DNA of 64,000 bases, from IMG/VR virus record IMGVR_UViG_3300009502_000040; one strand, 5' to 3'. Under the pieces are notes generated by a model that was not told the origin of the DNA, ran no database searches, and worked only from the letters and a program-made list of their open reading frames with translations. Below, one piece after another: positions 1 through 64,000 of this stretch. The number at the start of each line of letters is the position of its first letter. Positions within the stretch are counted from its first letter, which is position 1. The position numbers were made by a program, and so were the translations under genes. The stretch is from an uncultured virus (IMG/VR IMGVR_UViG_3300009502_000040). Lineage: Duplodnaviria; Heunggongvirae; Uroviricota; Caudoviricetes.

Positions 1-918
1 ACGAGAATAATTAGTTTTTATCAAAAACCCATCTTTTTCTAAAATTGATTTAATTTCATCTGAAATGTTAATGTCTTTAATATAAACACTACTAAATCCC
101 GCTTTACTTGTTTTAGTTATTGTATCATAAATTAGTTCAATTTCAGATTCTTTCTGAAAATCGGTTTTTATTTTAGAATTTTCCACATTTAACCTTGCAC
201 CTGTCGCTGATATTCGTTTGTTATTTTTTACTTCTACCCCAAAATATTCACGCTGAACTTTAGTAAATGGTGATTTTTCCTGTTCCAAAACAGTACCGTT
301 ATATTTGAAGATATTTTCGTTTGGACATTCAAAATTATCACAGAACAATTCAATATCGTTTAATTGTGTTAATTGTCTATTACAATCAGGACAAATTGGT
401 GGTTCAATAGAAACCTTATTTTCACCGATTGGATGTTCAATTACATATTTAATTCGTCTAACTATGGCGTTGGTATTAGGAAATCCGTTTCGTTTGATAT
501 CCCAATTTTCAATTTCCCATTTTAATTCTTTTTCGACCAATTTCCAATCAATTCCACCGATATTAACATTTTTAAATTCTGATTGGTGTTTTAACCAATC
601 AACAAATGAATCGGATGTTTGAATTACCGTCTTACTATAATATTCCGTCCAACGCCTGTTCAATTCTTTCCAATTAACTGATGTGTCCACTGGTGTATCA
701 AACATATTTTTGATAATATATTGCTGGTCACAGTTTTTACAAGAAATATATAAATCCTTATCATTTGGTGACATCATTTCACTTAAACGGTGAGCAATAA
801 ATTTATGTTCACAAAATGTTTTCGGGTGTTTATTGTATATTTTCGATAAAATCAATTTCCACCAACTATATTTCATTAAATTGGTTGATGCCTCCGTAAC
901 TGCGTAATATGTTTTCAT
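1..918 (-). CDS. Hypothetical Cys-rich (Zn-binding) protein downstream of IS607 transposase, 3'-partial (>=306 aa)
   Basis: Manual translation from ATG at 918: MKTYYAVTEAST...SCKNCDQ...CPDC...CDNFEC...; frame open to the window edge; absent from ORF track; no TnpB-like N-terminus or RuvC motif recognisable in the visible part. Confidence 0.75.
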   Translation of the reverse strand, partial: MKTYYAVTEASTNLMKYSWWKLILSKIYNKHPKTFCEHKFIAHRLSEMMSPNDKDLYISCKNCDQQYIIKNMFDTPVDTSVNWKELNRRWTEYYSKTVIQTSDSFVDWLKHQSEFKNVNIGGIDWKLVEKELKWEIENWDIKRNGFPNTNAIVRRIKYVIEHPIGENKVSIEPPICPDCNRQLTQLNDIELFCDNFECPNENIFKYNGTVLEQEKSPFTKVQREYFGVEVKNNKRISATGARLNVENSKIKTDFQKESEIELIYDTITKTSKAGFSSVYIKDINISDEIKSILEKDGFLIKTNYSR

Positions 919-947
919 ATCTTTTATTTTTTAATGAATATACAACA

Positions 948-1613
948 TTATATTGGTTTTTCCAAATTTTGTTGTTGTTCTTTTAATTTTTGTTCTTTAA
1001 TTTCTTTCTTTCGTTTAACACTTCTTTTTCCATAGAGTTTCCCTGAGAACGAAGCCATCAACATCATAATATCATTAACGAATTCTTCTTCATTTGATAT
1101 GTTATTATTTTCCACACATTCAATTTCCACATCATAACTTTCAAAAAATATTTTAATCAGATTGAACTGAAATCGTGTTAAACGGTCTTTATTCTCAATT
1201 ATAACCTTGTTTATTTTCTTTTTAATAACCAAGTCCACCATCTTAACGAAACCCGTTCTTGTATCAGATAAACCACTACCAACATCTTTTATGATGTGGT
1301 GAACAACATATTTTTTCTTGGCACAGTATTCAGACAATCGTTGTGATTGTCTATCCAAATCACCTTTGGTTTTTTGTTCGTGTGAACTGACACGACTGTA
1401 AGTTACAACTATGTTAGTTATTTTTTCTTCAACACCTGTTTCACCGACAAACTTGTTCACATCATCTTCACGGTAACGCCTGTGACCACCTACTGTTTTA
1501 ACTGGTATGATATTGATACCTTTCTTATCCCATTCTCGTAATGTGTTTTGGGATACATTTAAAATTCGTGATGTTTGTTCAATGGTCAGTAGTTTACTCA
1601 TTTGTTTGTTCAA
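948..1613 (-). CDS. tnpA: IS607-family transposase (MerR-like HTH + serine recombinase)
   Basis: N-terminal HTH (LNVSQNTLREWD...GGHRRY), catalytic YSRVSS, DVGSG, DRLTRF, SFSGKLYGKRS typical of IS607 TnpA. Confidence 0.93.
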   Translation of the reverse strand: MNKQMSKLLTIEQTSRILNVSQNTLREWDKKGINIIPVKTVGGHRRYREDDVNKFVGETGVEEKITNIVVTYSRVSSHEQKTKGDLDRQSQRLSEYCAKKKYVVHHIIKDVGSGLSDTRTGFVKMVDLVIKKKINKVIIENKDRLTRFQFNLIKIFFESYDVEIECVENNNISNEEEFVNDIMMLMASFSGKLYGKRSVKRKKEIKEQKLKEQQQNLEKPI

Positions 1614-1809
1614 GTATTTTTAGGATGGTTTCTTTGGAAGAATCCAAAATCTTCTGGAACTCTTCGACAGAAACATCTTCATCTACATCCAATTCAAATG
1701 GAATTGGGTAGACATCACCATTATCGAGTTCGAATTCGTGTTTATCCACACGCACGACTTTTAACGGGTTATTCTTTAAATTTTCCATAATAGTGTTTCT
1801 CTTTTTCAT
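1594..1809 (-). CDS. Small acidic hypothetical protein inside the IS607 left end, overlapping the tnpA start
   Basis: ORF track; overlaps tnpA start; true start may be the second Met (MENLKNN). Confidence 0.6.
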   Translation of the reverse strand: MKKRNTIMENLKNNPLKVVRVDKHEFELDNGDVYPIPFELDVDEDVSVEEFQKILDSSKETILKILEQTNE

Positions 1810-1907
1810 ATATATACTTTTATTTTTGTCAAAAACCCGATTTTAGTGTTAAATTATAGTTAAATTTTGTTAAATAGTTGTAAATAATGTTAGATTTTTA
1901 TTAACAG

Positions 1908-2087
1908 TTAATTAACCCCTATATTAAATCGTTGAAAACATTTTTCGCAACATAAATTAATTGATCCACCACCACTTGCACCTTCAATCATATTTCCACC
2001 ACATGATGGGCATTTATTATCTTCGATGAAACTAATTTCCCAGTTTGTAGCTGACTCACCAACTTTACTTCTTTTTGGGGTTAGCAT
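1908..2087 (-). CDS. 59-aa zinc-ribbon protein, 3' end coincides with IS607 junction
   Basis: Manual translation MLTPKRSK...KCPSCGG...CCEKCFQRFNIGVN*; last codons lie in the IS end. Confidence 0.65.
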   Translation of the reverse strand: MLTPKRSKVGESATNWEISFIEDNKCPSCGGNMIEGASGGGSINLCCEKCFQRFNIGVN

Positions 2088-2409
2088 TTATTTTTTTCAT
2101 TTTTTTCCTTCGTTCTCGTTTAACATCGACATACTCATTCGGAAAATTATCATAATCCAGAACTGGTTTATCACATGCTGTTCGCATCCATTCGAGTGTC
2201 GTTTTTAAATCAGCAATCGGATCATCAATATCATCATCCTCATAAACCCTTGGATTCATAGATTCTTCAGTACAAGAATCTGGATTATTATTATCATCAT
2301 AAAAAACTTCATACAATCCAAATTCAATTATGGTTGTATCAATTAAATCTTTACCTACTCGTTTTTTAGTCTTGATTCTTTTTGCTAATACTCTGTGGTT
2401 CCAATGCAT
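2065..2409 (-). CDS. Hypothetical phage protein with C-terminal RxxKLxxI-type tag
   Basis: MHWNHRVL...; ends RRKKMKKINANPKKK. Confidence 0.75.
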   Translation of the reverse strand: MHWNHRVLAKRIKTKKRVGKDLIDTTIIEFGLYEVFYDDNNNPDSCTEESMNPRVYEDDDIDDPIADLKTTLEWMRTACDKPVLDYDNFPNEYVDVKRERRKKMKKINANPKKK

Positions 2410-2515
2410 TTTTTAAATATTTTTCAACATGATAAATAACATCACTTGGTTTAACTACTTCCTTTCTTCTTCAACCTTTTCCTTTGGCATTTGTTCAAGA
2501 ATTGTTTTCAATTCT

Positions 2516-2947
2516 TTAATCGATACTGATTTTTTCATATATCTTATTTAGTTTTAATTTTCTGTTTTGTTTAAGAATTTCTGGAAATTGATCGGGATGA
2601 ATTAATCTTCTTGCCCAAGAATTCAAATGATAGTTCCATTGTTTATCTAAAATTGTATATCGATATTGAACAGATTCGGTATTATCATTTATGCCCCATG
2701 GGTCAAAAACTTCTTTAATTTTTTGATTGAAACTATCATATTGGTGTATATCACATTCTTCAATATGCTTATTAATTTGTATTTTAATATGAATTAATAA
2801 ATGTTCAAAAAATTCATCATACAAAAAATAATATTCTTTTCGTAATTCAGGTGAACATAAATGATCCAATTTTAAATTGTACCACCTAAGTAATGGTTCT
2901 CTTTCCTGTGGTGTAATTTCGTATGGAATACTAATTGGCGGAAGCAT
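2516..2947 (-). CDS. Hypothetical protein with RxxKLxxI tag
   Basis: ends RKLKLNKIYEKISID. Confidence 0.75.
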   Translation of the reverse strand: MLPPISIPYEITPQEREPLLRWYNLKLDHLCSPELRKEYYFLYDEFFEHLLIHIKIQINKHIEECDIHQYDSFNQKIKEVFDPWGINDNTESVQYRYTILDKQWNYHLNSWARRLIHPDQFPEILKQNRKLKLNKIYEKISID

Positions 2948-3146
2948 CTTTCTTCAATGTTGGGAATAATTTATAAAATCTCTTCCATGCAGTCTTTCTA
3001 CATTTTTTAGGGTATCTAATTCTACCACCGTTATGTAAATTACCAGTTCCAGTATTTCTATATGTTTTATTATCTTGCCGTGGTAATTTTGGCATAGTAT
3101 TATAATATGAAGAATTATAAAAACTATAAATAAAGAATTCCCTCAT
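2931..3146 (-). CDS. Small basic hypothetical protein (true start probably MPKLPRQ)
   Basis: ORF track; overlaps next gene start. Confidence 0.55.
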   Translation of the reverse strand: MREFFIYSFYNSSYYNTMPKLPRQDNKTYRNTGTGNLHNGGRIRYPKKCRKTAWKRFYKLFPTLKKDASAN

Positions 3147-3220
3147 GACATACTTTATTTTAATAACTGTTATAATATTAATAGATAATGCTTGAAATTA
3201 ACAATAACTATAATTAATAT

Positions 3221-3397
3221 TTAAGTTAAATCATTTAATACCTTATCACCCCACCACAAATGAAACTGGTAGTGATAATCTACTTTTTTCCTTTTAAACA
3301 CGTAGGTAATTGCACTTAAGATAAGACAAGGGTATAATATCAGGGCTGATATACACCAACTAAAAATCCAGACTATAATAGAATATATTGTTTTCAT
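3221..3397 (-). CDS. 58-aa membrane protein
   Basis: Manual translation MKTIYSIIVWIFSWCISALILYPCLILSAITYVFKRKK...; directly after an AAAC-N18-TATAA motif. Confidence 0.6.
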   Translation of the reverse strand: MKTIYSIIVWIFSWCISALILYPCLILSAITYVFKRKKVDYHYQFHLWWGDKVLNDLT

Positions 3398-3450
3398 ATT
3401 CCATTATAGTCAAAATATATATTAGAGTTTTAGTTTTTAGGGGAATGAAC

Positions 3451-3702
3451 TTAAATAGTTATTACAGATGTAATATTTCTCAATTTTAAATAACTTTGAA
3501 TTCGCTCAATTTTATCGAGTTTTACAAGTTCGTTTGTGGAAACTTTGATAAGCTCCCAGTAATATGGCATACCTTTAAAATCATCAATTTTTCGAATACA
3601 AAAATCATGTTTTTCAACTTCTACCATGATCTTTAATTCCTGTAAAAGTTCACTAACCTTCTTATTTTTTTCGATTAACTGATCCAAGATATTTTCTATC
3701 AT
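3451..3702 (-). CDS. Hypothetical protein
   Basis: ORF track; preceded by TATCTTTG motif (3728-3735, minus). Confidence 0.7.
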   Translation of the reverse strand: MIENILDQLIEKNKKVSELLQELKIMVEVEKHDFCIRKIDDFKGMPYYWELIKVSTNELVKLDKIERIQSYLKLRNITSVITI

Positions 3703-3766
3703 GCTACAAAGTTTTTAGTTTAGGTGACAAAGATATAAACAATATCCGAATAAAAAAAGATTGGAA

Positions 3767-4354
3767 TTATTTTCTGTTAAATTGTGCCTGAAGTCTTTCA
3801 CGAACCTCTTCAATGTTTGTACCATCATATCGTACAACATTCGGATGCTTGAAATCTTTGTTGTGTTCATGTGCTGGCATGATCACCAAACCCCTTGGTC
3901 TGTGTTTCAACCAAGCTTGAATATACTCTGGAAAATCATCAACCAGCACCCAGCCATAAACTAATCCTTTATCATTGGTGATGGTTACGCCATTAATATA
4001 CTCCTTCATATTTTTATGGCACCATTCGACTTTTTCAGACCAAGCTGAAAATTTTCTGGATGGGCCTTTTGTGAGCACAACTATTTTGAATCCAACTTTC
4101 TTCAATTCCACAAGAACATCAAACCCAAGCTTAAATTTTTTCAATTTAAGCCACCAACCAACCTGTGACGTGATCATGTGTCTACGGGCTTCTAAATAGC
4201 CTCCACCCTTATAAATATCACCGCTGTTAATTGGCGGCTCATTTGGTGATGCAATTTTCTGGAGGTCTATTTCTAACTGACCATCATAATCGGCACATGT
4301 ACCATCCAAATCTACTAAAGCAACTTTTTCGATTTCGGCTATTTTTTCAATCAT
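3767..4354 (-). CDS. HAD-superfamily 5'(3')-deoxyribonucleotidase-like protein (NT5C type)
   Basis: DLDGT motif I, LT motif II, K, LVDD motif IV, C-terminal HN. Confidence 0.8.
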   Translation of the reverse strand: MIEKIAEIEKVALVDLDGTCADYDGQLEIDLQKIASPNEPPINSGDIYKGGGYLEARRHMITSQVGWWLKLKKFKLGFDVLVELKKVGFKIVVLTKGPSRKFSAWSEKVEWCHKNMKEYINGVTITNDKGLVYGWVLVDDFPEYIQAWLKHRPRGLVIMPAHEHNKDFKHPNVVRYDGTNIEEVRERLQAQFNRK

Positions 4355-4938
4355 AAGTCAAATCTATTGGAAAGTTTAAATTTATCATATTCTGTCATAC
4401 ATATTTTTTGAGTTAAAAATCTGATATCTGAAAGTTTGAAGCACAAAAAAGCATCGCCTTCATATGCCCCAAGCGAAATAAGAAATGACTTTATGTCTTT
4501 AAATATTACATCAGAAACATCATCAGCACAATCATCGACAAAAAGGCACATTTCATTATCGTTAACGCCATTTAAATAAAATTCAAAATTACAAATTTTT
4601 TTATATAATGTCTCATTATTAATTATTATCTTTTTTTCAAAAAAAATGAGCCTTATCCATTTAGATTCGATATGAGCATCAACATTTGGGTGAGCAACTG
4701 AAAGATAATCTTCATCGGCATCAACAAGCTGGCAAATAAAATTGAATAACGATTTTATAAAATTGTAATATAATTTTTCTGTGATTCTTTTGATTGGTTT
4801 AATATTCATATATGGTCTCTTCCATTCATCTTCAAATCTTCGCTTCTGCTCTTCTACAGACAATACAGAATTTATACTTTTGGCTGAGCTTATAGAATTT
4901 TTTATTCTATCATTTTCTTTTTTAGAATATTTTTTCAT
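4351..4938 (-). CDS. Hypothetical protein with C-terminal RFDL tag
   Basis: ends KLSNRFDL*. Confidence 0.75.
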   Translation of the reverse strand: MKKYSKKENDRIKNSISSAKSINSVLSVEEQKRRFEDEWKRPYMNIKPIKRITEKLYYNFIKSLFNFICQLVDADEDYLSVAHPNVDAHIESKWIRLIFFEKKIIINNETLYKKICNFEFYLNGVNDNEMCLFVDDCADDVSDVIFKDIKSFLISLGAYEGDAFLCFKLSDIRFLTQKICMTEYDKFKLSNRFDL

Positions 4939-5186
4939 AAGTCAAATTTTTTAAAATTTCTATTTTTTTCGTATTCGAGATTACTTTCCTTAAAATGCTC
5001 ACGCTTAAAATAACTTAATGCGCCTATTGATGTTCTTACATAATATGGTGCATTTGAAAACGTGGCATTGTTTCCATTTGGAAAAATTCTTAAAACTTCA
5101 GTCTGCTCAATTTTATCATCATTGAACGCTGTCGCCAATCCAACCTTTATACCATTTAATTCCTGTACGGTTTTATATTTTTTCAT
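4935..5186 (-). CDS. Hypothetical protein with C-terminal KFDL tag
   Basis: ends NRNFKKFDL*. Confidence 0.75.
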   Translation of the reverse strand: MKKYKTVQELNGIKVGLATAFNDDKIEQTEVLRIFPNGNNATFSNAPYYVRTSIGALSYFKREHFKESNLEYEKNRNFKKFDL

Positions 5187-5258
5187 TTCAAAGAATTTTC
5201 AAGATACTCAATAACATGCCCTGACCATTTAATATTATTTCGCTCATAATTTAACACT

Positions 5259-6014
5259 TTATTCAAAAATTGCAAAAATTTCTTCTTTCGATTTGGCATT
5301 ATACACTTTCTGTTTTTGTTCTATAGTAAGCGAATCAATAAAATCAACCCATTTACTTTCCAATTCGGTCAGCACTTTATAATACTCCCGTCTGTTTGAT
5401 GTTCTCCGTACTTGACCTGATTCAAGAAGTGGTTTCATCCAACGTATTATATTCGTTTTACTCTTTTCATTTAATATCTGGCTAAGATCATCGAGTGTCA
5501 ATACGTATTTTATGTTAATTAAATCCAACAAAAATTCAGGACTATATTTTGGTTTTCTCCACTCCTTTGGGCTACGCCTTGGTTTAAATTCCTTTTCCTT
5601 TTTTGGTTTAATTCTTTTCTCCATTTTTTTAGCATCCCTATATTTATTTACCTTATCAGTATTGTTTTTAACCCAATCACTATGGTATGAAGAATTTTTT
5701 TCCGTCCATTTTTTATGATAATTCGGATTTATAAAAAGCCTATATTTTCTTTGATACTCTTTCTGATAATCTTCCGTATTTTTCGAAGGTGGGGCAATTA
5801 TAATATTTGGGGTAATATAATCATGGTAAAATCTTTCACATTTTTTATCATAAGCCCATATTTTATGCTCCGTGATAGATTCACGCAGCATTCTGGTTAA
5901 CATATTTTTTGAAATTTTAAAAATTTTAACTAACTCATTATCAGATACCAATTGTTTTAACTTAATAGTGTTGATGATTTCTGATACAATGCTGATATTT
6001 TCTGATTTTAGCAT
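5259..6014 (-). CDS. Putative DNA-binding protein (two HTH-like segments, basic linker)
   Basis: HTH-like ELVKIFKISKNMLTRML and LDDLSQILNEKSKTNIIRWMKPL. Confidence 0.5.
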   Translation of the reverse strand: MLKSENISIVSEIINTIKLKQLVSDNELVKIFKISKNMLTRMLRESITEHKIWAYDKKCERFYHDYITPNIIIAPPSKNTEDYQKEYQRKYRLFINPNYHKKWTEKNSSYHSDWVKNNTDKVNKYRDAKKMEKRIKPKKEKEFKPRRSPKEWRKPKYSPEFLLDLINIKYVLTLDDLSQILNEKSKTNIIRWMKPLLESGQVRRTSNRREYYKVLTELESKWVDFIDSLTIEQKQKVYNAKSKEEIFAIFE

Positions 6015-6104
6015 AATTTTAAAGATTTAGTAATCAACGGCACAAATATATAAACAATTTATGAGAAAAAAAAATAAATTATAAAAAAAAAATTAAAAAG
6101 TAAA

Positions 6105-6133
6105 AAAAAAGCCAGCACGTTGCTGGCTTTTTT
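6105..6133. terminator. Bidirectional intrinsic terminator
   Basis: AAAAAAGCCAGCA-CGT-TGCTGGCTTTTTT. Confidence 0.8.
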
Positions 6134-6157
6134 CAATTCACATGTAAAACACTTTCT

Positions 6158-6598
6158 TTACTTCTTCGCTGGTGCGGCAGTCTTTGTAGGTGTTGCCGTT
6201 TTCTCCTTATATCGCTTGTCGGGTGTACCATCCTTTTTTACAGGTGTCGCAGTGGCGGTAACAGGGGTAGTTGTTTTATTCTCCTTGTATCGCTTATCTG
6301 GTGTGCCATCATTTTTCATGGGGGTAGTGGGGGTAGCGTTTTTCGTGGGTGTAGTAGCATTAATAGCAGCATGCGAAGCGTGAGCAGCGGCAGATGAACG
6401 ATTTTCATCAGCCTTTACGGGTACTTGAGTCGCATGAGCGGGGGTCGTTGCGGGTGAAGTTACAGTAGTTGCAGCGGGTGCAACAGCAGTTTTGGTTGTT
6501 TGTGTTGCCTTCATTCCATTATGGGTGTCATTTGTCTGTGCAAACGAGCCAAAGGCGAAGAACATCAGAATTCCGAATAACAATGCAATCTTTTTCAT
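6158..6598 (-). CDS. Secreted Thr/Ala/Lys-rich protein with two (N/K)DGTPDKRYKE repeats
   Basis: Sec signal peptide (MKKIALLFGILMFFAFGSFA-Q); KDGTPDKRY motif recalled from small Bacteroidota secreted proteins. Confidence 0.75.
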   Translation of the reverse strand: MKKIALLFGILMFFAFGSFAQTNDTHNGMKATQTTKTAVAPAATTVTSPATTPAHATQVPVKADENRSSAAAHASHAAINATTPTKNATPTTPMKNDGTPDKRYKENKTTTPVTATATPVKKDGTPDKRYKEKTATPTKTAAPAKK

Positions 6599-6610
6599 AG
6601 GTTTAAAATT

Positions 6611-6886
6611 TTAGTTAATAATGATTGAATAATACTTTGTTAATTGAGAGTGCAAAGATATAAATAGTTTTTGGATAAAAAAAATTAAGTTTACATAAAA
6701 ATTAAACTTTCGTGTTTTAAAATTTATTCCGCTCACATTATCAAACATACCATTGGAAACTCTTTTCATAAGGTCAACCCTTTCATCAAGTTGAGCTAAT
6801 AGATCAACCACATTTGGAAATTTGAATAAGTGACAACCAAACTCATTAGGATCATTAATTTTAAAATCTTCTTTATGTGTTTCCAT
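6611..6886 (-). CDS. Hypothetical protein (C-terminus runs over next promoter, may be extended)
   Basis: ORF track. Confidence 0.5.
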   Translation of the reverse strand: METHKEDFKINDPNEFGCHLFKFPNVVDLLAQLDERVDLMKRVSNGMFDNVSGINFKTRKFNFYVNLIFFIQKLFISLHSQLTKYYSIIIN

Positions 6887-7280
6887 TTTCCTTGGAATTT
6901 ATTTTTTTAAGTTTCTTATTTCTTGATTTTTTATATTTTTCAAAATACTCATTAAGACCCGATGTCATATCTGGACCAGTTAAAATAAAATGAGCATCTG
7001 ATAATATTTCAGTCAATGCCCTTACTTGATCATTCACCCAAAAAACCCACGAATCTTCTTCTTGATTAGTTGTACCCTTAGGTAACCTATCAATTCTTTT
7101 TAGATAATTTTCTATACTCTTTAAATATTGTATCCAGTCGGGTAGGACGTAATATTTTTTATCACCGTTTGTATACGCTTGGGATTCTTCTACAATATCT
7201 TCCAGATCATGAGAATTATACTTTTCTAATAATTTAAAATGTTCTTCTGTGATAAGAACAACTAAAGATTTCTTTGCCAT
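6873..7280 (-). CDS. Hypothetical protein with RxxKLxxI tag
   Basis: ends RNKKLKKINSKENGNT. Confidence 0.75.
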   Translation of the reverse strand: MAKKSLVVLITEEHFKLLEKYNSHDLEDIVEESQAYTNGDKKYYVLPDWIQYLKSIENYLKRIDRLPKGTTNQEEDSWVFWVNDQVRALTEILSDAHFILTGPDMTSGLNEYFEKYKKSRNKKLKKINSKENGNT

Positions 7281-7287
7281 ATTATTA

Positions 7288-7620
7288 CTATTTTTTTATA
7301 TTATCAATAGCTTTCAAATACTGATCTTTTGATAAATATTGATCAACACTTTTATACCAATCTTCATATTTACACTCACCATTTTCTGGATATATAAAAT
7401 CTATACCCCTATAAATAACTTCAATCTCATCCCCGTCTGGAACAACCCCTGCACGATATTTATAGACATAAACTTCACCGTCATAACTACAATCATCATA
7501 ATTAGTTTTTATATATCTAACCCATGCGCCTTCGAAATCGGATCGGGCGTTTTTGTTAACTTTAAATCCATATTCCGCCATTGCGGTTTTTAATTTATCA
7601 TTTTTTTCCATTTTTATCAA
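7288..7620 (-). CDS. Hypothetical protein
   Basis: ORF track; likely start at MEKND. Confidence 0.7.
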   Translation of the reverse strand: MIKMEKNDKLKTAMAEYGFKVNKNARSDFEGAWVRYIKTNYDDCSYDGEVYVYKYRAGVVPDGDEIEVIYRGIDFIYPENGECKYEDWYKSVDQYLSKDQYLKAIDNIKK

Positions 7621-7762
7621 TATCTTTTTTTATCAAATCCTCAATGTATTGAGATTTTGATAACTTCTTCTCCTCAATAACCTTATCCAGCAACTGATCC
7701 AGTTCCGTGTTGATCGTGAGTGAAATCGCAACTTTCTTATTTGAAATTTTTGGTCTTCCCAT
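7598..7762 (-). CDS. Ribbon-helix-helix DNA-binding protein (54 aa)
   Basis: Manual translation MGRPKISNKKVAISLTINTELDQLLDKVIEEKKLSKSQYIEDLIKKDIDKNGKK; alternating beta-ribbon, two helices, SKS turn. Confidence 0.85.
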   Translation of the reverse strand: MGRPKISNKKVAISLTINTELDQLLDKVIEEKKLSKSQYIEDLIKKDIDKNGKK

Positions 7763-7852
7763 TTTTTTTTATTTTTATAGATATTTTTTTAAAAAAAGTT
7801 TAAAAATAGCAAAAAACGGCTTTTTTATTTTAATATATACTATTAAAAAGCT

Positions 7853-8014
7853 ATGAAAAAGGTTAAAACTAAGAAGAAGGTTAGTATAACCATGGATCAG
7901 GATATTCTAAAGTATCTGGAAGATAACTTCGAGAATAAGTCCAAATACGTAGAATACCTCATTTATAAAGATTTGAAGGATGCTGGTGTAGTAAAAAAAG
8001 ATATGATATTATGA
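7853..8014 (+). CDS. Ribbon-helix-helix protein (53 aa), ATGA-coupled to GIY-YIG endonuclease
   Basis: Manual translation MKKVKTKKKVSITMDQDILKYLEDNFENKSKYVEYLIYKDLKDAGVVKKDMIL. Confidence 0.8.
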   Translation: MKKVKTKKKVSITMDQDILKYLEDNFENKSKYVEYLIYKDLKDAGVVKKDMIL

Positions 8015-8997
8015 ATAAGATTATTTGGACTAAAGAAAAGTTGCAAGAAGAATGTAATAAATATGAAACTGTTGGCGAGTTAAATTCACACAATGGAAGT
8101 GCATACAATGCAGCAAGGCGATTAAATATTATTTACACATTATTTGAAAATCATCCAAATAGTGGGTTTACATACAAGCAAAAGAAAGCTGGATATTGGA
8201 CAATTGAAAGATTACAAGAAGAATGCAATAAATATGAAACTGTTGGAAAATTTCAAAAAGACAGTCCTTCAGCATATAATGCAGTTCGTAAACAAAACTT
8301 ATTTTCAAAATTATTTAAAAATCATAAAAATGGCGGTTATTTATTAAATAAAAAAGGTTTTTGGACAAATAAAATATTACAAATTGAATGTGATAAATAT
8401 AACACAAGAAAAGAATTTAGAGATAAAAATTATCCAGCTTACATCGCAGCAAAGAAACAAAAATTACTTAACGAATTATTTAAAAATCATAAAAATAAAG
8501 GCTATAGTATAAAAAACGACTGGAAAGATAATCGTCATGTTATATACGTGTATGAAATAACAAATTTTAATAAAGCATATGTTGGTTTAACAAACAATAT
8601 TCAACGAAGAGATCGAGAACATCTATTTAGGGTTGATGAGGTATTGATGAATTTCTGTAAAAAAAATAATTTATCATTACCAAATTACAAAATATTGGAG
8701 GAAAGATTATCACCAATGAAAGCCAAAGAAAGAGAGAATTATTGGTTAGAGTATTATAAAAATAATAATTGGGAAATGTTAAATGTAGCCAGAACTGGAT
8801 CACTGGGTGGTAGCATTTCAAAGTGGAATAAACGAAAGTTACAAGTAGAAGCTAATAAATATAAAAATCGGAAAGATTTTAGAACTTATTGTTCTAATGG
8901 ATATGATGCTGCATTGAAAAGAAAATTATTAGACGAATTATTTATAAACCATTGCAATCGAGGTTATACAAGGTTATGCATAATAAAAAAGCTATAG
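8011..8997 (+). CDS. GIY-YIG homing-type endonuclease with four W..E.L..E..KY repeats
   Basis: VIYVYE...AYVGLT...R..EH...E..W...N catalytic pattern; about 55-aa repeats flank the nuclease domain. Confidence 0.8.
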   Translation: MNKIIWTKEKLQEECNKYETVGELNSHNGSAYNAARRLNIIYTLFENHPNSGFTYKQKKAGYWTIERLQEECNKYETVGKFQKDSPSAYNAVRKQNLFSKLFKNHKNGGYLLNKKGFWTNKILQIECDKYNTRKEFRDKNYPAYIAAKKQKLLNELFKNHKNKGYSIKNDWKDNRHVIYVYEITNFNKAYVGLTNNIQRRDREHLFRVDEVLMNFCKKNNLSLPNYKILEERLSPMKAKERENYWLEYYKNNNWEMLNVARTGSLGGSISKWNKRKLQVEANKYKNRKDFRTYCSNGYDAALKRKLLDELFINHCNRGYTRLCIIKKL

Positions 8998-9020
8998 TTC
9001 GTTCAAAACTATAGCTTTTT
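8986..9020. terminator. Bidirectional intrinsic terminator
   Basis: AAAAAGCTATAGTT...AACTATAGCTTTTT between convergent genes. Confidence 0.75.
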
Positions 9021-9027
9021 CACGCTA

Positions 9028-10905
9028 TTATTTTACATCTTCATATTCAATATCAGAAACGTCCCCAGACTCCGTTTTTAAATGGTCATCAGGTTGTTGT
9101 TGAGTCTGTGCCTGTGAGTATAATTTCGAGCTGATACGATTCCAAACCTCGTTCAATTCTTTGGAATATTTGTCCAGATCAATCAGATTCTGGGTCTTGT
9201 GAGACTCTTTCAACTTCAAAATCATAGAATTTAATTCGTTCTTATCGGTTTCAGTCAATTTATCACCAAGGTCCTTAATCTGTTTTTCGGTTTGGAAAAT
9301 CAATGAATCAGCCTGATTGAGTTTATCAATCTTTTCTTTTTCCTTTCGATCATTTTCGGCATTCTGCTCGGCTTCCGCTTTCATTCTCTCAATATCATCT
9401 TTTGAAAGTGATGTGGAACCTTCAATACAAATTTTGTTCTCTTTTCCTGTAGCCTTATCTTTAGCTTTAACACTAACAATCCCATCATTAGATACCGTGA
9501 AATCAACCTCAATTTGAGGTATTCCTCGTGGTGCAGGGGGCAAATTATCCAATGTAAATTCACCTATTTTTTTGTTATCCTTTGCCATTGGTCGATTCCC
9601 TTGAAGGACTACGATTTGTACTGATGGCTGGTTATCGGATGCTGTACTAAAAACCTGTGATTTTGAAATCGGTATTGTACTGTTACCCTCTATCATGATG
9701 GTTGACACCCCACCGTATGTCTCTATCGATAAATTTAATGGGGTTACATCGAGTAGGAGTATATCTTTATTTTCACCAGAAATAACAGACCCCTGAATAC
9801 ACGCCCCAGTCGAAATGGCATAATCTGGGTTAAGATTTCTATTAGCTTTTTTACCATCAAAGAATTCTTCAATCTTTTCTACAAGATACGGTACCCTTGT
9901 TGTTCCACCCACCAGAATTATTTGAGATAACTCAACTTTTTTCTTTTTTCCATCCGTAAGAGCCTTTTGGCAAAGCTCCAATGTTTCTTTAACATAAAAA
10001 TCGATAAGTTGATTCAATTTTGCACGGTTAATTTTTTTTACCAGATGTCTTGGAATACCATCAATAACCGTAATATATGGCAAATTTATTTCAGTTTCAA
10101 CAGTTGATGAAAGTTCAATCTTAGCTTTTTCAGCAGCTTCAACCAATCTCTGGAGTGCGAATGGGTCTTTACGTAGGTCAATATTGAACTCTTTTTGAAA
10201 TTCATCTGCGATCATATTGACAATTGCCTCATCAATCAAATTTCCACCTAAATCGAGTGACCCAGCCTGAGATATAGTCTCATATAATTCGTTAGATATA
10301 TCAATAATTGAAATGTCGGTTGTGCACCCACCTGAGTCAATGACCATATACAAATTACCATCTTTGCTCTTATCACTAATGTTTAATGCGCTTGCGGTAG
10401 GTTCTGAGATAATTCTTTCTACTTTAAACCCAGCAATTTCAGCAGCTTGGCGAGTACTTGCCCTCTGATCGCTATTAAAATATGCAGGGACCGTAACTAC
10501 ACAGCGGCTGACTTCTTCACCAAGATAGTCCTCAGCAGTTCTCTTAATTTTCTGTAAAATGATAGCTGAAATTTCTTCTGGTGAATATACTTTATCGCCA
10601 ATCTTAACAGCGGCTCTGCCATTATTATCAACAATCTGATAAGGTCTTTTCAGATGTTTAACTTCATCGTATGAACGACCAATCAATCTTTTAATATTGA
10701 ATATTGTATTCTTTGGGTTCAGTGCAGCTTGACGCTTTGCTGGTTCTCCAACTTTCATTTCATTTGTTTTTTCATCCCATGAAACAATGGATGGGGTGTT
10801 GCTTGAGCCTTCAGAATTTGGTATTACAGTTGGTTGCCCACCTTCCATAACAGATACAACGCTCATGTAACTTCCCAAGTCAATTCCAATAATTTTATTT
10901 CCCAT
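9028..10905 (-). CDS. dnaK: Hsp70 chaperone DnaK (divergent)
   Basis: GIDLG, TPS, KRLIG, TVPAYF, EPTA, LVGG, DVTPL, PPAPRGIPQIEV motifs across 625 aa. Confidence 0.95.
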   Translation of the reverse strand: MGNKIIGIDLGSYMSVVSVMEGGQPTVIPNSEGSSNTPSIVSWDEKTNEMKVGEPAKRQAALNPKNTIFNIKRLIGRSYDEVKHLKRPYQIVDNNGRAAVKIGDKVYSPEEISAIILQKIKRTAEDYLGEEVSRCVVTVPAYFNSDQRASTRQAAEIAGFKVERIISEPTASALNISDKSKDGNLYMVIDSGGCTTDISIIDISNELYETISQAGSLDLGGNLIDEAIVNMIADEFQKEFNIDLRKDPFALQRLVEAAEKAKIELSSTVETEINLPYITVIDGIPRHLVKKINRAKLNQLIDFYVKETLELCQKALTDGKKKKVELSQIILVGGTTRVPYLVEKIEEFFDGKKANRNLNPDYAISTGACIQGSVISGENKDILLLDVTPLNLSIETYGGVSTIMIEGNSTIPISKSQVFSTASDNQPSVQIVVLQGNRPMAKDNKKIGEFTLDNLPPAPRGIPQIEVDFTVSNDGIVSVKAKDKATGKENKICIEGSTSLSKDDIERMKAEAEQNAENDRKEKEKIDKLNQADSLIFQTEKQIKDLGDKLTETDKNELNSMILKLKESHKTQNLIDLDKYSKELNEVWNRISSKLYSQAQTQQQPDDHLKTESGDVSDIEYEDVK

Positions 10906-10957
10906 AATATTTAATTTTTGTTTGTTTGCTATTTATCAATTTTTATACCAAGGCACT

Positions 10958-11203
10958 TTATATGTCATTTTGTCCGTTTAGTTTAAAAAATTTAGTTAGT
11001 GAATCAATCATTTGCCTTGCATTCGCCATATCAAGAGGTGTGATTACCGAATCTATATCTAACGATCTAATTAATTCATCCAATTCTTCGATAAGACCAT
11101 CATCAGGGATAGCTAAATTTTCAAGTTGCATTAATTTTCGTTTTCTAAGTTCTTTTTTCCTAAAGAATTTAGCATGTTCAACCAATTTCTGGCGGTGATT
11201 CAT
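10958..11203 (-). CDS. Hypothetical protein (internal RKRKLMQL)
   Basis: ORF track. Confidence 0.65.
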   Translation of the reverse strand: MNHRQKLVEHAKFFRKKELRKRKLMQLENLAIPDDGLIEELDELIRSLDIDSVITPLDMANARQMIDSLTKFFKLNGQNDI

Positions 11204-11324
11204 CTTTTAATTTTTTTAATTTTTCGACCCTCTTTTTTCTTAATGCTTGCTTATCTAAAACATCTACTATTTGTTTCAGAACATCACTAATATCTTTAAG
11301 TGTTATTGGATTTTTAATTTCCAT
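11178..11324 (-). CDS. 48-aa protein with RxxKLxxL tag
   Basis: Manual translation MEIKNPITLKDISDVLKQIVDVLDKQALRKKRVEKLKKLKDESPPEIG. Confidence 0.7.
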   Translation of the reverse strand: MEIKNPITLKDISDVLKQIVDVLDKQALRKKRVEKLKKLKDESPPEIG

Positions 11325-11700
11325 TCAACTTACTTATTTTCATTTTACGAATTTCAGATTCAGTATAAAAATAATCATTGAAAAGTCTTTTACGAATTTT
11401 TGATGGAATTTCTTGATCACCAAGTTGCTTTAAAAAAACAACAGTCCCACTTCGATGTGAATTTGGATTTTCACATTCAATATTCCAATACCGCACTAAA
11501 ATTGTGCTGAAACCTTCAACCTCTTGATATTTAGAACCATGAACATTATCACAACCATATGCTTGCCCACATTTAAATGTTACAATTTCAATTCCATTAG
11601 AAAATTTGTGATGAAAATCTTTCTTACAAAGAGCCGTAAACTTAGATTCTAATTGTGTTTTTTGACCAAAATATCGTGATGATTGTGCAACTACTGGCAT
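11314..11700 (-). CDS. Hypothetical protein with RxxKIxxL tag
   Basis: ends YFYTESEIRKMKISKLNGN. Confidence 0.75.
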   Translation of the reverse strand: MPVVAQSSRYFGQKTQLESKFTALCKKDFHHKFSNGIEIVTFKCGQAYGCDNVHGSKYQEVEGFSTILVRYWNIECENPNSHRSGTVVFLKQLGDQEIPSKIRKRLFNDYFYTESEIRKMKISKLNGN

Positions 11701-12029
11701 GATTCATTTTCTTTTAATTTTTCCAATTTTTTGATTCGTTCTTCACGTTTTCTTTTCTTAACCAATATTGGAAGTAATTTGTTTACTCTATCTATGGTAG
11801 CATTTGTTTTCTTTATGGATCGTTCCAACGACCAATCCATTATTGGTAATGCTATTAACATCAGAATAATTAATATTGGAGCACCAACAAATAATAAAAT
11901 ATATGGAGCACCAATAACCCACCATGACCAATTTATGATACCAAATATATTTAAAAAAGATAATGGCATTGGTGCCATAAAAATTAAAAATCCTATCCAT
12001 TGAAATATTTTTAATATTTTTTTTGTCAT
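11691..12029 (-). CDS. Membrane protein with RxxKLxxL tag
   Basis: Hydrophobic N-terminal half; ends RIKKLEKLKENESCQ. Confidence 0.75.
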   Translation of the reverse strand: MTKKILKIFQWIGFLIFMAPMPLSFLNIFGIINWSWWVIGAPYILLFVGAPILIILMLIALPIMDWSLERSIKKTNATIDRVNKLLPILVKKRKREERIKKLEKLKENESCQ

Positions 12030-12038
12030 TTTGGCAGA

Positions 12039-12371
12039 TTAGGTTATAGTATTATTTATCTTATCAAGTTTTAATTTTCTCTGGTGAACATCTATAAAAT
12101 AATCGCCAAAATATTCATAAAAATCATTTTTTAGTATAGATGATTTAATTTTATTTTTTACAAATGAAAATCTCATTCCAGGAAGCACATCTATCAATTT
12201 TCGTTTACTACTATTATTATAATCAATCATATCTTCCGCATGGTAATACACATAAATAATGTCTTCGGTAACATCAAGTTTGGCTGCTCTTGTATATGTT
12301 TTACCAGCATGAAATGTTCCAAAAGAGCCTTCATATGTTTTTATACAAATATATTTAACGTTAAGTTCCAA
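12039..12371 (-). CDS. Hypothetical protein with RxxKLxxI tag
   Basis: YICIK...GKTY...YF..; ends RKLKLDKINNTIT. Confidence 0.75.
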   Translation of the reverse strand: MELNVKYICIKTYEGSFGTFHAGKTYTRAAKLDVTEDIIYVYYHAEDMIDYNNSSKRKLIDVLPGMRFSFVKNKIKSSILKNDFYEYFGDYFIDVHQRKLKLDKINNTIT

Positions 12372-12704
12372 GTTTTTTCAATTTTCTTTTTCTAAGTTCT
12401 GAATCCGAATAAAAAATATCATTATAGTCGGCCCAATCTCCTCTCCCCCTTTTTCTATCTTCTTCAACATACGGTTCTTGACCTATATCTTTAAATAAAA
12501 ATGCCCTCATAAAGTTGCCCCAAAACTTTTTTCAGAAGAGCTTACTGCTAAAGCTACCGCTGTTCTTTCATCATTCCAATAATCACAAAAAGTAATAATA
12601 TAACTTTTATCAACAGCAAAATCCAAAGACATTTCAGACATAATTCTACTTGAATAGTTCTTTTTACAAATTACTGTATCACCAACGTTAAACGGTAGTT
12701 TCAA
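12361..12704 (-). pseudogene. Frameshifted gene of the VICKK...ELRKRKL family
   Basis: 5' part 12507-12704 continues in the -1 frame after an A6 run (12527-12532) to ...FYSDSELRKRKLKKLGT* at 12361. Confidence 0.6.
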
Positions 12705-12735
12705 TTTTTTTAAGTTTTAATTTTCTAACTTCCTA

Positions 12736-13287
12736 TCATAAACCTTCAATCTTTTTTAACTTAAGCTGCCTGACAAGTGCTTTTGTATCATTTGGGTAAG
12801 CCTTAATTGAGGCTTCTTGAACAATATCTTTAAGTGGTGGCTTGTTAATTATTTTAACATTCTCAAAACATCCCATAAATTCAGTATAAATACTGGATAT
12901 TTTAGTATCTAAATATTTATAAAATATTCTTGGTGCAGGAAACCCAACAACAAAATTACCGATATCAGCAACTTTGTCATAACAAATTTTATAAATTAGA
13001 GTCATTTTAATCGTTTGACAACTATTTCCTTTATCTTCTTTATCAATAGAAAATCCCCACCCATATTCATTAATAAAGAATACTAATTTTCTACCGTCAT
13101 CATTTTTAGGCGGAGAATATACAGAAAATCCAGCACACACAAAAAATTCTCTAAGGTCTTTGAATGCAATATTCCATATTCTTTGTTCATCCGATTTGCA
13201 TTTTTTTTGAAATGCAATTTTATTTTTTTCTATGATCGAAAATTTTGTTGCGAAATCCCTTGGTGTATGAAATTTATATGCTGCCAT
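12736..13287 (-). CDS. Hypothetical protein with RxxKLxxI tag
   Basis: ends VRQLKLKKIEGL. Confidence 0.75.
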   Translation of the reverse strand: MAAYKFHTPRDFATKFSIIEKNKIAFQKKCKSDEQRIWNIAFKDLREFFVCAGFSVYSPPKNDDGRKLVFFINEYGWGFSIDKEDKGNSCQTIKMTLIYKICYDKVADIGNFVVGFPAPRIFYKYLDTKISSIYTEFMGCFENVKIINKPPLKDIVQEASIKAYPNDTKALVRQLKLKKIEGL

Positions 13288-13615
13288 TTATTTCTTGAAG
13301 TTTTTTTGTTCTTAACCACTTTTGATCTACCTTAAAATTAAAAATACAATTTATGTAATCCTGAGACAATTTCATAACATTATGAAAATGGTACTCATAA
13401 TTAAGCCCACGTTTTCCAACAATCGTTAAGAAACGACATTGCTCGTCAAAAGAAAATCCATCATGCTCACCATTTTCAAAAATAATAGCAACCCCACGCT
13501 TATTACTATGGGTAAAGTCATCATATGTATCATATACGACACCTATTGCGCCAGCATCATTACCTAAGCAAGATACCAATAATTTAACTTGAGTTCCAAC
13601 TATCATTTGATTCAT
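13274..13615 (-). CDS. Hypothetical protein with RxxKLxxI tag
   Basis: ends LRTKKLQEINGSI. Confidence 0.75.
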   Translation of the reverse strand: MNQMIVGTQVKLLVSCLGNDAGAIGVVYDTYDDFTHSNKRGVAIIFENGEHDGFSFDEQCRFLTIVGKRGLNYEYHFHNVMKLSQDYINCIFNFKVDQKWLRTKKLQEINGSI

Positions 13616-13672
13616 ACTTCAAAATTAATGAATATTTTTATAGGAAAAAATTTTTTTATTGAAATATTTCAC

Positions 13673-13680
13673 TATATTTG
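13673..13680 (+). promoter_or_regulatory. Bacteroidota-type sigma70 -7 element TAnnTTTG (representative of 9 copies)
   Basis: Also at 15960, 18200, 22000, 24713, 25496 (+) and 3728, 6043, 6653 (-), each just upstream of a gene start. Confidence 0.7.
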
Positions 13681-13695
13681 CACAAATTACACTTC

Positions 13696-14019
13696 ATGAA
13701 TGTAAAAATAAGTTATTCCGTTGAAAATAACATAAGATATCGGGAAATTTTTTTTGAAGAAAAACCGCCAAATGAAATTGAATTGGTCAAATTTCTAAAA
13801 GAATATGAATGGAATAAGCTCAGTGTTATTAAAAATGGAGTGCTGCGAGGGCCGTTCTACACCAGATTTGAAAAGGGGCACAATGATTTTGGACCATGTT
13901 TCAAAGAAAACAACACCGAAGTTTATATGATCAACGATGAAGAGCTGACCCATGATGACTTCATGAAGTATCAAAGAAAAGAAAAATTAAACAAAATCAC
14001 TAAAAATAAAAAGCCATGA
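13696..14019 (+). CDS. Hypothetical protein with RxxKLxxI tag
   Basis: Start moved to ATG 13696, downstream of the promoter motif; ends RKEKLNKITKNKKP. Confidence 0.75.
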   Translation: MNVKISYSVENNIRYREIFFEEKPPNEIELVKFLKEYEWNKLSVIKNGVLRGPFYTRFEKGHNDFGPCFKENNTEVYMINDEELTHDDFMKYQRKEKLNKITKNKKP

Positions 14020-14150
14020 AAGTAAAATTGACAAAATCCCAGATTTTTCTGACTCAAGTAATGTTGGAAGACAATATGAATGAAATGAAGAAAAATAAAC
14101 GTAAGATTTCAAAACGCATTTTGAAGAAACTGGAAAAAGCCTTAGCTTAA
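14016..14150 (+). CDS. 44-aa basic protein
   Basis: Manual translation MKVKLTKSQIF...KRILKKLEKALA*, ATGA overlap with upstream gene. Confidence 0.55.
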   Translation: MKVKLTKSQIFLTQVMLEDNMNEMKKNKRKISKRILKKLEKALA

Positions 14151-14723
14151 TCCGACATATGCTTGCAAATTGCATTTATTTAAAATATTCCATCCAGCAT
14201 TTCTATATTTTTCAACATAATATCCTTCCAATGTAGATGCACTTTCGACTGGAATATAATCTGAAATTTGAATCCTAATAGGATTTAGGTTTGTTAGCAT
14301 TATATGACTTGTAACTGAATCTGATATATCGTTATTCCTATTTTGCTCTCTTATTTTTAAATTGTATGTTATTCCAACATATACGTGATTATCAGGAAAT
14401 TCGTATGAATATACACATCGATATTTTAAATTACCGCAAATTTTCATATGTTGACAAATATCATCCAGCCAATTATTATTATATGCAGAATCATATGCAC
14501 TTGGAAAATTATTTAATGCAACATCCTTACATTTATCAAAGTCCCAATAATTATGAGGTTTATTAACTTCAGGCATATGTAAACAAAACTCATTTAGCCA
14601 TCCATTAATACGAGACAGCTTAAATGCCCGACTGAATTTTTTACAAAATTCTACCTTACTTTGACATAATAATGCAGCATCTTTACATCGTTCTTTATTC
14701 CAATACCCTCTTTTTTTCCTCAT
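14142..14723 (-). CDS. GIY-YIG endonuclease, paralogue of 8011-8997, probably degenerate
   Basis: CVYSYEF...VYVGIT..R...E..Y....GWNILN; second repeat internally shortened; no C-terminal repeat. Confidence 0.7.
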   Translation of the reverse strand: MRKKRGYWNKERCKDAALLCQSKVEFCKKFSRAFKLSRINGWLNEFCLHMPEVNKPHNYWDFDKCKDVALNNFPSAYDSAYNNNWLDDICQHMKICGNLKYRCVYSYEFPDNHVYVGITYNLKIREQNRNNDISDSVTSHIMLTNLNPIRIQISDYIPVESASTLEGYYVEKYRNAGWNILNKCNLQAYVGLS

Positions 14724-14726
14724 ATA

Positions 14727-15104
14727 TTAATCCTCATCAGATACCTCAATACTCGTATATCTTTTTTTTACAGCCTGTCTTATAGTATTTTTAAAGTTTT
14801 CAAGGGTTCCACTATACCACTTTGGTGGACTGGAAAATGCCCCCATTCTTGATAAAGCGTTCCTTGCATGACTGGGTGTCCCTATTGGAAAATGATCCTT
14901 ATCATCAGTTACACTCGAATGGCTCTTTGGAAAAACAAAACCTTTAACATCTGGGTCTTCTCGTTCATTTAATGTCTCAAGCTCTTCTTTTAAAACATCT
15001 TTAGCCACGCCAGTTCTCTTTGTTGGCTTATTTTCTTTGAATAAATCATTCTCTGTGAATGTTTTAAAGTCTACTAAATTATTTAATTTTTTATCAGTCG
15101 CCAT
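14727..15104 (-). CDS. Protein with shared N-terminal leader and HFPI...HARNALSR (DUF6582-like) domain
   Basis: Motif recognition; TAATATATAC upstream. Confidence 0.65.
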   Translation of the reverse strand: MATDKKLNNLVDFKTFTENDLFKENKPTKRTGVAKDVLKEELETLNEREDPDVKGFVFPKSHSSVTDDKDHFPIGTPSHARNALSRMGAFSSPPKWYSGTLENFKNTIRQAVKKRYTSIEVSDED

Positions 15105-15132
15105 TTTTATAAGGATTCTTTTTATGTATATA

Positions 15133-15363
15133 TTATTTTGCTTCGAACAATTTTAAGTTCTTCTTAATTGTTCCGCCAGTTAAACTAACTGTTTTATCTG
15201 TACCATCTTCAAAGAATATTACAATTGAAAAACTATTGAAGTTAAATCCAAAATCTTGGAAATCCAATAGTTCGTGGTGTGCGCTTATAATAACAACATT
15301 CTTATTATGATAAACACCTCTTCGACCAACATAATATTCACTAAATTGTGTATCCTTTTTCAT
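15133..15363 (-). CDS. Hypothetical protein
   Basis: ORF track. Confidence 0.65.
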   Translation of the reverse strand: MKKDTQFSEYYVGRRGVYHNKNVVIISAHHELLDFQDFGFNFNSFSIVIFFEDGTDKTVSLTGGTIKKNLKLFEAK

Positions 15364-15873
15364 TTATTTGGGTATAATTTTATTGGCGACATACATCATT
15401 GAATTGAATCGAGCCTTTTCAAACATTTCTACAGTTACAACTGAAACATCATTGAAATTAACAACCTCATTTAAATTATCCTGAAGGGCTTTCTTTGCGG
15501 CTTCATTTCTCACCACCTCATTCATTTGTTCCTGTTGACGATGCATCATTATTTCATTCAACTTATCTTCTTTTTGCTGTCTACGAACTTCATTCACATT
15601 TTCGAATGGTTCATCATTAAATCTTTTCTCAATAATAAATTCGTTTAGATTATCATTTTGTGAATATTGTGTACGAGAAACTTCATTCAAATTTATATTT
15701 GGATTGTTAAAATTTGAAAGTTTTCCATAATCTGGAGTTTCTCTGATCATTTCATTTTTATTGAAACTTTGAGTGTCGTTATTTCTAAGTTGCTCATAAT
15801 CATAATTTTTTACAGTTACATTTGTATCTCTGACCTGTTTAAATAGGTTTAAATAATCTTCATCTAATAACAT
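15364..15873 (-). CDS. Protein with repeated [LVM]NE motifs, candidate head core/internal protein
   Basis: LNE x4, VNE, MNE; ATATATA motif upstream. Confidence 0.55.
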   Translation of the reverse strand: MLLDEDYLNLFKQVRDTNVTVKNYDYEQLRNNDTQSFNKNEMIRETPDYGKLSNFNNPNINLNEVSRTQYSQNDNLNEFIIEKRFNDEPFENVNEVRRQQKEDKLNEIMMHRQQEQMNEVVRNEAAKKALQDNLNEVVNFNDVSVVTVEMFEKARFNSMMYVANKIIPK

Positions 15874-15992
15874 ATTAGTATCATTATTTTTTGTTATATA
15901 TTAATTTTCAGCCTGTTCATTATTTTTTGTATATATTTTTTTTATTCAACAATTATTTCTATTTTTGCCATCAACATTTAAATATTAAATAA

Positions 15993-17252
15993 ATGAGCAA
16001 AAAAACAGGTCAATTCACACCAACACAACTCAATCGTTTACCTAAGCAAGGTTATTGGTTAGACCTACGTTACCCAACACTTGGAAATCCATCTGCATAT
16101 TGTATTCTAAATGGTGAATGTAAATATATTCACGGTCTTTGGGGGAGTGATTCTGGATGGTACACACTTCTTTGGTCTTGTTCCCCAACTCATAAAGATT
16201 GTGCAGACCCTAAAATGGAATACTTTGCAGCTCATTCGGATATGATGATTGCACACCCAGAGCTCGCCAATTCAGTCTATTCAGTTAAAGCACCTAACGA
16301 CAAATAATATGAAAATAGCATTATACATTATAACATTCTTGGCAATGGCTTCAGTATTCGCAATGTGTGCTGGAACTTCCACTAAAAATGACCAACCAAA
16401 AACAATTCAATCTGATAACGGTCCTATTGGGCAAGAAGCCGCAGAAGCCATGGATCAAGCATTCTCGAATCTTGCTTATTATAAGGATGAAACTACTGGG
16501 GTGTGCTATGCTGCTATGTATCATCGGATAAATAGTGAATATAGCCAAATAGTAATGGTTGTTCTACCAAGTGATTATCAAATACAAACATTTAAGTATA
16601 AACGTTTCAAATCAAAAGTATGGAATTAAAAATAAAAAGTAAGTCACAACTTGAAATGCTCGGCACAAAAAGGCTTTTAGCCTACTATAAGGCTGAAAGA
16701 CAGCGTTTCATTTCATTCGAACAATACACAATGTGTACTTGCGGATGCGGGATGCACAATTGGGAATTACATTCAATGAAACACAAATTCTGGAATCAGT
16801 ATCAGGAAGAAAAAATCACATATAAAATGTGGAGTAAATATCTGAAGGACATTAAGGCTGTTCTTGGAACAAGGGAGCACGTCAAAAACACAGTAAAAAC
16901 TAAAAAATAATCCACCATGAAAACAAAGGAAAAGCTCACAGTCCCGCTTATGACCATTAATGACATCGATATAAATAAAATCCCATGTGATTCACCAATA
17001 CCAGAAATTCAAATAGGTACAATATTAGATTATTCTGGTAACTACATCAATGGATTTGAAAGAGGGGCATCAAAAGTGGCACTCATATACTGTGATGTCA
17101 TTAATGTAAATGGACTCCCATCAGATGATCAAGAAGGCGCAATTTGGGCTCAACTTGAAAATGAAAAATGCATATTACTTGGGCATAATTCACCTGATGG
17201 CAAAATTCCATATAAAGATATATTAAAATTAATTGCTAATTCTGAATACTGA
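15993..17252 (+). other. Operon of four small hypothetical genes (15993-16307, about 16309-16629 with N-terminal membrane anchor, 16620-16910, 16917-17252)
   Basis: Contiguous or overlapping ORFs behind TATTTTTG at 15960. Confidence 0.7.
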
Positions 17253-17255
17253 AAA

Positions 17256-17520
17256 ATGAAAAATTATAATGAATATCAAATAGATGCTATAGAAAATTAT
17301 AAAAATAGCATGGTTGGAAAAAATATCAATGACATTTGTTTTCAATACCATTATTCCACTTGACATTATTAAAAAATTACCACTGTCAATTTGGGATGAT
17401 ACTATATTAGATACACATCATGATAATGATATGAAAAAATATGAAGTTAAAACGTTAAAGAATTTTCTACTTGGTAAGCGAACACCAAAAGAAATTAAGG
17501 ATTATCTTTTATCGATCTAA
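17256..17520 (+). pseudogene. Frameshifted small gene
   Basis: MKNYNEYQ...CFQYH from ATG 17256 stops early; coding-like sequence continues in another frame (IPLDIIKKLP...) to 17520. Confidence 0.45.
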
Positions 17521-18129
17521 TTACTTATCCTTATTTAAGGCTCGTTCAATTGATTTGTTGATATCCTTATCAACTATTCTGGTTCCATCTAAAGCATTCT
17601 TTTGTGCGCCAGCGTTAATTTTCTTTGCTGTCAATTCTTCTTTCAAATCTTTGAAAAATTCCTTCATACTTTTTTGTAATTTATAAAGCATTTCAATACC
17701 TTCTTTCATTTCTTTTTGAAAAAATGATACAGCTTGAAATAATGCTGGCTCAGAACTACCACCATCAATCTGTTTCATAAGGTTGATCAGCCCACGTTTT
17801 GAGCAAGATATTGAAAATTTAAGATCACCAAGTGCCAGAGCATCATTCATAATTATATTATTGATGTTCTTATTCTTCATTATTTCCTCATCTAAATATA
17901 AATTAGCAAGGCACTCCAGTGTTTCTCTTGATTCGTGACGTATTGCTTCAATATCTTTTTCATAATCATGAATTTCAGCCTTCATATCCATTGTCACATC
18001 ACTATTTTGTGGAAAGAAATCTGATGGATCAAAATCAATCTCATCTGTGGTTAATTTTATTTCTTCGGTTAATTTTGAAATATTATCCTCATACAATTCC
18101 TTAAAATCCTTTTTAGTAGCTTCATCCAT
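17521..18129 (-). CDS. Hypothetical helical/coiled-coil protein
   Basis: ORF track; ATATATA motif upstream. Confidence 0.75.
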   Translation of the reverse strand: MDEATKKDFKELYEDNISKLTEEIKLTTDEIDFDPSDFFPQNSDVTMDMKAEIHDYEKDIEAIRHESRETLECLANLYLDEEIMKNKNINNIIMNDALALGDLKFSISCSKRGLINLMKQIDGGSSEPALFQAVSFFQKEMKEGIEMLYKLQKSMKEFFKDLKEELTAKKINAGAQKNALDGTRIVDKDINKSIERALNKDK

Positions 18130-18176
18130 AATAAAAAATATTTTTATCTATATATTAATAAATTGGTTCTTTCTAA

Positions 18177-18212
18177 TTTTTTTTCTCATAAATTGTTTGT
18201 ACATTTGTCGGG
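18177..18212 (+). repeat. About 35-bp dispersed promoter repeat (copies 24689-24725 +, 6041-6073 -)
   Basis: TTTTTTTTCTCATAaATTGTTTGTACATTTGTCGGG; the two plus-strand copies differ at about one position. Confidence 0.8.
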
Positions 18213-18229
18213 AAACTAAAAACTCAAAT

Positions 18230-18481
18230 ATGAAAATGTCAGACCTACCAGAAAAGTATTTAAATGGTGAAGAAAGAATCCCTCGTGATCTTATGCGTTC
18301 TATAATTGAAACTAAAAATAAAAATTCCACAGAACATTCCGCTGGTCTATCTTTGGATGAATTAAAAAGATTTGTATCCAAATCACATTTAGATCGAATT
18401 CTCAGCAATGGCTATCAAATAAACGCTATTCCCCCATGGAGTTTTTACCTAAGGTATAAATTGATTAATATCTCACTTTAA
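18230..18481 (+). CDS. Hypothetical protein (start MKMSDL)
   Basis: Start moved downstream of TACATTTG. Confidence 0.6.
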   Translation: MKMSDLPEKYLNGEERIPRDLMRSIIETKNKNSTEHSAGLSLDELKRFVSKSHLDRILSNGYQINAIPPWSFYLRYKLINISL

Positions 18482-20446
18482 AGTTTTTCGAACTTTACTT
18501 GGTCTAACGGGTTTCCACTTATGATACTTCTTTCTGGTGGCTTCCAAATCATCAATATAAAGATTATTTCTTAAATTGAACATCAATTTAAAAACATGCT
18601 TAACAACTTTTCGTTGTTTAGTTTGCTGAGTAGTTCTATCATCTTTACTTAAATAAAACTCATTCAGTTTATATTTCTTAACAACCTTTGAAACAAAACT
18701 TGAAATAATTTTCAAATACATCGCTTCCTCAGGTCTTTTACTATTCCAATACCGTATTTTAGTTAAGAAGTCTGGTGACAAGTCACAAATAATGTTAAAT
18801 CCTTCGTCCAACCAAAGCTCATAAAGCTGCTTGTAGTATTTAAAATTGTTTTTAAGCGGTCCAGCCAAATGCTCCTTAGATATAAACTTTCTATTGTTAA
18901 TAATAAAGTTGAGCATTTCCAATTCTAACGCTTGATTTTCAACATCTTTTTCAGACCTTAATGTATCAACATTTTTTAATCTGGTATTTATAGCTTCGTC
19001 AGTAAACGTACTACTATCTTCATCATTATCATTATTCCACATTGTTAATGTGTCCCAATTAGTACCAACACCAGATAAATCTATTATTACTTTATTTTTC
19101 AAAAGGTCGAGATAATCATAATTGGTAGAAAAAAATCTATTTTTATCATAAGAACCGAAAATATTTGAAATTGTTCCAATTCCTTTATGACCACCTGAAA
19201 ATGTCCTCTGATCATTATAATCTGCCTTATCTTCAAATATTTTAACAAGCCCTGTCATGTAATCACCAAGATGTCGTATTTTAGATTTATTTGGAGCAAC
19301 AGGATAATCATCATTTTTAACATCATCAAGCCGAACATCAAAATCTGTTACCTGAATAGTATTTCCATACTGAAGCATCACGAAATTTATTGGTTGATTG
19401 TCTATGATCCCACATCGCCTATCCTTTGTTACAAGTGATTTTATACGAATTGGATTTAGCCAAGTTCCTGGCGGAACAAATACCATGTTTCCAATTATTT
19501 GGTATCCCTTTGGGGATAATTTATACTTGAAATTATTTGGATTTGATGGGTCTTTTTTAGATGCTTCAGTACTCCTCATCGCTTTAAAATCTTTAAAGAA
19601 CTCCTTTGATGAAGCATATATTTTCTTAGTTATTCTACCTCGTGAGTCCATTATAAGACCTTTTTTTAATTTACCATCTTTATCGAAAAATTGATCTCCG
19701 CCACTACTTTTAGTTCTTCCTCTACCACGATTATTAACCTGTATCATTCTTTCTTGAGCACTTATTGAAAAATCAACTTCTTCGCCACTTATCCAGTCTA
19801 TATTATTTTTAGCATAAAAAACTTTGAATAATCTGTAAAATTCATATAAAGATGGTTCTTTGGCAGCATTAAAAACTTCCAATAATGTTACAATATCACC
19901 ACGTTTAATCTGCTGATTAAAGCAAGATGCAAAATATAATTTCGGATTATGTGATCTTTTAATTTCACTCAAATCCATGTTTAAAATCTTAGTAACATCA
20001 ATCTTATACTGCCCATAATTGGCTGAATCTATCATATCAATCCATTCAGATACTTCGGATGAAAGTGGCATACCAAGCACTTTTGCAATTCCAGTTGCAG
20101 CAGAATCGCTTTTGACTTTGATTGAATATCTTTTTTGCTTAAGTTTAGTTTCATCATCAAACACCCCATGATGATCAATATAAATATCAATATCTGGACA
20201 ATCCTCAGAAAAATCAACAGCAATATTTATTAAATTCTTATCAATGTTGAAAGCCTTCCAGCTCTGCTGATAATTAATAACACCAGCTTGCTTTATAGTA
20301 AATCCATGATTTAATAAATATTTCTTCATTATAATTCCCGAACAAATTCCGTCCATATCATCATGAAAATAGATACAAACATCTTTTCCAGATTTACCTT
20401 TTTTCTTCCAAAAATTTATATCATTAGGGATTCTCGGTGCACTCAT
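18473..20446 (-). CDS. DHH-family phosphoesterase
   Basis: HDDMDG motif 1, VDF motif 2, IDHH motif 3, D motif 4, GGH (DHHA1) motif. Confidence 0.8.
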   Translation of the reverse strand: MSAPRIPNDINFWKKKGKSGKDVCIYFHDDMDGICSGIIMKKYLLNHGFTIKQAGVINYQQSWKAFNIDKNLINIAVDFSEDCPDIDIYIDHHGVFDDETKLKQKRYSIKVKSDSAATGIAKVLGMPLSSEVSEWIDMIDSANYGQYKIDVTKILNMDLSEIKRSHNPKLYFASCFNQQIKRGDIVTLLEVFNAAKEPSLYEFYRLFKVFYAKNNIDWISGEEVDFSISAQERMIQVNNRGRGRTKSSGGDQFFDKDGKLKKGLIMDSRGRITKKIYASSKEFFKDFKAMRSTEASKKDPSNPNNFKYKLSPKGYQIIGNMVFVPPGTWLNPIRIKSLVTKDRRCGIIDNQPINFVMLQYGNTIQVTDFDVRLDDVKNDDYPVAPNKSKIRHLGDYMTGLVKIFEDKADYNDQRTFSGGHKGIGTISNIFGSYDKNRFFSTNYDYLDLLKNKVIIDLSGVGTNWDTLTMWNNDNDEDSSTFTDEAINTRLKNVDTLRSEKDVENQALELEMLNFIINNRKFISKEHLAGPLKNNFKYYKQLYELWLDEGFNIICDLSPDFLTKIRYWNSKRPEEAMYLKIISSFVSKVVKKYKLNEFYLSKDDRTTQQTKQRKVVKHVFKLMFNLRNNLYIDDLEATRKKYHKWKPVRPSKVRKTLK

Positions 20447-20492
20447 ATCTACAACTTATTTTTTAAGATGTAGTATAAAAAATGCAATAAGT

Positions 20493-20750
20493 TTATGATT
20501 TTACATTTTTACTATTCCATATGCTGATTTGATCAGCAAGCTGATGAGCTTCAGGATCATCTATTTCTCTTAGTCTATCAATAACTGGATCACAAATGTT
20601 CCAACTGGCAGCACTCATATCATCAAATTCTTCGGTGCCTATAAATTGTTCAGCTTGATCTAATAAATAATTTAATTCTTGTTTATTAGTCCCAAACATA
20701 ACTTTTCCAGATTCGGAAATAAAATCTTCGATATTTATCAAATGATTCAT
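20493..20750 (-). CDS. Small acidic protein with capsid-targeting-like N-terminus
   Basis: MNHLINIEDFISE. Confidence 0.65.
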   Translation of the reverse strand: MNHLINIEDFISESGKVMFGTNKQELNYLLDQAEQFIGTEEFDDMSAASWNICDPVIDRLREIDDPEAHQLADQISIWNSKNVKS

Positions 20751-20757
20751 AATTCAG

Positions 20758-21306
20758 TTATCCTTTTTTAGAAAGCAACATAACAATATCACTTAAAACT
20801 TTATCTGAAAATTTAGGGTTTAATTTTTCAATAACTGAAAATTTAGCATTTCCTTTAATTTTAACTCCCTGTGAAATCCCAGATAAATTTTTAGTGGTAC
20901 CATAAAATTTGAATAAACTATCCACAAATCTATTAACATCCAATTTTAATTCTTCATTAAACTTTACAATATGAATATCATTTCCTTTTTTTCTAAGAAA
21001 ATAATTAGAATCAGCATATTTTGAATTTAATGCTTCATAAATATCTTTCATTTGAACATTATCAAATTTTACAATTTTACCTTCCAATACTTCAACGTTA
21101 ATTGTAATTTTGAAATTTTGTGATGGCTGTAATGTTGCACTTGTGCCAACAGGTAATTCTGGTTCTGGCTGCATTAAACCAGGTTGTGCGGCTGGTTCTA
21201 ACTCATCACTGAGCTGTATTTCTTCAGCATCTGGAGTAACAAGAGCGGTAGCAGTATTTGCTTTATTCGTATATGCATCGAATCTCTGTAGTGGCATAGG
21301 TTTCAT
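20758..21306 (-). CDS. Hypothetical protein, paralogue of 42051-42428
   Basis: GKIVKF...IVKFN...F...L..FY...IKGNAKFSVI...LL.K aligns by eye. Confidence 0.75.
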   Translation of the reverse strand: MKPMPLQRFDAYTNKANTATALVTPDAEEIQLSDELEPAAQPGLMQPEPELPVGTSATLQPSQNFKITINVEVLEGKIVKFDNVQMKDIYEALNSKYADSNYFLRKKGNDIHIVKFNEELKLDVNRFVDSLFKFYGTTKNLSGISQGVKIKGNAKFSVIEKLNPKFSDKVLSDIVMLLSKKG

Positions 21307-21349
21307 TATTTTTTATTATATATTAATTATTAAAAGTCTTTTTTGAAAA

Positions 21350-21384
21350 AAAAAACGCACCCCTTTTTGAAGAGTGCGTTTTTT
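21350..21384. terminator. Intrinsic terminator
   Basis: AAAAAACGCAC...GTGCGTTTTTT. Confidence 0.7.
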
Positions 21385-21401
21385 CTAAAATTTATCACTT
21401 T

Positions 21402-21887
21402 TTATATTTCTTGTGCTGGTACATCTGTTGCAGCAGCTTGTGCACCGCCTTGTGCTGGTGGTGGTGCTGGTGTGCCACTTTGAGCCTGAACCTGAGGAGT
21501 TGTTCCATCTTGAGCAGACGGTTGAGCTGCTGGCTGGGCTGTAGGCTGAGCCTGTACTGGCTGCGCTTGCATCTGAGTCATCTGAACCTGACCTTGTGCT
21601 GGTACACCAGTTACTATTTCTACTGCTGGTAGATTAAGCTCTGCTAAATTATCATGTACCCATTGTACAATCATTTCTGCTATACTCAGTTCACCTCTGG
21701 TTTGCCTAAGGTCTTTAGTTGTGGCATCTGTATATGCTTTACAAAATTTGGTAACTAATCCTTTGTCAACCAAAACTGGCAAAGAAACCATATATCCTTT
21801 ATCAAAAGGTTCAACCAATTCATTTACTTGGGGTACCTTAGCTTTAAGTTCTTTAAAATCTTTTTGACTTAATAAGTAGTTTGACAT
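21402..21887 (-). CDS. Hypothetical protein with Gln/Pro/Ala-rich tail
   Basis: ORF track; ATATATA motif upstream. Confidence 0.75.
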   Translation of the reverse strand: MSNYLLSQKDFKELKAKVPQVNELVEPFDKGYMVSLPVLVDKGLVTKFCKAYTDATTKDLRQTRGELSIAEMIVQWVHDNLAELNLPAVEIVTGVPAQGQVQMTQMQAQPVQAQPTAQPAAQPSAQDGTTPQVQAQSGTPAPPPAQGGAQAAATDVPAQEI

Positions 21888-22023
21888 ACTCTCTCGATTA
21901 TTTTTTCTTTATATATTAATTCTTAAATTCCTTTTTTTCACTATCAGTAAAAACTCAGACATTTCTATATATTAATTTTTTTATTCGAAAAATAGAACTT
22001 ATATTTGCAAAAATATTATTTAT

Positions 22024-23757
22024 ATGAAAGACGTTAAAATAGCATTAAACCAGATAAATACAGTCACTGGTGATCTGGACGGAAATTACCAAAAGGTAGT
22101 TAACGGAATAACAAAATCCCTCGCTGATGGTGCTGATATCATCGTTTTTCCAGAAACCGCCATTACTGCATATTGCGTTGGTGCCTTGTGGGATAATATT
22201 GATTTTATTTTTGAACAAGAGCACAAAGTCAAAGAACTTATTAAAATAATTCCTTACAATAAGGCACTTATCATTGGGTATGTAAGTTATCATGGAAAAA
22301 AACCTGACGGTTTTCCATTACTCAAAAATTCCGTTGCTGTCATCAATCGCAATAAAATGAGGCGATATGATAAACAGCTTCTTGCAAATGCCGATCATCA
22401 CGAAGATCGCAAATATTTTAAGAAAGGTAAAAAGACAAAAGTTTTCAATCTTGAATTAGAAAGCACCAGCATATGCGTTGGAATTCCAATTTGCGAAGAT
22501 GCTTGGTACACCAACCACAAAAGAGATATTCCTGAAGAAATGGTTAAGCTTGGTGCCGAACTTTTGATTGTACCAAATCAATCATATTTTTACTATCATA
22601 AAAACGATTATCGTAAAACGCTTTTCGGATCAATCGCAAACCGATTCAATATTCCAGTTCTAACATTAAACTCTGTTGGTATTGGTGATATCGTAAAAAA
22701 TATTATCATTTTTGATGGGAATTCCATGATATTTGATGAAAATGGAAATTATGTGCACAAAATGGATGATTTCGGTGAAGATTATTTTGTGTACGGATTA
22801 TCGGATCAGCACATTGACAACCCACCTGTATCGAAAGGTAAATATTCAGAAATCATCGATGCCCTTATTTTTGAGCAGCGTGAATTCTTCAGGCTTCTTG
22901 GAATTAAAATAGCACAAGTTCATATCAGCGGTGGAGTTGACAGTGCAATAGTAGCTGCTCTTGAAGTACTTTCGATGGGTAAAGAAAATTGCAGATTTAT
23001 CACCAACCCTACCAATCTCAATAGTTCAAGCTTACCAATGGCTCAAAGGGTTGCTGGTGCACTTGGAGTTCATTTATACGTTGATCAGCTCGAAGAAATT
23101 GCCAAAGTATTTAAGGAATACGACACCAAAGCATTTGGTGAATGTTCACCACAAATTCAGAAAGAAATTGAAACAGTTTCTCACGCTGTTGGTAGAACAG
23201 TTCAGGGATTAGCTGCTACTCACAGATTTCAATCTGGAATCGTTGCAACAGGAAATCATACAGAAATTGTTCTTGGGTGGGCAAATTTTCATGATATTGG
23301 ATCAATTGGAGTTCATATGCCACTCGGTGATTTAACAAAATTAGAATTGTTTGAAATATCACATGAACTGAACAACCGATTTGGTTATGAAGTTATACCT
23401 TTAGAATTGATTGATGGTACAATTAAACCAGCGGCACAACTACCAGATGCCAATGAGGACCCGATTGATTATGCAATTCAAAGTGGTTTATGTGCTGAAG
23501 TTATACGTCACAGAAAAACAAAAAAACAACTTATTGATGATTTTAGAAATAAAAACCTAACCGTTGATTTTTTCCTTCCTACAGTATACGAAAACTATAC
23601 AATGGATCAGTTCATTAACGAAGTCAATATAACTCTTTCAAAAAGCAGAACATCTGTTTTTAAAGCTGCACAAGGGGCACCAATCGTTATTGTTTCTCCA
23701 AGAAGTCGTGGATTCAGTAATCGTGAAACACTCATCAATATGTATAAAAATATTTAA
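22024..23757 (+). CDS. nadE: Glutamine-dependent NAD+ synthetase
   Basis: Nitrilase-fold triad (FPE, K, ICED) fused to SGGVDS ATP-pyrophosphatase domain, TGN..E, PLGDL.K. Confidence 0.92.
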   Translation: MKDVKIALNQINTVTGDLDGNYQKVVNGITKSLADGADIIVFPETAITAYCVGALWDNIDFIFEQEHKVKELIKIIPYNKALIIGYVSYHGKKPDGFPLLKNSVAVINRNKMRRYDKQLLANADHHEDRKYFKKGKKTKVFNLELESTSICVGIPICEDAWYTNHKRDIPEEMVKLGAELLIVPNQSYFYYHKNDYRKTLFGSIANRFNIPVLTLNSVGIGDIVKNIIIFDGNSMIFDENGNYVHKMDDFGEDYFVYGLSDQHIDNPPVSKGKYSEIIDALIFEQREFFRLLGIKIAQVHISGGVDSAIVAALEVLSMGKENCRFITNPTNLNSSSLPMAQRVAGALGVHLYVDQLEEIAKVFKEYDTKAFGECSPQIQKEIETVSHAVGRTVQGLAATHRFQSGIVATGNHTEIVLGWANFHDIGSIGVHMPLGDLTKLELFEISHELNNRFGYEVIPLELIDGTIKPAAQLPDANEDPIDYAIQSGLCAEVIRHRKTKKQLIDDFRNKNLTVDFFLPTVYENYTMDQFINEVNITLSKSRTSVFKAAQGAPIVIVSPRSRGFSNRETLINMYKNI

Positions 23758-23760
23758 TTT

Positions 23761-24681
23761 ATGAAACACGATGAAAATTCCATTAAAGCTGTAATAGTAG
23801 CACTGTTAGGAAACTTTGCTATTGCGGTAATAAAAGTTATAGTATCATTAATAACGTTGAGTTCAGCAATGCTTGCAGAAGCCATTCACTCTTCGGCTGA
23901 CTGCTTCAATCAAATTTTTCTTCTTATTGGAAACAAACGTTCCAAAAAACAATCAACTGAAAGGCATCCATTTGGGTATGGGAAAGAATCATTCTATTGG
24001 GCGTTAAGAGTTGCAGATTTACTTTTTCTTGTTGGTGCAATATTTTCTGTATATGAGGGTATTCACAAACTTATGCATCCAGAACCATTACAGCATATTT
24101 ACTGGATTTTTATTGTATTAACAATATCAATTGCAATAGAATTTAAATCATGGTCTGTAGCATATAAAGCATTTATTTTAAAAAAGAAAAAAGGCTCTGG
24201 ATTTATAAAGGGGCTTGAAGATTCAACTGACACAAATCTTTTAGTTATTATTTTAGAAGATTCTGCGGCTCTAATGGGTCTTATTACAGTTTTAATTACA
24301 ACTACACTTGCAATATTTTATCCAATTTTTGATGGCATTGGTAGTATTTTAGTTGGATTAATTCTCGTATATGTTTCCTATAAATTATCAGATGAAGTAA
24401 GAAAATTAATTATTGATGAAAGTATCCCAAGAGAAAAAAGGCATTTAATACGCCAAATTTTGCACGATTATGAGATAGTAGAGCATATTAATCGAGTTCG
24501 AACAGTGGTTATAGGCAACGAAAAATATTTAATTATGATTTCCGTTGACATTGATGATGATGCTGCGGGATATCACGTTGAAGATATGTTCGAAGAAATA
24601 AGACTTGATATTAAAAACCAAATTCCAGAGGTCTTTGAAATTTATGTTGATGTCAAAAAAGCAAATTCCGAAAAAAATTAA
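23761..24681 (+). CDS. Cation diffusion facilitator (CDF) metal transporter
   Basis: SAMLAEAIHSSAD, HPFGYGKE, EDSAAL, multiple TM helices. Confidence 0.92.
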   Translation: MKHDENSIKAVIVALLGNFAIAVIKVIVSLITLSSAMLAEAIHSSADCFNQIFLLIGNKRSKKQSTERHPFGYGKESFYWALRVADLLFLVGAIFSVYEGIHKLMHPEPLQHIYWIFIVLTISIAIEFKSWSVAYKAFILKKKKGSGFIKGLEDSTDTNLLVIILEDSAALMGLITVLITTTLAIFYPIFDGIGSILVGLILVYVSYKLSDEVRKLIIDESIPREKRHLIRQILHDYEIVEHINRVRTVVIGNEKYLIMISVDIDDDAAGYHVEDMFEEIRLDIKNQIPEVFEIYVDVKKANSEKN

Positions 24682-24743
24682 GTAAAAATTTTTTTTTCTC
24701 ATACATTGTTTGTACATTTGTCGGGTAATTAAAATCCGAACAT

Positions 24744-25383
24744 ATGAAACTTAAATCCAAAGTAGTTAAATTGTGGGTAGCTAATAAAGAGCACTTATTT
24801 GAACTTGGAAGCAAACTGCGAATTACAAAGGATGATTGTTGGTCTGTTGAATTCGATGCAGAAGGAAATGCACTCGGTTATTTTTGGTGGGATAGTTCCT
24901 TATGGAAAGATGCTCCTGATACAATTAGAAAACCAAAAAATGCCCATAAGATAATATCTTCCACATTGGATATAGGTCACGGTACTTTAAGAATGACCGC
25001 ACAAAAAAGAATTGAATTAGGTGTACAACCAAATTTTGACGATTTATCTGATTTCAGCTTATGGGAAAAGTCGGGTAAATTAAAAGTCTAACCTCAAAAA
25101 CCTGAAAATTATGGAAAATCCAATCTTAATGACAAAGGTAGTACGGTATTGTCTTTTCAAAAAAAGGATTGACGAGCCAGAATGTACACATTACTGCACC
25201 AGAATCTGGACAGAAAGCCCCTTCGGAACCGATTCACGGATGAAAGCCACATGGTCAATTGCACATGTTGTAAATAGCCTTGGTGTACCAGCCCCAATTG
25301 GCCCCCCTATTGAAGGTGAACTTGCAGAAAAACTTGAAGCCGAATTCCAAGCATGGGTTAAAAAAGTTCAAAAAATCAAGTAA
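24744..25383 (+). other. Two hypothetical genes (24744-25091, 25111-25383)
   Basis: ORF track; behind TACATTTG repeat, followed by terminator. Confidence 0.7.
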
Positions 25384-25457
25384 TATATTGATTTGAAGAG
25401 ATTTAAGACCAAAATTATTTATTATTATATAAGTAGAATTATATCTTGCATGATTTT

Positions 25458-25480
25458 AAGCCCCCTCGTGGGGCTTTTTT
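25458..25480 (+). terminator. Intrinsic terminator
   Basis: AAGCCCC-CTCGT-GGGGCTTTTTT. Confidence 0.75.
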
Positions 25481-25483
25481 ATT

Positions 25484-25510
25484 AAACTTTATTCGTACTT
25501 TTGCATACAA
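25484..25510 (+). promoter_or_regulatory. AAAC-N18-TAYAW phage promoter-like motif (representative of 9 copies)
   Basis: Exact 18-nt spacer in all copies; see findings. Confidence 0.7.
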
Positions 25511-25520
25511 TATGTGAAAT

Positions 25521-25790
25521 ATGGAAGAAGTAAGAATTACCGAACTCGAAGAAGGAAAATATTATACCTTATCACTTGATGTTAAAGAAAGATATAATTC
25601 AAGTGGTGTTAATATTATTGAAGTGAAAGTTCTAATTAAATTAGGGCATTCAATAAAACTACATTTAATAGCTAAAAATTCTGAAGTGTGGTACTCAACA
25701 AATATCAGAATTTTATTATTTGATGAAATTCCTCCAAAATATTTTAGAAAAGATAAATTAAAAAATATAGAAAAAAATTTAGAAGAATGA
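25521..25790 (+). CDS. Hypothetical protein with RxxKLxxI tag
   Basis: ends RKDKLKNIEKNLEE. Confidence 0.75.
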   Translation: MEEVRITELEEGKYYTLSLDVKERYNSSGVNIIEVKVLIKLGHSIKLHLIAKNSEVWYSTNIRILLFDEIPPKYFRKDKLKNIEKNLEE

Positions 25791-26299
25791 ACGATTTGAT
25801 ATTACAATTAGCAACTGCACTCTTTGAAAATAAAGAATGCATAAATAAAAACATTTCATTTGTAACAAACTACAAAAAACACTTCGAACCATATTTTAAT
25901 AAATCGGCTTTAAATAAAAAATGGTTTGATAAAATCAAAGAAATTTTATTTACAGAAAAAGTTGATTCTTTCAATCTTACAATAGAATTTGAATCTGGTA
26001 GACCAAAAATGCTTGATTCGAAAGACACATCGTTTTCTATAGGTTGGTATAGATGCCAATTTATTTTTCATGGTAAAACAGAAATTAATGTTGTCTTTGA
26101 TAGTCTATCAGACTATTGTGGTTTGGGGCAATCAGATTTTAATCGATTTATGGGATTTAGAGAAACTGAGGATAACGGTGTTGTAGTTAAAAATATTCCA
26201 GAAACAATACAAAATCTTGTCGATCTTAAAAATATTCTAATTGAAAATGGGCATAAAACAATCGCACAATTATCAAAAATAAAAGATTCAAACAAATGA
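25787..26299 (+). CDS. Hypothetical protein
   Basis: ORF track; ATGA overlap. Confidence 0.7.
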   Translation: MNDLILQLATALFENKECINKNISFVTNYKKHFEPYFNKSALNKKWFDKIKEILFTEKVDSFNLTIEFESGRPKMLDSKDTSFSIGWYRCQFIFHGKTEINVVFDSLSDYCGLGQSDFNRFMGFRETEDNGVVVKNIPETIQNLVDLKNILIENGHKTIAQLSKIKDSNK

Positions 26300-26404
26300 C
26301 AGCAATTATTATTATATCAGCAGTTCTAATTGGTGGATATGCAATTTACTCCGTAATTGACATATTAAGAATTAGAAAAATAATTTTTAAAAAAATCTCA
26401 AAAC

Positions 26405-26914
26405 ATGAAAATTAACATCATTGTATCAGCATCACTCAATTGGGTTATAGGAGCCAATAACAAATTATTATGGCGGCTTAAATCTGACCTTAAGCGATTC
26501 AAAGAATTAACAACTGGGAAAATTGTAATCATGGGTCAAAAAACATACGAATCACTTCCCAATGGGGCATTACCAAATAGAACGAACATTGTTCTTACTG
26601 ATGATGAAGATTATTCTGGTGTTGATATCATTCTGGCATTTAATATTGAAGAAGCTCTTATCAAAGCAACATATTATGCTGGTGAAGATGCTGAAATATT
26701 CATAATTGGTGGCGGGATGGTATATCGGCACTTCTTACCATTAGCAGCCACCATTTATCTGACACGAGTTCACACTTTGATCGAAGGTGATACTATCTTC
26801 CCAAACATTGATGAAATGCCTGAATGGGTACCTCAAATAGCCGAAGCAGAAACTCATCCAATAGATGAGAACAATGAATATGCATATTCATATCAAAAAT
26901 ATATTAAAAAATAA
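26405..26914 (+). CDS. folA: Dihydrofolate reductase
   Basis: VIG..NKLLW.L..D...FK..T.G..VIMG.KTYESLP...LPNR.NIVLT, IIGGG, GDT.FP. Confidence 0.95.
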   Translation: MKINIIVSASLNWVIGANNKLLWRLKSDLKRFKELTTGKIVIMGQKTYESLPNGALPNRTNIVLTDDEDYSGVDIILAFNIEEALIKATYYAGEDAEIFIIGGGMVYRHFLPLAATIYLTRVHTLIEGDTIFPNIDEMPEWVPQIAEAETHPIDENNEYAYSYQKYIKK

Positions 26915-26917
26915 AAA

Positions 26918-27262
26918 ATGAGCTACCAAGACAACGAAATAAATTATAATCATTTTCAACGTGTTAAGCAATCAATAGAAGCATTATATCTGGCATTTGT
27001 TGAAACACACAATGAATATCTAAGAGTTATTGAGGATGTTGAATGCTTTGATGATGAGAAAATAAATGAAATTCACTCAACTCTTATGGAATATGATGCT
27101 GAATTAGATAAAATGAAGGCAAGTTTATTTATGATGCAATCTAAAAACAAAACCATACGGTCCTATTTCAATCAAACCAGACTCATGAAAAAAGCAAGGC
27201 TTACCAAAATTGAGTCAAAAATGAACAAACCCGAAGATGACGATGATGGGTTACCATTTTAA
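26918..27262 (+). CDS. Coiled-coil protein ending in SSB-like acidic tail
   Basis: ends EDDDDGLPF*. Confidence 0.7.
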   Translation: MSYQDNEINYNHFQRVKQSIEALYLAFVETHNEYLRVIEDVECFDDEKINEIHSTLMEYDAELDKMKASLFMMQSKNKTIRSYFNQTRLMKKARLTKIESKMNKPEDDDDGLPF

Positions 27263-27515
27263 AATAAATCTAAAAATGATATTAAAAATTAAAGTATCTC
27301 CATATACGACAGAAGCGGTTGAATTATTAGCTAAAAAACTTAAATGGAAAGAAGTAAGCCGTGGTGTTTGTCAAGGATTCGTTGGTCTTGGCGGATGCAA
27401 AAATGATAAGTTTATCATAGAATATGACATTCCAAGTGATGATAGTGATTTTTCTGCCAGCGTAGAATTTGAAATCATAAAAAGTGATTATTCCATTGAA
27501 TATAAAGAATTATGA
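27237..27515 (+). CDS. Hypothetical protein (start probably MILKIK)
   Basis: ORF track. Confidence 0.6.
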   Translation: MTMMGYHFKINLKMILKIKVSPYTTEAVELLAKKLKWKEVSRGVCQGFVGLGGCKNDKFIIEYDIPSDDSDFSASVEFEIIKSDYSIEYKEL

Positions 27516-27703
27516 AGCACTACCAATGTAATATCTGCGGAGAATTTTTTAATTTATCTATAGGTACTAAAAGCTATTTGGTTAAATTAACTGCATCAAT
27601 CTGTCCAAAATGCAACTCATTTGAAATCAGTTTAACACCTCACGGAATTCGCCAATTGGAAAGAATAAGTAAAATAAAAAAACTAAATGAAAAAGAACAC
27701 TAA
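27512..27703 (+). CDS. Zinc-ribbon protein with RxxKIxxL tag
   Basis: CNIC...CPKC; ends RISKIKKLNEKEH. Confidence 0.7.
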   Translation: MKHYQCNICGEFFNLSIGTKSYLVKLTASICPKCNSFEISLTPHGIRQLERISKIKKLNEKEH

Positions 27704-27860
27704 GATATTGTTATTAATTTTCATAGGGTTATCAATTGGAGCGATTGTATGCTCATTTCTTGGCGCAGCGGTAGTTGGTGCTTGGTCAGCATCAATAATG
27801 TATCTGGGGGCTTTATTTGCAGTAACACTCGCAGCGTTATATGAAAACGATGAACTATGA
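27687..27860 (+). CDS. 57-aa two-TM membrane protein
   Basis: Manual translation MKKNTKILLLIFIGLSIGAIV...LAALYENDEL. Confidence 0.6.
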   Translation: MKKNTKILLLIFIGLSIGAIVCSFLGAAVVGAWSASIMYLGALFAVTLAALYENDEL

Positions 27861-28060
27861 AAAAATGTAAAGACTTTGTAATCTTCAAAATCAGATATTA
27901 TGCTGATGAAAAGAAATTCCAAAAATATACACAAGAAGACCCATTACTAAGGCAACGAATGTAAACACACCGTACAAAATATTGAAGAAAACAAATATAT
28001 TTTCTGTAAGAAAAAGATTACCATGGAAAAGAGATTATTATAAAAAAAACAACTTAAATT

Positions 28061-29149
28061 ATGATAGATAGAACACCAAAACTCGACTTTAACGATTTAC
28101 TCATACCGCCAGCACCTTTAAGTGAAATTACTTCACGAAAAGAAGTTAATGTTTTTGATCAGAATGGAATGCTTCCTCTTTTCACAGCACCAATGGATAC
28201 TGTAATCAGTCTTGAAAATTATAAAATTTTTGAAGACCAGAAAATTTATCCAATTTTACCAAGAACTACTCAGGTTTCAATTGATACTCATTCTGGATGG
28301 GTTGCGCTTAGTTTAAAAGCATTTGAAGAATACTTTGGTAAATTTGGTGGAAGTCAAACACCAAACTATTGGCAAAAAGGATTTGTAGGTAAGAAGTATA
28401 TTCTTTGTGATATTGCAAACGGTCACATGAAAAAATTAGTTGATATCGTTAAAATAGCCAAGTCACACTACGGAGATGATCTTGTATTGATGGTTGGTAA
28501 TATTGCAAATCCTAAAACATTCGGAATACTAAATGACGCTGGAGCAGATTATATTCGTGTAGGTATTGGAAATGGTGGTGGATGCTTAACAACACAAAAC
28601 ACTGGGATCGGGTATCCTATGGCATCACTAATTGATGAAATAAGAACCATGTTTCCATTCACTAAAGCTAAATTGGTTGCTGATGGGGGAATGAAAGATT
28701 ATCCAGATATCTATAAAGCATTAGCACTTGGAGCAGATTATTGTATGGTAGGGTCAATTTTAAATAAAGCTTTGGAGTCTGCTGGGGATACCTATTTCGC
28801 AAACATTCACCATCCAGACGGAACAACAGAACCTGGGAATCAGATTGACCAGTATTCAGAAGAAGCTAAATTAGCCCTTAGAATTCATGGTACCCGCCTT
28901 TACAAAAAGTTTAGGGGGATGAGTACTAAAGAAGTACAAAAAATAATAGGGAATGGTACATTGAGAACATCTGAAGGAATCACAAAAATGCAAACTGTAG
29001 AATATTCACTTTCTGGTTGGGTTGAAAATTTTAAAGACTACTTAGCTACACACATGTCTTATGTTGGAAAGAAAACATTAAGTGATTTTATTGGTAGAGT
29101 TGACTTAATTACAATTTCTCATGAAAGTCAAATGAGGTTCAAAAAATGA
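28061..29149 (+). CDS. guaC: GMP reductase / IMP dehydrogenase family (no CBS domains)
   Basis: TAPMDTV, DIANGH, GNIA, VGIGNGGGCLT catalytic loop, ADGG, FRGMS, SEG; GMPR vs IMPDH not resolvable by eye. Confidence 0.75.
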   Translation: MIDRTPKLDFNDLLIPPAPLSEITSRKEVNVFDQNGMLPLFTAPMDTVISLENYKIFEDQKIYPILPRTTQVSIDTHSGWVALSLKAFEEYFGKFGGSQTPNYWQKGFVGKKYILCDIANGHMKKLVDIVKIAKSHYGDDLVLMVGNIANPKTFGILNDAGADYIRVGIGNGGGCLTTQNTGIGYPMASLIDEIRTMFPFTKAKLVADGGMKDYPDIYKALALGADYCMVGSILNKALESAGDTYFANIHHPDGTTEPGNQIDQYSEEAKLALRIHGTRLYKKFRGMSTKEVQKIIGNGTLRTSEGITKMQTVEYSLSGWVENFKDYLATHMSYVGKKTLSDFIGRVDLITISHESQMRFKK

Positions 29150-29349
29150 ACCAGCGTAAATTAGTAAGCAAACTAACAGCAGCCGCAAATCTTATAAAGA
29201 TTAGTGGAACAACTTCAAAGGCTAATTGGGCAGTTGTAAAAAACCCATTAGCCATTGAAGAAGTAAAACGATTCATGGACGAACAAGATAGAAAAACCAA
29301 GAATTATATTAGGAAAACTAAGATAAATAAATTAAATTGGAAAAAATAA
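29146..29349 (+). CDS. Hypothetical protein with RxxKIxxL tag
   Basis: ends RKTKINKLNWKK. Confidence 0.7.
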   Translation: MNQRKLVSKLTAAANLIKISGTTSKANWAVVKNPLAIEEVKRFMDEQDRKTKNYIRKTKINKLNWKK

Positions 29350-29372
29350 TATCAAGTTCATACTTTTTCGTA

Positions 29373-30104
29373 TCATTTTTCACAGTAATATCTCATCTCT
29401 ATTAACTGATTTAATAAATCATTAGTATAATAGTCAGGTGATAAGCAATTACTTTTAGTTACAGGAGCTTCCACTGGATTAATTTCAATATCTTTTTGAA
29501 AAAGCCCCTTGAACAACATTAAAATTTTATATTTTGATTGGCATTCTGGGTTTGCAAGCGTTGTGACGTTATTGTAAGCCCCCCAGTTATCTATTATTTT
29601 TTCAGCCCATTTTGCCCATTCTAATGTAGTATTTCCATTCCAAAATTGGTTGGTATATCCATTTATTGTGCCTTCAGAATTTAAAAACCATTCCAAGAAT
29701 GAACATTTTGTTTCATCTTCAAACCCAATAATTGAAGTCTTTATTATTTTAGTGTTATGAACTGAATTTTCACGTGCTAATTTTTTAGACATCCCGTATG
29801 GGGTATCATCAGGTTCATCTGTATCTGGATGAATAATTTTAGCACCTAAATTATCAAGCCAAATAGGTAATTTAAAATTAACTTCATTGTACATCTTTTT
29901 ATCTGGCTTCTTCTGGGGGATTATACCAATAGCATTTATTATAAAATCTGCTTTACAATCAGACACGAACTTCTTAAAAGATTTGGAGGGCCATCTATGG
30001 ATTGTTGTAACAACAGAATATCCTTCTTTGATAAAATATCTTAGGCACATATTTCCAAGCATACCTCGGTGCCCCAAAACTAAAATTTTAAATTTTTTGT
30101 TCAT
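29373..30104 (-). CDS. RmlD-like NDP-keto-sugar reductase (SDR)
   Basis: GHRGMLG Rossmann motif, YGMSK. Confidence 0.8.
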   Translation of the reverse strand: MNKKFKILVLGHRGMLGNMCLRYFIKEGYSVVTTIHRWPSKSFKKFVSDCKADFIINAIGIIPQKKPDKKMYNEVNFKLPIWLDNLGAKIIHPDTDEPDDTPYGMSKKLARENSVHNTKIIKTSIIGFEDETKCSFLEWFLNSEGTINGYTNQFWNGNTTLEWAKWAEKIIDNWGAYNNVTTLANPECQSKYKILMLFKGLFQKDIEINPVEAPVTKSNCLSPDYYTNDLLNQLIEMRYYCEK

Positions 30105-31372
30105 AATCCAATCTTTATTTTTAATTCTTCATAATTATTTACTACCTGAATATCAGGAAAAGCGACAATATATTTGAAATTGTGATCCTTTAATTTTTCC
30201 ATAATCATCTTTGAATAGTTCCATGCAAAAATAAACACGTAATCAGCATCATATTTCATCTCATCTCTTGAAACTATTGGAATATTCATGGATGGAATAA
30301 TTCGTCCATATCTTTCTGGAGATTCATCTACAATATAATCAATTTCATTGTTGGTAAGTCCAACAATATTGCAAAACATGTTTGCCCTACCAGAAGAGCC
30401 GTATCCAATTATTTTTTTATTTTTGGCTTTCAATTCAGAAATAAAACTTTTAATTGAATTTATATGATCATTAGTCATTTTTTTAAATGTGAATAACTCC
30501 TTGTAAAGAAGCTTTTCATCTTCTATTGTTTTTTTAATTTTTTTATACTCTGTAGAAATCATAAATTTTTGCCAATCTGGTTGATTTAATCTTCCATTTT
30601 TAACATAAAATCTTATTGACCCAGAATGTGTTGGAATTTCTTCAAAATCGACCAGCGTCATTTCGAATTCTTTCATAAAATTTTGAATAGCTGTAACTGA
30701 ATAATAAAAAATATGTTCGTGATAAACATTGTCCCACTGCTTGAGCTCTACTAAATTTTTTAGATAATGAACTTCAAACACAAATATTCCATCCGAATCA
30801 AGAACATAGTTGATACCTCTTAAAACGCTTCTAATATCAGATATATGAGCGAATGTATTGTTTGCAATAACAACATCAAATAGACCACCCCAACCAAGGC
30901 TTTTAGCTTTCCTATAATTGAAATACCCAAGTTCAACCTCCAAACCTTTTTCTTCCGCTAAATCAACAATATTTTTGGCTGGGTCTATTCCAACAATGTT
31001 AACTTCGAGTTTTTCTAAAGGTTCCATTAGCACACCATCATTACACCCAATTTCCAAAACCGTTTTATCTCTTAATTCAAGCTTATCGTATAAATATTTA
31101 GCAACATCCTTAAAGTATCCGCTTAAACTCACTGATGATGAATATCTATAATCTTTAAATAACACATCTGGGTTAATTATTGAATCTGTTTGAACCAATC
31201 CACAATTAGGGCAAACCATCAAGTTAAGATCATATATTTTTTTATCATCTTCTCCTTTTTTTGGAAAATATCCAGCTAATGGAACTTTACCAAGTTCCAA
31301 AACATTTTGCAAATTTGAATTACAAACTGCACACTTTTTCCTTTTTTTATATGTTCTCGTTAGAAAGATCAT
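30101..31372 (-). CDS. NDP-hexose C-methyltransferase
   Basis: CAVC/CPNC Zn site, LEIGCNDG, NTFAH, YHEH, THSGS, GYG..GRA. Confidence 0.85.
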   Translation of the reverse strand: MIFLTRTYKKRKKCAVCNSNLQNVLELGKVPLAGYFPKKGEDDKKIYDLNLMVCPNCGLVQTDSIINPDVLFKDYRYSSSVSLSGYFKDVAKYLYDKLELRDKTVLEIGCNDGVLMEPLEKLEVNIVGIDPAKNIVDLAEEKGLEVELGYFNYRKAKSLGWGGLFDVVIANNTFAHISDIRSVLRGINYVLDSDGIFVFEVHYLKNLVELKQWDNVYHEHIFYYSVTAIQNFMKEFEMTLVDFEEIPTHSGSIRFYVKNGRLNQPDWQKFMISTEYKKIKKTIEDEKLLYKELFTFKKMTNDHINSIKSFISELKAKNKKIIGYGSSGRANMFCNIVGLTNNEIDYIVDESPERYGRIIPSMNIPIVSRDEMKYDADYVFIFAWNYSKMIMEKLKDHNFKYIVAFPDIQVVNNYEELKIKIGL

Positions 31373-33297
31373 AATTTTGGTTCTTTTTTGAAAAGATAGA
31401 AATCAGAATCAGATAAATAAAATTTAACTTCTATCTTATTTATATCACGCATTTCAAAAGTTGTTTTAGAAATATGTGGGGTTGAATTATTTAATATTTC
31501 ATGTTCTCGATATTTTATATCGTTATCGTAAATATATTCAATTTTAAATTTTTCCTTGAAATCACCAGTTATTGTGAACGTCTGGGTGCTAATATTGAAT
31601 TTACAATTTATATTATTTTTAACATCTGAGAAATCGAATTGTGTATACCATGGAAGTGGTCTTGTACTATCATTAACACGATTTTTTTCAATCAATGACA
31701 ATCCAGGATACTGATAGGCAACTTCAGTTTTTGTGACTGCTTGCTTTTTAAATCCTTTAACCATAGTGTTTAACCACATATCGGCTGGTTCCCAAGGCAT
31801 ATTCATTTTAGATAAATAAAAATTTCTTGACTCTTTGGTTAATAATATACAGTGTGCCCGTACTATTTGATCAACAATATAATATTCATTCTCTTCAAAT
31901 ATAATCCCTCCATTTAAATATTGTTTACCATAATCTTCAACCCACCAATAATTCCCACCAAACGAAAATTGATAAATACCATTTTCAGAGCAGTACTTCA
32001 AAACTTTTTTTATTAGCATATAAAATTCCAACGGTGATGTTCGTAAAACACAATCACATTCACATAATAATAGTGCATCCAAATCTTCAGTGAAGTTATC
32101 TTCAATTGCCTTTTTAAATGATAAATATGCACCATAATGACCTTCATAATATGGTAGCCCAAGTCCATCCGTACATGGCGGAAATTCACCTTTAAATGGT
32201 ATGTTTACTTGCTGAATATATTTAATACCATTAAATATTGTTAATTTTTTAATAGATTCGATAGATTTTTTTTCCCTTTCGCTTTCAACATCAGTCAAAA
32301 TATGAACAAGCTTAACATTTAAATTTGAACTTGGTTCAAATTTAATCTCATTTTTAATTGCATAAATCATCCCGCTGTCGTCAGTTAGCCAAGTATCATT
32401 TTTCATTAGCACTTTAAAATTACTTTTGGTTAATTTATCCACAATTTTAGATACTTGCTTATTATCATTATCATGGAATTCAATTGCAAATTTTCTTACA
32501 ATAGATAAATCCAAAGCTTCAATTATTTCATATTCGTTGCCTTCACAATCTATCTTCATGAAGTCTATTTTTGTAATATTGTTGTCCCGAATGAAATCAT
32601 TCAAACCAACAACTTTACATAATCGCCTTTCAAATAACCCATCACTTGAACTTCCTTGGGTATGATCATTAATTTTAGACTGCACCCCATCATATCTAAT
32701 ATCAATATAAGACTCATGACTTGTTGCTCCAACCGCAACATTATATAATTGAATTTGTGGTGTAGACTGACTTCTGGAATTTGTAAAATCATATATTTCT
32801 TTTACTGGCTCAAAAGAATAACATGTTTTAGCTTTTTGATAATGTACTGACATCATAGAAAAAATTCCAACATTGGCTCCGATATCAAATACTATATCAT
32901 TTGGTTCAACTTTTACATCAGCAAACGAGTATTCATTCCCAAAAAATATTTCATATAATGGAACACCCAACAGACCGAATGGTAATTTAGCATCTCTACC
33001 ATAATCTTTAAATATATTCAATGTGTCTTTTTCCCTTATATCTTTGGTGCCGTTATTATAAATATCCTTCGAAAAAATCAAATTTTGATCCATATCATAC
33101 ACATTAAAAATTTTGTATGATACATCTACGAATTCTGTGATAAAGTACGAAACGTCTTTATTGAGTTCCATATAATTTTTATAAAATGGTAATTTACTAT
33201 GTCCATCCAAAAAATGACAGTTAACTTTTTTAATTTCTTCATCACCTTCCCATTTGAAATGAACTGTATTTTCTGAAAGTTTATATAAATTTATCAT
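31369..33297 (-). CDS. FkbM-family methyltransferase fused to glycosyltransferase-like domain
   Basis: DIGANVG, FEP, KIDCEGNE; downstream GHYGAYLS...ECD...PAD GT-A-like segment. Confidence 0.8.
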   Translation of the reverse strand: MINLYKLSENTVHFKWEGDEEIKKVNCHFLDGHSKLPFYKNYMELNKDVSYFITEFVDVSYKIFNVYDMDQNLIFSKDIYNNGTKDIREKDTLNIFKDYGRDAKLPFGLLGVPLYEIFFGNEYSFADVKVEPNDIVFDIGANVGIFSMMSVHYQKAKTCYSFEPVKEIYDFTNSRSQSTPQIQLYNVAVGATSHESYIDIRYDGVQSKINDHTQGSSSDGLFERRLCKVVGLNDFIRDNNITKIDFMKIDCEGNEYEIIEALDLSIVRKFAIEFHDNDNKQVSKIVDKLTKSNFKVLMKNDTWLTDDSGMIYAIKNEIKFEPSSNLNVKLVHILTDVESEREKKSIESIKKLTIFNGIKYIQQVNIPFKGEFPPCTDGLGLPYYEGHYGAYLSFKKAIEDNFTEDLDALLLCECDCVLRTSPLEFYMLIKKVLKYCSENGIYQFSFGGNYWWVEDYGKQYLNGGIIFEENEYYIVDQIVRAHCILLTKESRNFYLSKMNMPWEPADMWLNTMVKGFKKQAVTKTEVAYQYPGLSLIEKNRVNDSTRPLPWYTQFDFSDVKNNINCKFNISTQTFTITGDFKEKFKIEYIYDNDIKYREHEILNNSTPHISKTTFEMRDINKIEVKFYLSDSDFYLFKKEPKL

Positions 33298-34250
33298 ATT
33301 GCAAAATAGTTATTTTTTTCTAAAATATCAATAAGTTCAGCCTTTGAAACAACAAAATCTTTGCTACTATATTCATCATTTGGAAATTCTACAGGGTGTT
33401 CAACACCAGTTTGAATTTTTTCATAATGCATATAAAAATTGTTTGTTTCTATATCATAATTAACTCGTGGCATTTCTTCCTTCGAAATCATAAGTTCATG
33501 AATTTTTTCAGATATTCTTGGTTCACCAAGTTTATATGTAAGCCCAAATTTTTCATTGTAAATATCAAATAGGTCCTTAATTCTAAAACTTTTAACAAAT
33601 GGTATAACATTGTAACCATTTAACGATAATCCAAATTCAATAAGCTGCATTGCCCGTTCAATATCCAACATAAAACGTGTCATTTCATCTGAGTATAATG
33701 TAAGGGGATATTTTTTCTTTATACTATCCCATATCAAGGGTATGATACTGCCAGTTGAGTTGAATACATTACCATAAATTGCAGATGATAATTTTACTGG
33801 AAGCTTAGAAACACCAGCATTAACTATAAATAATTCCCCTGCGACAAATTTCATGGAGCCGTATAGTGTTGTGGCTGATCTGGACTTATCTGATGAAATA
33901 AAACATGCGGATTCCATTTTATTCTCCTCCGCACATCGTCTTGAATTTATAGCACCATCAATAATAACTTTAACCGCTTCTTCATAATTCTGATCAACTG
34001 CGCCAATTTGCTTTAAACTGGCTGTAAATATACCAATATCGCACCCATCTGACATACGCTTCATAAGATCAAAATTTCTAACATCACCGATCTTACAGAT
34101 AATATTTGGAAATTCTTTTTTTAAGTAATAATGCTTAGCTTCATCCCTTGAAAAAACTACAATTTCATTTGAAGAATGATATCTTCTAACAAGGTTGCTT
34201 CCCAAATAACCAGCTCCGCCAGTTATAAAAATTCTTTTACCATTTAACAT
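33294..34250 (-). CDS. NDP-sugar 4,6-dehydratase (PseB/CapD-like)
   Basis: TGGAGYLG, FSRDEAK, GDVR, SSDK, YGSMK, YGNVFNSTGSIIP. Confidence 0.88.
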   Translation of the reverse strand: MLNGKRIFITGGAGYLGSNLVRRYHSSNEIVVFSRDEAKHYYLKKEFPNIICKIGDVRNFDLMKRMSDGCDIGIFTASLKQIGAVDQNYEEAVKVIIDGAINSRRCAEENKMESACFISSDKSRSATTLYGSMKFVAGELFIVNAGVSKLPVKLSSAIYGNVFNSTGSIIPLIWDSIKKKYPLTLYSDEMTRFMLDIERAMQLIEFGLSLNGYNVIPFVKSFRIKDLFDIYNEKFGLTYKLGEPRISEKIHELMISKEEMPRVNYDIETNNFYMHYEKIQTGVEHPVEFPNDEYSSKDFVVSKAELIDILEKNNYFAI

Positions 34251-34264
34251 CAGCAGTTATTATT

Positions 34265-35275
34265 TTAAAGTATCTCAAATTCACTATGTGATTTAAATAA
34301 ATCTATGGTGCTTTGTGATATTTTTTTCCCATCAATTTCAATATTTATTTCATATTCGTTTGACAGGAAATCACCGTAAGTTATGGCAAATTCATAAAAT
34401 AAATATTCGATCCGCTTAGTACATGATGTACTACTTATAAATCCAGACTTTTTTTCTTCAATAAAAATTTCGATATTAATTGGTTCTAAAATATTAAATA
34501 CAAGTAAGTAAAATTCATCAGTATCTTTTTTTACCCCAATATGGAATTTAGCTTTTTCTAAAGAAAAAGCATCAAAAGGTGAATTATTTTCCACTATTTC
34601 GCTTCCAGACGACTTAAATGTTTTATCGCCTTCGACATCCATAGTTGAATAGAAATCTGATGAATATTGTTCTGGTGTAAATTTAGAAAATAACAACATC
34701 GATTTTTCTATTTTATAATCTAAATAATTTTCGGCAAACCCCAGATTTTTGGAATATTCATTAATATCTATAGAATCAAGAAAATTACTTCTGGTACTAA
34801 ATGCAGATAATACCATATTGATATTATCTTTGAAATAAAAAAGCACACCTTCAAATTTGTCATTTCTATCCAATTCTCTAATAATATTTTTAGCCAATTT
34901 TTTTGTTATAATAACATCATAGTTTAAAATTATAACATTATCGTATCCAAGTCTTTTTAAATAATCAACGCCACGTTTCCACTGCTGTAATGCAGTATAT
35001 CCATAGTCATCCTTTACAATGGACATCTTAATTTTGGATTTTTCATGAATTCTCCAGAAAAATAAATGTTTTTCTGGGTACTTAAAAACTGGGTTTGATG
35101 AATCATAGATATAGTAATTAACTTGGTTTTGAATAAAATTTAATGGATAATGTGCATGAACACAAATATCAGCATCCAATGTCATTTCTTTTATATTCAA
35201 AACGCATTCTAATAATGCGGATTCTTTCTTAGGCGTATTACAATATGACGTTATTAAGAAACAATTTTTGTTCAT
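34265..35275 (-). CDS. Putative glycosyltransferase-like protein, paralogue 1 of 3
   Basis: CFLITSYC.T, ICVHAHYPL, YYIYD..N, DYG, NYD shared with 35842 and 36837. Confidence 0.55.
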   Translation of the reverse strand: MNKNCFLITSYCNTPKKESALLECVLNIKEMTLDADICVHAHYPLNFIQNQVNYYIYDSSNPVFKYPEKHLFFWRIHEKSKIKMSIVKDDYGYTALQQWKRGVDYLKRLGYDNVIILNYDVIITKKLAKNIIRELDRNDKFEGVLFYFKDNINMVLSAFSTRSNFLDSIDINEYSKNLGFAENYLDYKIEKSMLLFSKFTPEQYSSDFYSTMDVEGDKTFKSSGSEIVENNSPFDAFSLEKAKFHIGVKKDTDEFYLLVFNILEPINIEIFIEEKKSGFISSTSCTKRIEYLFYEFAITYGDFLSNEYEINIEIDGKKISQSTIDLFKSHSEFEIL

Positions 35276-35839
35276 TTATATAAATTTTTTTACTCTTCTA
35301 TCATTTCGTCTCATCACAAATGTTATCCCAGTTTCATGAATTGGAAATGTCATTATATTTAATTGTGGGTAATTTAAATGAATATGATCCACGATTTTAT
35401 AGGAATTTGAGCAATAAAAATCTTGAGTCAATCTATTATCTATAGGGTCTGAATCGTGAAATATTATTATTCCAAATTCATTCAATATTTTAAGCGAGTT
35501 TTCAAAATCTTTCAAAACTTGCGGAAACCGATGATCACCATCAATAAAAATTATATCATACGTTTTTTTATTCTTCGAAAAAAACTCATCACTTGTCATA
35601 TTATTAAATATAATTCCATCCTTATCATCCATTTTATCTTCATAATCAACAGCTTCACACACATCAACTTCGTTTCTAATATTGTGTATGCACAATCCAT
35701 TTTCTACGCCAACTTCCAAATAAGTTTTACAATTTGTTAATTTAACAATCCACTTTATTAAATTGGAGTAGTGATCTTTCGTTGGTAAGTCAGATAAAAA
35801 ATCGATATCATAAACTTTTGAATATCCGTATTTGTCCAT
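35276..35839 (-). CDS. Class I SAM-dependent methyltransferase (Methyltransf_24-like)
   Basis: YLEVG, DIIFIDGDH, GIIIFHD. Confidence 0.85.
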   Translation of the reverse strand: MDKYGYSKVYDIDFLSDLPTKDHYSNLIKWIVKLTNCKTYLEVGVENGLCIHNIRNEVDVCEAVDYEDKMDDKDGIIFNNMTSDEFFSKNKKTYDIIFIDGDHRFPQVLKDFENSLKILNEFGIIIFHDSDPIDNRLTQDFYCSNSYKIVDHIHLNYPQLNIMTFPIHETGITFVMRRNDRRVKKFI

Positions 35840-35841
35840 AT

Positions 35842-36840
35842 TTAATTTTTATTTTTTAATAAATCATGCTCAATTGCAGATAGGCAAAATGTGTTTATTG
35901 TATCTTGTTCTATAAGCTCACCATTGATATATAATTTGAATTCATGGTCCTGTTTGATAAAAACCCCGTTAACATATTCACCAATATATTTTTTGTAAAT
36001 ATCATCCATAGTTAACCCAGTATCTACAAATATTGGATCAGTATCGATAATAAGTTTTTCTTTAAAAACTTCTCCATCCAGACATAGCTTTAAATGAATA
36101 GGTTTTTGAATATTATAAAAGAAAATTTCAAATATATTTGTATATTTTTTTTCATTATTCTCCCATAAAATACGTTCACCAGCATGAAAATAGTAGCCAT
36201 TTCTTTCATATCTTTCAAATTCATGCGGCTGATGCCTTATTTTAGAATCAACAAAATCGTTAAGGTATAAATTATTACCATAAAATTTATTGAATATGTA
36301 TTTTTCAGCATACCAATATTCATTCATTGATATATAATCTTCAACACTCATACTTTCAATAATTGGCAAATACTTTTTCATGTTATATGACATCAAAGTT
36401 GCACTGGTTTCATCTTCTTTCAATAAAAAAAACACTCCATCATAAATTTCACTTTGCTTGATCTTTAGTAAAAGCTCATCTGACACAATGGTGTCATAAT
36501 TTACAACGTGAATAATATCATATCCCAGATCATATAAATATAATGATCCATTTCGTATTTGGTATATTACAGTGGAGCCATAATCATGTTTAAGCACATT
36601 TAGCTGATGTGTGAGGAACTTTCTCCACATAATGATACTTCGGGTGCCTAAAGGTATTATAGGGTTCGTAATGTCATATAAGTAATGATTTACTTTACTT
36701 TGAATTTCAGCATCCAATGGATAATGCGCATGGATACAAATATCAATATTGTATTTTTTTAAGCTATCAATTGTTGATATTAAAATATCCATTTTTTCCT
36801 GTGTATCACAATATGATGTAATTAAAAAACATTCTTTCAT
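35842..36840 (-). CDS. Putative glycosyltransferase-like protein, paralogue 2 of 3
   Basis: MKECFLITSYCDT...NYD. Confidence 0.55.
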   Translation of the reverse strand: MKECFLITSYCDTQEKMDILISTIDSLKKYNIDICIHAHYPLDAEIQSKVNHYLYDITNPIIPLGTRSIIMWRKFLTHQLNVLKHDYGSTVIYQIRNGSLYLYDLGYDIIHVVNYDTIVSDELLLKIKQSEIYDGVFFLLKEDETSATLMSYNMKKYLPIIESMSVEDYISMNEYWYAEKYIFNKFYGNNLYLNDFVDSKIRHQPHEFERYERNGYYFHAGERILWENNEKKYTNIFEIFFYNIQKPIHLKLCLDGEVFKEKLIIDTDPIFVDTGLTMDDIYKKYIGEYVNGVFIKQDHEFKLYINGELIEQDTINTFCLSAIEHDLLKNKN

Positions 36841-37844
36841 ACGTATATTATTTTTGCATTTTGAATACCTTTAACAACAATATCATTTAGAATTTCAATA
36901 TTATTAATTTTGATGGAAGCCTCATTTTTTTCATATAATGATACGAAATTATCATATGTTAAATGAGTTTCAAATGATTCAAAATTCATATTACCTACGA
37001 CATCCCCCTGAATAAGATTGGATGCTACACCACCCTTCTTAAAGCATGTGATTGACTCATCACCGATATTTATTTCAATGCTGATATTTTCTGATATATT
37101 ATAAATCAAAATTTCAAATAGCCCAAACGGTAGGTTCTGTACCATACGCTGACCAATAAATATCCTAAATGCATCGAACTTCAGTATATAAAATAAGTTT
37201 AATGATATTTTTTGATATAAATCAAATCCTTCTATTAAATTATTTGTTGCATCCATCACACTTTCTGATGTAATTTTAACGATATTATACTGCTCATTTG
37301 AAATGAGTTGATCCAAGTATTCTTCCATAACCCAATCACTTCGCATACTTAAGTAATTTTCTAAATTAATTTTGTCAAAAAATTCAAGTATATTATTTGG
37401 TTTAACTGAAAAAAAATATGGAACTAATCCATTCTTATAATAAAAAACACCATTATTATCGATTAAATATCTTGAATTCTCTTTAAAAAAGTTATCAGTA
37501 AACCCAGCATCATAATTAACAAAATGAACAGTATCATACATTTTGCTTAAAAATAATGATCCCCGCTTAAATTGATGTAGTACGGCAAGACCATAATCAT
37601 CATTTTCAACCGACAATGTTCTATGAATAGTTGCTTTATAGATATAAACTTTTCTATTAACTATAGCATTATCTGAGTCATAAATATAATATTCTACACT
37701 TTTTTGTATTGAAGATGGTAAAGGAAAAGTTGCATATATGCAAATGTCAATATTGTGTTTTTTTAAATTTTCAACTGTTTCGCATAATACATTAAGTTTA
37801 TCCTGAGTGTCACAATATGACGCAATTAAGAAACATTCTTTCAT
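36837..37844 (-). CDS. Putative glycosyltransferase-like protein, paralogue 3 of 3
   Basis: MKECFLIASYCDT...NYD. Confidence 0.55.
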   Translation of the reverse strand: MKECFLIASYCDTQDKLNVLCETVENLKKHNIDICIYATFPLPSSIQKSVEYYIYDSDNAIVNRKVYIYKATIHRTLSVENDDYGLAVLHQFKRGSLFLSKMYDTVHFVNYDAGFTDNFFKENSRYLIDNNGVFYYKNGLVPYFFSVKPNNILEFFDKINLENYLSMRSDWVMEEYLDQLISNEQYNIVKITSESVMDATNNLIEGFDLYQKISLNLFYILKFDAFRIFIGQRMVQNLPFGLFEILIYNISENISIEINIGDESITCFKKGGVASNLIQGDVVGNMNFESFETHLTYDNFVSLYEKNEASIKINNIEILNDIVVKGIQNAKIIYV

Positions 37845-37879
37845 AATAACTTATAATCAAAAATAATAATTAAGTTTTT

Positions 37880-37889
37880 TAATATATAC
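37880..37889 (+). promoter_or_regulatory. TAATATATAC late-promoter-like motif (representative of about 16 copies)
   Basis: ATATATA core about 10-35 nt upstream of structural and leader-bearing genes. Confidence 0.6.
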
Positions 37890-37907
37890 ATAAAATTAAA
37901 TATTTAA

Positions 37908-38498
37908 ATGTCATTATTAAGACAGAGTTCTTCAGATCAAATGAATCGTATTGTGAATCAAATTCACAAAGAGATAGGTGGAGATATTGGTGAGGTTACC
38001 GCTGGAGTTGGGTCCAATTCAGCTAATTTTATAGCTATTAAAAATCCAATTAACAGAAAAATTGACACATATGATAAATTTACTAAACGGGATAATAGAT
38101 TACAAACCAGAGCATTTGTTTCAAAACATGTTAATAAACCTATAGTTAAAAAAATGTTGGATGGGAGTCAAAAAATAAAACCAAAAGGAAATGCAAATGA
38201 GGGATCGAGATATATTTTGGATTTAGATACAAAAGATGTTAAATTAGCTGGAAACTCAGAATATCCAGTTGGAACAAAAATAAAATTTAAAGATGAAGGT
38301 CGAGAATTAACTGGAACATTAACTCACCCATTTGGATTTTGCCAAGGAGATGTCGGTGTTATTCTTGATGAAACTGGAATTTTTCAAGATGATAGATGTT
38401 GCTTAAGAAATCACGAATATACTGTTATTGATCCTGAAATGTTAAATGATGTTGACAAATTCAAGAAAAATAGAACATTTAAAAGATTTGATTTATAA
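37908..38498 (+). CDS. Hypothetical protein with RFDL tag
   Basis: ends KNRTFKRFDL*. Confidence 0.8.
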   Translation: MSLLRQSSSDQMNRIVNQIHKEIGGDIGEVTAGVGSNSANFIAIKNPINRKIDTYDKFTKRDNRLQTRAFVSKHVNKPIVKKMLDGSQKIKPKGNANEGSRYILDLDTKDVKLAGNSEYPVGTKIKFKDEGRELTGTLTHPFGFCQGDVGVILDETGIFQDDRCCLRNHEYTVIDPEMLNDVDKFKKNRTFKRFDL

Positions 38499-38533
38499 AA
38501 ATTATATATACTAAAAAACATAATCCATAAAAA

Positions 38534-39250
38534 ATGGCAAAAGATAAATTAAACAACGTACTTTCCTTTACAGATCACCAAGCAAATTGGTCGCCAGTAA
38601 AAGCTAAGAAAACCAAAAGAACCGAAACAGGTTTAGATATTATAAATGAATATGCTGATAGCATGATGGAATGCCCAGATTGCGGTGCCGAAATTCAATA
38701 TAACGAATTTGATACAGAAATTGAATGTGGAGAATGTGGAAGAATATTTCAATTTGATGATAATGGGCAGGAACACCCAGATATGGGTAATATTGGTATC
38801 AAATCATTTATACGTCAATCGCAAGAAGCCGAAGAATCTGGTATCATAGAAGCAAAAGAAGAAAAAGAAACCAAAGAAAAAGAAGAAAAGGGTGGAATTT
38901 TCAGTAAAGAAAAAGAACTTAAATCAAATCCACTTTTCGGATACGCTGCTGTCAGGGATATGGAAATAAAAAAAATTGGTGAATTTGGAAGCAATCCATT
39001 CAATCTTAAAAATACAGATACCCCAAAAGAACGCCCAAGCTTGAATGCTGGTCAATTTATTGAAACCGAAAAAGTAAGCGGAAATATAAATAGAATTGAT
39101 GGCAGTAAAGTTTATATTGAATCTTTTGATGATCCTTTAAAAATTGTTGAAGTAGACCTTAAAGATGCTGTGAAAGATATCAAGGATAAAGATGGATACT
39201 TACCAATTTGTAAAATTGAAGATTGGTGGGAACTGAACAAAAAGAAATAA
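38534..39250 (+). CDS. Protein with shared N-terminal leader and zinc ribbon
   Basis: MAKDKLNNVLSF...TKRT...DIINE then CPDCG...CGECG. Confidence 0.75.
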   Translation: MAKDKLNNVLSFTDHQANWSPVKAKKTKRTETGLDIINEYADSMMECPDCGAEIQYNEFDTEIECGECGRIFQFDDNGQEHPDMGNIGIKSFIRQSQEAEESGIIEAKEEKETKEKEEKGGIFSKEKELKSNPLFGYAAVRDMEIKKIGEFGSNPFNLKNTDTPKERPSLNAGQFIETEKVSGNINRIDGSKVYIESFDDPLKIVEVDLKDAVKDIKDKDGYLPICKIEDWWELNKKK

Positions 39251-39268
39251 TTCTCTCTCAAATAATGA

Positions 39269-39303
39269 AAAACGTGGGATAATCTTAAGATTCCCCACGT
39301 TTT
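39269..39303. terminator. Bidirectional terminator-like hairpin
   Basis: AAAACGTGGG...CCCACGTTTT between convergent genes. Confidence 0.65.
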
Positions 39304-40286
39304 AATTCATTATCTAATTCACTATAGTTTTTATCAATTATAATAATATAATTATAGCCTAATAATTTACATTGTTTTTCTTTTAATATATTCATTTTTA
39401 AATATTTATTATACCAATATGAGGATTTTATTTCCACAATTAAATTTAAATTTGGTATATAAAAATCAGAATGATACATTTTAATTTCGCTATCCAATAA
39501 ATATTTAAGTGATTTCCCATTTTTTATGGTAATTTTATCATAATATTTTATTAAAAAATCCAATTCATATGACCCCTGATATAATAATTCAGTATTGTTG
39601 AATGTCTTTCTCCTCAATGAAGTAATTTGGGATTTTTTCATTATCTCATAATTCTTCATTGGATTATCAACACCATACTTATCAATAAATATTTCCTTAA
39701 TTCTATCTTTTAATAAATCAGAATGCAATGTGCACTTACTACCCCACTTATTTAAATTGTATATTTCAGTTTTATTTTTCACATTTTCATTTTTAGGTGC
39801 CGAAATAAAACCATATTTTTTTAAATTGGTTTTATTTGTTTTGTTCCTTACATCTTCCACTTGTTGTGGATTTTCAACATTATATTTTTTAATACAAGTT
39901 GATTTTGATTTATTTCTATTGTTATAATTTTTATTATTATATTTAGCCTGTTTTGATTCTTTGGATAACTCCTTTATTTCATTCAATTGAAATCCATTTT
40001 CAACTCCATATCTTTTCAACATAGTATTTTTATAACTTATCCTACTACATTTATTACAAGTATATTTGCCATCATCTTTACAACTCAAATAATAATCCTG
40101 AATTCTTAATAATTTTTCGGTGCCACAATTATCGCATTTAATTAAAATTCTAATTTGGCTGTTTTTAGGCAAGTCTTCAACTTTAATGATGTTTTTTTCT
40201 TTAGTGTTAATATTATAACCTAATTCTCTATATCTTTTTATTGATATTCCTTTAATAAAAATATTTACTTCACTTGTCAGAATCAT
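39285..40286 (-). CDS. Homing-type endonuclease: Zn finger, K(K/R)YG(V)xN repeats, C-terminal PD-(D/E)XK domain
   Basis: CDNCG...CNKC; KRYGVEN/KKYNVEN/DKYGVDN; SYE...YHSDFYI...VEIKS. Confidence 0.75.
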   Translation of the reverse strand: MILTSEVNIFIKGISIKRYRELGYNINTKEKNIIKVEDLPKNSQIRILIKCDNCGTEKLLRIQDYYLSCKDDGKYTCNKCSRISYKNTMLKRYGVENGFQLNEIKELSKESKQAKYNNKNYNNRNKSKSTCIKKYNVENPQQVEDVRNKTNKTNLKKYGFISAPKNENVKNKTEIYNLNKWGSKCTLHSDLLKDRIKEIFIDKYGVDNPMKNYEIMKKSQITSLRRKTFNNTELLYQGSYELDFLIKYYDKITIKNGKSLKYLLDSEIKMYHSDFYIPNLNLIVEIKSSYWYNKYLKMNILKEKQCKLLGYNYIIIIDKNYSELDNELKRGES

Positions 40287-40413
40287 TTTTATTTTTATTT
40301 TTATATTCAGATATCAATTTTTCTATAAATTTAGATTTATTTAAACTTAAATCATTAAGATATTTTACCAGTTCTGTTTTTAATGAAATAGATATTTTTG
40401 TTTTATTCTTCAT
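40270..40413 (-). CDS. Ribbon-helix-helix protein (47 aa) overlapping endonuclease start
   Basis: Manual translation MKNKTKISISLKTELVKYLNDLSLNKSKFIEKLISEYKNKNKNDSDK. Confidence 0.78.
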   Translation of the reverse strand: MKNKTKISISLKTELVKYLNDLSLNKSKFIEKLISEYKNKNKNDSDK

Positions 40414-40464
40414 ACGTTATATATTAAATATAAAAGTAGTATTTTGCTACTTTTTCATACCGTT

Positions 40465-41940
40465 TTATAAAATTTCTAAATTTTTAAGTTCATTTTTTAA
40501 TTTTTCTAATTCCTCATGTTTTTCCATCATAATTTTTTTCCATTTTTTGCGATCATTATAAATTTCACCCATTACACAGGTGACCACACCAACCTCATGT
40601 TTGAATACTGATCCATTGAGAGTTATAATATCATCATCATTAATCATAAGTTGGTGACCGTTAAAAATTGAATATTCCTTATCTTTAACTTTTTGACCTT
40701 TATATGAATCTGCGGATATATTAAACTGCCGCATCGTTGTTGGATAAAGTGACGCAAAGTCATAGCAACATGTCCAACGTGCCATTCCTTTCACAGGTTC
40801 TTTTACCCAGCCACCCTTTACAGATTTATTTTCTGTATCTCCAAGATCATCATGCTCATCACGAACCAATACAACATTCTTTTGATCTCTTAATTTCTCC
40901 CTCAGGATTCCTTCAGTAAGAGCAAGGGTTGATAACGAATCTTTCACTTTAATCTTACCAAGAACAGCCATCCCATACATAATATCAACATATTTCATTT
41001 TCTTATGAATCTGCTGAACAAGGGCGGAGTCAATCGCATTATAAAAAACGAATTTCTTATAATCTTCACGATACAATCTTTTCAGGTCACCTTCATAGTT
41101 AACCTTTTTGCAATCCTTACCAAGAATCTTTTCTGATGCAAAATCCAAACTGGTACTTTCCTTAACTTTTACTGATGTGTCCCATTTAGAAAACAATTCC
41201 ATATAATCAACGATAATACGATGCGATGGAATTTCTGCATAAGAATTTTGAATACCACCTTTATATTGCATTGGTTCTATCAATTTCTTTGTAAAAGATG
41301 CAACAGATGGGTCAAGCCCAATATTTCTTGCCCTATTAACAAGGAACACCCAGTCATATTCCAAAAAATTCCAGCCAGTAATAACAGCCATTTTTGGCAC
41401 AAGAACATTAAAATAATTATGCATCATATCATATTCAGTTTTAAACTGAACATATGTAAAATTATAATTTGTTTCGAATTTTTTAAAATGTAAGTTAATA
41501 TCGCTTTTAATTGAATCGACTTGGTTTGAATTTAACGGCAAAGTGCCAATAACCATTATATTGTTTTTGTTTACAACAGAAATTGTTTGAATTTTACTTT
41601 CTGCTGATCTTGGGTCTGGTCTTTTATCCAAAATTTCATTTTCGATATCACAAAACCAAATATCTGGTTCAGAATAATCATAAATTTCTTTACGTTCTTC
41701 CTCTGGTAAATTATCAATAAAATCGTAGATTGAATACTTATTTGGATACTTGGTATAAATTTCTTTTACGCTGCGACCATCCCATGTTACAAACCGACCA
41801 CTTTTTTCTGGATCATCATCCCCAGTTAATATAAATTTTGCTGGTCTTGACCAATTTTTATACTTTAATTTTATTTTACCATCACCGTTTATGTAACTAA
41901 TTATCAGATTATTACTACGAAATTCATGATCAACGAGCAT
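40465..41940 (-). CDS. Family B DNA polymerase, N-terminal subunit (3'-5' exonuclease + motif A)
   Basis: ExoI DIE, ExoII GWN...YD, ExoIII YNAID, GG.V..P, motif A DFASLYP; stops before motifs B and C. Confidence 0.9.
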   Translation of the reverse strand: MLVDHEFRSNNLIISYINGDGKIKLKYKNWSRPAKFILTGDDDPEKSGRFVTWDGRSVKEIYTKYPNKYSIYDFIDNLPEEERKEIYDYSEPDIWFCDIENEILDKRPDPRSAESKIQTISVVNKNNIMVIGTLPLNSNQVDSIKSDINLHFKKFETNYNFTYVQFKTEYDMMHNYFNVLVPKMAVITGWNFLEYDWVFLVNRARNIGLDPSVASFTKKLIEPMQYKGGIQNSYAEIPSHRIIVDYMELFSKWDTSVKVKESTSLDFASEKILGKDCKKVNYEGDLKRLYREDYKKFVFYNAIDSALVQQIHKKMKYVDIMYGMAVLGKIKVKDSLSTLALTEGILREKLRDQKNVVLVRDEHDDLGDTENKSVKGGWVKEPVKGMARWTCCYDFASLYPTTMRQFNISADSYKGQKVKDKEYSIFNGHQLMINDDDIITLNGSVFKHEVGVVTCVMGEIYNDRKKWKKIMMEKHEELEKLKNELKNLEIL

Positions 41941-42050
41941 ATAGATTTATTATTTTATTCTTATATATAAATACAAGAACAAAGTTTAAAACATTTTTAG
42001 CCAAAACAGACCTAACCTGAATAATATATACAATAAAAAACATAGCTTAA

Positions 42051-42428
42051 ATGGTTGAAAAAATTGATCTCCTTGGGAAAGTGGCTAAATTCCCAAAAAA
42101 TACTAAGGCAAGCAAAGCATATAACTTTCTTGAAAATGTAAAAGTTTCAAAAAAGAAATTATGGTATATACTTATCGAAAAGGATGAGAATGAGCTTCAA
42201 TGCATTAAATACAACAATAAAATGGGGGTCAATTTAACGCTATTTATTGAGCAACTTAAGGATTATTATAAAAAAGATAAAAGTATATCTGAATATATTA
42301 AGCAATTGAATATTGAAGGAAATGATAAATTTTCCATCATTAAAAATATTCCAGATGTTGAGGTAAAACCAGGTAAAAAAATGATAACATTTTTAACCGA
42401 AAACCTTATCCAGCTTCTTTATAAGTAA
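42051..42428 (+). CDS. Hypothetical protein, paralogue of 20758-21306
   Basis: By-eye alignment; TAATATATAC upstream. Confidence 0.75.
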   Translation: MVEKIDLLGKVAKFPKNTKASKAYNFLENVKVSKKKLWYILIEKDENELQCIKYNNKMGVNLTLFIEQLKDYYKKDKSISEYIKQLNIEGNDKFSIIKNIPDVEVKPGKKMITFLTENLIQLLYK

Positions 42429-43655
42429 TTACGTTATTTCTACAAGAATACCATTTACAAAATGATATGTGCTTCCACCAACTGTAAATTGCCTTGTCAC
42501 ACCAGCCTTTTCGGTTGTTCCAGACATCGTTATAAAACCAGAATCACTATATACACTTTTACCTGATGCCATTTTAATGTCACTATTTTTATCGAAAAAT
42601 GTGTTATTTGAATAGGTTATTGCCGATGATGATTTAACATCTGTATAATATGTAGATGCTGAAAGGGTTATTCCAGATGAATATGTTACTGCCGATAAAA
42701 CTTTAGCATCAGTGTAATATGTAGTGGCTGATAGTGAATATGTGACAGCCGATGTTGTAGCCGACAATACGACTATTTCAGTCTCAGTTTTTGTATACGT
42801 TGCACCAGTATAATAAAAAGATGGAAAAGATTTTAAATCAGTTCCACCAGTACCAAATGATTGATCTGAGCCATTTGTACCTCTCATTTTAATTCCAGTA
42901 ACAAGCCCACCAGCAAGACTAAGCTGAACACTACCATTAGCTAAATTGTAGAGGTTTTGAACTGTCAATCCAGGTTCTACTCCACCAGTAAACCCATATG
43001 AAGAATATCCATTTGAAAATGTTTGACCAGATACGACCATTGAATAACGACCTGACGGAAGAGCCCCTTCAGGATCATCAGTATTAATCCAATTTACATA
43101 CAAAGCGGCAGCCGCACCAGCGGTACCATGTAAAAATGATTTACCAATTACATTAAAATCTCCATCATAAGCCGATGTTGAAACTATTTTTCCAATATAT
43201 ACATTTCCACCATTAGCACTTTGAATATTTCCGCTTCCAATATCATTCCAATATGTTGCCCCAGTTGTCCCCGACATGGCAGTTCCACCACTGGTTAAAC
43301 TCATCCAAGTTATCCCATTATATCCAAAGAAATCTTTAGATGTGCTATTGTATTGTATTGATCCCTCAGTGTTTCCATCTGCGGAACCAATAGTTATAGC
43401 ACCAGCAACTCTGAATTTTTCCGTACTTGTGCTTGATGTTCCAACTCCAACTTTACCACTATCATAATAAATATCACTTCCTATTTTTTTCCAATCGCTG
43501 GTTGGGCCTGTTCCACCACTGGAAACATAAATAATATTTCTAAGTTGATCCATAACCCATAATCCACCTGAGTCGTATCCAATATATACGTGACCATCTT
43601 CTGGTGGATATGGTAAAGAAGCGTTCTCTATAATGGCAATTTTTTGGAAACTCAT
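42429..43655 (-). CDS. Gly/Ser/Thr-rich virion (tail-fibre-like) protein
   Basis: IYY..GKVGVGT repeat type, G.IQYN....F.GYNG.TW motif, many S[GA]xT units. Confidence 0.65.
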   Translation of the reverse strand: MSFQKIAIIENASLPYPPEDGHVYIGYDSGGLWVMDQLRNIIYVSSGGTGPTSDWKKIGSDIYYDSGKVGVGTSSTSTEKFRVAGAITIGSADGNTEGSIQYNSTSKDFFGYNGITWMSLTSGGTAMSGTTGATYWNDIGSGNIQSANGGNVYIGKIVSTSAYDGDFNVIGKSFLHGTAGAAAALYVNWINTDDPEGALPSGRYSMVVSGQTFSNGYSSYGFTGGVEPGLTVQNLYNLANGSVQLSLAGGLVTGIKMRGTNGSDQSFGTGGTDLKSFPSFYYTGATYTKTETEIVVLSATTSAVTYSLSATTYYTDAKVLSAVTYSSGITLSASTYYTDVKSSSAITYSNNTFFDKNSDIKMASGKSVYSDSGFITMSGTTEKAGVTRQFTVGGSTYHFVNGILVEIT

Positions 43656-43705
43656 GTATCGTAGATTATTTTGTAAACTATATATAAAAATTTACATTAA
43701 ATAAT

Positions 43706-44164
43706 TCAGATGTTTCCAATTTTTTTATCTATCTGTTCAATTTTTAACTGGCGTTCTCTCTTAATTTTATACCCAAGCGGTATAAATTCCTCAATTAAAG
43801 AATATCTATCACACAAAATTTCATTTTTTGTAACATAATTCTCATTATAATCATTAGTTCCAAAACAATCTGTTCTTAATGATATAATTTCATCCCAAAT
43901 TTCTGATGTTGCTATACGATATTCTTGCCAAACATTTTCGGCAACTTTTATATGAATAATTGCCCTTGAGAAAATAATAGGCGCACCACCCTCTACAGAA
44001 ATGCTAAGATTTCCATCCTTTCCACTTTTTAACCACCTTAAAACAATATTACTCAACTTCTTTTTAAATGCTGGTGTACATATATACGAACCTAAATGTG
44101 GATGCGTGTAATATGATGATTCTTTCATTGAAACAAACTTACCATTTAAATAAATATTAGCCAT
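43706..44164 (-). CDS. Hypothetical protein with RxxKIxxI tag
   Basis: ends RQLKIEQIDKKIGNI. Confidence 0.75.
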   Translation of the reverse strand: MANIYLNGKFVSMKESSYYTHPHLGSYICTPAFKKKLSNIVLRWLKSGKDGNLSISVEGGAPIIFSRAIIHIKVAENVWQEYRIATSEIWDEIISLRTDCFGTNDYNENYVTKNEILCDRYSLIEEFIPLGYKIKRERQLKIEQIDKKIGNI

Positions 44165-44166
44165 TT

Positions 44167-46629
44167 TTATTTTATTTTTAATTCAATATCTAAAATTTTA
44201 TTGAATTTTAGAAATGTTATAATTATTTTGTCCGTTAAAGCATGTAAAACATCACCAGGTGATGTCCAAATAGAATATTCCTTCGCAAATGTCACATCAG
44301 TTAAACATTGATATATTTTATATGGATTGTTACCATCTTTAATTTGAACGTGTAGTTCTGGGCTTCTATCTTCACCACTGTAATTAAAGGTTATTTTATT
44401 TTTTTCAATTTCATATGTTATATTAAATAATTCAGGAGTTATGCTAACATCATCTTTGGTATATTTATCAAAATCAAATGAAATTATTGGCTCAGCAACC
44501 AAGCTACCTTTGATAATTTGTTCAACAACCATATTAGGTGAAATATTTTTAGTGCATTCAAAATGTCGTTCAGTATCTCTATACTCTGGGCACCAATCCC
44601 ACGTTCCACGATCAAACTCATGTGAATTAAAACACCCATTGCATACATTAAAATTATGAACATTTATATTTCCAGTTTTAAATTCACAAATTGGATCACT
44701 GAAGCCAGAAATCATTAAAACTTTCTTACCCAATGCCCAAGCAAGCCAACTCAGCCCAGAACCAATTCCAATAAAAAACTCACAATGAGAAAGCTCATTA
44801 ATCCTATGCTCGATTGGGAAATTACCAGTTCTATTAATAATATTTTTTAATTTTGTTGCTTGCTTACTAATAGCAACTACTTTATATCCCTGAACATTTA
44901 GCCAGTCTACTAAAATTTGCCACCCAATATTCGAATCTTTGTATGGATAATGCCAATGTTTAGCATTAGCAGTTGAAAATTGGGCAATGCATACGTATTT
45001 TTCTTTGATTGGTCTGGTGCCAATTGGTGCGTTAACTTTAGGGATAATTTCATTATATGGTAATCCTAAAATATCAGACGCTGTTTTTTGCAATGGTATT
45101 CTTTTATAATCATTTGGATTTTTTACTTTACTCCAAGGCTGAAACCATCCAATAATATATCTTGCATAAATCCCAGTCAAATTATCATCTGGCTCAACAA
45201 AATTTATATTTGGATATTTTTTAATAAACCACTTATTCCAAAATGTGCTACAATACATTTCGCAATCATGAATTTTTCTAAACTCTTCAACATATGGAAA
45301 CCAAGCTAACGTATCACCAATAGATTTACTATCAAGCTGGACAAAAACTCGTTTACCTTTTAAATTAAAATCATGAGATTCGATAAGATTTCCGCCTCGC
45401 ATAACATTTACTTGCCATTCTCTATAATAAACAATATTTGTTTTTGCATGAAGAACTACAGAAGAATCAACAGTTTCGAGGGTTGTTTTATAATTGTTTA
45501 TCGGGTTCTGTTTATCAATAAATTCTACATCAAAATTTATTCTTTTATTTGCGGTTACTTCAAATTTAGCCCCGTCAACAAAACTAATATTATAATTATA
45601 TTTTTCAGGTAAAATACTATCATATTCACTATACATTAAATCTTTGAATTTGTCAGAATCATCATTTTCATTTTTTCCTTTTAATCTGAAAGAAAATTTA
45701 TCTATAATAGTTTTGACATCAGTATCAATATCGCCAGTAAGATATGTTACTATTGAATCATATGAGTCTCCATATGTATCCAATTTTTTCAAAAACACTG
45801 GGATATTATATGAAAGTGCTTCTCTTACCGCCAATGGATTAAGTTCTAACGTGCTTGGATGTATTAACATATCTGATGCTTGATAGAAAATATCTACATC
45901 AGAACGCTCCCCCCACACAAAGCAATTTTCAGGTTTATCGGTTAATAACGGTTCCCAATAATCTTTAAAATTAGTAGCTTGATTTCCTATAAAGTGAAAT
46001 TTTACTTTATAATCTATCATTTTTTTAGCAATTTCAAAAACATATCCTTGGTTTTTAAATTCATTGAAAAGCCCAACATTTAAAATATGTAAATATTCAG
46101 GATCAAATTCGAGTTTATCGATTGATTGACTTTTATTTATTTCTGGTGATGTAATTGGATATTCTGCCAAAGTTGACGGAATATTAAATTTGGAATATTG
46201 CTTCATACTATGCTGAGAAACAAACATAAATTTATCAGGAAAAAACTTTTTATCATCAACGTTAAAGGTTGATGTATGAGTACATTCGATAATTTTATAT
46301 GGTCTGTCTGGACGATAAAGCCATTCAGCATGCTCTTGACGCATAAACATTTCTGGAATTTCTTCCATGTGAATTACATCGGGTGATATTTTTTCAATAT
46401 ATTCTGAAAAATGATCACGAAGTTCTTCTGTTTCATGCCGCCCAAGGGTAATAAAATGATCACCAAGCAATTCAATTAGCTTATCACGTTGAACAACATA
46501 TTTCCATGCTAATTGTTTATATTCAATAACATATACATCATGAATATCTTTTAATAATTCAACCCGTTTTAATACAACTTGAGGCATGCCTCCCGTAGAC
46601 ATATGACCAGCCAAAAACAATATTTTCAT
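44167..46629 (-). CDS. GT4-type glycosyltransferase fused to Aah/TibC-type (autotransporter O-heptosyltransferase) domain
   Basis: N-terminal STGGMP...KNQ...ELNPL..REA (GT-B/GT4); C-terminal IGDTLAWFPY, AKHW, FIGIGSGLSWLAW, SGFS and four-Cys CNGC...WCP...FECTK. Confidence 0.85.
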   Translation of the reverse strand: MKILFLAGHMSTGGMPQVVLKRVELLKDIHDVYVIEYKQLAWKYVVQRDKLIELLGDHFITLGRHETEELRDHFSEYIEKISPDVIHMEEIPEMFMRQEHAEWLYRPDRPYKIIECTHTSTFNVDDKKFFPDKFMFVSQHSMKQYSKFNIPSTLAEYPITSPEINKSQSIDKLEFDPEYLHILNVGLFNEFKNQGYVFEIAKKMIDYKVKFHFIGNQATNFKDYWEPLLTDKPENCFVWGERSDVDIFYQASDMLIHPSTLELNPLAVREALSYNIPVFLKKLDTYGDSYDSIVTYLTGDIDTDVKTIIDKFSFRLKGKNENDDSDKFKDLMYSEYDSILPEKYNYNISFVDGAKFEVTANKRINFDVEFIDKQNPINNYKTTLETVDSSVVLHAKTNIVYYREWQVNVMRGGNLIESHDFNLKGKRVFVQLDSKSIGDTLAWFPYVEEFRKIHDCEMYCSTFWNKWFIKKYPNINFVEPDDNLTGIYARYIIGWFQPWSKVKNPNDYKRIPLQKTASDILGLPYNEIIPKVNAPIGTRPIKEKYVCIAQFSTANAKHWHYPYKDSNIGWQILVDWLNVQGYKVVAISKQATKLKNIINRTGNFPIEHRINELSHCEFFIGIGSGLSWLAWALGKKVLMISGFSDPICEFKTGNINVHNFNVCNGCFNSHEFDRGTWDWCPEYRDTERHFECTKNISPNMVVEQIIKGSLVAEPIISFDFDKYTKDDVSITPELFNITYEIEKNKITFNYSGEDRSPELHVQIKDGNNPYKIYQCLTDVTFAKEYSIWTSPGDVLHALTDKIIITFLKFNKILDIELKIK

Positions 46630-46679
46630 CTACTATATTTTTTTTACTCATATAGATGAAAATATTATAAATGTTTGAA

Positions 46680-48161
46680 TCAGATTACAATAAATAACAA
46701 ATATTGTGTAATACTATTTCCGCATTTATCTGCAACATAAAACTTAACACAATAATAGCCAGCGACTGTAATATTGCCAACTTCACCTGATATATTAGCT
46801 ACTAAAACACTTAAGCTATCTTTCGTTATACTTAAATCAACGGCATCTGTAACGGAGTCAATAATATTAAGAATAATATCAGCATGTGTTATTGAAGATA
46901 AACTAAAACCTGATAAACTTAAAGTAAATCCACTGGTTATAGTTATACCTGAAGTTATCCCAGTGATACCAGAATATGTAGTAGTATTTCCAGTCATTGC
47001 AGTTAATACTCCAGCATAATATGCTATTACAGGAGGTGCATCATCAACATAAATTGTTGAAATTACATTTGTTGTTAAATTTCCAGCAATATCGCTCACA
47101 CTTAATGTCAATCGATACATTCCCTCTTCTGTAATTTCAGTTAATTCTGGAATACTGCCAAATTTTTGTAGAGTAAGAGTAATGGCTGATATTGGAATAT
47201 TACCATCCCAAATATCAGTAACCCCACTTACAAAATAATCATTCAATTGTGATAATGTCCACCCAGTTATTGAATCGTGAATTAAATGCAAATATGCTGT
47301 AGATGGTGCGGTTATTCCTGTATATGGAGCATTATAATGGATAACAGGCGGTGTTGTATCGGTTCCACCAGATTGTACACAATTGGTATAAACATAATCC
47401 TGATCTAAATATCTATGATCAATATCAGCCCACACAAACATCATTCTTGCATAAACCTGATTTTTATCAAATTCACTTAAAAAAGTAAGTGTATACATTT
47501 TTGTGGTGGTATAAATTAGTATTTTTTTAGGATTTAGTTCTTCTGGAATAAATGATGATATTGAATTAAATGGAATATATGCCACAGGGTCTGAATTTGA
47601 ATTCAAAACTTTGAATTGAGTTGATCCACAACCATTTTTGTCAGTTACAACATTATTCCAATATAAATTTGAAAATGTAGTTCCAGTATTAATTGTTACT
47701 GGCTCAATGACTTCAATATCAGCCTGAAGAATATCCAAAACAACATCATAGTCAAGGTTATTATTAAGATAAATCTGAGGTAATTTGCTTCCAGACGATC
47801 CAGTTAATATCATCAATTTCCCAATTGGTCTTATGGTAAGTGGGTCATCTTCAAAATAATATTCAATGTTATATGAATCTTTTTCATATCTATAGTATGG
47901 GTCATTAACAGTATCGTATGTAACTTTTATCATTAAAAATGTAGATGTCTGTCCTACAAATCCACATATTAATGGCTGATCCATAAGACCACTCTTAAGC
48001 ACCATTCTGCCTCTATACTGAGCATCATATGTAATAGCCAAATCTTCTAAACTAAGTTTAGCTGTAACGTTAGGTCCTTCCGTTGCGATAAATGTACAAT
48101 TCCAGTTCTTTATACACTTCTCAGTGGGTTGTAAAAGGTCATTTGGAACAATCTTAGTCAT
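46680..48161 (-). CDS. Putative virion protein with Ig-like DTTPPVI / DDAPPVI domains
   Basis: Start moved to MTKIVP (48161), after ATATATA motif; D.AGN / D.CGN Ig-fold ends; SGxT/TGxT repeats. Confidence 0.65.
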   Translation of the reverse strand: MTKIVPNDLLQPTEKCIKNWNCTFIATEGPNVTAKLSLEDLAITYDAQYRGRMVLKSGLMDQPLICGFVGQTSTFLMIKVTYDTVNDPYYRYEKDSYNIEYYFEDDPLTIRPIGKLMILTGSSGSKLPQIYLNNNLDYDVVLDILQADIEVIEPVTINTGTTFSNLYWNNVVTDKNGCGSTQFKVLNSNSDPVAYIPFNSISSFIPEELNPKKILIYTTTKMYTLTFLSEFDKNQVYARMMFVWADIDHRYLDQDYVYTNCVQSGGTDTTPPVIHYNAPYTGITAPSTAYLHLIHDSITGWTLSQLNDYFVSGVTDIWDGNIPISAITLTLQKFGSIPELTEITEEGMYRLTLSVSDIAGNLTTNVISTIYVDDAPPVIAYYAGVLTAMTGNTTTYSGITGITSGITITSGFTLSLSGFSLSSITHADIILNIIDSVTDAVDLSITKDSLSVLVANISGEVGNITVAGYYCVKFYVADKCGNSITQYLLFIVI

Positions 48162-48229
48162 GGAAAAATATTTTTCTTTATATATAAAATTACCAAGCTG
48201 ATTTTTTATATATATCTTCAATGAAAGAA

Positions 48230-48550
48230 ATGAAGTATATTTTAACAATGAAAACATTTGAAGGAAAAAAACGATATTCATTTAAAGAGTATCAATTTCA
48301 AATTTTGGATTATGTTTTATTTTACAATAAAGACACTAATTATTTAGGGCTGGTTAAGGTTGAGAATATGTCAAGCTCTGAGATTTCATTTGAAGATATT
48401 ATACCTAAAAAATCAGACCCATCATTTAATTTTATAACATACGACATTAAACAAGAGGTACTTGCAGATGTTTTAGGAATATTTGATAATGAAGAAGAAG
48501 CAATTAAAGCATATCATCAAAAAATGGCTGAAAATAGATTTGATTTGTAA
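48230..48550 (+). CDS. Small protein with MKY..TMKTFE leader and RFDL tag
   Basis: ends MAENRFDL*. Confidence 0.75.
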   Translation: MKYILTMKTFEGKKRYSFKEYQFQILDYVLFYNKDTNYLGLVKVENMSSSEISFEDIIPKKSDPSFNFITYDIKQEVLADVLGIFDNEEEAIKAYHQKMAENRFDL

Positions 48551-48564
48551 AAAAAATAAATAAC

Positions 48565-51006
48565 ATGCAATATATTTTAAATAAAAGATTTGATGGAACA
48601 TTCACGATGAACTGGGTTGGAACAGAAATATCAACTGCACAGAGAGATATAAAAACTTTTTTATCCGACCCAACACTTGGAATAAAGTCGATCACTAAAT
48701 TCAATGATACTATTCGTGGAGCAACAACAGGCGGTACATCTCAGCACTATTTTGAAAGGTTATTTTCTTACAACAATGCCCGTAGTGGAGAAACTTGGAT
48801 TGAAAATATTCCAATTTCTGCAATTACAATGGCTGTGTGTGATTTAAATAATTTTCAAATTGTACTAACATATTACAGAATTGATACCGATGTAAAAACA
48901 CCAACTCTTTCTATTTCTGATATTGTAATCGAAGGCACATATGATATTGAAACTTCAACTGGAAATGTTGAAATTCCTTCAGGAAATACGTTTATTATTA
49001 TCACGCCTGTTGATATTTATAAAATATTCAAAATTACAGATTTCGAAATATATGGAATAAACACTGATCAGCTTAATATTAAATATAGAATAACTCAAGA
49101 TGGTGGTAGGCATTACACCGAATGGGAGCCATTAACAATGGAGAACTTATCGACTATAAGAATTAATCCGCTCAGGTTTGCTCAGATGGAGTATTTGGTA
49201 CAGAAAAAAGCTGGGTATGCTGGGTATGCAAAAATATATGACATTATTTTAGTTGGCGATTTTCAGAATATAAATTCAAATTATCTGAAATTAAACAGAT
49301 ATGGGATAAAAGAAAATTGTGCTCATCCAACAAACGGTGGTACAAGCGGAACAAGTGGAACTGCTGGAAGCGGGGTTGATGTTTGTTTTTCAGGGATGAC
49401 AGTAAAAGGATGCACAACAGATCAAAATTATAATATGGATTGGAGCACTCAATTTTTAAGCTGTTATTTAAATTCCAATCCTTACAGTTTAACATCGAGT
49501 AACGCTGGGTCAATTGGAACCGTAAGTTCATCAATTGCTGCCGCTGGGCAATGGAAGCCATATGACTTTGAAAAAATTATAAGTTGGTACAATTTACAAG
49601 CAATGCAAGTGAGTGATATGTTTGGATGGGATGTCGATTATCTGCTTAATGATCCAGATGGTAATGGTCAAGATATGACCCTACATGAAAATCAACTTTT
49701 TAATATTGTGGATAGGCAAAAAGTTAAAATTATTGTAGATCAAAATCAATTCCCAGACAATCAAGTTCAAATTAATATTTACACACTTGATATGTTTGAT
49801 ACTTTTGAAGTTTTGATAATGAAGGATGAATTTAAAAAGGCATTTGGAATTGAAAAAAGACCAGCACAAAAAGATATTCTTAGCTTCTGTGTTACAAATA
49901 GGTTATATAGGGTTAAGCATGCTCAAATTTTTAAAGATATCATGTATGTTGGATTCTATTATAAGGTAGTATTAGAAAAATATGAAAAACTTGCCAACGA
50001 AGATGTTGTGTCATCAGCAGCTCAGTCATTATTGACGGCATTAACTACAAATACAACACTTGACGAATTATTCAAATTTGAAAATAGAGAAGATATGGGT
50101 AAAACAATTAAAAAGCAATTTAAGCCATTAACTCATGATCCATATCGTTCAGAAGTTAATCCGAAGGTTTCTATCGTAACAAAAGATATCATTAACAATG
50201 GATTAGTTATTGCAAAGAGTTACTATGATTTCAATGCACTATCAGCATCAACAAGTGCAGTCACATATTCTATTTATGATCCAGAAATGTTGGTTAGTGA
50301 TAATAGGGCATTTTCATTTTGGGTTAACTTCAACAATAAATATGATGAAAATAAAACCATAGACGAAAATGTATTTAACTCATATAATATTCCACTTAAT
50401 TCATACTATGAATTTTTAAATAATTACGATGAAATTAATAAAAGTGGTTATAAAATTTGGTACAGTAATAAAATGTTTGGTGTTTTATTAAATGATAAAA
50501 CATATTTTGTTACTTGCAACGCATTAACAACAAACCTATGGTATGGTGTATTAATTAACATTAATAATAGGCAAAGAACTGTTGATTTAAGTGTGTATAA
50601 AAGAGATTGTGAATACTATATTAAATTTTTTAACAAATCATACAATAGTGTATCTGTTGAATCATCAAATTTAACTGGAATAACATTTTATACAAGCACT
50701 GGGTATAAGCCTGTAAAAAACACCGATATATTGAAAAATATAGTAAACACATCTTTGCGTCAGCTTTACAGTCAAGAATACGATAATGTAGGACCAATAA
50801 GTTTCATGGTTGATCAAACTATTACAGTAAATGCCTCCAATATTAAACTTACAAATATTAGAATTTTTGATGCTATTGTTCCAGATGAAGAAAAGACTAA
50901 TATTCTATGCCAAAATATCATTCATGATGGTAATCATTTAATTCTTGGGGATAATGCTAACAGACAACTTTATACCACAAATATACAGACTAAAAGATGG
51001 GAATAA
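48565..51006 (+). CDS. Large virion protein containing a T4 gp14-like neck/head-closure domain
   Basis: Central FGWDVDY...D..LHE and FG..KRPAQKDILSF..TNRLYRV resemble gp14 motifs; lectin-like C-terminus. Confidence 0.55.
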   Translation: MQYILNKRFDGTFTMNWVGTEISTAQRDIKTFLSDPTLGIKSITKFNDTIRGATTGGTSQHYFERLFSYNNARSGETWIENIPISAITMAVCDLNNFQIVLTYYRIDTDVKTPTLSISDIVIEGTYDIETSTGNVEIPSGNTFIIITPVDIYKIFKITDFEIYGINTDQLNIKYRITQDGGRHYTEWEPLTMENLSTIRINPLRFAQMEYLVQKKAGYAGYAKIYDIILVGDFQNINSNYLKLNRYGIKENCAHPTNGGTSGTSGTAGSGVDVCFSGMTVKGCTTDQNYNMDWSTQFLSCYLNSNPYSLTSSNAGSIGTVSSSIAAAGQWKPYDFEKIISWYNLQAMQVSDMFGWDVDYLLNDPDGNGQDMTLHENQLFNIVDRQKVKIIVDQNQFPDNQVQINIYTLDMFDTFEVLIMKDEFKKAFGIEKRPAQKDILSFCVTNRLYRVKHAQIFKDIMYVGFYYKVVLEKYEKLANEDVVSSAAQSLLTALTTNTTLDELFKFENREDMGKTIKKQFKPLTHDPYRSEVNPKVSIVTKDIINNGLVIAKSYYDFNALSASTSAVTYSIYDPEMLVSDNRAFSFWVNFNNKYDENKTIDENVFNSYNIPLNSYYEFLNNYDEINKSGYKIWYSNKMFGVLLNDKTYFVTCNALTTNLWYGVLININNRQRTVDLSVYKRDCEYYIKFFNKSYNSVSVESSNLTGITFYTSTGYKPVKNTDILKNIVNTSLRQLYSQEYDNVGPISFMVDQTITVNASNIKLTNIRIFDAIVPDEEKTNILCQNIIHDGNHLILGDNANRQLYTTNIQTKRWE

Positions 51007-51521
51007 TAAAAATGTTCGAAGATTATACAGAGACTCAATGGACTTCAGAAATGAAACTAAAGTTTGATAATGCAAAATATATTGCTATAACTAAATATGA
51101 AGATTATGATGAACTAAATATAATAAAATTATACCAAGCTATTGTTGGAAATGCAAAAACTTTAATTCCAGCCAATACAAATACATTTAACCAAACTTTG
51201 TCAAATCGTAGATTGCAAACTCAGAAAGATGATACATTTAATATTCTAATTTTTAAAGAGTCTATTGAATATATTTTAAATACGAAGATTATATCATTTA
51301 CCCAATTATATAAAAGTAATGATGATACAAGCCATGATACATCATCTGTATTAATTATAAAGACTTATATAATAAATGGACAACTTTATTTAGATGCTAA
51401 ATATGATCCAACTAAAAATAGCTTTGGTTGGAAAATTCCAGTCGATATGAATATTCCAATAAAAATATGGAAAAAAGGAAAAGAAATAACTAAATGGGTA
51501 GCCAGTAGATTTGATCTTTAA
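50997..51521 (+). CDS. Protein with IKMFEDY leader and RFDL tag
   Basis: ends WVASRFDL*. Confidence 0.75.
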   Translation: MGIIKMFEDYTETQWTSEMKLKFDNAKYIAITKYEDYDELNIIKLYQAIVGNAKTLIPANTNTFNQTLSNRRLQTQKDDTFNILIFKESIEYILNTKIISFTQLYKSNDDTSHDTSSVLIIKTYIINGQLYLDAKYDPTKNSFGWKIPVDMNIPIKIWKKGKEITKWVASRFDL

Positions 51522-51555
51522 TGATAAAGAAATCATCGCCCCTTGGGGCGAGCGT

Positions 51556-51581
51556 GCGGGTTAACCCGCTTTTTTTATTTC
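51556..51581 (+). repeat. 26-bp hairpin direct repeat, copy 1 (terminator)
   Basis: GCGGGttAACCCGCTTTTTTTATTTC; preceded by second hairpin TCGCCCC-TT-GGGGCGA. Confidence 0.8.
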
Positions 51582-51582
51582 A

Positions 51583-52494
51583 TTAAAGATATAAATAAAA
51601 TGTCCCACTTTTATTACCCTTCACCCAATCAACTTTATATTTAACTGGGCAAGCATCACCAGAAATAGGTTGATTATTGATATCGTAGCCATATGTTATT
51701 GTTGCACTTTTTTGATCTGATGGAATATTATATTTTCTAATTCCTTGGCATGGGTTCCAGTCGCAGATTTGACGAAAGACTACACTTTGCAAAATCTGGG
51801 TATAAAAATTCTCTCCGTTTCTGTTTTGACCCCAAGTGACTAAATTATCGTAACCGTCAGCACTTCCAAAACCATCAACAGTCATAATCAATGTATGTTG
51901 ATTAAAATCACCTGTGAAAGTTCTTAGTCTTCTTATATTCCAATTTTTGGTTGTATTATTTTCAAATGTTATTTCAACATTTCCTTCGATTTTATGAACA
52001 ACAGATGTTATACTTCCACCAAGTTGAGAGATAAGCCCACCAGTAACATTTTTTAAAGATTTTTTTCCATTTATAATTATCCATTTACCATTTGAGACCT
52101 TTGTCACTTTAAAGTTAATATGTTTAACTATAATTGTTGCGTCAGCTTCAACCCAATTGGTACCAACTTTTTTATCAATCTCAATTTGTCCATTTCTCAA
52201 TTTCGTTCCAGCGCAGTTTAATCCATTATATGTGATGTAATAATGATTTGTATCATTGAATACTTTTACTGAATCCAATGTTGCATTACAAGGTAAAATT
52301 TCTGTACTTTTTAATGTACCAATCATTTCACTGGCATCATTCATACTCTCATCAATAGCATTATCAACTTTGAGATCATCTGAGGTTAATTGTTGTAGAG
52401 ATGTAGTATCAATGATAACGGGGCTTTCTTTTTCTTTTTGGCAACCTAACATAAAAAATGCCACTAATCCAATAACAATAAGCAGTTTTTTCAT
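51583..52494 (-). CDS. Bacteroidota-type lipoprotein
   Basis: Lipobox MLGC followed by QKEKE; beta-rich body. Confidence 0.8.
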   Translation of the reverse strand: MKKLLIVIGLVAFFMLGCQKEKESPVIIDTTSLQQLTSDDLKVDNAIDESMNDASEMIGTLKSTEILPCNATLDSVKVFNDTNHYYITYNGLNCAGTKLRNGQIEIDKKVGTNWVEADATIIVKHINFKVTKVSNGKWIIINGKKSLKNVTGGLISQLGGSITSVVHKIEGNVEITFENNTTKNWNIRRLRTFTGDFNQHTLIMTVDGFGSADGYDNLVTWGQNRNGENFYTQILQSVVFRQICDWNPCQGIRKYNIPSDQKSATITYGYDINNQPISGDACPVKYKVDWVKGNKSGTFYLYL

Positions 52495-52552
52495 AAATAT
52501 CTTTTTTTTTATATATAATACACCTTATATTATATTTACCCTTATAAAAAAA

Positions 52553-52578
52553 GCGGGGCAACCCGCTTTTTTTATTTC
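52553..52578 (+). repeat. 26-bp hairpin direct repeat, copy 2 (terminator)
   Basis: GCGGGgcAACCCGCTTTTTTTATTTC, 24/26 identical to copy 1. Confidence 0.8.
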
Positions 52579-52690
52579 GAGCTGTGTGTAAAGGGTTTCT
52601 AAATTTGCCATACGATTTTTTAATTATTTTTTGAAAAAGCCTTTCGGCTTCTGTTGTAGTATATATGGCACTTTTTATAAAAAGTTTAAG

Positions 52691-52798
52691 TTATTTTGTT
52701 ATTAATTGCAGTTTTCGCAATTTTTTTATTCTGGAGAGCCTTACTATCTCAAAGTATTCATTAAATGCTGGTTCCGTACTTTGAACTTTAAATCCCAT
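52691..52798 (-). pseudogene. Remnant or mini-gene with RxxKLxxL tag
   Basis: MGFKVQSTEPAFNEYFEIVRLSRIKKLRKLQLITK*; upstream in-frame sequence from ATG 52903 contains several stops. Confidence 0.5.
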
Positions 52799-52903
52799 TC
52801 CGCTGACTTGATATTGATATTTTAAAATGAACTATACATATGTTATGACTTGGAAATTTTATGGTTAGAATATCTTCTATCCGTCTGGGGCGGAGAAGTT
52901 CAT

Positions 52904-53389
52904 TTATTCACCGATCAAATTTTTGATGTCCTTACTCTGAAAATATTTAACCTTTTTATCTTTAACTTTAAATTCGAAAATTTGAAAATCTTTTATTGCC
53001 ATTTCAATTTCATCAATAAATTTATTGAGGGCTTTAATTGATTTTTCATATGTTAAATCAGCTTGCCAATAATCAGGAAATCTTTTTCTGAAACTTATTA
53101 ATTCATTTTCAATTATTTTTACACTAATAAAAACATTTTTTTCGAAAATATTTGATTTAATCTTTAATATTTCAATCATATGAGTACTGAAACGATGCAC
53201 TAAATTGTCAGTTTCAATAACTTTAAGTAAGCCCATAACATATCCAAGTTCTTCAGAAATCGACACTGGCTTATTATCTTTGACGATTCCTTGGATTTCA
53301 CTTTCATTCTTATCTCTTAACGAGAATTTTTTATAGTCAAGCCATAATCCTCTTCGAATTATGTCATCAGGTGTGAGAGTAATAATCAT
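52904..53389 (-). CDS. Hypothetical protein
   Basis: ORF track. Confidence 0.75.
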   Translation of the reverse strand: MIITLTPDDIIRRGLWLDYKKFSLRDKNESEIQGIVKDNKPVSISEELGYVMGLLKVIETDNLVHRFSTHMIEILKIKSNIFEKNVFISVKIIENELISFRKRFPDYWQADLTYEKSIKALNKFIDEIEMAIKDFQIFEFKVKDKKVKYFQSKDIKNLIGE

Positions 53390-53467
53390 ATGTGGAGAGT
53401 TGTTTTTTTATCTTATTACAAATATTCAAAAAAGTTTTATTTATATATAGAAAAAAGATTGGACCTA

Positions 53468-53845
53468 ATGAAAAATAAAATCTTAATAGTAGATGATGAT
53501 ACTGAAAGTTGTATATTACAGCAAGCAGTAACACAACGAATGGGGTTCTACACTCAATTAGCAGTGAATGGCATTGAAGCTATAAATGTCATAAAAGAGG
53601 ATCAGCCAGATATGGTTTTATTAGACATTTTTATGCCACAAATGGATGGGTTTGAAACTGCCAAATTAATACATGATAAATTCAATATTCCTATTATAAT
53701 AATTACCGCTGGAGGAAATCAATCGATCAATAAAATTAAAGAAATGCAACTTGGGATAATACATTTTGTTCAAAAACCAATTAACCCGACACTTTTACAG
53801 CATGAAATTGTAAAATGTGTGAATGAAATAAACAAAGCAAAATAA
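53468..53845 (+). CDS. Stand-alone CheY-like response-regulator receiver
   Basis: ILIVDDD, LLDIFMPQMDG, IITA, QKP; start moved to 53468. Confidence 0.9.
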   Translation: MKNKILIVDDDTESCILQQAVTQRMGFYTQLAVNGIEAINVIKEDQPDMVLLDIFMPQMDGFETAKLIHDKFNIPIIIITAGGNQSINKIKEMQLGIIHFVQKPINPTLLQHEIVKCVNEINKAK

Positions 53846-53855
53846 ATAAACTATA

Positions 53856-54722
53856 ATGTTAAAAGATTATTCTCAATACTTAATGGAAAATATAAAAACT
53901 CCAACGCTTAAGGTTCCAACAGATCAGGAAGTAGAAGAAGCAGAAAAAATATTGGCAGATGATGTCAATCCTGACTGGGATGCTAAAAATGGGTATTTTA
54001 TTATTGATGTATCTGGTAAATATCACGTATACTATACATTATGGAGATATAAACCATCGATGGCAAATCAATATATCAGTTCAATGGTTTTTATAACAAA
54101 TTTAAGTACCGATTTTTTGACAGCGGTAAATAAATCCAAAAAAATATGCGGGAGAACTCCTATAATAATCGATAAAATTGGATCACATCAAGGATTATTC
54201 AAAGCTCAAAAATCACAAATCTTAACTTTCGGAAAATATCGTGGAAGCACAATGGGTGAAGTTTTTGCAACAGACCCAAAGTATTTAGTATTTATGGCAA
54301 ATAAATACGAGGGTGGGAATGCTGAAAGAATGGCATTATTTCAATTTTACAAATCTCTTTATTTTGAAAATGTAACTAAAGAAAATCGTGAAAAAGGAGT
54401 ATCACAATATGTTGGTAATGTTGGTGACGAAATTGAAAAAGAATTCACACTATATAAAATGGAAAAGGTAGCTGGATTCAATGCTGGTGACCCACCTTCA
54501 AATTTACTGAAATTGAGGGATGATGATAAAAATCAATACACCATTTATTACAATAAAGAAATATCACCTGATACAAAAATTGGTGATAAAATAGTGATAA
54601 AGGCAAAAATTAAAAGCCATTATGAAACTCTTGGGCTTAAATATACCAGACTCTATTATCCAAAAAATTTTGTAAATAAATCGCTTAATAAAAGAAATGC
54701 AATAAATAGATTCGATTTGTAG
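53856..54722 (+). CDS. Protein with FGKYRG domain, OB-fold-like C-terminus and RFDL tag
   Basis: LTFGKYRG...DPKYL; SQYVG.VG...; ends AINRFDL*. Confidence 0.75.
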   Translation: MLKDYSQYLMENIKTPTLKVPTDQEVEEAEKILADDVNPDWDAKNGYFIIDVSGKYHVYYTLWRYKPSMANQYISSMVFITNLSTDFLTAVNKSKKICGRTPIIIDKIGSHQGLFKAQKSQILTFGKYRGSTMGEVFATDPKYLVFMANKYEGGNAERMALFQFYKSLYFENVTKENREKGVSQYVGNVGDEIEKEFTLYKMEKVAGFNAGDPPSNLLKLRDDDKNQYTIYYNKEISPDTKIGDKIVIKAKIKSHYETLGLKYTRLYYPKNFVNKSLNKRNAINRFDL

Positions 54723-54748
54723 TATAATTTAAATGAAATAGTATAATT

Positions 54749-54904
54749 ATGGGTAGACCAAAAATTTCAAGTAAGAAAGTTGCAATTTCTTTAACTATCA
54801 ACACCGAATTGGATCAGTTGCTGGATAAGATTGTTGAGGAAAAGAAGCTATCAAAATCACAATATATTGAGGCTTTGATAAAAAAAGATATTCATAAACA
54901 TTAG
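54749..54904 (+). CDS. Ribbon-helix-helix protein (51 aa), near-duplicate of 7598-7762
   Basis: Manual translation MGRPKISSKKVAISLTINTELDQLLDKIVEEKKLSKSQYIEALIKKDIHKH. Confidence 0.85.
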   Translation: MGRPKISSKKVAISLTINTELDQLLDKIVEEKKLSKSQYIEALIKKDIHKH

Positions 54905-54916
54905 TAAAATAAGTTA

Positions 54917-55684
54917 TTACTGGATTAGGTTACTATAATAATGAACGCCCTTGATCTTAAAATCGAAAATAAATTCATCTGGTAAAGATGAGGACATTAT
55001 TCTTACTTCATTGTTTTTAATTATACATTTCATTTTCACATTTATTTCATTCCCCCAAAAATCAAAATTAAATGCTGCATCTTGTACAAATTCATTTTCC
55101 CAAATAATTGATGACTCTTCTTTTCTTGCCAGTAATGTTAAATAGCGTGTTCCATATTGAAACAATTTCTTTTTTCTGTGAATTTCAAATGTATCACCGA
55201 CATTCAAAGATTTTATATCAGCTATTCGATCTTCGGTGATCATATACCCTTGATATTCTAAATGCTTATATGATAATATATTCCTCTTGGGGTGATCTGT
55301 ATGTATAATCTTGTAACAAAGATAATCTTTATTCTTCGCCCAGTGCTGCTCTTGATTTATCGTACTAATAAATCGCACCACTTCTGATAGCGTATCTTTA
55401 TTATTAATATATATTTTTTCAATATTAACGGAATTGCTTTGATGTTCTATAATAGTCCACAACCTGATAATTTTAGAATGGTTATAGGTAATGAAATATT
55501 TGTCACAGAACAAGATATTATATTTCACATCCAAGATAAATTCTGGAAACATCTTTCTCAATTCGCTCAATTTAACTTTATTATAATACTCCCAGACTTG
55601 ACCCGTACTTAATTTATCAGGATTTATGACGAAAAGGTTCATTATAATAATGGAATTCTTAAAGAAAAAGATAAAATTAGGCAA
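54917..55684 (-). CDS. Hypothetical protein (start probably MNLFVI)
   Basis: ORF track. Confidence 0.65.
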   Translation of the reverse strand: MPNFIFFFKNSIIIMNLFVINPDKLSTGQVWEYYNKVKLSELRKMFPEFILDVKYNILFCDKYFITYNHSKIIRLWTIIEHQSNSVNIEKIYINNKDTLSEVVRFISTINQEQHWAKNKDYLCYKIIHTDHPKRNILSYKHLEYQGYMITEDRIADIKSLNVGDTFEIHRKKKLFQYGTRYLTLLARKEESSIIWENEFVQDAAFNFDFWGNEINVKMKCIIKNNEVRIMSSSLPDEFIFDFKIKGVHYYSNLIQ

Positions 55685-55732
55685 CAGGAGATTACCAATT
55701 TTTTAAAATGTATATTTATAAGAATAAAAGAC

Positions 55733-57289
55733 TCATAAGGCAATTTTTCTTTCATCAAAATCGAATTTCTGTTTCTTATAGATTTCATCTCTTCGGGATT
55801 CATAATGAGATATTAATATTGTCTTTATGCCTGGATAAAAAACATCGACTAAATCAAATACAACGAGCTTGGCTTTTTCGGAATGTATACGCATTCCACG
55901 TCCCACCGACTGCATCACAACACGGAAACTTTTATAACTATCGCAGAATACAATATTTGTGATAGCACGAATAGATACACCAGTACTCAATGTTCCATAT
56001 GAGGCAACAAGTATTTTTGGGTTTCCACTTGTATCTTCCATCATTTTTTTTATATACTCTCTTTTCTCATTCTTAATGCTCCCATCAATAAAATAAATAT
56101 CTTTACCAACGCAATTATCTCTCAAAAAATCATATAGGTCGGTGCCATATTCAATTGTATGAAATAATAAGAGAGAATTTTGCGTGAATTTATCTACTAA
56201 CACTTTAATAAACTTTTTTCTTTTTGCAGAATTGTGGATATATTCACGTTCCAAATGGAACGCTTTGGCCCCGTCAAATTTTCTTATTTTTGCAACTCCA
56301 TTAGCAAATTCTCTATTGTTATGTTGCAACATTATTGCTTTTATTTTGATGTTAGTTATTAGTCCTTTATCCATCAAACTACGGGCACTAATATTGACTA
56401 AAATTGGGCCCATCAAAGATTCTATGGTGAGAATTTCAGACGTAGTTGTGTCAGGAAAAGTTCCGCTCATCCCAAATCGCATTTTTGCTGTCCCAAACGT
56501 GCGGCTTAAAATTGATATTAAAGATTGTGCTTTTGCAAGATGGCTTTCGTCACAACAAACAACATCAAACTTAGAAAAAAAATCACGCTGTTTTTTTTCC
56601 AAACTTTGATAAGTTCCAATGAAAATATTTGCTTCTTGTTCACCATGGTATTTTCGTGGATTATCCGACATTATTTCTTCAATTTTTATTTCCATAGGAT
56701 TTTTATTTTCATTTTTAAATCCATAATTATAATCCATTATATCATTATAAAATTGAGTTACAAGATTTATATTTGGAACAATCAATAGAAATTTTGCCTG
56801 AGGATTAATAAATTTCAAATAATAAAAAAGCAATGAACCATATATTAATGACTTACCCCCTGCCGTAGCAACTTGCAAAAGACCGTAATGATATTTTAAA
56901 ATTTGATAAATACCATCAATCTGATGATCGTGCGGGGTAAATGGACTTAAACCGTCTTGTGTTTTATGATCTTTGAAAAAATCTTTAACAAAAGCATCAA
57001 TTGTTTCTCTTGTTATACTTAGATCAATAGGAAACTGCTCTTGGTTTTGAATAATAAATGGATATCCATATTGCCTACAACACTTGTAGACTTCGTTCCA
57101 TAAGCCAAAATCCATAAAACCATCTTTGAAATAGTCTATATCACCATTCCATAGACCTAATTTAAATCTTGGACTAAAACGGTAATTTTTTACTTTTCTT
57201 GTTAAGAACAATTTAAGCTGGTTTAGTTCAGCCTTTGTGCTTTCAACTAATATTATTTTAGAATTATCTGCATTAAGTTTTAATTTCAT
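55733..57289 (-). CDS. uvsW: SF2 DNA helicase, T4 UvsW-like
   Basis: WNGDI, ATAGGKS, TYQSL, DESH, GMSGT, STGVSI, QSVGRGMR. Confidence 0.88.
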   Translation of the reverse strand: MKLKLNADNSKIILVESTKAELNQLKLFLTRKVKNYRFSPRFKLGLWNGDIDYFKDGFMDFGLWNEVYKCCRQYGYPFIIQNQEQFPIDLSITRETIDAFVKDFFKDHKTQDGLSPFTPHDHQIDGIYQILKYHYGLLQVATAGGKSLIYGSLLFYYLKFINPQAKFLLIVPNINLVTQFYNDIMDYNYGFKNENKNPMEIKIEEIMSDNPRKYHGEQEANIFIGTYQSLEKKQRDFFSKFDVVCCDESHLAKAQSLISILSRTFGTAKMRFGMSGTFPDTTTSEILTIESLMGPILVNISARSLMDKGLITNIKIKAIMLQHNNREFANGVAKIRKFDGAKAFHLEREYIHNSAKRKKFIKVLVDKFTQNSLLLFHTIEYGTDLYDFLRDNCVGKDIYFIDGSIKNEKREYIKKMMEDTSGNPKILVASYGTLSTGVSIRAITNIVFCDSYKSFRVVMQSVGRGMRIHSEKAKLVVFDLVDVFYPGIKTILISHYESRRDEIYKKQKFDFDERKIAL

Positions 57290-57593
57290 TAATTTGCCTT
57301 AATTTTCTTTTTCGTTGATTGCCTAATCTATTTTTATAATAAATATATTCAAAGCCGAATCTCTTATATAGTCCTAAAATTCCATTTTGTTCTTCACCAC
57401 ATTTACTACAATATTTATGCTTGATAAGCCCGTCCCAGTCATCATTAAACGTTAATAATAGAATATGCTTATGTGAAAATGGCGAAGATGGGAATCCATT
57501 TATTTCATCTAACATCCAATTCAATGTGATTTGCTCAATAAACCGCCATCTATGATATACACATTTATGCCACATCTTATTTATATCCACCAA
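57273..57593 (-). CDS. Hypothetical protein with RxxKLxxI tag
   Basis: ends RKRKLRQINEIKT; sits between helicase and upstream gene. Confidence 0.7.
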   Translation of the reverse strand: MVDINKMWHKCVYHRWRFIEQITLNWMLDEINGFPSSPFSHKHILLLTFNDDWDGLIKHKYCSKCGEEQNGILGLYKRFGFEYIYYKNRLGNQRKRKLRQINEIKT

Positions 57594-58059
57594 TTATGTT
57601 ATACAGATCACCCTTGGTTTTAACACCGTAATAGATAGCGTCCAGATTTTTTGAAGTTTCTCTTAAAAATTGCACATGAGTATCAAATAGATCAATTAAA
57701 AATTGATGATCAGCAAGATCAGCTTCAATTAATTTCATTTTTTCGCCACCATTTGTCTTTGGAGTATATTCTGTAGCATAAAATTCCCACTGCAATTTCC
57801 AATTTTTTTTCATTGGTTGGCTATACTTGTATATTCGAACTGCATATTCGTGGATTTCATCTGTAATATTTTGACGCTGACTTATAGATTCTGCTTGGAC
57901 ATCAAGTATATTTTTAACATCTTGATCTTTTAACTGTGTTGCTAAATGCTGAACTATTCCATTCCACTGAGTTTGTGAAGTTTTGATATCTGTTATTATT
58001 TTTAAAAATTTTGCTTCCCGCTGTTTTATCTGCTCAGGGGTTAGTTTTATTTCTGCCAT
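57577..58059 (-). CDS. Helical protein, possible UvsY-like recombination mediator
   Basis: Size, coiled-coil character, WEFY and IEAD pattern, linkage to uvsW. Confidence 0.45.
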   Translation of the reverse strand: MAEIKLTPEQIKQREAKFLKIITDIKTSQTQWNGIVQHLATQLKDQDVKNILDVQAESISQRQNITDEIHEYAVRIYKYSQPMKKNWKLQWEFYATEYTPKTNGGEKMKLIEADLADHQFLIDLFDTHVQFLRETSKNLDAIYYGVKTKGDLYNIIGGYK

Positions 58060-58107
58060 TTTATTAAATTATTTTTTATTTTTATATGCTTTAAATGCCA
58101 TTAAGTT

Positions 58108-58839
58108 TTAAACTTTAGAAAATACTATATCAAAGTAATAATCAAATGCGTACAATGACGATGATTTACTTTGGTTATACTGAACCGTTAAAGTTTGAAA
58201 ATTATAAATGTCTAAATTTACTAAACTAAAATCTGTAACCAGATATTCATCACTATATACATCAACATCAAATTCTGGATTATATTGAAGAATAATGTTC
58301 TTTTTTATTGACTGATCAATTTTTATATCTTTATACTTAACATAAAATTTCATACTATCAAATTTATATCTGCCGATAATATTATTTTTTATATATTCAT
58401 ATGTGGCGTTATTGATATTTCCGCTATATACATCAGTATAATTTATAGATTTAAATAACCTACTTTCTTTGAATTTAAAAAATAGATAATCTTGAAGAAT
58501 ACTCTTAGCATTAATTTTAATTTGCCAACGTGTATTATTTTGCAAATTATTAGTTGTTTGATTCAACAGTGATATGCTTTGATTATTAGCCTTTAAATCT
58601 GTTAAATTTTCAGAATATTCAAGCTCCCATTCGTCAGGTATTGTATCTTTATCAAAATATTGGTATCCGATATTACTACCACTTGAAACACAACTAAAAT
58701 TGATGGTATCCGCATTAATAGTAATAACATTTTCAACATATGCTGCTTTTCCACCAAAAAAAGTTCTCAGCTCTTTCATATTCATAGTTCCAGAGATAGG
58801 TGTTATGATAAACTTTTTTAGCATTAACGTACTTTTCAT
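58108..58839 (-). CDS. Putative structural protein
   Basis: Last gene of large structural operon. Confidence 0.6.
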   Translation of the reverse strand: MKSTLMLKKFIITPISGTMNMKELRTFFGGKAAYVENVITINADTINFSCVSSGSNIGYQYFDKDTIPDEWELEYSENLTDLKANNQSISLLNQTTNNLQNNTRWQIKINAKSILQDYLFFKFKESRLFKSINYTDVYSGNINNATYEYIKNNIIGRYKFDSMKFYVKYKDIKIDQSIKKNIILQYNPEFDVDVYSDEYLVTDFSLVNLDIYNFQTLTVQYNQSKSSSLYAFDYYFDIVFSKV

Positions 58840-58853
58840 ATTTGATTAGTTTT

Positions 58854-61800
58854 TTATGCTGAAGCATTCCCAAATGGAATACTTGGTTGTGTAACAACTA
58901 CAAAGTTTGTTGCAAAACTTTTCGTGTTTACTATCTGATCTGGATTAGTCAAAACGTAAAATTCTCTATCCCAAGAAGAATTAAATATAAATCTTGAAGA
59001 ATATTGATATCCATATTCGTCAACCCTTGGATATATTGACATATCCTGATCAGTATTTTTCAATTTCAAAGGAACAATCTTCGGGTTAACCTTCGAAAAT
59101 ATCATTTCTTCAATAACCCCAAATCCTTGAAGTGAAGTATCAAATTTATAATTACTACCCCAGCCATTAATAGTGGTTTGCGTCTTACCACTGTTCACGC
59201 TATTAAATATATATGAGCACCCAAATAAAGGAATATCCTTAAAAATTGGCTCGTATGAACCATTATATCTGAACACTACATTATTAGAAGTTATCTTATT
59301 GGAAGCATAAATAGTATTAATATTTGAAACCTTTTGATTTGGATATATCGCCCTTGCTAATGGTTCTGTAATATTAGATTTTTTCTTAGTTTGGTCATCG
59401 TAATATGTCTTATATTTATCATAAATATTTGTTACTGGACCCTTAATTGGTACAGTAATATAAGATGATCGTTTAGTTTCAAGTGAAATAGGGTCTACTA
59501 TAGAAAGCATGTAAGGTGGAATATTCTTTGTCCACCCACTCAATGTTGACATTGAATTATTTGGATTGTAGACATTAATATTTCCAGTCGATCCAGAATT
59601 TCCATCGGCATCAATATAATAAAACGTAATACCAGAATCAAATTCAGTAATATTATTTAAATCCCCAAAAGCTGTAGTAAAATTAGCTGCGGTAAATTTA
59701 CTTGGGTCAAACTGCGGTGATGTTGCACTTAATGACTCACCATATACAGTTTTAGCGGTGTATAATCCAGTTTTTTCATTAAATATTGGCACATTGTTTA
59801 AATTAACAAATCCACTTTTAATCGGAATTGTCGCATTAACAATGATTAATAAATTTTTAAATTTTTCATTTAAAAAAACATGAATTGCATCAACGGTATT
59901 ATCAATTACAGTATTACCAGATAGCCCATTTTCAACAATTCCTCCACCATCAATTAAATATACATCATTTAATATTATAGCGAATTTGTAACCGTTAAAT
60001 GTTTTACTATTATCATAAATATAGTCAGTAATAGCACCAGTATCATTCCTTACTATATCAGATAAATAACCAGCGTTAAAATTTAATCCTTTGAAGATTG
60101 TTGTAGATTGAGAATATTGATCACCACAATTAAAAACGGAATATTTTGATGTGGGCTTTAAATAATCAACATAATCTAATCTGTAATACATTTTATTCTT
60201 AAAGAAGTATTCAAAATAGTCTACATTTGAATTTAAATATAATCCCAAATTAAACTTACTGCTTAATTTGTTCATTAAATCAGTTTCTATATTTGTTGAT
60301 TGATTAAAATACCTAACTGTAACCCCAGTTGAGCCTATTGTTGTGTTACCAGAAAAGAAATTTCCTATTCTATAGAAGTAATCCAAATTCTTTTCAGCTT
60401 CATCTGGAAGATTTAAAATAGTGTTAGCTGTTCTATTGAAAATATCACCAACTTTAATTGAGTTGTTCATTTTATATGGGTAGTCACATTGGCACAATGA
60501 CCCAACCGCACCCCATTTAACATATGACTGATTTTTACGCCATATATCAGACAATTCACTATTATTATTTAAAACTTCAAATAGCTCATCATCCCCAATA
60601 TATTCAGAGGCGGCATTCATAATTTGATATTGCCCGTCTTCCCCTCTTGCATGAATCATAAATTCTCTACCAATCGATTCATTCATATAATCAGTTGCAT
60701 ATATTTTGTGTTCATTTGTAAGATGATATGTATCTTTTTCATAGTCAAAATCAGCAAAATGGGTATTAACAATATCCATATCAAAATCTTTAACATCTGT
60801 TAATTTTAATCTATACACTGGGTATGTAATTGGGGTTTGCTTGTAAGTTGAAACATTTTTAACAATCCTTGTTCCACTATCTTTTCCACCTTTCCAATAC
60901 TCTAAATATGTTGGAAATGAATTTATACCATAATCACTTTGAATAAAATAATCGGTACCTCTTTTCTTTAATATGTGATATATACCATCAATATTAATTA
61001 AATATAAATCAGCATACATTGAATGTGTAACAGCATCGTTAGGATTTGAACTATAATAATCATCTATAACATCATACGGATCAATTTGAAATTTTGATGT
61101 CATACCAGATACAAAATTTGTATATCCAGACGGATTGTTTATGGCACGGCAACGATAATTGAATCCGTGCTCATAGTTAATGATACAGCTATTATCATAA
61201 ATTTTACTAAAATCAATATCTTTCATATCACGATCACTTATTATCTTATAAAGATATTTATCGTCTTGCTGTACTTTTACGACCTCATAAAATTTACCTT
61301 CATACTGAATCCAATATGTTATATTATCTTTGAACCCATCTACAAATGGAGATTCGATCATTTCTGTTGTTCCAGAACAAAAAATATTATTTATCAATCC
61401 TATATCTGGCTTAAGTGATGGGGTCATATAAGACGTTAAATTAGTAACAAATTCTAACTTGTCAATGTAAAATCCATAATATCTATTCATCGAATAGTTC
61501 CTAACAAGCTCTGGTGTTGATGGAACATCATTAAATAAAAATTTCATATTTAATATGTTTGGATAAATCATATTATTTTCTTTATATCCGTCAACGATCA
61601 TTTTTTCAAGTCTAAAATGCGGCTGTTCATAAAATAGTGCGTCCTGTAAATATTTTTCCTTAACAACATAAGAACCGCTGGTATAATCAATCCCAGACCA
61701 TCTTGAAAAATTAAATCTTTTAAAATCCAATTCGAATGAATGAAGTGGGAATCTGGTATTATTAGTGAAATTTTTAGATAGAAAATATCCAAGATCGGAT

Positions 61801-62327
61801 TGATATCTCATATCAAAAAAATTAACGCATTTCCACTTATCAACAATTTGATCATTAAAATTATCTTTATTGAGCTCCGATATTACAAATTCATTGTTAA
61901 TCATTTCATATGGAGTTGGCTCATCCACTCGTAGAACAATAAACCCCTCAGGAAGAGTATCCTTCCTAATAAACAACGGTGCAAAATATTCATAATCTTC
62001 GTTAAACCACTTATCTTCAACAGCTTTTGCACCACTCCAATACATATCATCAAACTGTTTATCATATGAACTTTGAACGATTTTATTGTCATTATCATAT
62101 TTTACATCAAATGCTAAATCTGATGGTAATCCTTTATAGAATCTAACCAATTGATCTTCATATAAAGAATTTTTGCTTATTTGAAAATGCTTATACTTTT
62201 CATCACTAAGCTGCTTATTGGTGTCAAATGTTTCTAAGTATAATTTATAATCAGAACTAACAACTAATTTCAAATTAGTAGTTAATCTTGGGTTTGTTTT
62301 GAGTAGCTGAAAACTTCTATTTATCAT
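58854..62327 (-). CDS. Large (1157 aa) putative virion/baseplate protein
   Basis: Size, N/Y/F-rich composition, many SGxT units, operon context. Confidence 0.6.
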   Translation of the reverse strand: MINRSFQLLKTNPRLTTNLKLVVSSDYKLYLETFDTNKQLSDEKYKHFQISKNSLYEDQLVRFYKGLPSDLAFDVKYDNDNKIVQSSYDKQFDDMYWSGAKAVEDKWFNEDYEYFAPLFIRKDTLPEGFIVLRVDEPTPYEMINNEFVISELNKDNFNDQIVDKWKCVNFFDMRYQSDLGYFLSKNFTNNTRFPLHSFELDFKRFNFSRWSGIDYTSGSYVVKEKYLQDALFYEQPHFRLEKMIVDGYKENNMIYPNILNMKFLFNDVPSTPELVRNYSMNRYYGFYIDKLEFVTNLTSYMTPSLKPDIGLINNIFCSGTTEMIESPFVDGFKDNITYWIQYEGKFYEVVKVQQDDKYLYKIISDRDMKDIDFSKIYDNSCIINYEHGFNYRCRAINNPSGYTNFVSGMTSKFQIDPYDVIDDYYSSNPNDAVTHSMYADLYLINIDGIYHILKKRGTDYFIQSDYGINSFPTYLEYWKGGKDSGTRIVKNVSTYKQTPITYPVYRLKLTDVKDFDMDIVNTHFADFDYEKDTYHLTNEHKIYATDYMNESIGREFMIHARGEDGQYQIMNAASEYIGDDELFEVLNNNSELSDIWRKNQSYVKWGAVGSLCQCDYPYKMNNSIKVGDIFNRTANTILNLPDEAEKNLDYFYRIGNFFSGNTTIGSTGVTVRYFNQSTNIETDLMNKLSSKFNLGLYLNSNVDYFEYFFKNKMYYRLDYVDYLKPTSKYSVFNCGDQYSQSTTIFKGLNFNAGYLSDIVRNDTGAITDYIYDNSKTFNGYKFAIILNDVYLIDGGGIVENGLSGNTVIDNTVDAIHVFLNEKFKNLLIIVNATIPIKSGFVNLNNVPIFNEKTGLYTAKTVYGESLSATSPQFDPSKFTAANFTTAFGDLNNITEFDSGITFYYIDADGNSGSTGNINVYNPNNSMSTLSGWTKNIPPYMLSIVDPISLETKRSSYITVPIKGPVTNIYDKYKTYYDDQTKKKSNITEPLARAIYPNQKVSNINTIYASNKITSNNVVFRYNGSYEPIFKDIPLFGCSYIFNSVNSGKTQTTINGWGSNYKFDTSLQGFGVIEEMIFSKVNPKIVPLKLKNTDQDMSIYPRVDEYGYQYSSRFIFNSSWDREFYVLTNPDQIVNTKSFATNFVVVTQPSIPFGNASA

Positions 62328-64000
62328 GCACCTAACGCCCCTCCTTGAGCAATTGTTCCACCACCAGTACGAACTATGTATGTGTAATTTCTATAAATTT
62401 TAAATACTAATTCGAATTCAAACGGACGTGATGAGTTTTCAATTTCCGCAAAAATTTTCAATCGCCTTGTAACAAATGATGAGGTGGTTGTATTTTGTGG
62501 AATATAAACGGCTGGATACGCTGATGTGCTTCCAGTTGACATTTTAAAATATATGATAATTGGTAGAGTTATTATACCATTCGCATCAATATATTTAACA
62601 CCCCCCTTATCAGAATACACAAAATTGCTTATATCTACAATCTTTGGGTGAACAGAAGTCAAGAATGCTGTTGGGCCTCCAATCCCCCAGTTTTCTGTTG
62701 TGGATGATATTCCAGTCCACGGTAACGACATAATGCTTATTGGGTCTGCATAACTTAGATTGGCATCAGGTGAAGTTCTTCCAGAAATACCAACATTATA
62801 ATTATTTGATGATAATACTGAATTTTGCTCATTAATATAATTAGCCTGATTTGATGTAAACCCAGACCAGTATATTTGCTGTGTGCCAGTAGAATCATCA
62901 ATCCAAATGAATTGATTGTCTGTCTGAGCATATAGAATATCATTTTCATCAACATATGTGGCTAATGATCCTTTTGCTACAACAGGATTATAAAACCTAT
63001 TATCTGTTGTGCTCGTTGGAACAAATTTTCTATAAGAAAGTAGACCCAACTGGCTGCTTTTTGCAACATTTTGAAATTGAATATAATAATCCTCAATTCC
63101 TTGTACACTATTAATGTAATTACGTGTACCGCCACTTGATTGTGCACTTTCTTCACACCTGACTGTTATTGTTACTGATGCTCCATTGGCAATAGTAGTA
63201 GGAACAGTGTCTTTAAATAATGTGACTGTAAGTTCACCTTTTGAACGAAGAATTTGCTCTTCTAATGAGGCAATTCTTGTATTTAAATTTATCAAATATT
63301 GATATAATGTAAGCATATTTCCCGTATCATCCTTAAACGATGTCCCAAGATTTATATCCATATGGGCAATATATTGATCATTATTGTAAAATGACTGTTG
63401 CAAGTGATTTGATAAACCTTTAGCATTCAATTTGTTTTCAAGTGCATTTGCAATTGTATCATCTTGAGCTTCTTGTAATATTATAGAATTTTCATCACCA
63501 ATTTGTGATAAATCCGTTGGAAATCCAATTGTTAACACATTACTCCAGTCAGATTCAATCGGAGCATCGGGCCAACCAACTTCAGATATTGATTTAATTC
63601 TAATTTCAACAGTTTCACCATTCTGAATAGCAATATCCAATTGATTAATATTAGGGGTATCTGCGTTAGACACATCTTCAATTACCCACGTCCAAACATC
63701 CAAAACACTATTATATAATCGTTTTCTGGCATCGGATAAAAATTGATTCCAGTTTGAAAAATATCCAGTTGTATTTACAATTTGGGTTGTAACACTTGGA
63801 TTTGTAAATGCTCTTGTCTGATCAGAAATATCACCAGTTGTTGTGGTTGTGTTATACGTGGTTTGATTCATTGTTAAATTAAACCCTTCGGTAGGTGGCT
63901 CTGACCCACCAGTCTTACTATAGCGATACTGCACTTTAAATTGTACAACTTCTTGCTTTGTTTGATATCCTTCATACCCAGTCAAAACTGGCTCTGGAAA
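62324..64000 (-). CDS. Large putative virion protein, 5'-partial
   Basis: Frame open to window edge; FN3-like segment (EIRIKSISEVGWP...SDWS), coiled coil, SGxT units. Confidence 0.65.
   Translation of the reverse strand, partial: FPEPVLTGYEGYQTKQEVVQFKVQYRYSKTGGSEPPTEGFNLTMNQTTYNTTTTTGDISDQTRAFTNPSVTTQIVNTTGYFSNWNQFLSDARKRLYNSVLDVWTWVIEDVSNADTPNINQLDIAIQNGETVEIRIKSISEVGWPDAPIESDWSNVLTIGFPTDLSQIGDENSIILQEAQDDTIANALENKLNAKGLSNHLQQSFYNNDQYIAHMDINLGTSFKDDTGNMLTLYQYLINLNTRIASLEEQILRSKGELTVTLFKDTVPTTIANGASVTITVRCEESAQSSGGTRNYINSVQGIEDYYIQFQNVAKSSQLGLLSYRKFVPTSTTDNRFYNPVVAKGSLATYVDENDILYAQTDNQFIWIDDSTGTQQIYWSGFTSNQANYINEQNSVLSSNNYNVGISGRTSPDANLSYADPISIMSLPWTGISSTTENWGIGGPTAFLTSVHPKIVDISNFVYSDKGGVKYIDANGIITLPIIIYFKMSTGSTSAYPAVYIPQNTTTSSFVTRRLKIFAEIENSSRPFEFELVFKIYRNYTYIVRTGGGTIAQGGALGA

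Follow-up and report, generated by a model that had tools for sequence, protein, structure and literature searches.

Encapsulin cargo-loading peptides and bacterial microcompartment (BMC) encapsulation peptides are short terminal peptides or helices borne by unrelated cargo proteins. Basic and hydrophobic C-terminal peptides also tether unrelated proteins to one AAA+ machine: the XB peptide of SspB and the C-terminal tag of MuA dock on ClpX, and the MoxR/vWA pair CbbQ-CbbO reads the C-terminus of Rubisco. ClpS reads N-termini. The PIP-box, Q-x-x-[LIM]-x-x-[FY][FY], is found on replication and repair proteins, T4-type clamp-binding tails are alike, the membrane-targeting helix of MinD ends in L-x-x-L-F-G, and poxvirus ankyrin proteins carry a C-terminal PRANC/F-box that leads into the eukaryotic ubiquitin system. 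The capsid targeting sequence (CTS) of phage T4 is N-terminal and is removed by the prohead protease. According to a T4 head review, the internal proteins share only their targeting sequence (PMC3012670).

We analysed a 64,000-nucleotide stretch of an uncultured caudoviral genome (IMG/VR IMGVR_UViG_3300009502_000040; hereafter the window), in which a C-terminal octamer, R-x-x-K-[LIM]-x-x-[IL], recurs on small proteins. Literature searches returned no paper describing such a tag, in agreement with the first-pass annotation, which knew of no matching system.

The octamer in the window

Among all window ORFs of at least 30 aa, the octamer lay within the last 20 residues of 17, at 2-9 residues from the stop, with N directly after it in 8 of them:

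2065..2409, minus strand: 114 aa, RRKKMKKI at 2089-2112, 7 residues before the stop; phrog_21321, function unknown
2516..2947, minus strand: 143 aa, RKLKLNKI at 2540-2563; neither a Pfam nor a PHROG match
6873..7280, minus strand: 135 aa, RNKKLKKI at 6900-6923
11178..11324, minus strand: small ORF of 48 aa, RVEKLKKL at 11208-11231
11314..11700, minus strand: 128 aa, RKMKISKL at 11326-11349; last 43 aa like 12361..12510
11691..12029, minus strand: 112 aa, RIKKLEKL at 11715-11738; two hydrophobic segments, no other window carrier having TM-like segments
12039..12371, minus strand: 110 aa, RKLKLDKI at 12057-12080; phrog_31110, function unknown
12361..12510, minus strand: 49 aa, RKRKLKKL at 12370-12393
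12736..13287, minus strand: 183 aa, RQLKLKKI at 12748-12771; no usable match in an Atlas search
13274..13615, minus strand: 113 aa, RTKKLQEI at 13289-13312
13678..14019, plus strand: 113 aa, RKEKLNKI at 13975-13998
25521..25790, plus strand: 89 aa, RKDKLKNI at 25746-25769
27512..27703, plus strand: 63 aa, RISKIKKL at 27662-27685
29146..29349, plus strand: 67 aa, RKTKINKL at 29311-29334; followed by gene 29373..30104 on the opposite strand
43706..44164, minus strand: 152 aa, RQLKIEQI at 43730-43753
52691..52798, minus strand: small ORF of 35 aa, RIKKLRKL at 52709-52732; may not be a real gene
57273..57593, minus strand: 106 aa, RKRKLRQI at 57291-57314; just upstream of a UvsW-like helicase gene

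The first-pass annotation had listed 18 such ORFs. Sixteen of ours share its left coordinates, and 13678..14019 is the ORF that it placed at 13696; its entry at 12688 (RKLKLKKI) falls away, with no frame over 12640-12800 ending in this way.

In a greedy non-overlapping ORF set (n = 103, covering 95.5% of the window), which drops the small ORFs 11178..11324 and 52691..52798, 15 proteins had the motif in their last 20 aa. This is about one protein in seven, all small and otherwise unrelated, the share being approximate because ORF sets here and below are crude (longest first, at least 35 aa, or at least 25 aa for the window). Shuffling the last 20 residues of each protein gave a mean of 0.40 matches and a maximum of 4 over 2000 rounds (mean 0.4 and maximum 3 in a repeat of 200 rounds), and by position the motif occupied 15 of 1,339 C-terminal windows versus 2 of 18,352 internal ones. 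The comparison with shuffled and internal positions that had been proposed as a check on the tag reveals C-terminal enrichment. The bodies of the tagged proteins differ, as had been noted: BLASTP among them found no similarity at E<=0.05 except between 11314 and 12361, and a Pfam scan of 15 tagged window proteins found no match at E<=0.001, in keeping with the remark that no recognisable enzyme ends with the octamer.

Tagged proteins across the phage clade

The window belongs to a T4-like huge phage related to a 735-kb 'Mahaphage' record, and its host is likely a member of the Bacteroidota, which bears out the earlier suggestion of a huge phage in such a host. Enrichment was also found in relatives, where a count had been proposed: the tag was present on 114 of 480 ORFs in G001 (2.0 expected from tail shuffles), 162 of 1156 in G003 (4.3), 108 of 1012 in G004 (3.7), and 112 of 985 in W02 (3.9), or approximately 10-24% of ORFs. 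One genome, W01, is without it and instead bears an acidic, Pro/Gly-containing tail, DPYGEExW, on 44 of 1060 ORFs. Of the 15 window carriers, only one had a homologue in G001 and none had one in G003 or W01, and in the family of the 2065 protein the tag was kept in 9 of 10 members, down to 44% identity.

Across the clade only R1, K4, position 5, and position 8 (with position 9) are kept, and between 0 and 12 residues separate the tag from the stop. The second residue is K or D, usually Asp in the distant relative W02, which also has acidic residues inside the core, and the G003 logo reads K-[IL]-x-x-I-F-G. AlphaFold places the tag in a separate terminal helix: in one carrier, residues 171-190 (helix 178-189) have pLDDT 72-74 compared with 80-98 for the body, and in the 2065 protein the helix at 91-109 has pLDDT 59-68 compared with body blocks mostly at 83-90 and one at 73. 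By hand count, the kept residues (R1, K4, 5, 8, and 9) would share one helix face. The amphipathic basic helix of the first-pass annotation needs correcting: the tag is no polybasic helix as such, given the few kept positions and the Asp of W02.

Codon choice points to selection on the protein, as had been proposed from two copies. The Arg codons of the 17 window tags (AGA 9, CGA 3, AGG 3, CGT 1, CGC 1) and the position 5 codons (TTA, CTT, TTG, CTA, ATA, ATT, ATG) follow window-wide usage. Since the tags draw on the Arg and Leu codon families in the same way as the other window sequences do, we conclude that selection acts on the protein. The R1 codons of G003 (AGA.44, CGA.22, AGG.17, CGT.08, CGG.05, CGC.04) are likewise near genome usage. 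Of 99 G003 carriers that have a reciprocal best hit, 89 kept the strict tag. In 89 G003-G004 ortholog pairs with the tag on both sides, the Arg was kept in 88, with a different codon in 47 of the 88. Position 9, which lies outside the search pattern, was 80% identical in these pairs versus 56% for the bodies.

The carriers are small, soluble, and fast-evolving. Segments resembling TM helices occurred in 6 of 162 (G003) and 2 of 114 (G001) carriers compared with 90 of 780 and 38 of 294 among the remaining short ORFs, and orthologue identity was 58.8% for carriers versus 78.2% for the rest. Promoter classes, which are motif matches only, set the carriers apart from late-type units, where sheath, scaffold, and baseplate-like genes are found: carriers made up 59 of 226 genes in units with the host-type motif TAnnTTTG versus 9 of 243 in late-type units in G003 (OR 9.2, p 2e-12), 19 of 92 versus 6 of 149 in W02, and 8 of 29 versus 0 of 10 in the window. 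Late-type units were hardly depleted in G001 (12 of 70 versus 13 of 58). Pfam families among carriers were Ank (one G003 ankyrin-repeat protein), Acb3 (E 2.6e-25), and Tad3 (E 1.4e-35); anti-defence proteins are among the carriers in relatives, and none of the annotated replication, repair, or DNA-metabolism enzymes was tagged. Of 22 aligned proteins of the Tad3-like family, 20 end ahead of the tag, which marks it as an add-on.

Possible roles of the tag

We suggest that the octamer forms the core of a portable C-terminal helix tag, consisting of R-x-x-K-[LIM]-x-x-[IL], often N, 2-9 more residues, and the stop. Its bearers in this clade of T4-like huge phages are accessory proteins that are small, soluble, and fast-evolving, mainly from units with the host-type, early-like promoter motif. 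The results above show that the tag is enriched at C-termini, selected as protein, modular, and conserved through the clade, and which class of genes carries it. Its most likely role is docking: a short exposed helix behind the folded body would present R1, K4, and positions 5, 8, and 9 on a face that a single shared reader in the cytoplasm of the infected cell would recognise. We regard the chances that the tag is such a docking helix as evenly balanced, and the single reader is a component that we infer.

Our leading guess for the reader, a tentative one, is a machine for protein unfolding or proteolysis, which would control how long early proteins last or how they are handed over; some other, uncharacterised hub is about as likely, and degrading anti-defence sponges would seem counter-productive. 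Candidate machines might be a phage MoxR/vWA-metallopeptidase pair or a host Clp protease steered by phage ClpS. A MoxR-like ATPase is present in all four near-complete relatives (G003, G004, W01, and W02), and ClpS is present in G003, G004, and W02 and absent from W01, the sole genome without the tag. The ClpS gene lies among tagged genes in G003 and G004 and outside the tagged arrays in W02, and its phyletic pattern is common to 22 proteins, ClpS included. The ClpS N-degron pathway as such was rejected as the shared element is C-terminal, not N-terminal, and ClpS is kept only as a phyletic lead. ClpP was found only in W02. The MoxR/vWA pair, a feature of group 2.2 jumbo phages, was annotated in G003, and the tagless W01 also has homologues of it, which counts against this pair as the reader; Iyer et al. 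give it a role in virion assembly (PMC7824862).

It is possible, if doubtful, that in the tag we see one half of a protein-sorting system encoded by the virus, with a dedicated reader for a tenth to a quarter of the proteome. If so, the reader would handle all of the fast-evolving early proteins that serve host takeover and anti-defence, a new gene could be made usable just by gaining a helix of 10-15 residues, and the switch of W01 to DPYGEExW on 44 proteins would be a record of tag-reader co-evolution.

The best of the alternatives, itself unlikely, is that the tag docks cargo inside a T4-like prohead, on the scaffold core or the major capsid protein, to be packed and injected with the DNA, in the manner of the CTS on T4 internal proteins. 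These phages have a T4-like head module, in which a gp23-like capsid protein stands beside a fusion of gp21-like protease and scaffold, the scaffold bearing acidic repeats of 14 residues. Anti-defence families occur among the carriers, and some carriers in four lineages are fragments or paralogues of head proteins: in W01 a protease-like (11314), two capsid-like (145891 and 552409), and a scaffold-repeat carrier (619760), elsewhere G001_167695 and W02_207176, which correspond to the C-terminal half of the capsid protein, as well as G001_3722 and G003_223891. Nonetheless, the main protease-scaffold and capsid proteins are untagged, late-type units are poor in carriers in G003, W02, and the window (not clearly in G001), a few carriers have TM-like segments, and one tenth to one quarter of ORFs would be much cargo. 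The tag is also C-terminal and shows no conserved L/I-x-E cleavage site at a fixed place, and E at position 7 is found in 42% of G003 tags and 7-16% of those in the window and G001. A parallel remains in T4, whose internal proteins, according to the head review, are a diverse anti-defence set with a targeting sequence as their sole common part (PMC3012670).

Less probable again is recruitment of chaperones, with the tag handing marginally stable, fast-evolving proteins to Hsp70 via a phage J-domain protein. The tag array at 10958-13615 is followed immediately downstream, on the same strand, by an Hsp70 gene (9028..10905), the order recurs in G001 (Hsp70 at 15784-17655, carriers from 17659 on), and J-domain proteins occur in all four near-complete relatives. 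Phage Hsp70 is, however, absent from G003 and G004 with their 162 and 108 carriers, and the DnaJ gene of G003 sits behind a late-type motif. The tag, predicted to be helical and in W02 bearing Asp at position 2 and acidic core residues, is unlike DnaK-binding peptides.

Two further readings have very little in their favour. The tag might be a short amphipathic helix of the MinD/FtsA type that brings proteins to the inner membrane face, since the G003 core resembles the end of the MinD helix. Yet the window form keeps only two hydrophobic residues, usually with N at position 9, by hand count the invariant R and K fall on the hydrophobic face, the second residue is Asp in W02, and the replacement tail in W01 is acidic and contains Pro and Gly. 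Alternatively, the carriers could be one huge diverged family with the last helix as its best-kept part. Carriers do stand in tandem arrays, 43 of the 114 in G001 have a tagged paralogue, and 11314 and 12361 are alike at their ends; against this, the bodies that bear the tag include Tad3-like, Acb3-like, ankyrin, and capsid-protein-like ones, and by body similarity a tagged paralogue turns up at E<1e-4 for only 10 of 162 G003 carriers, leaving 152 without. The Tad3-like alignment, with 20 of 22 proteins lacking the tag, has largely refuted common descent already.

Weakest, and already unlikely, is an A-rich nucleotide element or nascent-peptide signal serving the next gene in tight operons: a same-strand gene does follow within 30 nt for 70% of carriers versus 54% in G003 and 81% versus 51% in G001, and TGA stops are enriched in G003 (51 of 162 carriers versus 127 of 994 others), an excess that would fit ATGA overlaps as read from 4-nt overlaps in gene coordinates, but the tags draw on both Arg codon families and all Leu families in genome-like proportions, each of the three stop codons is found, tag and stop lie at varying distances, and 14% of G003 and 6% of G001 carriers lack a downstream neighbour on their own strand, as does 29146 in the window, whose tag is thus independent of a downstream same-strand gene.

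Comparison with known systems

A docking helix of the kind we favour resembles encapsulin and BMC cargo peptides in being a short terminal helix apart from the folded body on unrelated carriers; it differs in consensus, and its carriers are far more numerous. Such a cargo system was rejected, as no shell gene was found in any of five related records (encapsulin PF04454 0 of 5, in a search whose control matched three known genomes; BMC shell PF00936 0 of 5). The tag shares with PIP-boxes and clamp tails a C-terminal [LIM]-x-x-hydrophobic-aromatic core with basic flanks, borne by many unrelated proteins, and the K-[IL]-x-x-I-F-G form of G003 looks similar. That candidate was also set aside: no annotated replication or repair enzyme is tagged, R1 and K4 are invariant, position 2 is K or D, and position 9 in the window is N. 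A MinD/FtsA-type helix would have a purely hydrophobic face; hydrophobic residues in the tag are confined to positions 5, 8, and sometimes 9, with R1 and K4 on that same face by hand count. The likeness to poxvirus PRANC/F-box proteins is one of logic only, with variable binding domains joined to one short C-terminal module that leads into a common machine.

A further comparison is with the docking peptides of AAA+ unfoldases. A phage-encoded ClpX zinc-finger domain was found in 0 of 5 records. A MoxR-like ATPase and its vWA-metallopeptidase partner are encoded by these phages (PMC7824862 describes the pairing), and ClpS by some of them. The T4 CTS, on IPI-III and Alt, is like the tag in that a short peptide is the only common part of diverse, fast-evolving phage proteins, anti-defence proteins included (PMC3012670). 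It differs in being N-terminal, whereas the tag lies 0-12 residues from the C-terminus and, unlike the CTS, marks approximately 10-24% of ORFs, mostly genes outside late-type units.

A C-terminal tag in the window and its relatives

The tag, a C-terminal octamer R-x-x-K-[LIM]-x-x-[IL], closes 17 of the 18 ORFs for which the first-pass annotation had claimed it, with 2-9 residues between octamer and stop; for the remaining one, placed at 12688, there is no such ORF. Of the 103 window ORFs in a greedy set, 15 bore the tag within the last 20 residues (carriers), against a mean of 0.4 and a maximum of 4 over 2000 rounds of tail shuffling, and the octamer was found in 15 of 1,339 C-terminal windows versus 2 of 18,352 internal ones, as expected from the C-terminal enrichment that had been proposed. 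Codons at the fixed residues match window usage (AGA, AGG, CGA, CGT and CGC for Arg, both the TTR and CTN families for Leu), which agrees with the suggested selection at the protein level. TAA, TAG and TGA all terminate tagged ORFs, which rules out stop-codon recoding or polyproteins. The bodies are unrelated, as had also been noted: BLASTP detected no similarity among them except in one pair, over the last 43 aa. Among 96 window proteins scanned against Pfam, none of the 15 carriers matched, and two window carriers matched PHROGs, both of function unknown. A fold search with a model of the 2065 protein returned no match at E<=0.001, and an Atlas look-up of ORF 12736..13287 gave nothing usable.

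With a G+C content of 30%, the window carries genes for Hsp70, DHFR, NAD synthetase, a UvsW-like helicase, a family-B DNA polymerase that is split, and sugar-modifying enzymes, as well as homing-endonuclease-like genes. The N-part of the polymerase best matches LR756501 (55.6% identity), an unannotated 735-kb 'uncultured phage' record, followed by further 460-640-kb records at 35-40% and Lak Prevotella phages at 29%; IMG/VR relatives are nearer than LR756501, at 74-76%, and 12 of 23 polymerase-gene neighbourhoods from IMG/VR also contain carriers. We compared five related records, applying the same ORF rule and regex to all: G001 (256 kb, 36% complete, syntenic with the window), G003 (676 kb), G004 (640 kb), W01 (LR756501) and W02 (LR745206). 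The count in relatives that had been recommended placed tagged ORFs far above the shuffled means in G001, G003, G004 and W02.

Tagged ORFs and tail-shuffle means in related huge phages
G001: 114 of 480 ORFs tagged; shuffle mean 2.0
G003: 162 of 1156 ORFs tagged; shuffle mean 4.3
G004: 108 of 1012 ORFs tagged; shuffle mean 3.7
W02: 112 of 985 ORFs tagged; shuffle mean 3.9
W01: 1 of 1060 ORFs tagged; shuffle mean 2.4

R1, K4 and positions 5 and 8 are set by the regex itself; in unbiased counts over the window and W02, the top enriched C-terminal patterns were R..K, R..K[LI] and R..K...[IL]. W02 differs at position 2, with D in place of the K shared by the window, G001 and G003. At position 9, the residue after the octamer, the window and G001 have N, G003 has F and W02 has L. 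Instead of the tag, 44 of the 1060 ORFs of W01 end in (R)(V/I)F(S)xxDPYGEExW, with varying synonymous codons and unrelated bodies (similar in one pair only). Two examples are:
W01 (LR756501.1) 499642-506309, DPYGEExW tail
W01 (LR756501.1) 552409-555773, DPYGEExW tail
Basic helix and acidic aromatic end are combined in a few W01 tails and in G003 tails such as ...KLKNIFDDENDGIWDV, and we infer that the R-x-x-K and DPYGEExW forms are one evolving tag. At W01 145582-146127, a capsid-protein-like frame is broken by an in-frame stop directly after a DPYGEExW-type tail, and the tail stands on both halves.

Several other features of these genomes were observed:
40465-43655 (-), split polymerase, with the N-part at 40465-41940 and an unannotated 408-aa ORF at 42429-43655 that may be the C-part
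42051-42428, 125-aa protein between the polymerase parts on the opposite strand, 58-78% identical in all relatives, with a paralogue at 20758-21306
7598-7762 (-) and 54749-54904 (+), phrog_876 small repressor-like proteins, 88% identical to each other
8011-8997, GIY-YIG protein near one of these two, for which reason both may be part of mobile endonuclease cassettes
948-1613 (-), serine recombinase with a MerR-type HTH (phrog_6620, 'transposase'), adjoining an open-ended 306-aa ORF at 1-918 (-); together these look like an IS607-like element at the window edge
G003 20528-23452, 974-aa phage protein with PKD domains and a CHU_C type IX secretion signal domain, present in G004 and W02 and absent from W01

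A portable helix under selection

Of the 666 reciprocal best hits between G003 and G004, 99 involve one of the 162 G003 carriers; the strict tag is kept in 89 of these, and most of the other 10 have a near-miss in the G004 partner. In the 89 both-tagged pairs the bodies are 56% identical and position 9 is 80% identical; because the pairs were picked for having the motif, positions 1, 4, 5 and 8 are circular evidence. A different Arg codon is used in 47 of the 88 such pairs with Arg kept. The family of window ORF 2065..2409 carries the tag in nine of ten members, down to 44% identity.

One G001 carrier is a Tad3-like protein from a family of 2597 members at E<=0.001. We aligned 22 sequences, 21 of them taken from 150 listed matches and mostly aligned end to end: 20 end directly after the body, and the tagged extension is confined to the G001 protein and a single close relative. 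This pattern, along with the mostly dissimilar bodies of carriers, upholds the earlier description of the tag as modular. AlphaFold models the G001 body at pLDDT 80-98 (at least 89 in all but two blocks), then a short linker and a separate tag helix at residues 178-189, with pLDDT 72-74 over residues 171-190; in the window 2065 protein, the body scores 73-90 and the terminal helix 59-68. The peptide is a portable, exposed C-terminal helix, maintained at the protein level on accessory proteins that form a defined class.

Carriers and their promoters

Carriers are short, with median lengths of 88-115 aa. Pfam scans of 112 of the 276 G003 and G001 carriers (77 from G003 of at least 115 aa, and 35 from G001 of at least 100 aa and within one stored piece) gave four matches: ankyrin repeats, the CBASS inhibitor Acb3, the Thoeris inhibitor Tad3 and a weak SAS4 below its cut-off. 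Transmembrane-like segments were depleted, with 6 of 162 carriers versus 90 of 780 other ORFs of up to 250 aa in G003 (p 0.0015), and 2 of 114 versus 38 of 294 in G001 (p 0.0003). Carriers evolve and turn over fast: orthologues are 58.8% identical, versus 78.2% for the rest, and just 1 of the 15 window carriers has a counterpart in G001, with no homologues seen for any of them in G003 or W01, whereas most untagged core genes have homologues there.

TAnnTTTG, a Bacteroidetes promoter motif according to an excerpt of PMC10309648, precedes many transcription units, and the nearest homologues of the phage ClpS are from Maribacter, Lutibacter and Sinomicrobium; these two signals make a host among the Bacteroidota, probably Flavobacteriia, likely. 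Sheath and baseplate-like genes are preceded, at a distance of 25-35 nt, by a second motif, TAATATATA, of which a variant stands ahead of the protease-scaffold gene. T(T/A)AATATATA was seen at the same distance upstream of many gene starts in G003 and the window, the sheath and baseplate-like genes included, and of 465 G003 units, 121 have AATATATA without TAnnTTTG and 12 more have both. By analogy with T4, TAATATATA/AATATATA is probably the late promoter of the clade; the T4 late promoter TATAAATA itself showed no enrichment upstream of carriers.

Carrier share of transcription units by promoter motif (classes are motif matches, not expression timing)
G003: late-motif units 9 of 243; TAnnTTTG units 59 of 226
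W02 (first 400 kb): late-motif units 6 of 149; TAnnTTTG units 19 of 92
Window: late-motif units 0 of 10; TAnnTTTG units 8 of 29
G001: late-motif units 12 of 70; TAnnTTTG units 13 of 58

Fisher tests on these motif classes gave odds ratios of 9.2 in G003 (p 2e-12) and 6.2 in W02 (p 1e-4), with no clear difference in G001.

Candidate readers and known systems

The simplest inference is that the tag docks carriers to one common partner, the reader. We give about even chances to a reader in the cytoplasm that would act on early proteins docked to it through the tag helix; here, an unfoldase or protease-type machine is our leading but weak guess. Alternatively, the tag may load carriers into the prohead, like the N-terminal capsid targeting sequence of T4 internal proteins. 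Among the carriers are several fragments or paralogues of head or tail proteins, a recurring pattern, and carriers are rarer in late-motif than in TAnnTTTG units of G003 and W02; we regard prohead loading as unlikely. A prohead protease fused to a scaffold-like region was observed at two loci, the region containing about 13 acidic repeats of 14 residues each in tandem (...YSEYLAENVDNSIA...), and one W01 protein with a DPYGEExW tail bears three such repeats:
G003 545023-547428, protease-scaffold fusion
W01 73913-76336, protease-scaffold fusion

Recruitment of a chaperone by the tag appears more doubtful still. In both the window and G001 the Hsp70 gene adjoins the tag array, and DnaJ, encoded at 260804-261847 in G003, is present in all four near-complete genomes. 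Judging phage-encoded candidates by presence or absence in the records, Hsp70 was rejected as an obligate reader: it occurs in the window, G001, W01 and W02 and is absent from G003 (162 carriers) and G004 (108). Binding to the membrane, a common origin of the carriers, or a signal at the nucleotide level is very improbable.

ClpP was likewise rejected, being found only in W02, and none of the five related records yielded a ClpX zinc finger, an encapsulin or a BMC shell. Pfam AAA_3 gave no MoxR hit above cut-off, and protein search placed a MoxR-like ATPase in each of the four near-complete genomes, tag-poor W01 among them, so that merely having it is not informative. In G003, where the ATPase maps to 187718-189010, it is partnered by a vWA-metallopeptidase at 184817-186520, with homologues of both in W01, and a virion-assembly role has been proposed for this pair in the available part of Iyer et al. 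(PMC7824862). A phyletic screen for G003 proteins shared with both G004 and W02 and missing from W01 returned 22 of 773, including ClpS, a deformylase, a ligase and several enzymes. ClpS follows the distribution of the tag (in G003, G004 and W02, not W01), and its gene, at 573782-574078 in G003, lies amid tagged genes in G003 and G004, not in W02. By this sequence comparison, ClpS and the other 21 are candidate readers as a lead only.

Huge phages hold hundreds of orphan genes. The tag singles out, by sequence alone, 100-160 proteins per genome that are early-like by promoter motif, soluble and fast-evolving and include known anti-defence families, and can therefore guide the search for new counter-defence and host-takeover proteins. 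Should there be a single reader, a bacterial virus would have an addressing system on the scale of its proteome, and with it a single point at which to test, disable or exploit the whole accessory arsenal, for example through the tag as a portable label in Bacteroidota.

Consistent with the initial impression that no described system matches, the literature searched held no account of the tag, which is absent from the accessible portions of a 2026 huge-phage envelope-protein preprint, a 2026 jumbo-phage review, Iyer et al. 2021 (PMC7824862) and the marine megaphage paper; the cultivated megaphage paper, in its accessible portion, concerns Bacillus phage G, not the window's clade. We also observed a second C-terminal motif, [KNS][KR]FDL-COOH, as the exact end of five other window proteins:
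4351-4938, [KNS][KR]FDL-COOH protein
4935-5186, [KNS][KR]FDL-COOH protein
37908-38498, [KNS][KR]FDL-COOH protein
50997-51521, [KNS][KR]FDL-COOH protein
53856-54722, [KNS][KR]FDL-COOH protein
One of these has an ExoX-like exonuclease motif, and for two of them the orthologues in G001 terminate with ...KFNL and ...NFNM. This motif differs from the R-x-x-K tag and is perhaps a tail for a replication-related partner. Additionally, a 114-aa protein at 26918-27262 (+), with no Pfam match, ends in DDDDGLPF, which resembles the acidic tail in which bacterial SSB ends.

Follow-up and report, generated by a model that had tools for sequence, protein, structure and literature searches.

A TibC-type glycosyltransferase fusion lacking the ring-forming thumb, encoded among Ser/Thr-rich genes of a freshwater megaphage, may sugar-coat the phage's own fibers

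The window analyzed here is a stretch of 64,000 nucleotides (IMG/VR record IMGVR_UViG_3300009502_000040) from an uncultured lake phage, whose contig amounts to ~10% of a freshwater megaphage genome. On its minus strand, a gene at 44167..46629 encodes a protein of 820 amino acids that joins a GT4 (GT-B) domain (aa 1–311; 45697..46629, minus strand) to an Aah/TibC domain composed of a TibC-type beta-barrel and a TibC catalytic domain (aa 344–710; 44500..45600, minus strand) and to an all-beta C-terminal domain (aa 735–820; 44170..44427, minus strand). The last of these was placed from the secondary structure of the predicted model, is lacking in TibC, and is unlike the N-terminal barrel in sequence. 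The GT4 domain scored 41.2 bits with PF00534 (cut-off 26.4; E 1.6e-10), gave fold matches to BshA, MshA and WaaG, and contains an E-x7-E motif; a PDB sequence search with it returned no match. The Aah/TibC domain, bounded by TIGR04414, alignment to 4RAP and column counts, matched the TIGR04414 profile over aa 350–705 with 279.9 bits (E 2.9e-83), well above the curated cut-off of 200, in the search against the autotransporter heptosyltransferase family that the earlier note had named as a check. This bears out the fusion that the note had read from the signatures GDTLAWFPY and GLSWLAW and from the cysteine pattern (each confirmed).

Structurally, the AlphaFold model of the fusion (pLDDT 88.6) keeps the TibC fold, with the N-terminal beta-barrel and the GT-B catalytic domain, and superimposes on TibC 4RAP with a TM score of 0.83 of the target over ~384 columns; 4RAP and 4RB4 were also its sole PDB sequence matches at E<=0.01. 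By alignment to 4RAP, D439 corresponds to the catalytic base D110, and T553, K557, R609 and W628 correspond to the donor residues T226, K230, R286 and W305, and G623 occupies the site of P300; the adenine- and heptose-binding residues are retained. Cysteines C663, C666, C680 and C692, invariant across 91 aligned proteins, are predicted to form the four-Cys iron finger. The TibC residues named in PMC4358343 are all kept, as is the N-terminal barrel that the same study found to be required for TibA modification. Membership in the LPS GT9 family (WaaC/WaaF), which the earlier note gave as part of an outcome that would overturn its proposal, was rejected, with PF01075 giving just 24 bits and the top sequence and fold matches all being to TibC. 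As judged from sequence and model, the domain is of Aah/TibC type and a true TibC relative.

The fusion nonetheless departs from the E. coli systems TibC–TibA and Aah–AIDA-I (BAHT; PMC4358343), with which it shares a Ser-Gly-rich partner gene downstream: it is phage-encoded, carries the added GT4 and C-terminal beta domains, and is known here from sequence and model. It also has no autotransporter partner, since the strand-loop-strand autotransporter profile TIGR04415, which does match the neighbor of a bacterial control, matched none of the 24 proteins neighboring the fusion. Most conspicuously, the beta-hairpin thumb that builds the TibC dodecamer ring (F265/V266) is absent, with a 16-residue segment in the fusion and its 13 clade members in place of the 25 residues found in 13/13 autotransporter-linked bacterial homologs; the fusion is therefore a variant and not a canonical dodecamer. 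Evolutionarily, it falls within a 14-member phage clade (support 0.98) of a tree of 239 TibC domains, and because this tree has no outgroup and its deep nodes are unresolved, we claim neither a donor nor a direction of transfer. The phage branch of TibC-type enzymes has thousands of members, with separate counts of 2,921 proteins and of about 1,800 viral stretches.

A minus-strand sugar operon (29373–37844) is separated from the fusion gene by 6.3 kb, and its contents are as the earlier note had listed them, namely a dehydratase, a C-methyltransferase, a reductase, two more methyltransferases and GT-like proteins, with a weak match for the reductase. They comprise an RmlD-like reductase/epimerase (29373..30104; PF01370 E 2.7e-4, and 30% identity to an RmlD-family protein of the relative G033), a putative NDP-sugar 3-C-methyltransferase of the TcaB9/mycarose type (30101..31372; TcaB9 E 1e-54) with the Zn-binding N-terminus, SAM domain and Methyltransf_14 C-terminus of TcaB9/MtmC enzymes, an FkbM methyltransferase with a GT-like C-terminal domain (31369..33297), a PseB/FnlA-like NDP-sugar 4,6-dehydratase with profile matches (33294..34250), a SAM-dependent methyltransferase matching Methyltransf_24 in Pfam (35276..35839), and three GT-A-like paralogs (paralog 1, 36837..37844; paralog 2, assigned by predicted fold, 35842..36840; paralog 3, 34265..35275). 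Neither the three paralogs nor the C-terminal part of the FkbM protein had a Pfam match, and the GT-A assignment comes from Foldseek with a low-confidence model (pLDDT 58.5) that matches GT-A/nucleotidyltransferase folds. We found the GT-A-like domain at 51 loci, in most of them as part of a fusion with GT4 or TibC domains (as also seen for the family of paralog 1 in other phages), and the C-terminal domain of the FkbM protein is fused to GT4 in relatives too; through such fusions, the predicted GT-A-like and FkbM domains of the operon are tied to the TibC-type enzyme.

The further proposal that operon and fusion form a single system, with a C-methyl sugar fed to the TibC domain, went unsupported. 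The C-methyltransferase is uncoupled from the enzyme, being present in 2/12 near-complete TibC-bearing records and in 3/4 near-complete TibC-less records (two of these four having been found via the C-methyltransferase), and the donor residues fit heptose. The content of the sugar operon also varies between relatives. As to the AAAC-N18-TATA motif that the earlier note took to link the two loci, it does precede both (46651..46676 before the fusion gene and 37852..37877 before the operon, minus strand) and is enriched (22 matches versus 7.8 expected), but it is a genome-wide class: it precedes 8/74 ORFs of at least 100 aa, six of them unrelated to sugars, and stands before DNA polymerase, DnaK, helicase and topoisomerase genes. 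We thus rejected it as a sign of co-regulation specific to the operon and the fusion; the class is common to replication genes and not to the fiber gene. One metatranscriptome compared with this DNA yielded nothing, which speaks neither for nor against expression.

Next to the fusion gene, on its downstream side, a minus-strand gene at 42429..43655 encodes a fiber-like protein that is a likely acceptor, with 25% S+T, 39% S+T+G, and an N-terminal module of ~50 aa in common with the giant Gly-Ser/Thr-Ser fibers of LR756501 (leave-one-out E 1e-10); structure-atlas searches with it gave weak leads (at or below 0.90, TM < 0.4). A Ser/Thr-rich gene of this family lies directly 3' of the enzyme gene in the closest relatives as well. 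On the other side are a Ser/Thr-rich conserved megaphage protein (46680..48161, minus strand, for which homologs make a start at 48161 likelier than 48281) and, on the plus strand, a core megaphage protein (48565..51006) whose middle domain gave a lead to the T4 neck protein gp14 and which had no match in a PDB sequence search. The latter holds the sole Gly-Ser/Thr-Ser tract of the contig, of four triplets (49339–49374); no long Gly-Ser-Ser tract occurs on this tenth of the genome. Farther along the minus strand, beyond the span that the earlier note covered, a large Ser/Thr-rich protein (58854..62327) and a 1078-aa protein (62324..64000, continuing to contig position 65560) are possible further acceptors. 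PHROGs had no match for the fusion gene or the fiber genes. The motif [ST]-G-x-[ST], picked by eye from the phage's own proteins, occurs 11 times in 42429–43655 (3.5 expected), 12 times in 46680–48161 (1.1 expected), 10 times in 58854–62327 (versus 1.2) and 7 times in the 1078-aa protein (versus 2.1). We rejected it as a TibC-specific sequon, because [ST]-G-x-T is likewise enriched in G033, which has no TibC-type enzyme (ratio 3.2, versus 4.5 here); the neck ortholog of G033 has 3 [ST]-G-x-[ST] motifs versus 5–6. Of the earlier note's description of the neighbors as Ser/Thr/Gly-rich structural genes, then, the Ser/Thr richness stands, and the structural role is a probable one, suggested by the neck lead in 48565..51006.

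Among 165 viral and metagenome loci with a TibC-type gene, a tail sheath, tube or terminase gene lay within ~10 kb in 70, as labeled with custom cluster HMMs for which sheath and tube were named partly from the annotation of Microcystis phage Mel-JY01, the terminase label having separate backing. Gly-X-Y Ser/Thr tracts of at least six triplets occurred within 10 kb at 46/85 viral and 38/80 metagenome loci (duplicates kept), and collagen-like Gly-Ser/Thr-Ser/Thr tracts occurred somewhere in 17/18 TibC-bearing whole records, W02 having a TibC-like gene and no tract. In the reverse direction, TIGR04414 was found in 16/59 tract-bearing records versus 0/47 proline-collagen records (10/18 versus 0/9 among records of at least 60 kb); these counts are not phylogenetically independent, and smaller phages of different types served as the controls. 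Proximity was rarer from this side, the enzyme lying within 10 kb of the tract at just 9/92 tract loci, and 4/8 near-complete tract-bearing records were without it. G032 and G033, near-complete relatives chosen by DNA polymerase alone, have neither enzyme nor tracts; there, DUF2827 heads a GT cluster among fiber genes. DUF2827 was found neither on the contig nor in the TibC-bearing records searched. It is unrelated to the TibC family and, in the portion of a preprint available (bioRxiv 10.64898/2026.01.22.700529), constitutes a second adhesin-linked putative transferase family, beside trimeric autotransporter adhesins. Its replacement of the TibC-type enzyme at a like site fits an initiating role. 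With regard to donor supply, HldE-like halves lay within 10 kb at 21/165 TibC-type loci, and GmhA occurred in G001, G002 and G034 (one near-identical population) and in W02, all TibC-bearing, and in 0/5 TibC-less records; the contig, at ~10% of the genome, shows neither gene. The column of R286 varies across phages and is non-Arg at all 21 loci with Hld neighbors, so that the donor may vary. Taken by its gene content, the comparison suggests that the targets are Ser/Thr-rich virion proteins of the phage itself.

A true TibC relative joined to a second transferase and set among Ser/Thr-rich, likely virion genes suggests that the phage sugar-coats its own fibers, and we posit, with a probability of roughly 60%, that the fusion primes its virion fibers with O-linked heptose that other transferases then extend. 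Functionally, the thumb-less TibC-type domain would place the first sugar, probably heptose with ADP-heptose as its source, on serines within Ser-Gly motifs of these likely virion fibers, after which the GT4 domain and the predicted GT-A enzymes of the operon would extend and methylate it. Likely acceptors are the 42429–43655 protein, the neck-like protein (which carries the four-triplet tract) and longer Gly-Ser/Thr-Ser fibers that may lie in the unassembled 90% of the genome. The host would supply ADP-heptose, with possible help in relatives from GmhA or HldE halves that the phage encodes, and a C-methyl deoxysugar would be no more than an optional addition on the outside. The coat could serve to stabilize proline-free fibers, and also to shield the particle or tune its adhesion. 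Against this reading stands the loss of the thumb, since TibC with a mutated thumb is inactive; a thumb-less enzyme, which would be a dimer at most, might suit extended chains rather than a ring-held beta-helix.

An action on the host surface instead, whereby the enzymes alter LPS, capsule or host glycoproteins so as to keep other phages out, seems unlikely. TibC does share the GT9 fold, to which the 24 bits with PF01075 attest, the operon is variable and the promoter class non-structural, and the passages available of PMC7824862 take jumbo-phage sugar clusters as modifiers of outer polysaccharides; the domain is, however, much nearer to protein-acting TibC than to LPS GT9s, its gene has virion genes as neighbors and goes with the fiber sequence type, and profile searches of the operon revealed no flippase, polymerase or ligase gene. 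Improbable, too, is a glycosylated virion whose glycan is started by some other enzyme, with the TibC-like domain extending or capping it and heptose perhaps going unused. Other primers could be the GT4 domain, a lineage-wide phage enzyme or a host O-glycosylation system. Loss of the thumb, persistence of the S/T-G-x-T motif in TibC-less relatives and variability at R286 would all agree with such a role, whereas retention of the iron finger and of the barrel needed for TibA modification, together with the takeover by DUF2827, favors initiation.

We hold it very unlikely that the enzymes guard phage DNA from restriction or CRISPR by hypermodifying it with glycans. Phage DNA glycosylation systems pair with a base-hydroxylating enzyme (TET/JBP or a hydroxymethylase), and TET/JBP (PF12851) matched 0/25 records in a search in which no positive control matched either, nor was a base-modification gene recognized by eye among the 70 commonest neighbor clusters. 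PolB lies 2.2 kb away, the same motif precedes the polymerase, helicase and topoisomerase genes, and DNA glucosylation is raised for moraphage GTs in the available part of PMC12619734, but the link to fiber tracts would go unexplained. Least credible is a tool for takeover or counter-defense that would put sugars on cytoplasmic proteins of the host, or else deplete or change ADP-heptose: TibC does act on proteins in the cytoplasm, and NDP-heptose enzymes are encoded by viruses for a purpose left open (PMC11461863), yet the virion-gene context, the multi-GT fusions and the co-occurrence with Gly-Ser/Thr tracts would remain without a reason.

Returning to heptose priming of virion fibers, the nearest precedents differ in enzyme or in target. 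Mycobacteriophages also glycosylate virions with phage-encoded transferases (Freeman et al. 2023, cited in PMC12619734), the glycans there occupying C-termini on capsid and tail tube subunits rather than, as is likely in this megaphage, fibers and neck, and the passage in PMC12619734 does not mention a TibC-type enzyme. As described in parts of PMC8968730 and PMC11923368, BclA of Bacillus spores and vent-worm cuticle collagen have Gly-X-Thr/Ser repeats stabilized by O-glycans, and a (Gly-Pro-Thr)10 peptide becomes a triple helix when its Thr is glycosylated (PMC11923368); these collagens contain proline and use other enzymes, whereas the contig here has a four-triplet tract. Jumbo cyanophage sugar clusters and moraphage core glycosyltransferases share dehydratases, methyltransferases and several GTs with this locus, and are read as host-surface or DNA modifiers in the available text of PMC7824862 and PMC12619734, in which 'heptos' does not occur.

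More tentatively, and as a joint proposition that we regard as possible rather than probable, megaphages might glycosylate their own virions in modular fashion, with an interchangeable priming enzyme drawn from bacterial adhesin systems (thumb-less TibC-type or DUF2827), each primer matched to a fiber type (Gly-Ser/Thr-Ser collagen versus Ser-Leu-Ser-Thr), a swappable cassette building methylated outer sugars, and a heptose-coated glyco-virion whose proline-free fibers need glycosylation in order to fold. To our knowledge, Aah/TibC enzymes have been described solely as bacterial adhesin-maturation factors requiring a twelve-subunit ring, and we found no phage TibC-type virion glycosylation in print. 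If our reading is true, protein heptosylation would extend to virus particles via a ring-less, multi-domain phage branch, viral heptose enzymes would gain the purpose left open by PMC11461863, and many jumbo-phage sugar clusters would be recast as virion-coating and not host-LPS genes. We found no published work on Microcystis phage Mel-JY01; it is a cultured phage, and it encodes a TibC-type enzyme.

The gene at 44167-46629 (minus strand) encodes a protein of 820 aa in which a GT4 domain is followed by a domain of the bacterial autotransporter heptosyltransferase family (BAHT; TIGR04414, 279.9 bits, cut-off 200), and the fusion to an Aah/TibC-type domain that the earlier note had read from the sequence is real. 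TibC was the sole match in a PDB sequence search with this domain (E 5e-49) and the best fold match of an AlphaFold model (91 homologues, pLDDT 88.6; TM 0.83), with GT4 enzymes second. Functionally, the TibC study (PMC4358343) singles out D110, T226, K230, R286, W305 and four cysteines as key residues, all of which are conserved (D439, T553, K557, R609, W628, C663, C666, C680 and C692), and the fusion enzyme carries Gly at the TibC stereoselectivity site P300. The same study describes a beta-hairpin thumb required for both the dodecamer and activity; this thumb is not present in the fusion enzyme, where the segment measures 16 residues, as in all 13 other clade members, whereas it measures 25 residues in 13/13 autotransporter-linked bacterial homologues. 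Since thumb and autotransporter partner, two defining features of BAHT, are both missing, we class the phage protein as a predicted BAHT-type enzyme in variant form.

Homologues of the TibC-like domain number 2,921 (451-1435 aa), and the domain was confirmed in 563 of 601 scanned viral stretches, for an estimated total of about 1,800, versus only 4 of 50,697 GenBank phage records, including the cultured Microcystis phage Mel-JY01. We found no description of a phage TibC in the literature on heptosyltransferases, virion glycosylation, the TibC dodecamer, collagen-like jumbo-phage proteins and huge-phage O-glycosylation, a scope outside which most subscription papers fell; the supplements of PMC12619734 and PMC7824862 might name the family. 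On four bacterial MAG contigs (L189, L190, L196, L176), TibC homologues that have no autotransporter gene beside them are found close to short ORFs with Gly-Ser-Ser repeats, the homologue on L176 being thumb-less, and another locus (L202) holds an autotransporter-like gene with Gly-Ala-Thr collagen.

The comparison covered 85 loci from viruses, 80 from metagenomes, 79 from genomes and 3 from GenBank, taking the top 80 of each alignment scan with duplicates kept. The most frequent neighbours of the enzyme gene were tail sheath, tube, terminase, neck, portal and capsid-like genes (names partly by eye), with sheath, tube or terminase in 70 of the 165 viral and metagenome loci. Collagen-like Gly-X-Y tracts (at least 6 triplets, Ser/Thr at least half) lay within 10 kb of the enzyme in 46/85 viral and 38/80 metagenome loci, duplicates kept, the longest reaching 637 triplets, and occurred in 17 of 18 TibC-bearing whole records. 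In the reverse direction, of the 92 tract loci that span at least 2 kb (61 shorter loci dropped), just 9 had the enzyme within 10 kb, and it was missing from 4 of the 8 tract-bearing records that are near-complete. Among whole records, it was present in 16/59 with tracts (156 loci, of which the first 80 were used, less 5) and 0/47 with proline collagen (131 loci, of which the first 80 listed supplied their 50 longest contigs, less 3), a difference with Fisher p = 4e-5, or 0.009 at ≥60 kb, across lineages that are not independent. In Mel-JY01, a 149-triplet Gly-Ser/Thr-Ser gene (L006:2-3052; PP395634.1) lies upstream of the TibC fusion, the opposite strand being annotated instead, as hypothetical proteins.

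At the present locus, the sole tract on the contig comprises four triplets within 48565-51006, a core gene (5/5 megaphages) whose product has a middle part that offers a lead towards a T4 neck-like protein; in one strain the tract has 6 additional bases. Close relatives have a Ser/Thr-rich gene of the 42429-43655 family after the enzyme gene, and three related records (G001, G002, G037) carry longer tracts 5-11 kb upstream of the enzyme. Residues 1-50 of the 42429 product match the N-terminal module of giant tract-bearing fibres of phage LR756501 (leave-one-out E 1e-10). The motif [ST]-G-x-[ST] is abundant in five Ser/Thr-rich genes (11 vs 3.5, 12 vs 1.1, 6 vs 1.1, 10 vs 1.2 and 7 vs 2.1 expected) and resembles the Ser-Gly-Gly glycosylation site of TibA, as given in PMC4358343, but it is also enriched in the TibC-less relative G033, which counts against our overall reading. 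We regard putative glycosylation of the virion by the predicted enzyme as the best reading, with a probability of roughly 0.6.

A target other than the virion draws slight favour from the promoters. The AAAC-N18-TATA motif, which had been noted before both the enzyme locus and the sugar operon, is indeed enriched in the contig but is not specific to them, also preceding PolB, ExoX-like and helicase genes, as well as genes that we take to be DnaK-like, UvsY-like and topoisomerase-like; the class is thus shared with non-structural genes. Upstream of the fibre gene at 42429 lies a different, AT-rich motif. For the virion reading, the promoter pattern is consistent with enzymes produced ahead of assembly. 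Contig-wide, an ATATATA motif, likely a late promoter, precedes 16 of 74 ORFs (e.g., 42429, 37908 and 62324), many of them structural or leader-bearing.

The sugar operon (29373-37844, minus strand), which the earlier note had joined with the TibC domain in a single system, encodes the enzymes then proposed (a 4,6-dehydratase, a C-methyltransferase, an RmlD-like reductase and two further methyltransferases), and its three unassigned paralogues have a GT-A or nucleotidyltransferase-like fold (low-confidence model). The domain of these paralogues recurs in 51 loci, in most of them as a fusion with a GT4 or TibC domain, and FkbM fusions of the enzyme family also exist, tying the GT-A-like and FkbM domains of the operon to the enzyme. 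The C-methyl sugar, however, is only loosely tied to the TibC domain: the C-methyltransferase occurs in 2/12 near-complete TibC-bearing records versus 3/4 near-complete TibC-less ones (two of these four found via that gene), and its nearest relatives belong to phages that have neither TibC nor tracts. Synteny of the operon extends to two loci (L417, L420), with no C-methyltransferase seen within the stretches covered there. The expected product of the C-methyltransferase pathway is a 3-C-methyl-6-deoxyhexose, which differs from ADP-heptose, the donor suited to the TibC pocket. HldE-like kinase and nucleotidyltransferase halves, scoring below cut-offs, lie near the enzyme gene in 21/165 loci and occur in 7/18 whole TibC-bearing records, and GmhA is present in 4/33 records (G001, G002, G034, W02) and in 0/5 TibC-less ones; neither was found on this contig, which is about 10% complete. 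Every Hld-linked TibC-like domain (21 loci, e.g., L139, L074 and L030) is without Arg at the adenine-binding R286 column, which hints at a non-ADP heptose donor there.

Evolutionarily, the enzyme is present in 3 of 10 records chosen by DNA polymerase alone, and the two near-complete records so chosen (G032, G033) have no enzyme, no tracts and no GT-A-like family of the operon. In G033, neck and 46680-48161 orthologues are followed by fibre genes and then by two DUF2827 genes leading a GT2/GT10/GT47/FkbM/dehydratase/RmlD cluster, the whole comprising about 20 sugar genes flanked by Ser/Thr-rich fibre genes (G033:C1:214679-268576, L587-L590). Among 49 records, only G032 and G033 carry DUF2827, and none has it together with TibC; a third carrier (G132, 59% complete) is likewise without TibC and tracts. 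A preprint describes DUF2827 proteins as putative glycosyltransferases adjoining trimeric autotransporter adhesins (10.64898/2026.01.22.700529). Thus, judging from gene content in one small clade, two adhesin-linked transferase families appear to alternate beside fibre genes. The motif SLS[TA] reaches 0.59 per 1000 residues in the Ser/Thr-rich proteins of G033 versus 0.06-0.33 in TibC-bearing sets (small numbers).

Sequence of the virus record (74,447 bases, about 30% GC, the window being bases 1-64000) is present in metagenomes of freshwater and lakes from five studies, one possibly its source. Relatives of its DNA polymerase lie on contigs as long as 676 kb, and the 735-kb LR756501 has the enzyme and neighbour genes in common with it; the contig is thus a megaphage fragment. 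The family B polymerase gene (40465-41940) encodes the N-terminal half only (491 aa), a length kept in relatives, as a split polymerase, and a homing endonuclease-like gene (39285-40286) is missing in a strain from run X7 (joint 39272-40537). Host-like genes encode NAD synthetase (22024-23757), a cation efflux protein (23761-24681), IMPDH/GMP reductase (28061-29149), a receiver domain (53390-53845) and presumably a DnaK-like protein (9028-10905), and a lipoprotein-like ORF without a family match (51583-52494) shows a signal peptide and a Cys on visual inspection. Ten ORFs, mostly small and not otherwise related, share the ending R/K-F-D-L/M, possibly a C-terminal address tag (window 4351-4938, 4935-5186, 37908-38498, 48221-48550, 50997-51521 and 53856-54722; contig 67094-68690 and 71271-71792 among them); several begin with MKxxKxFE-type leaders, and proteins of relatives have like endings (KYNL, KFNL).
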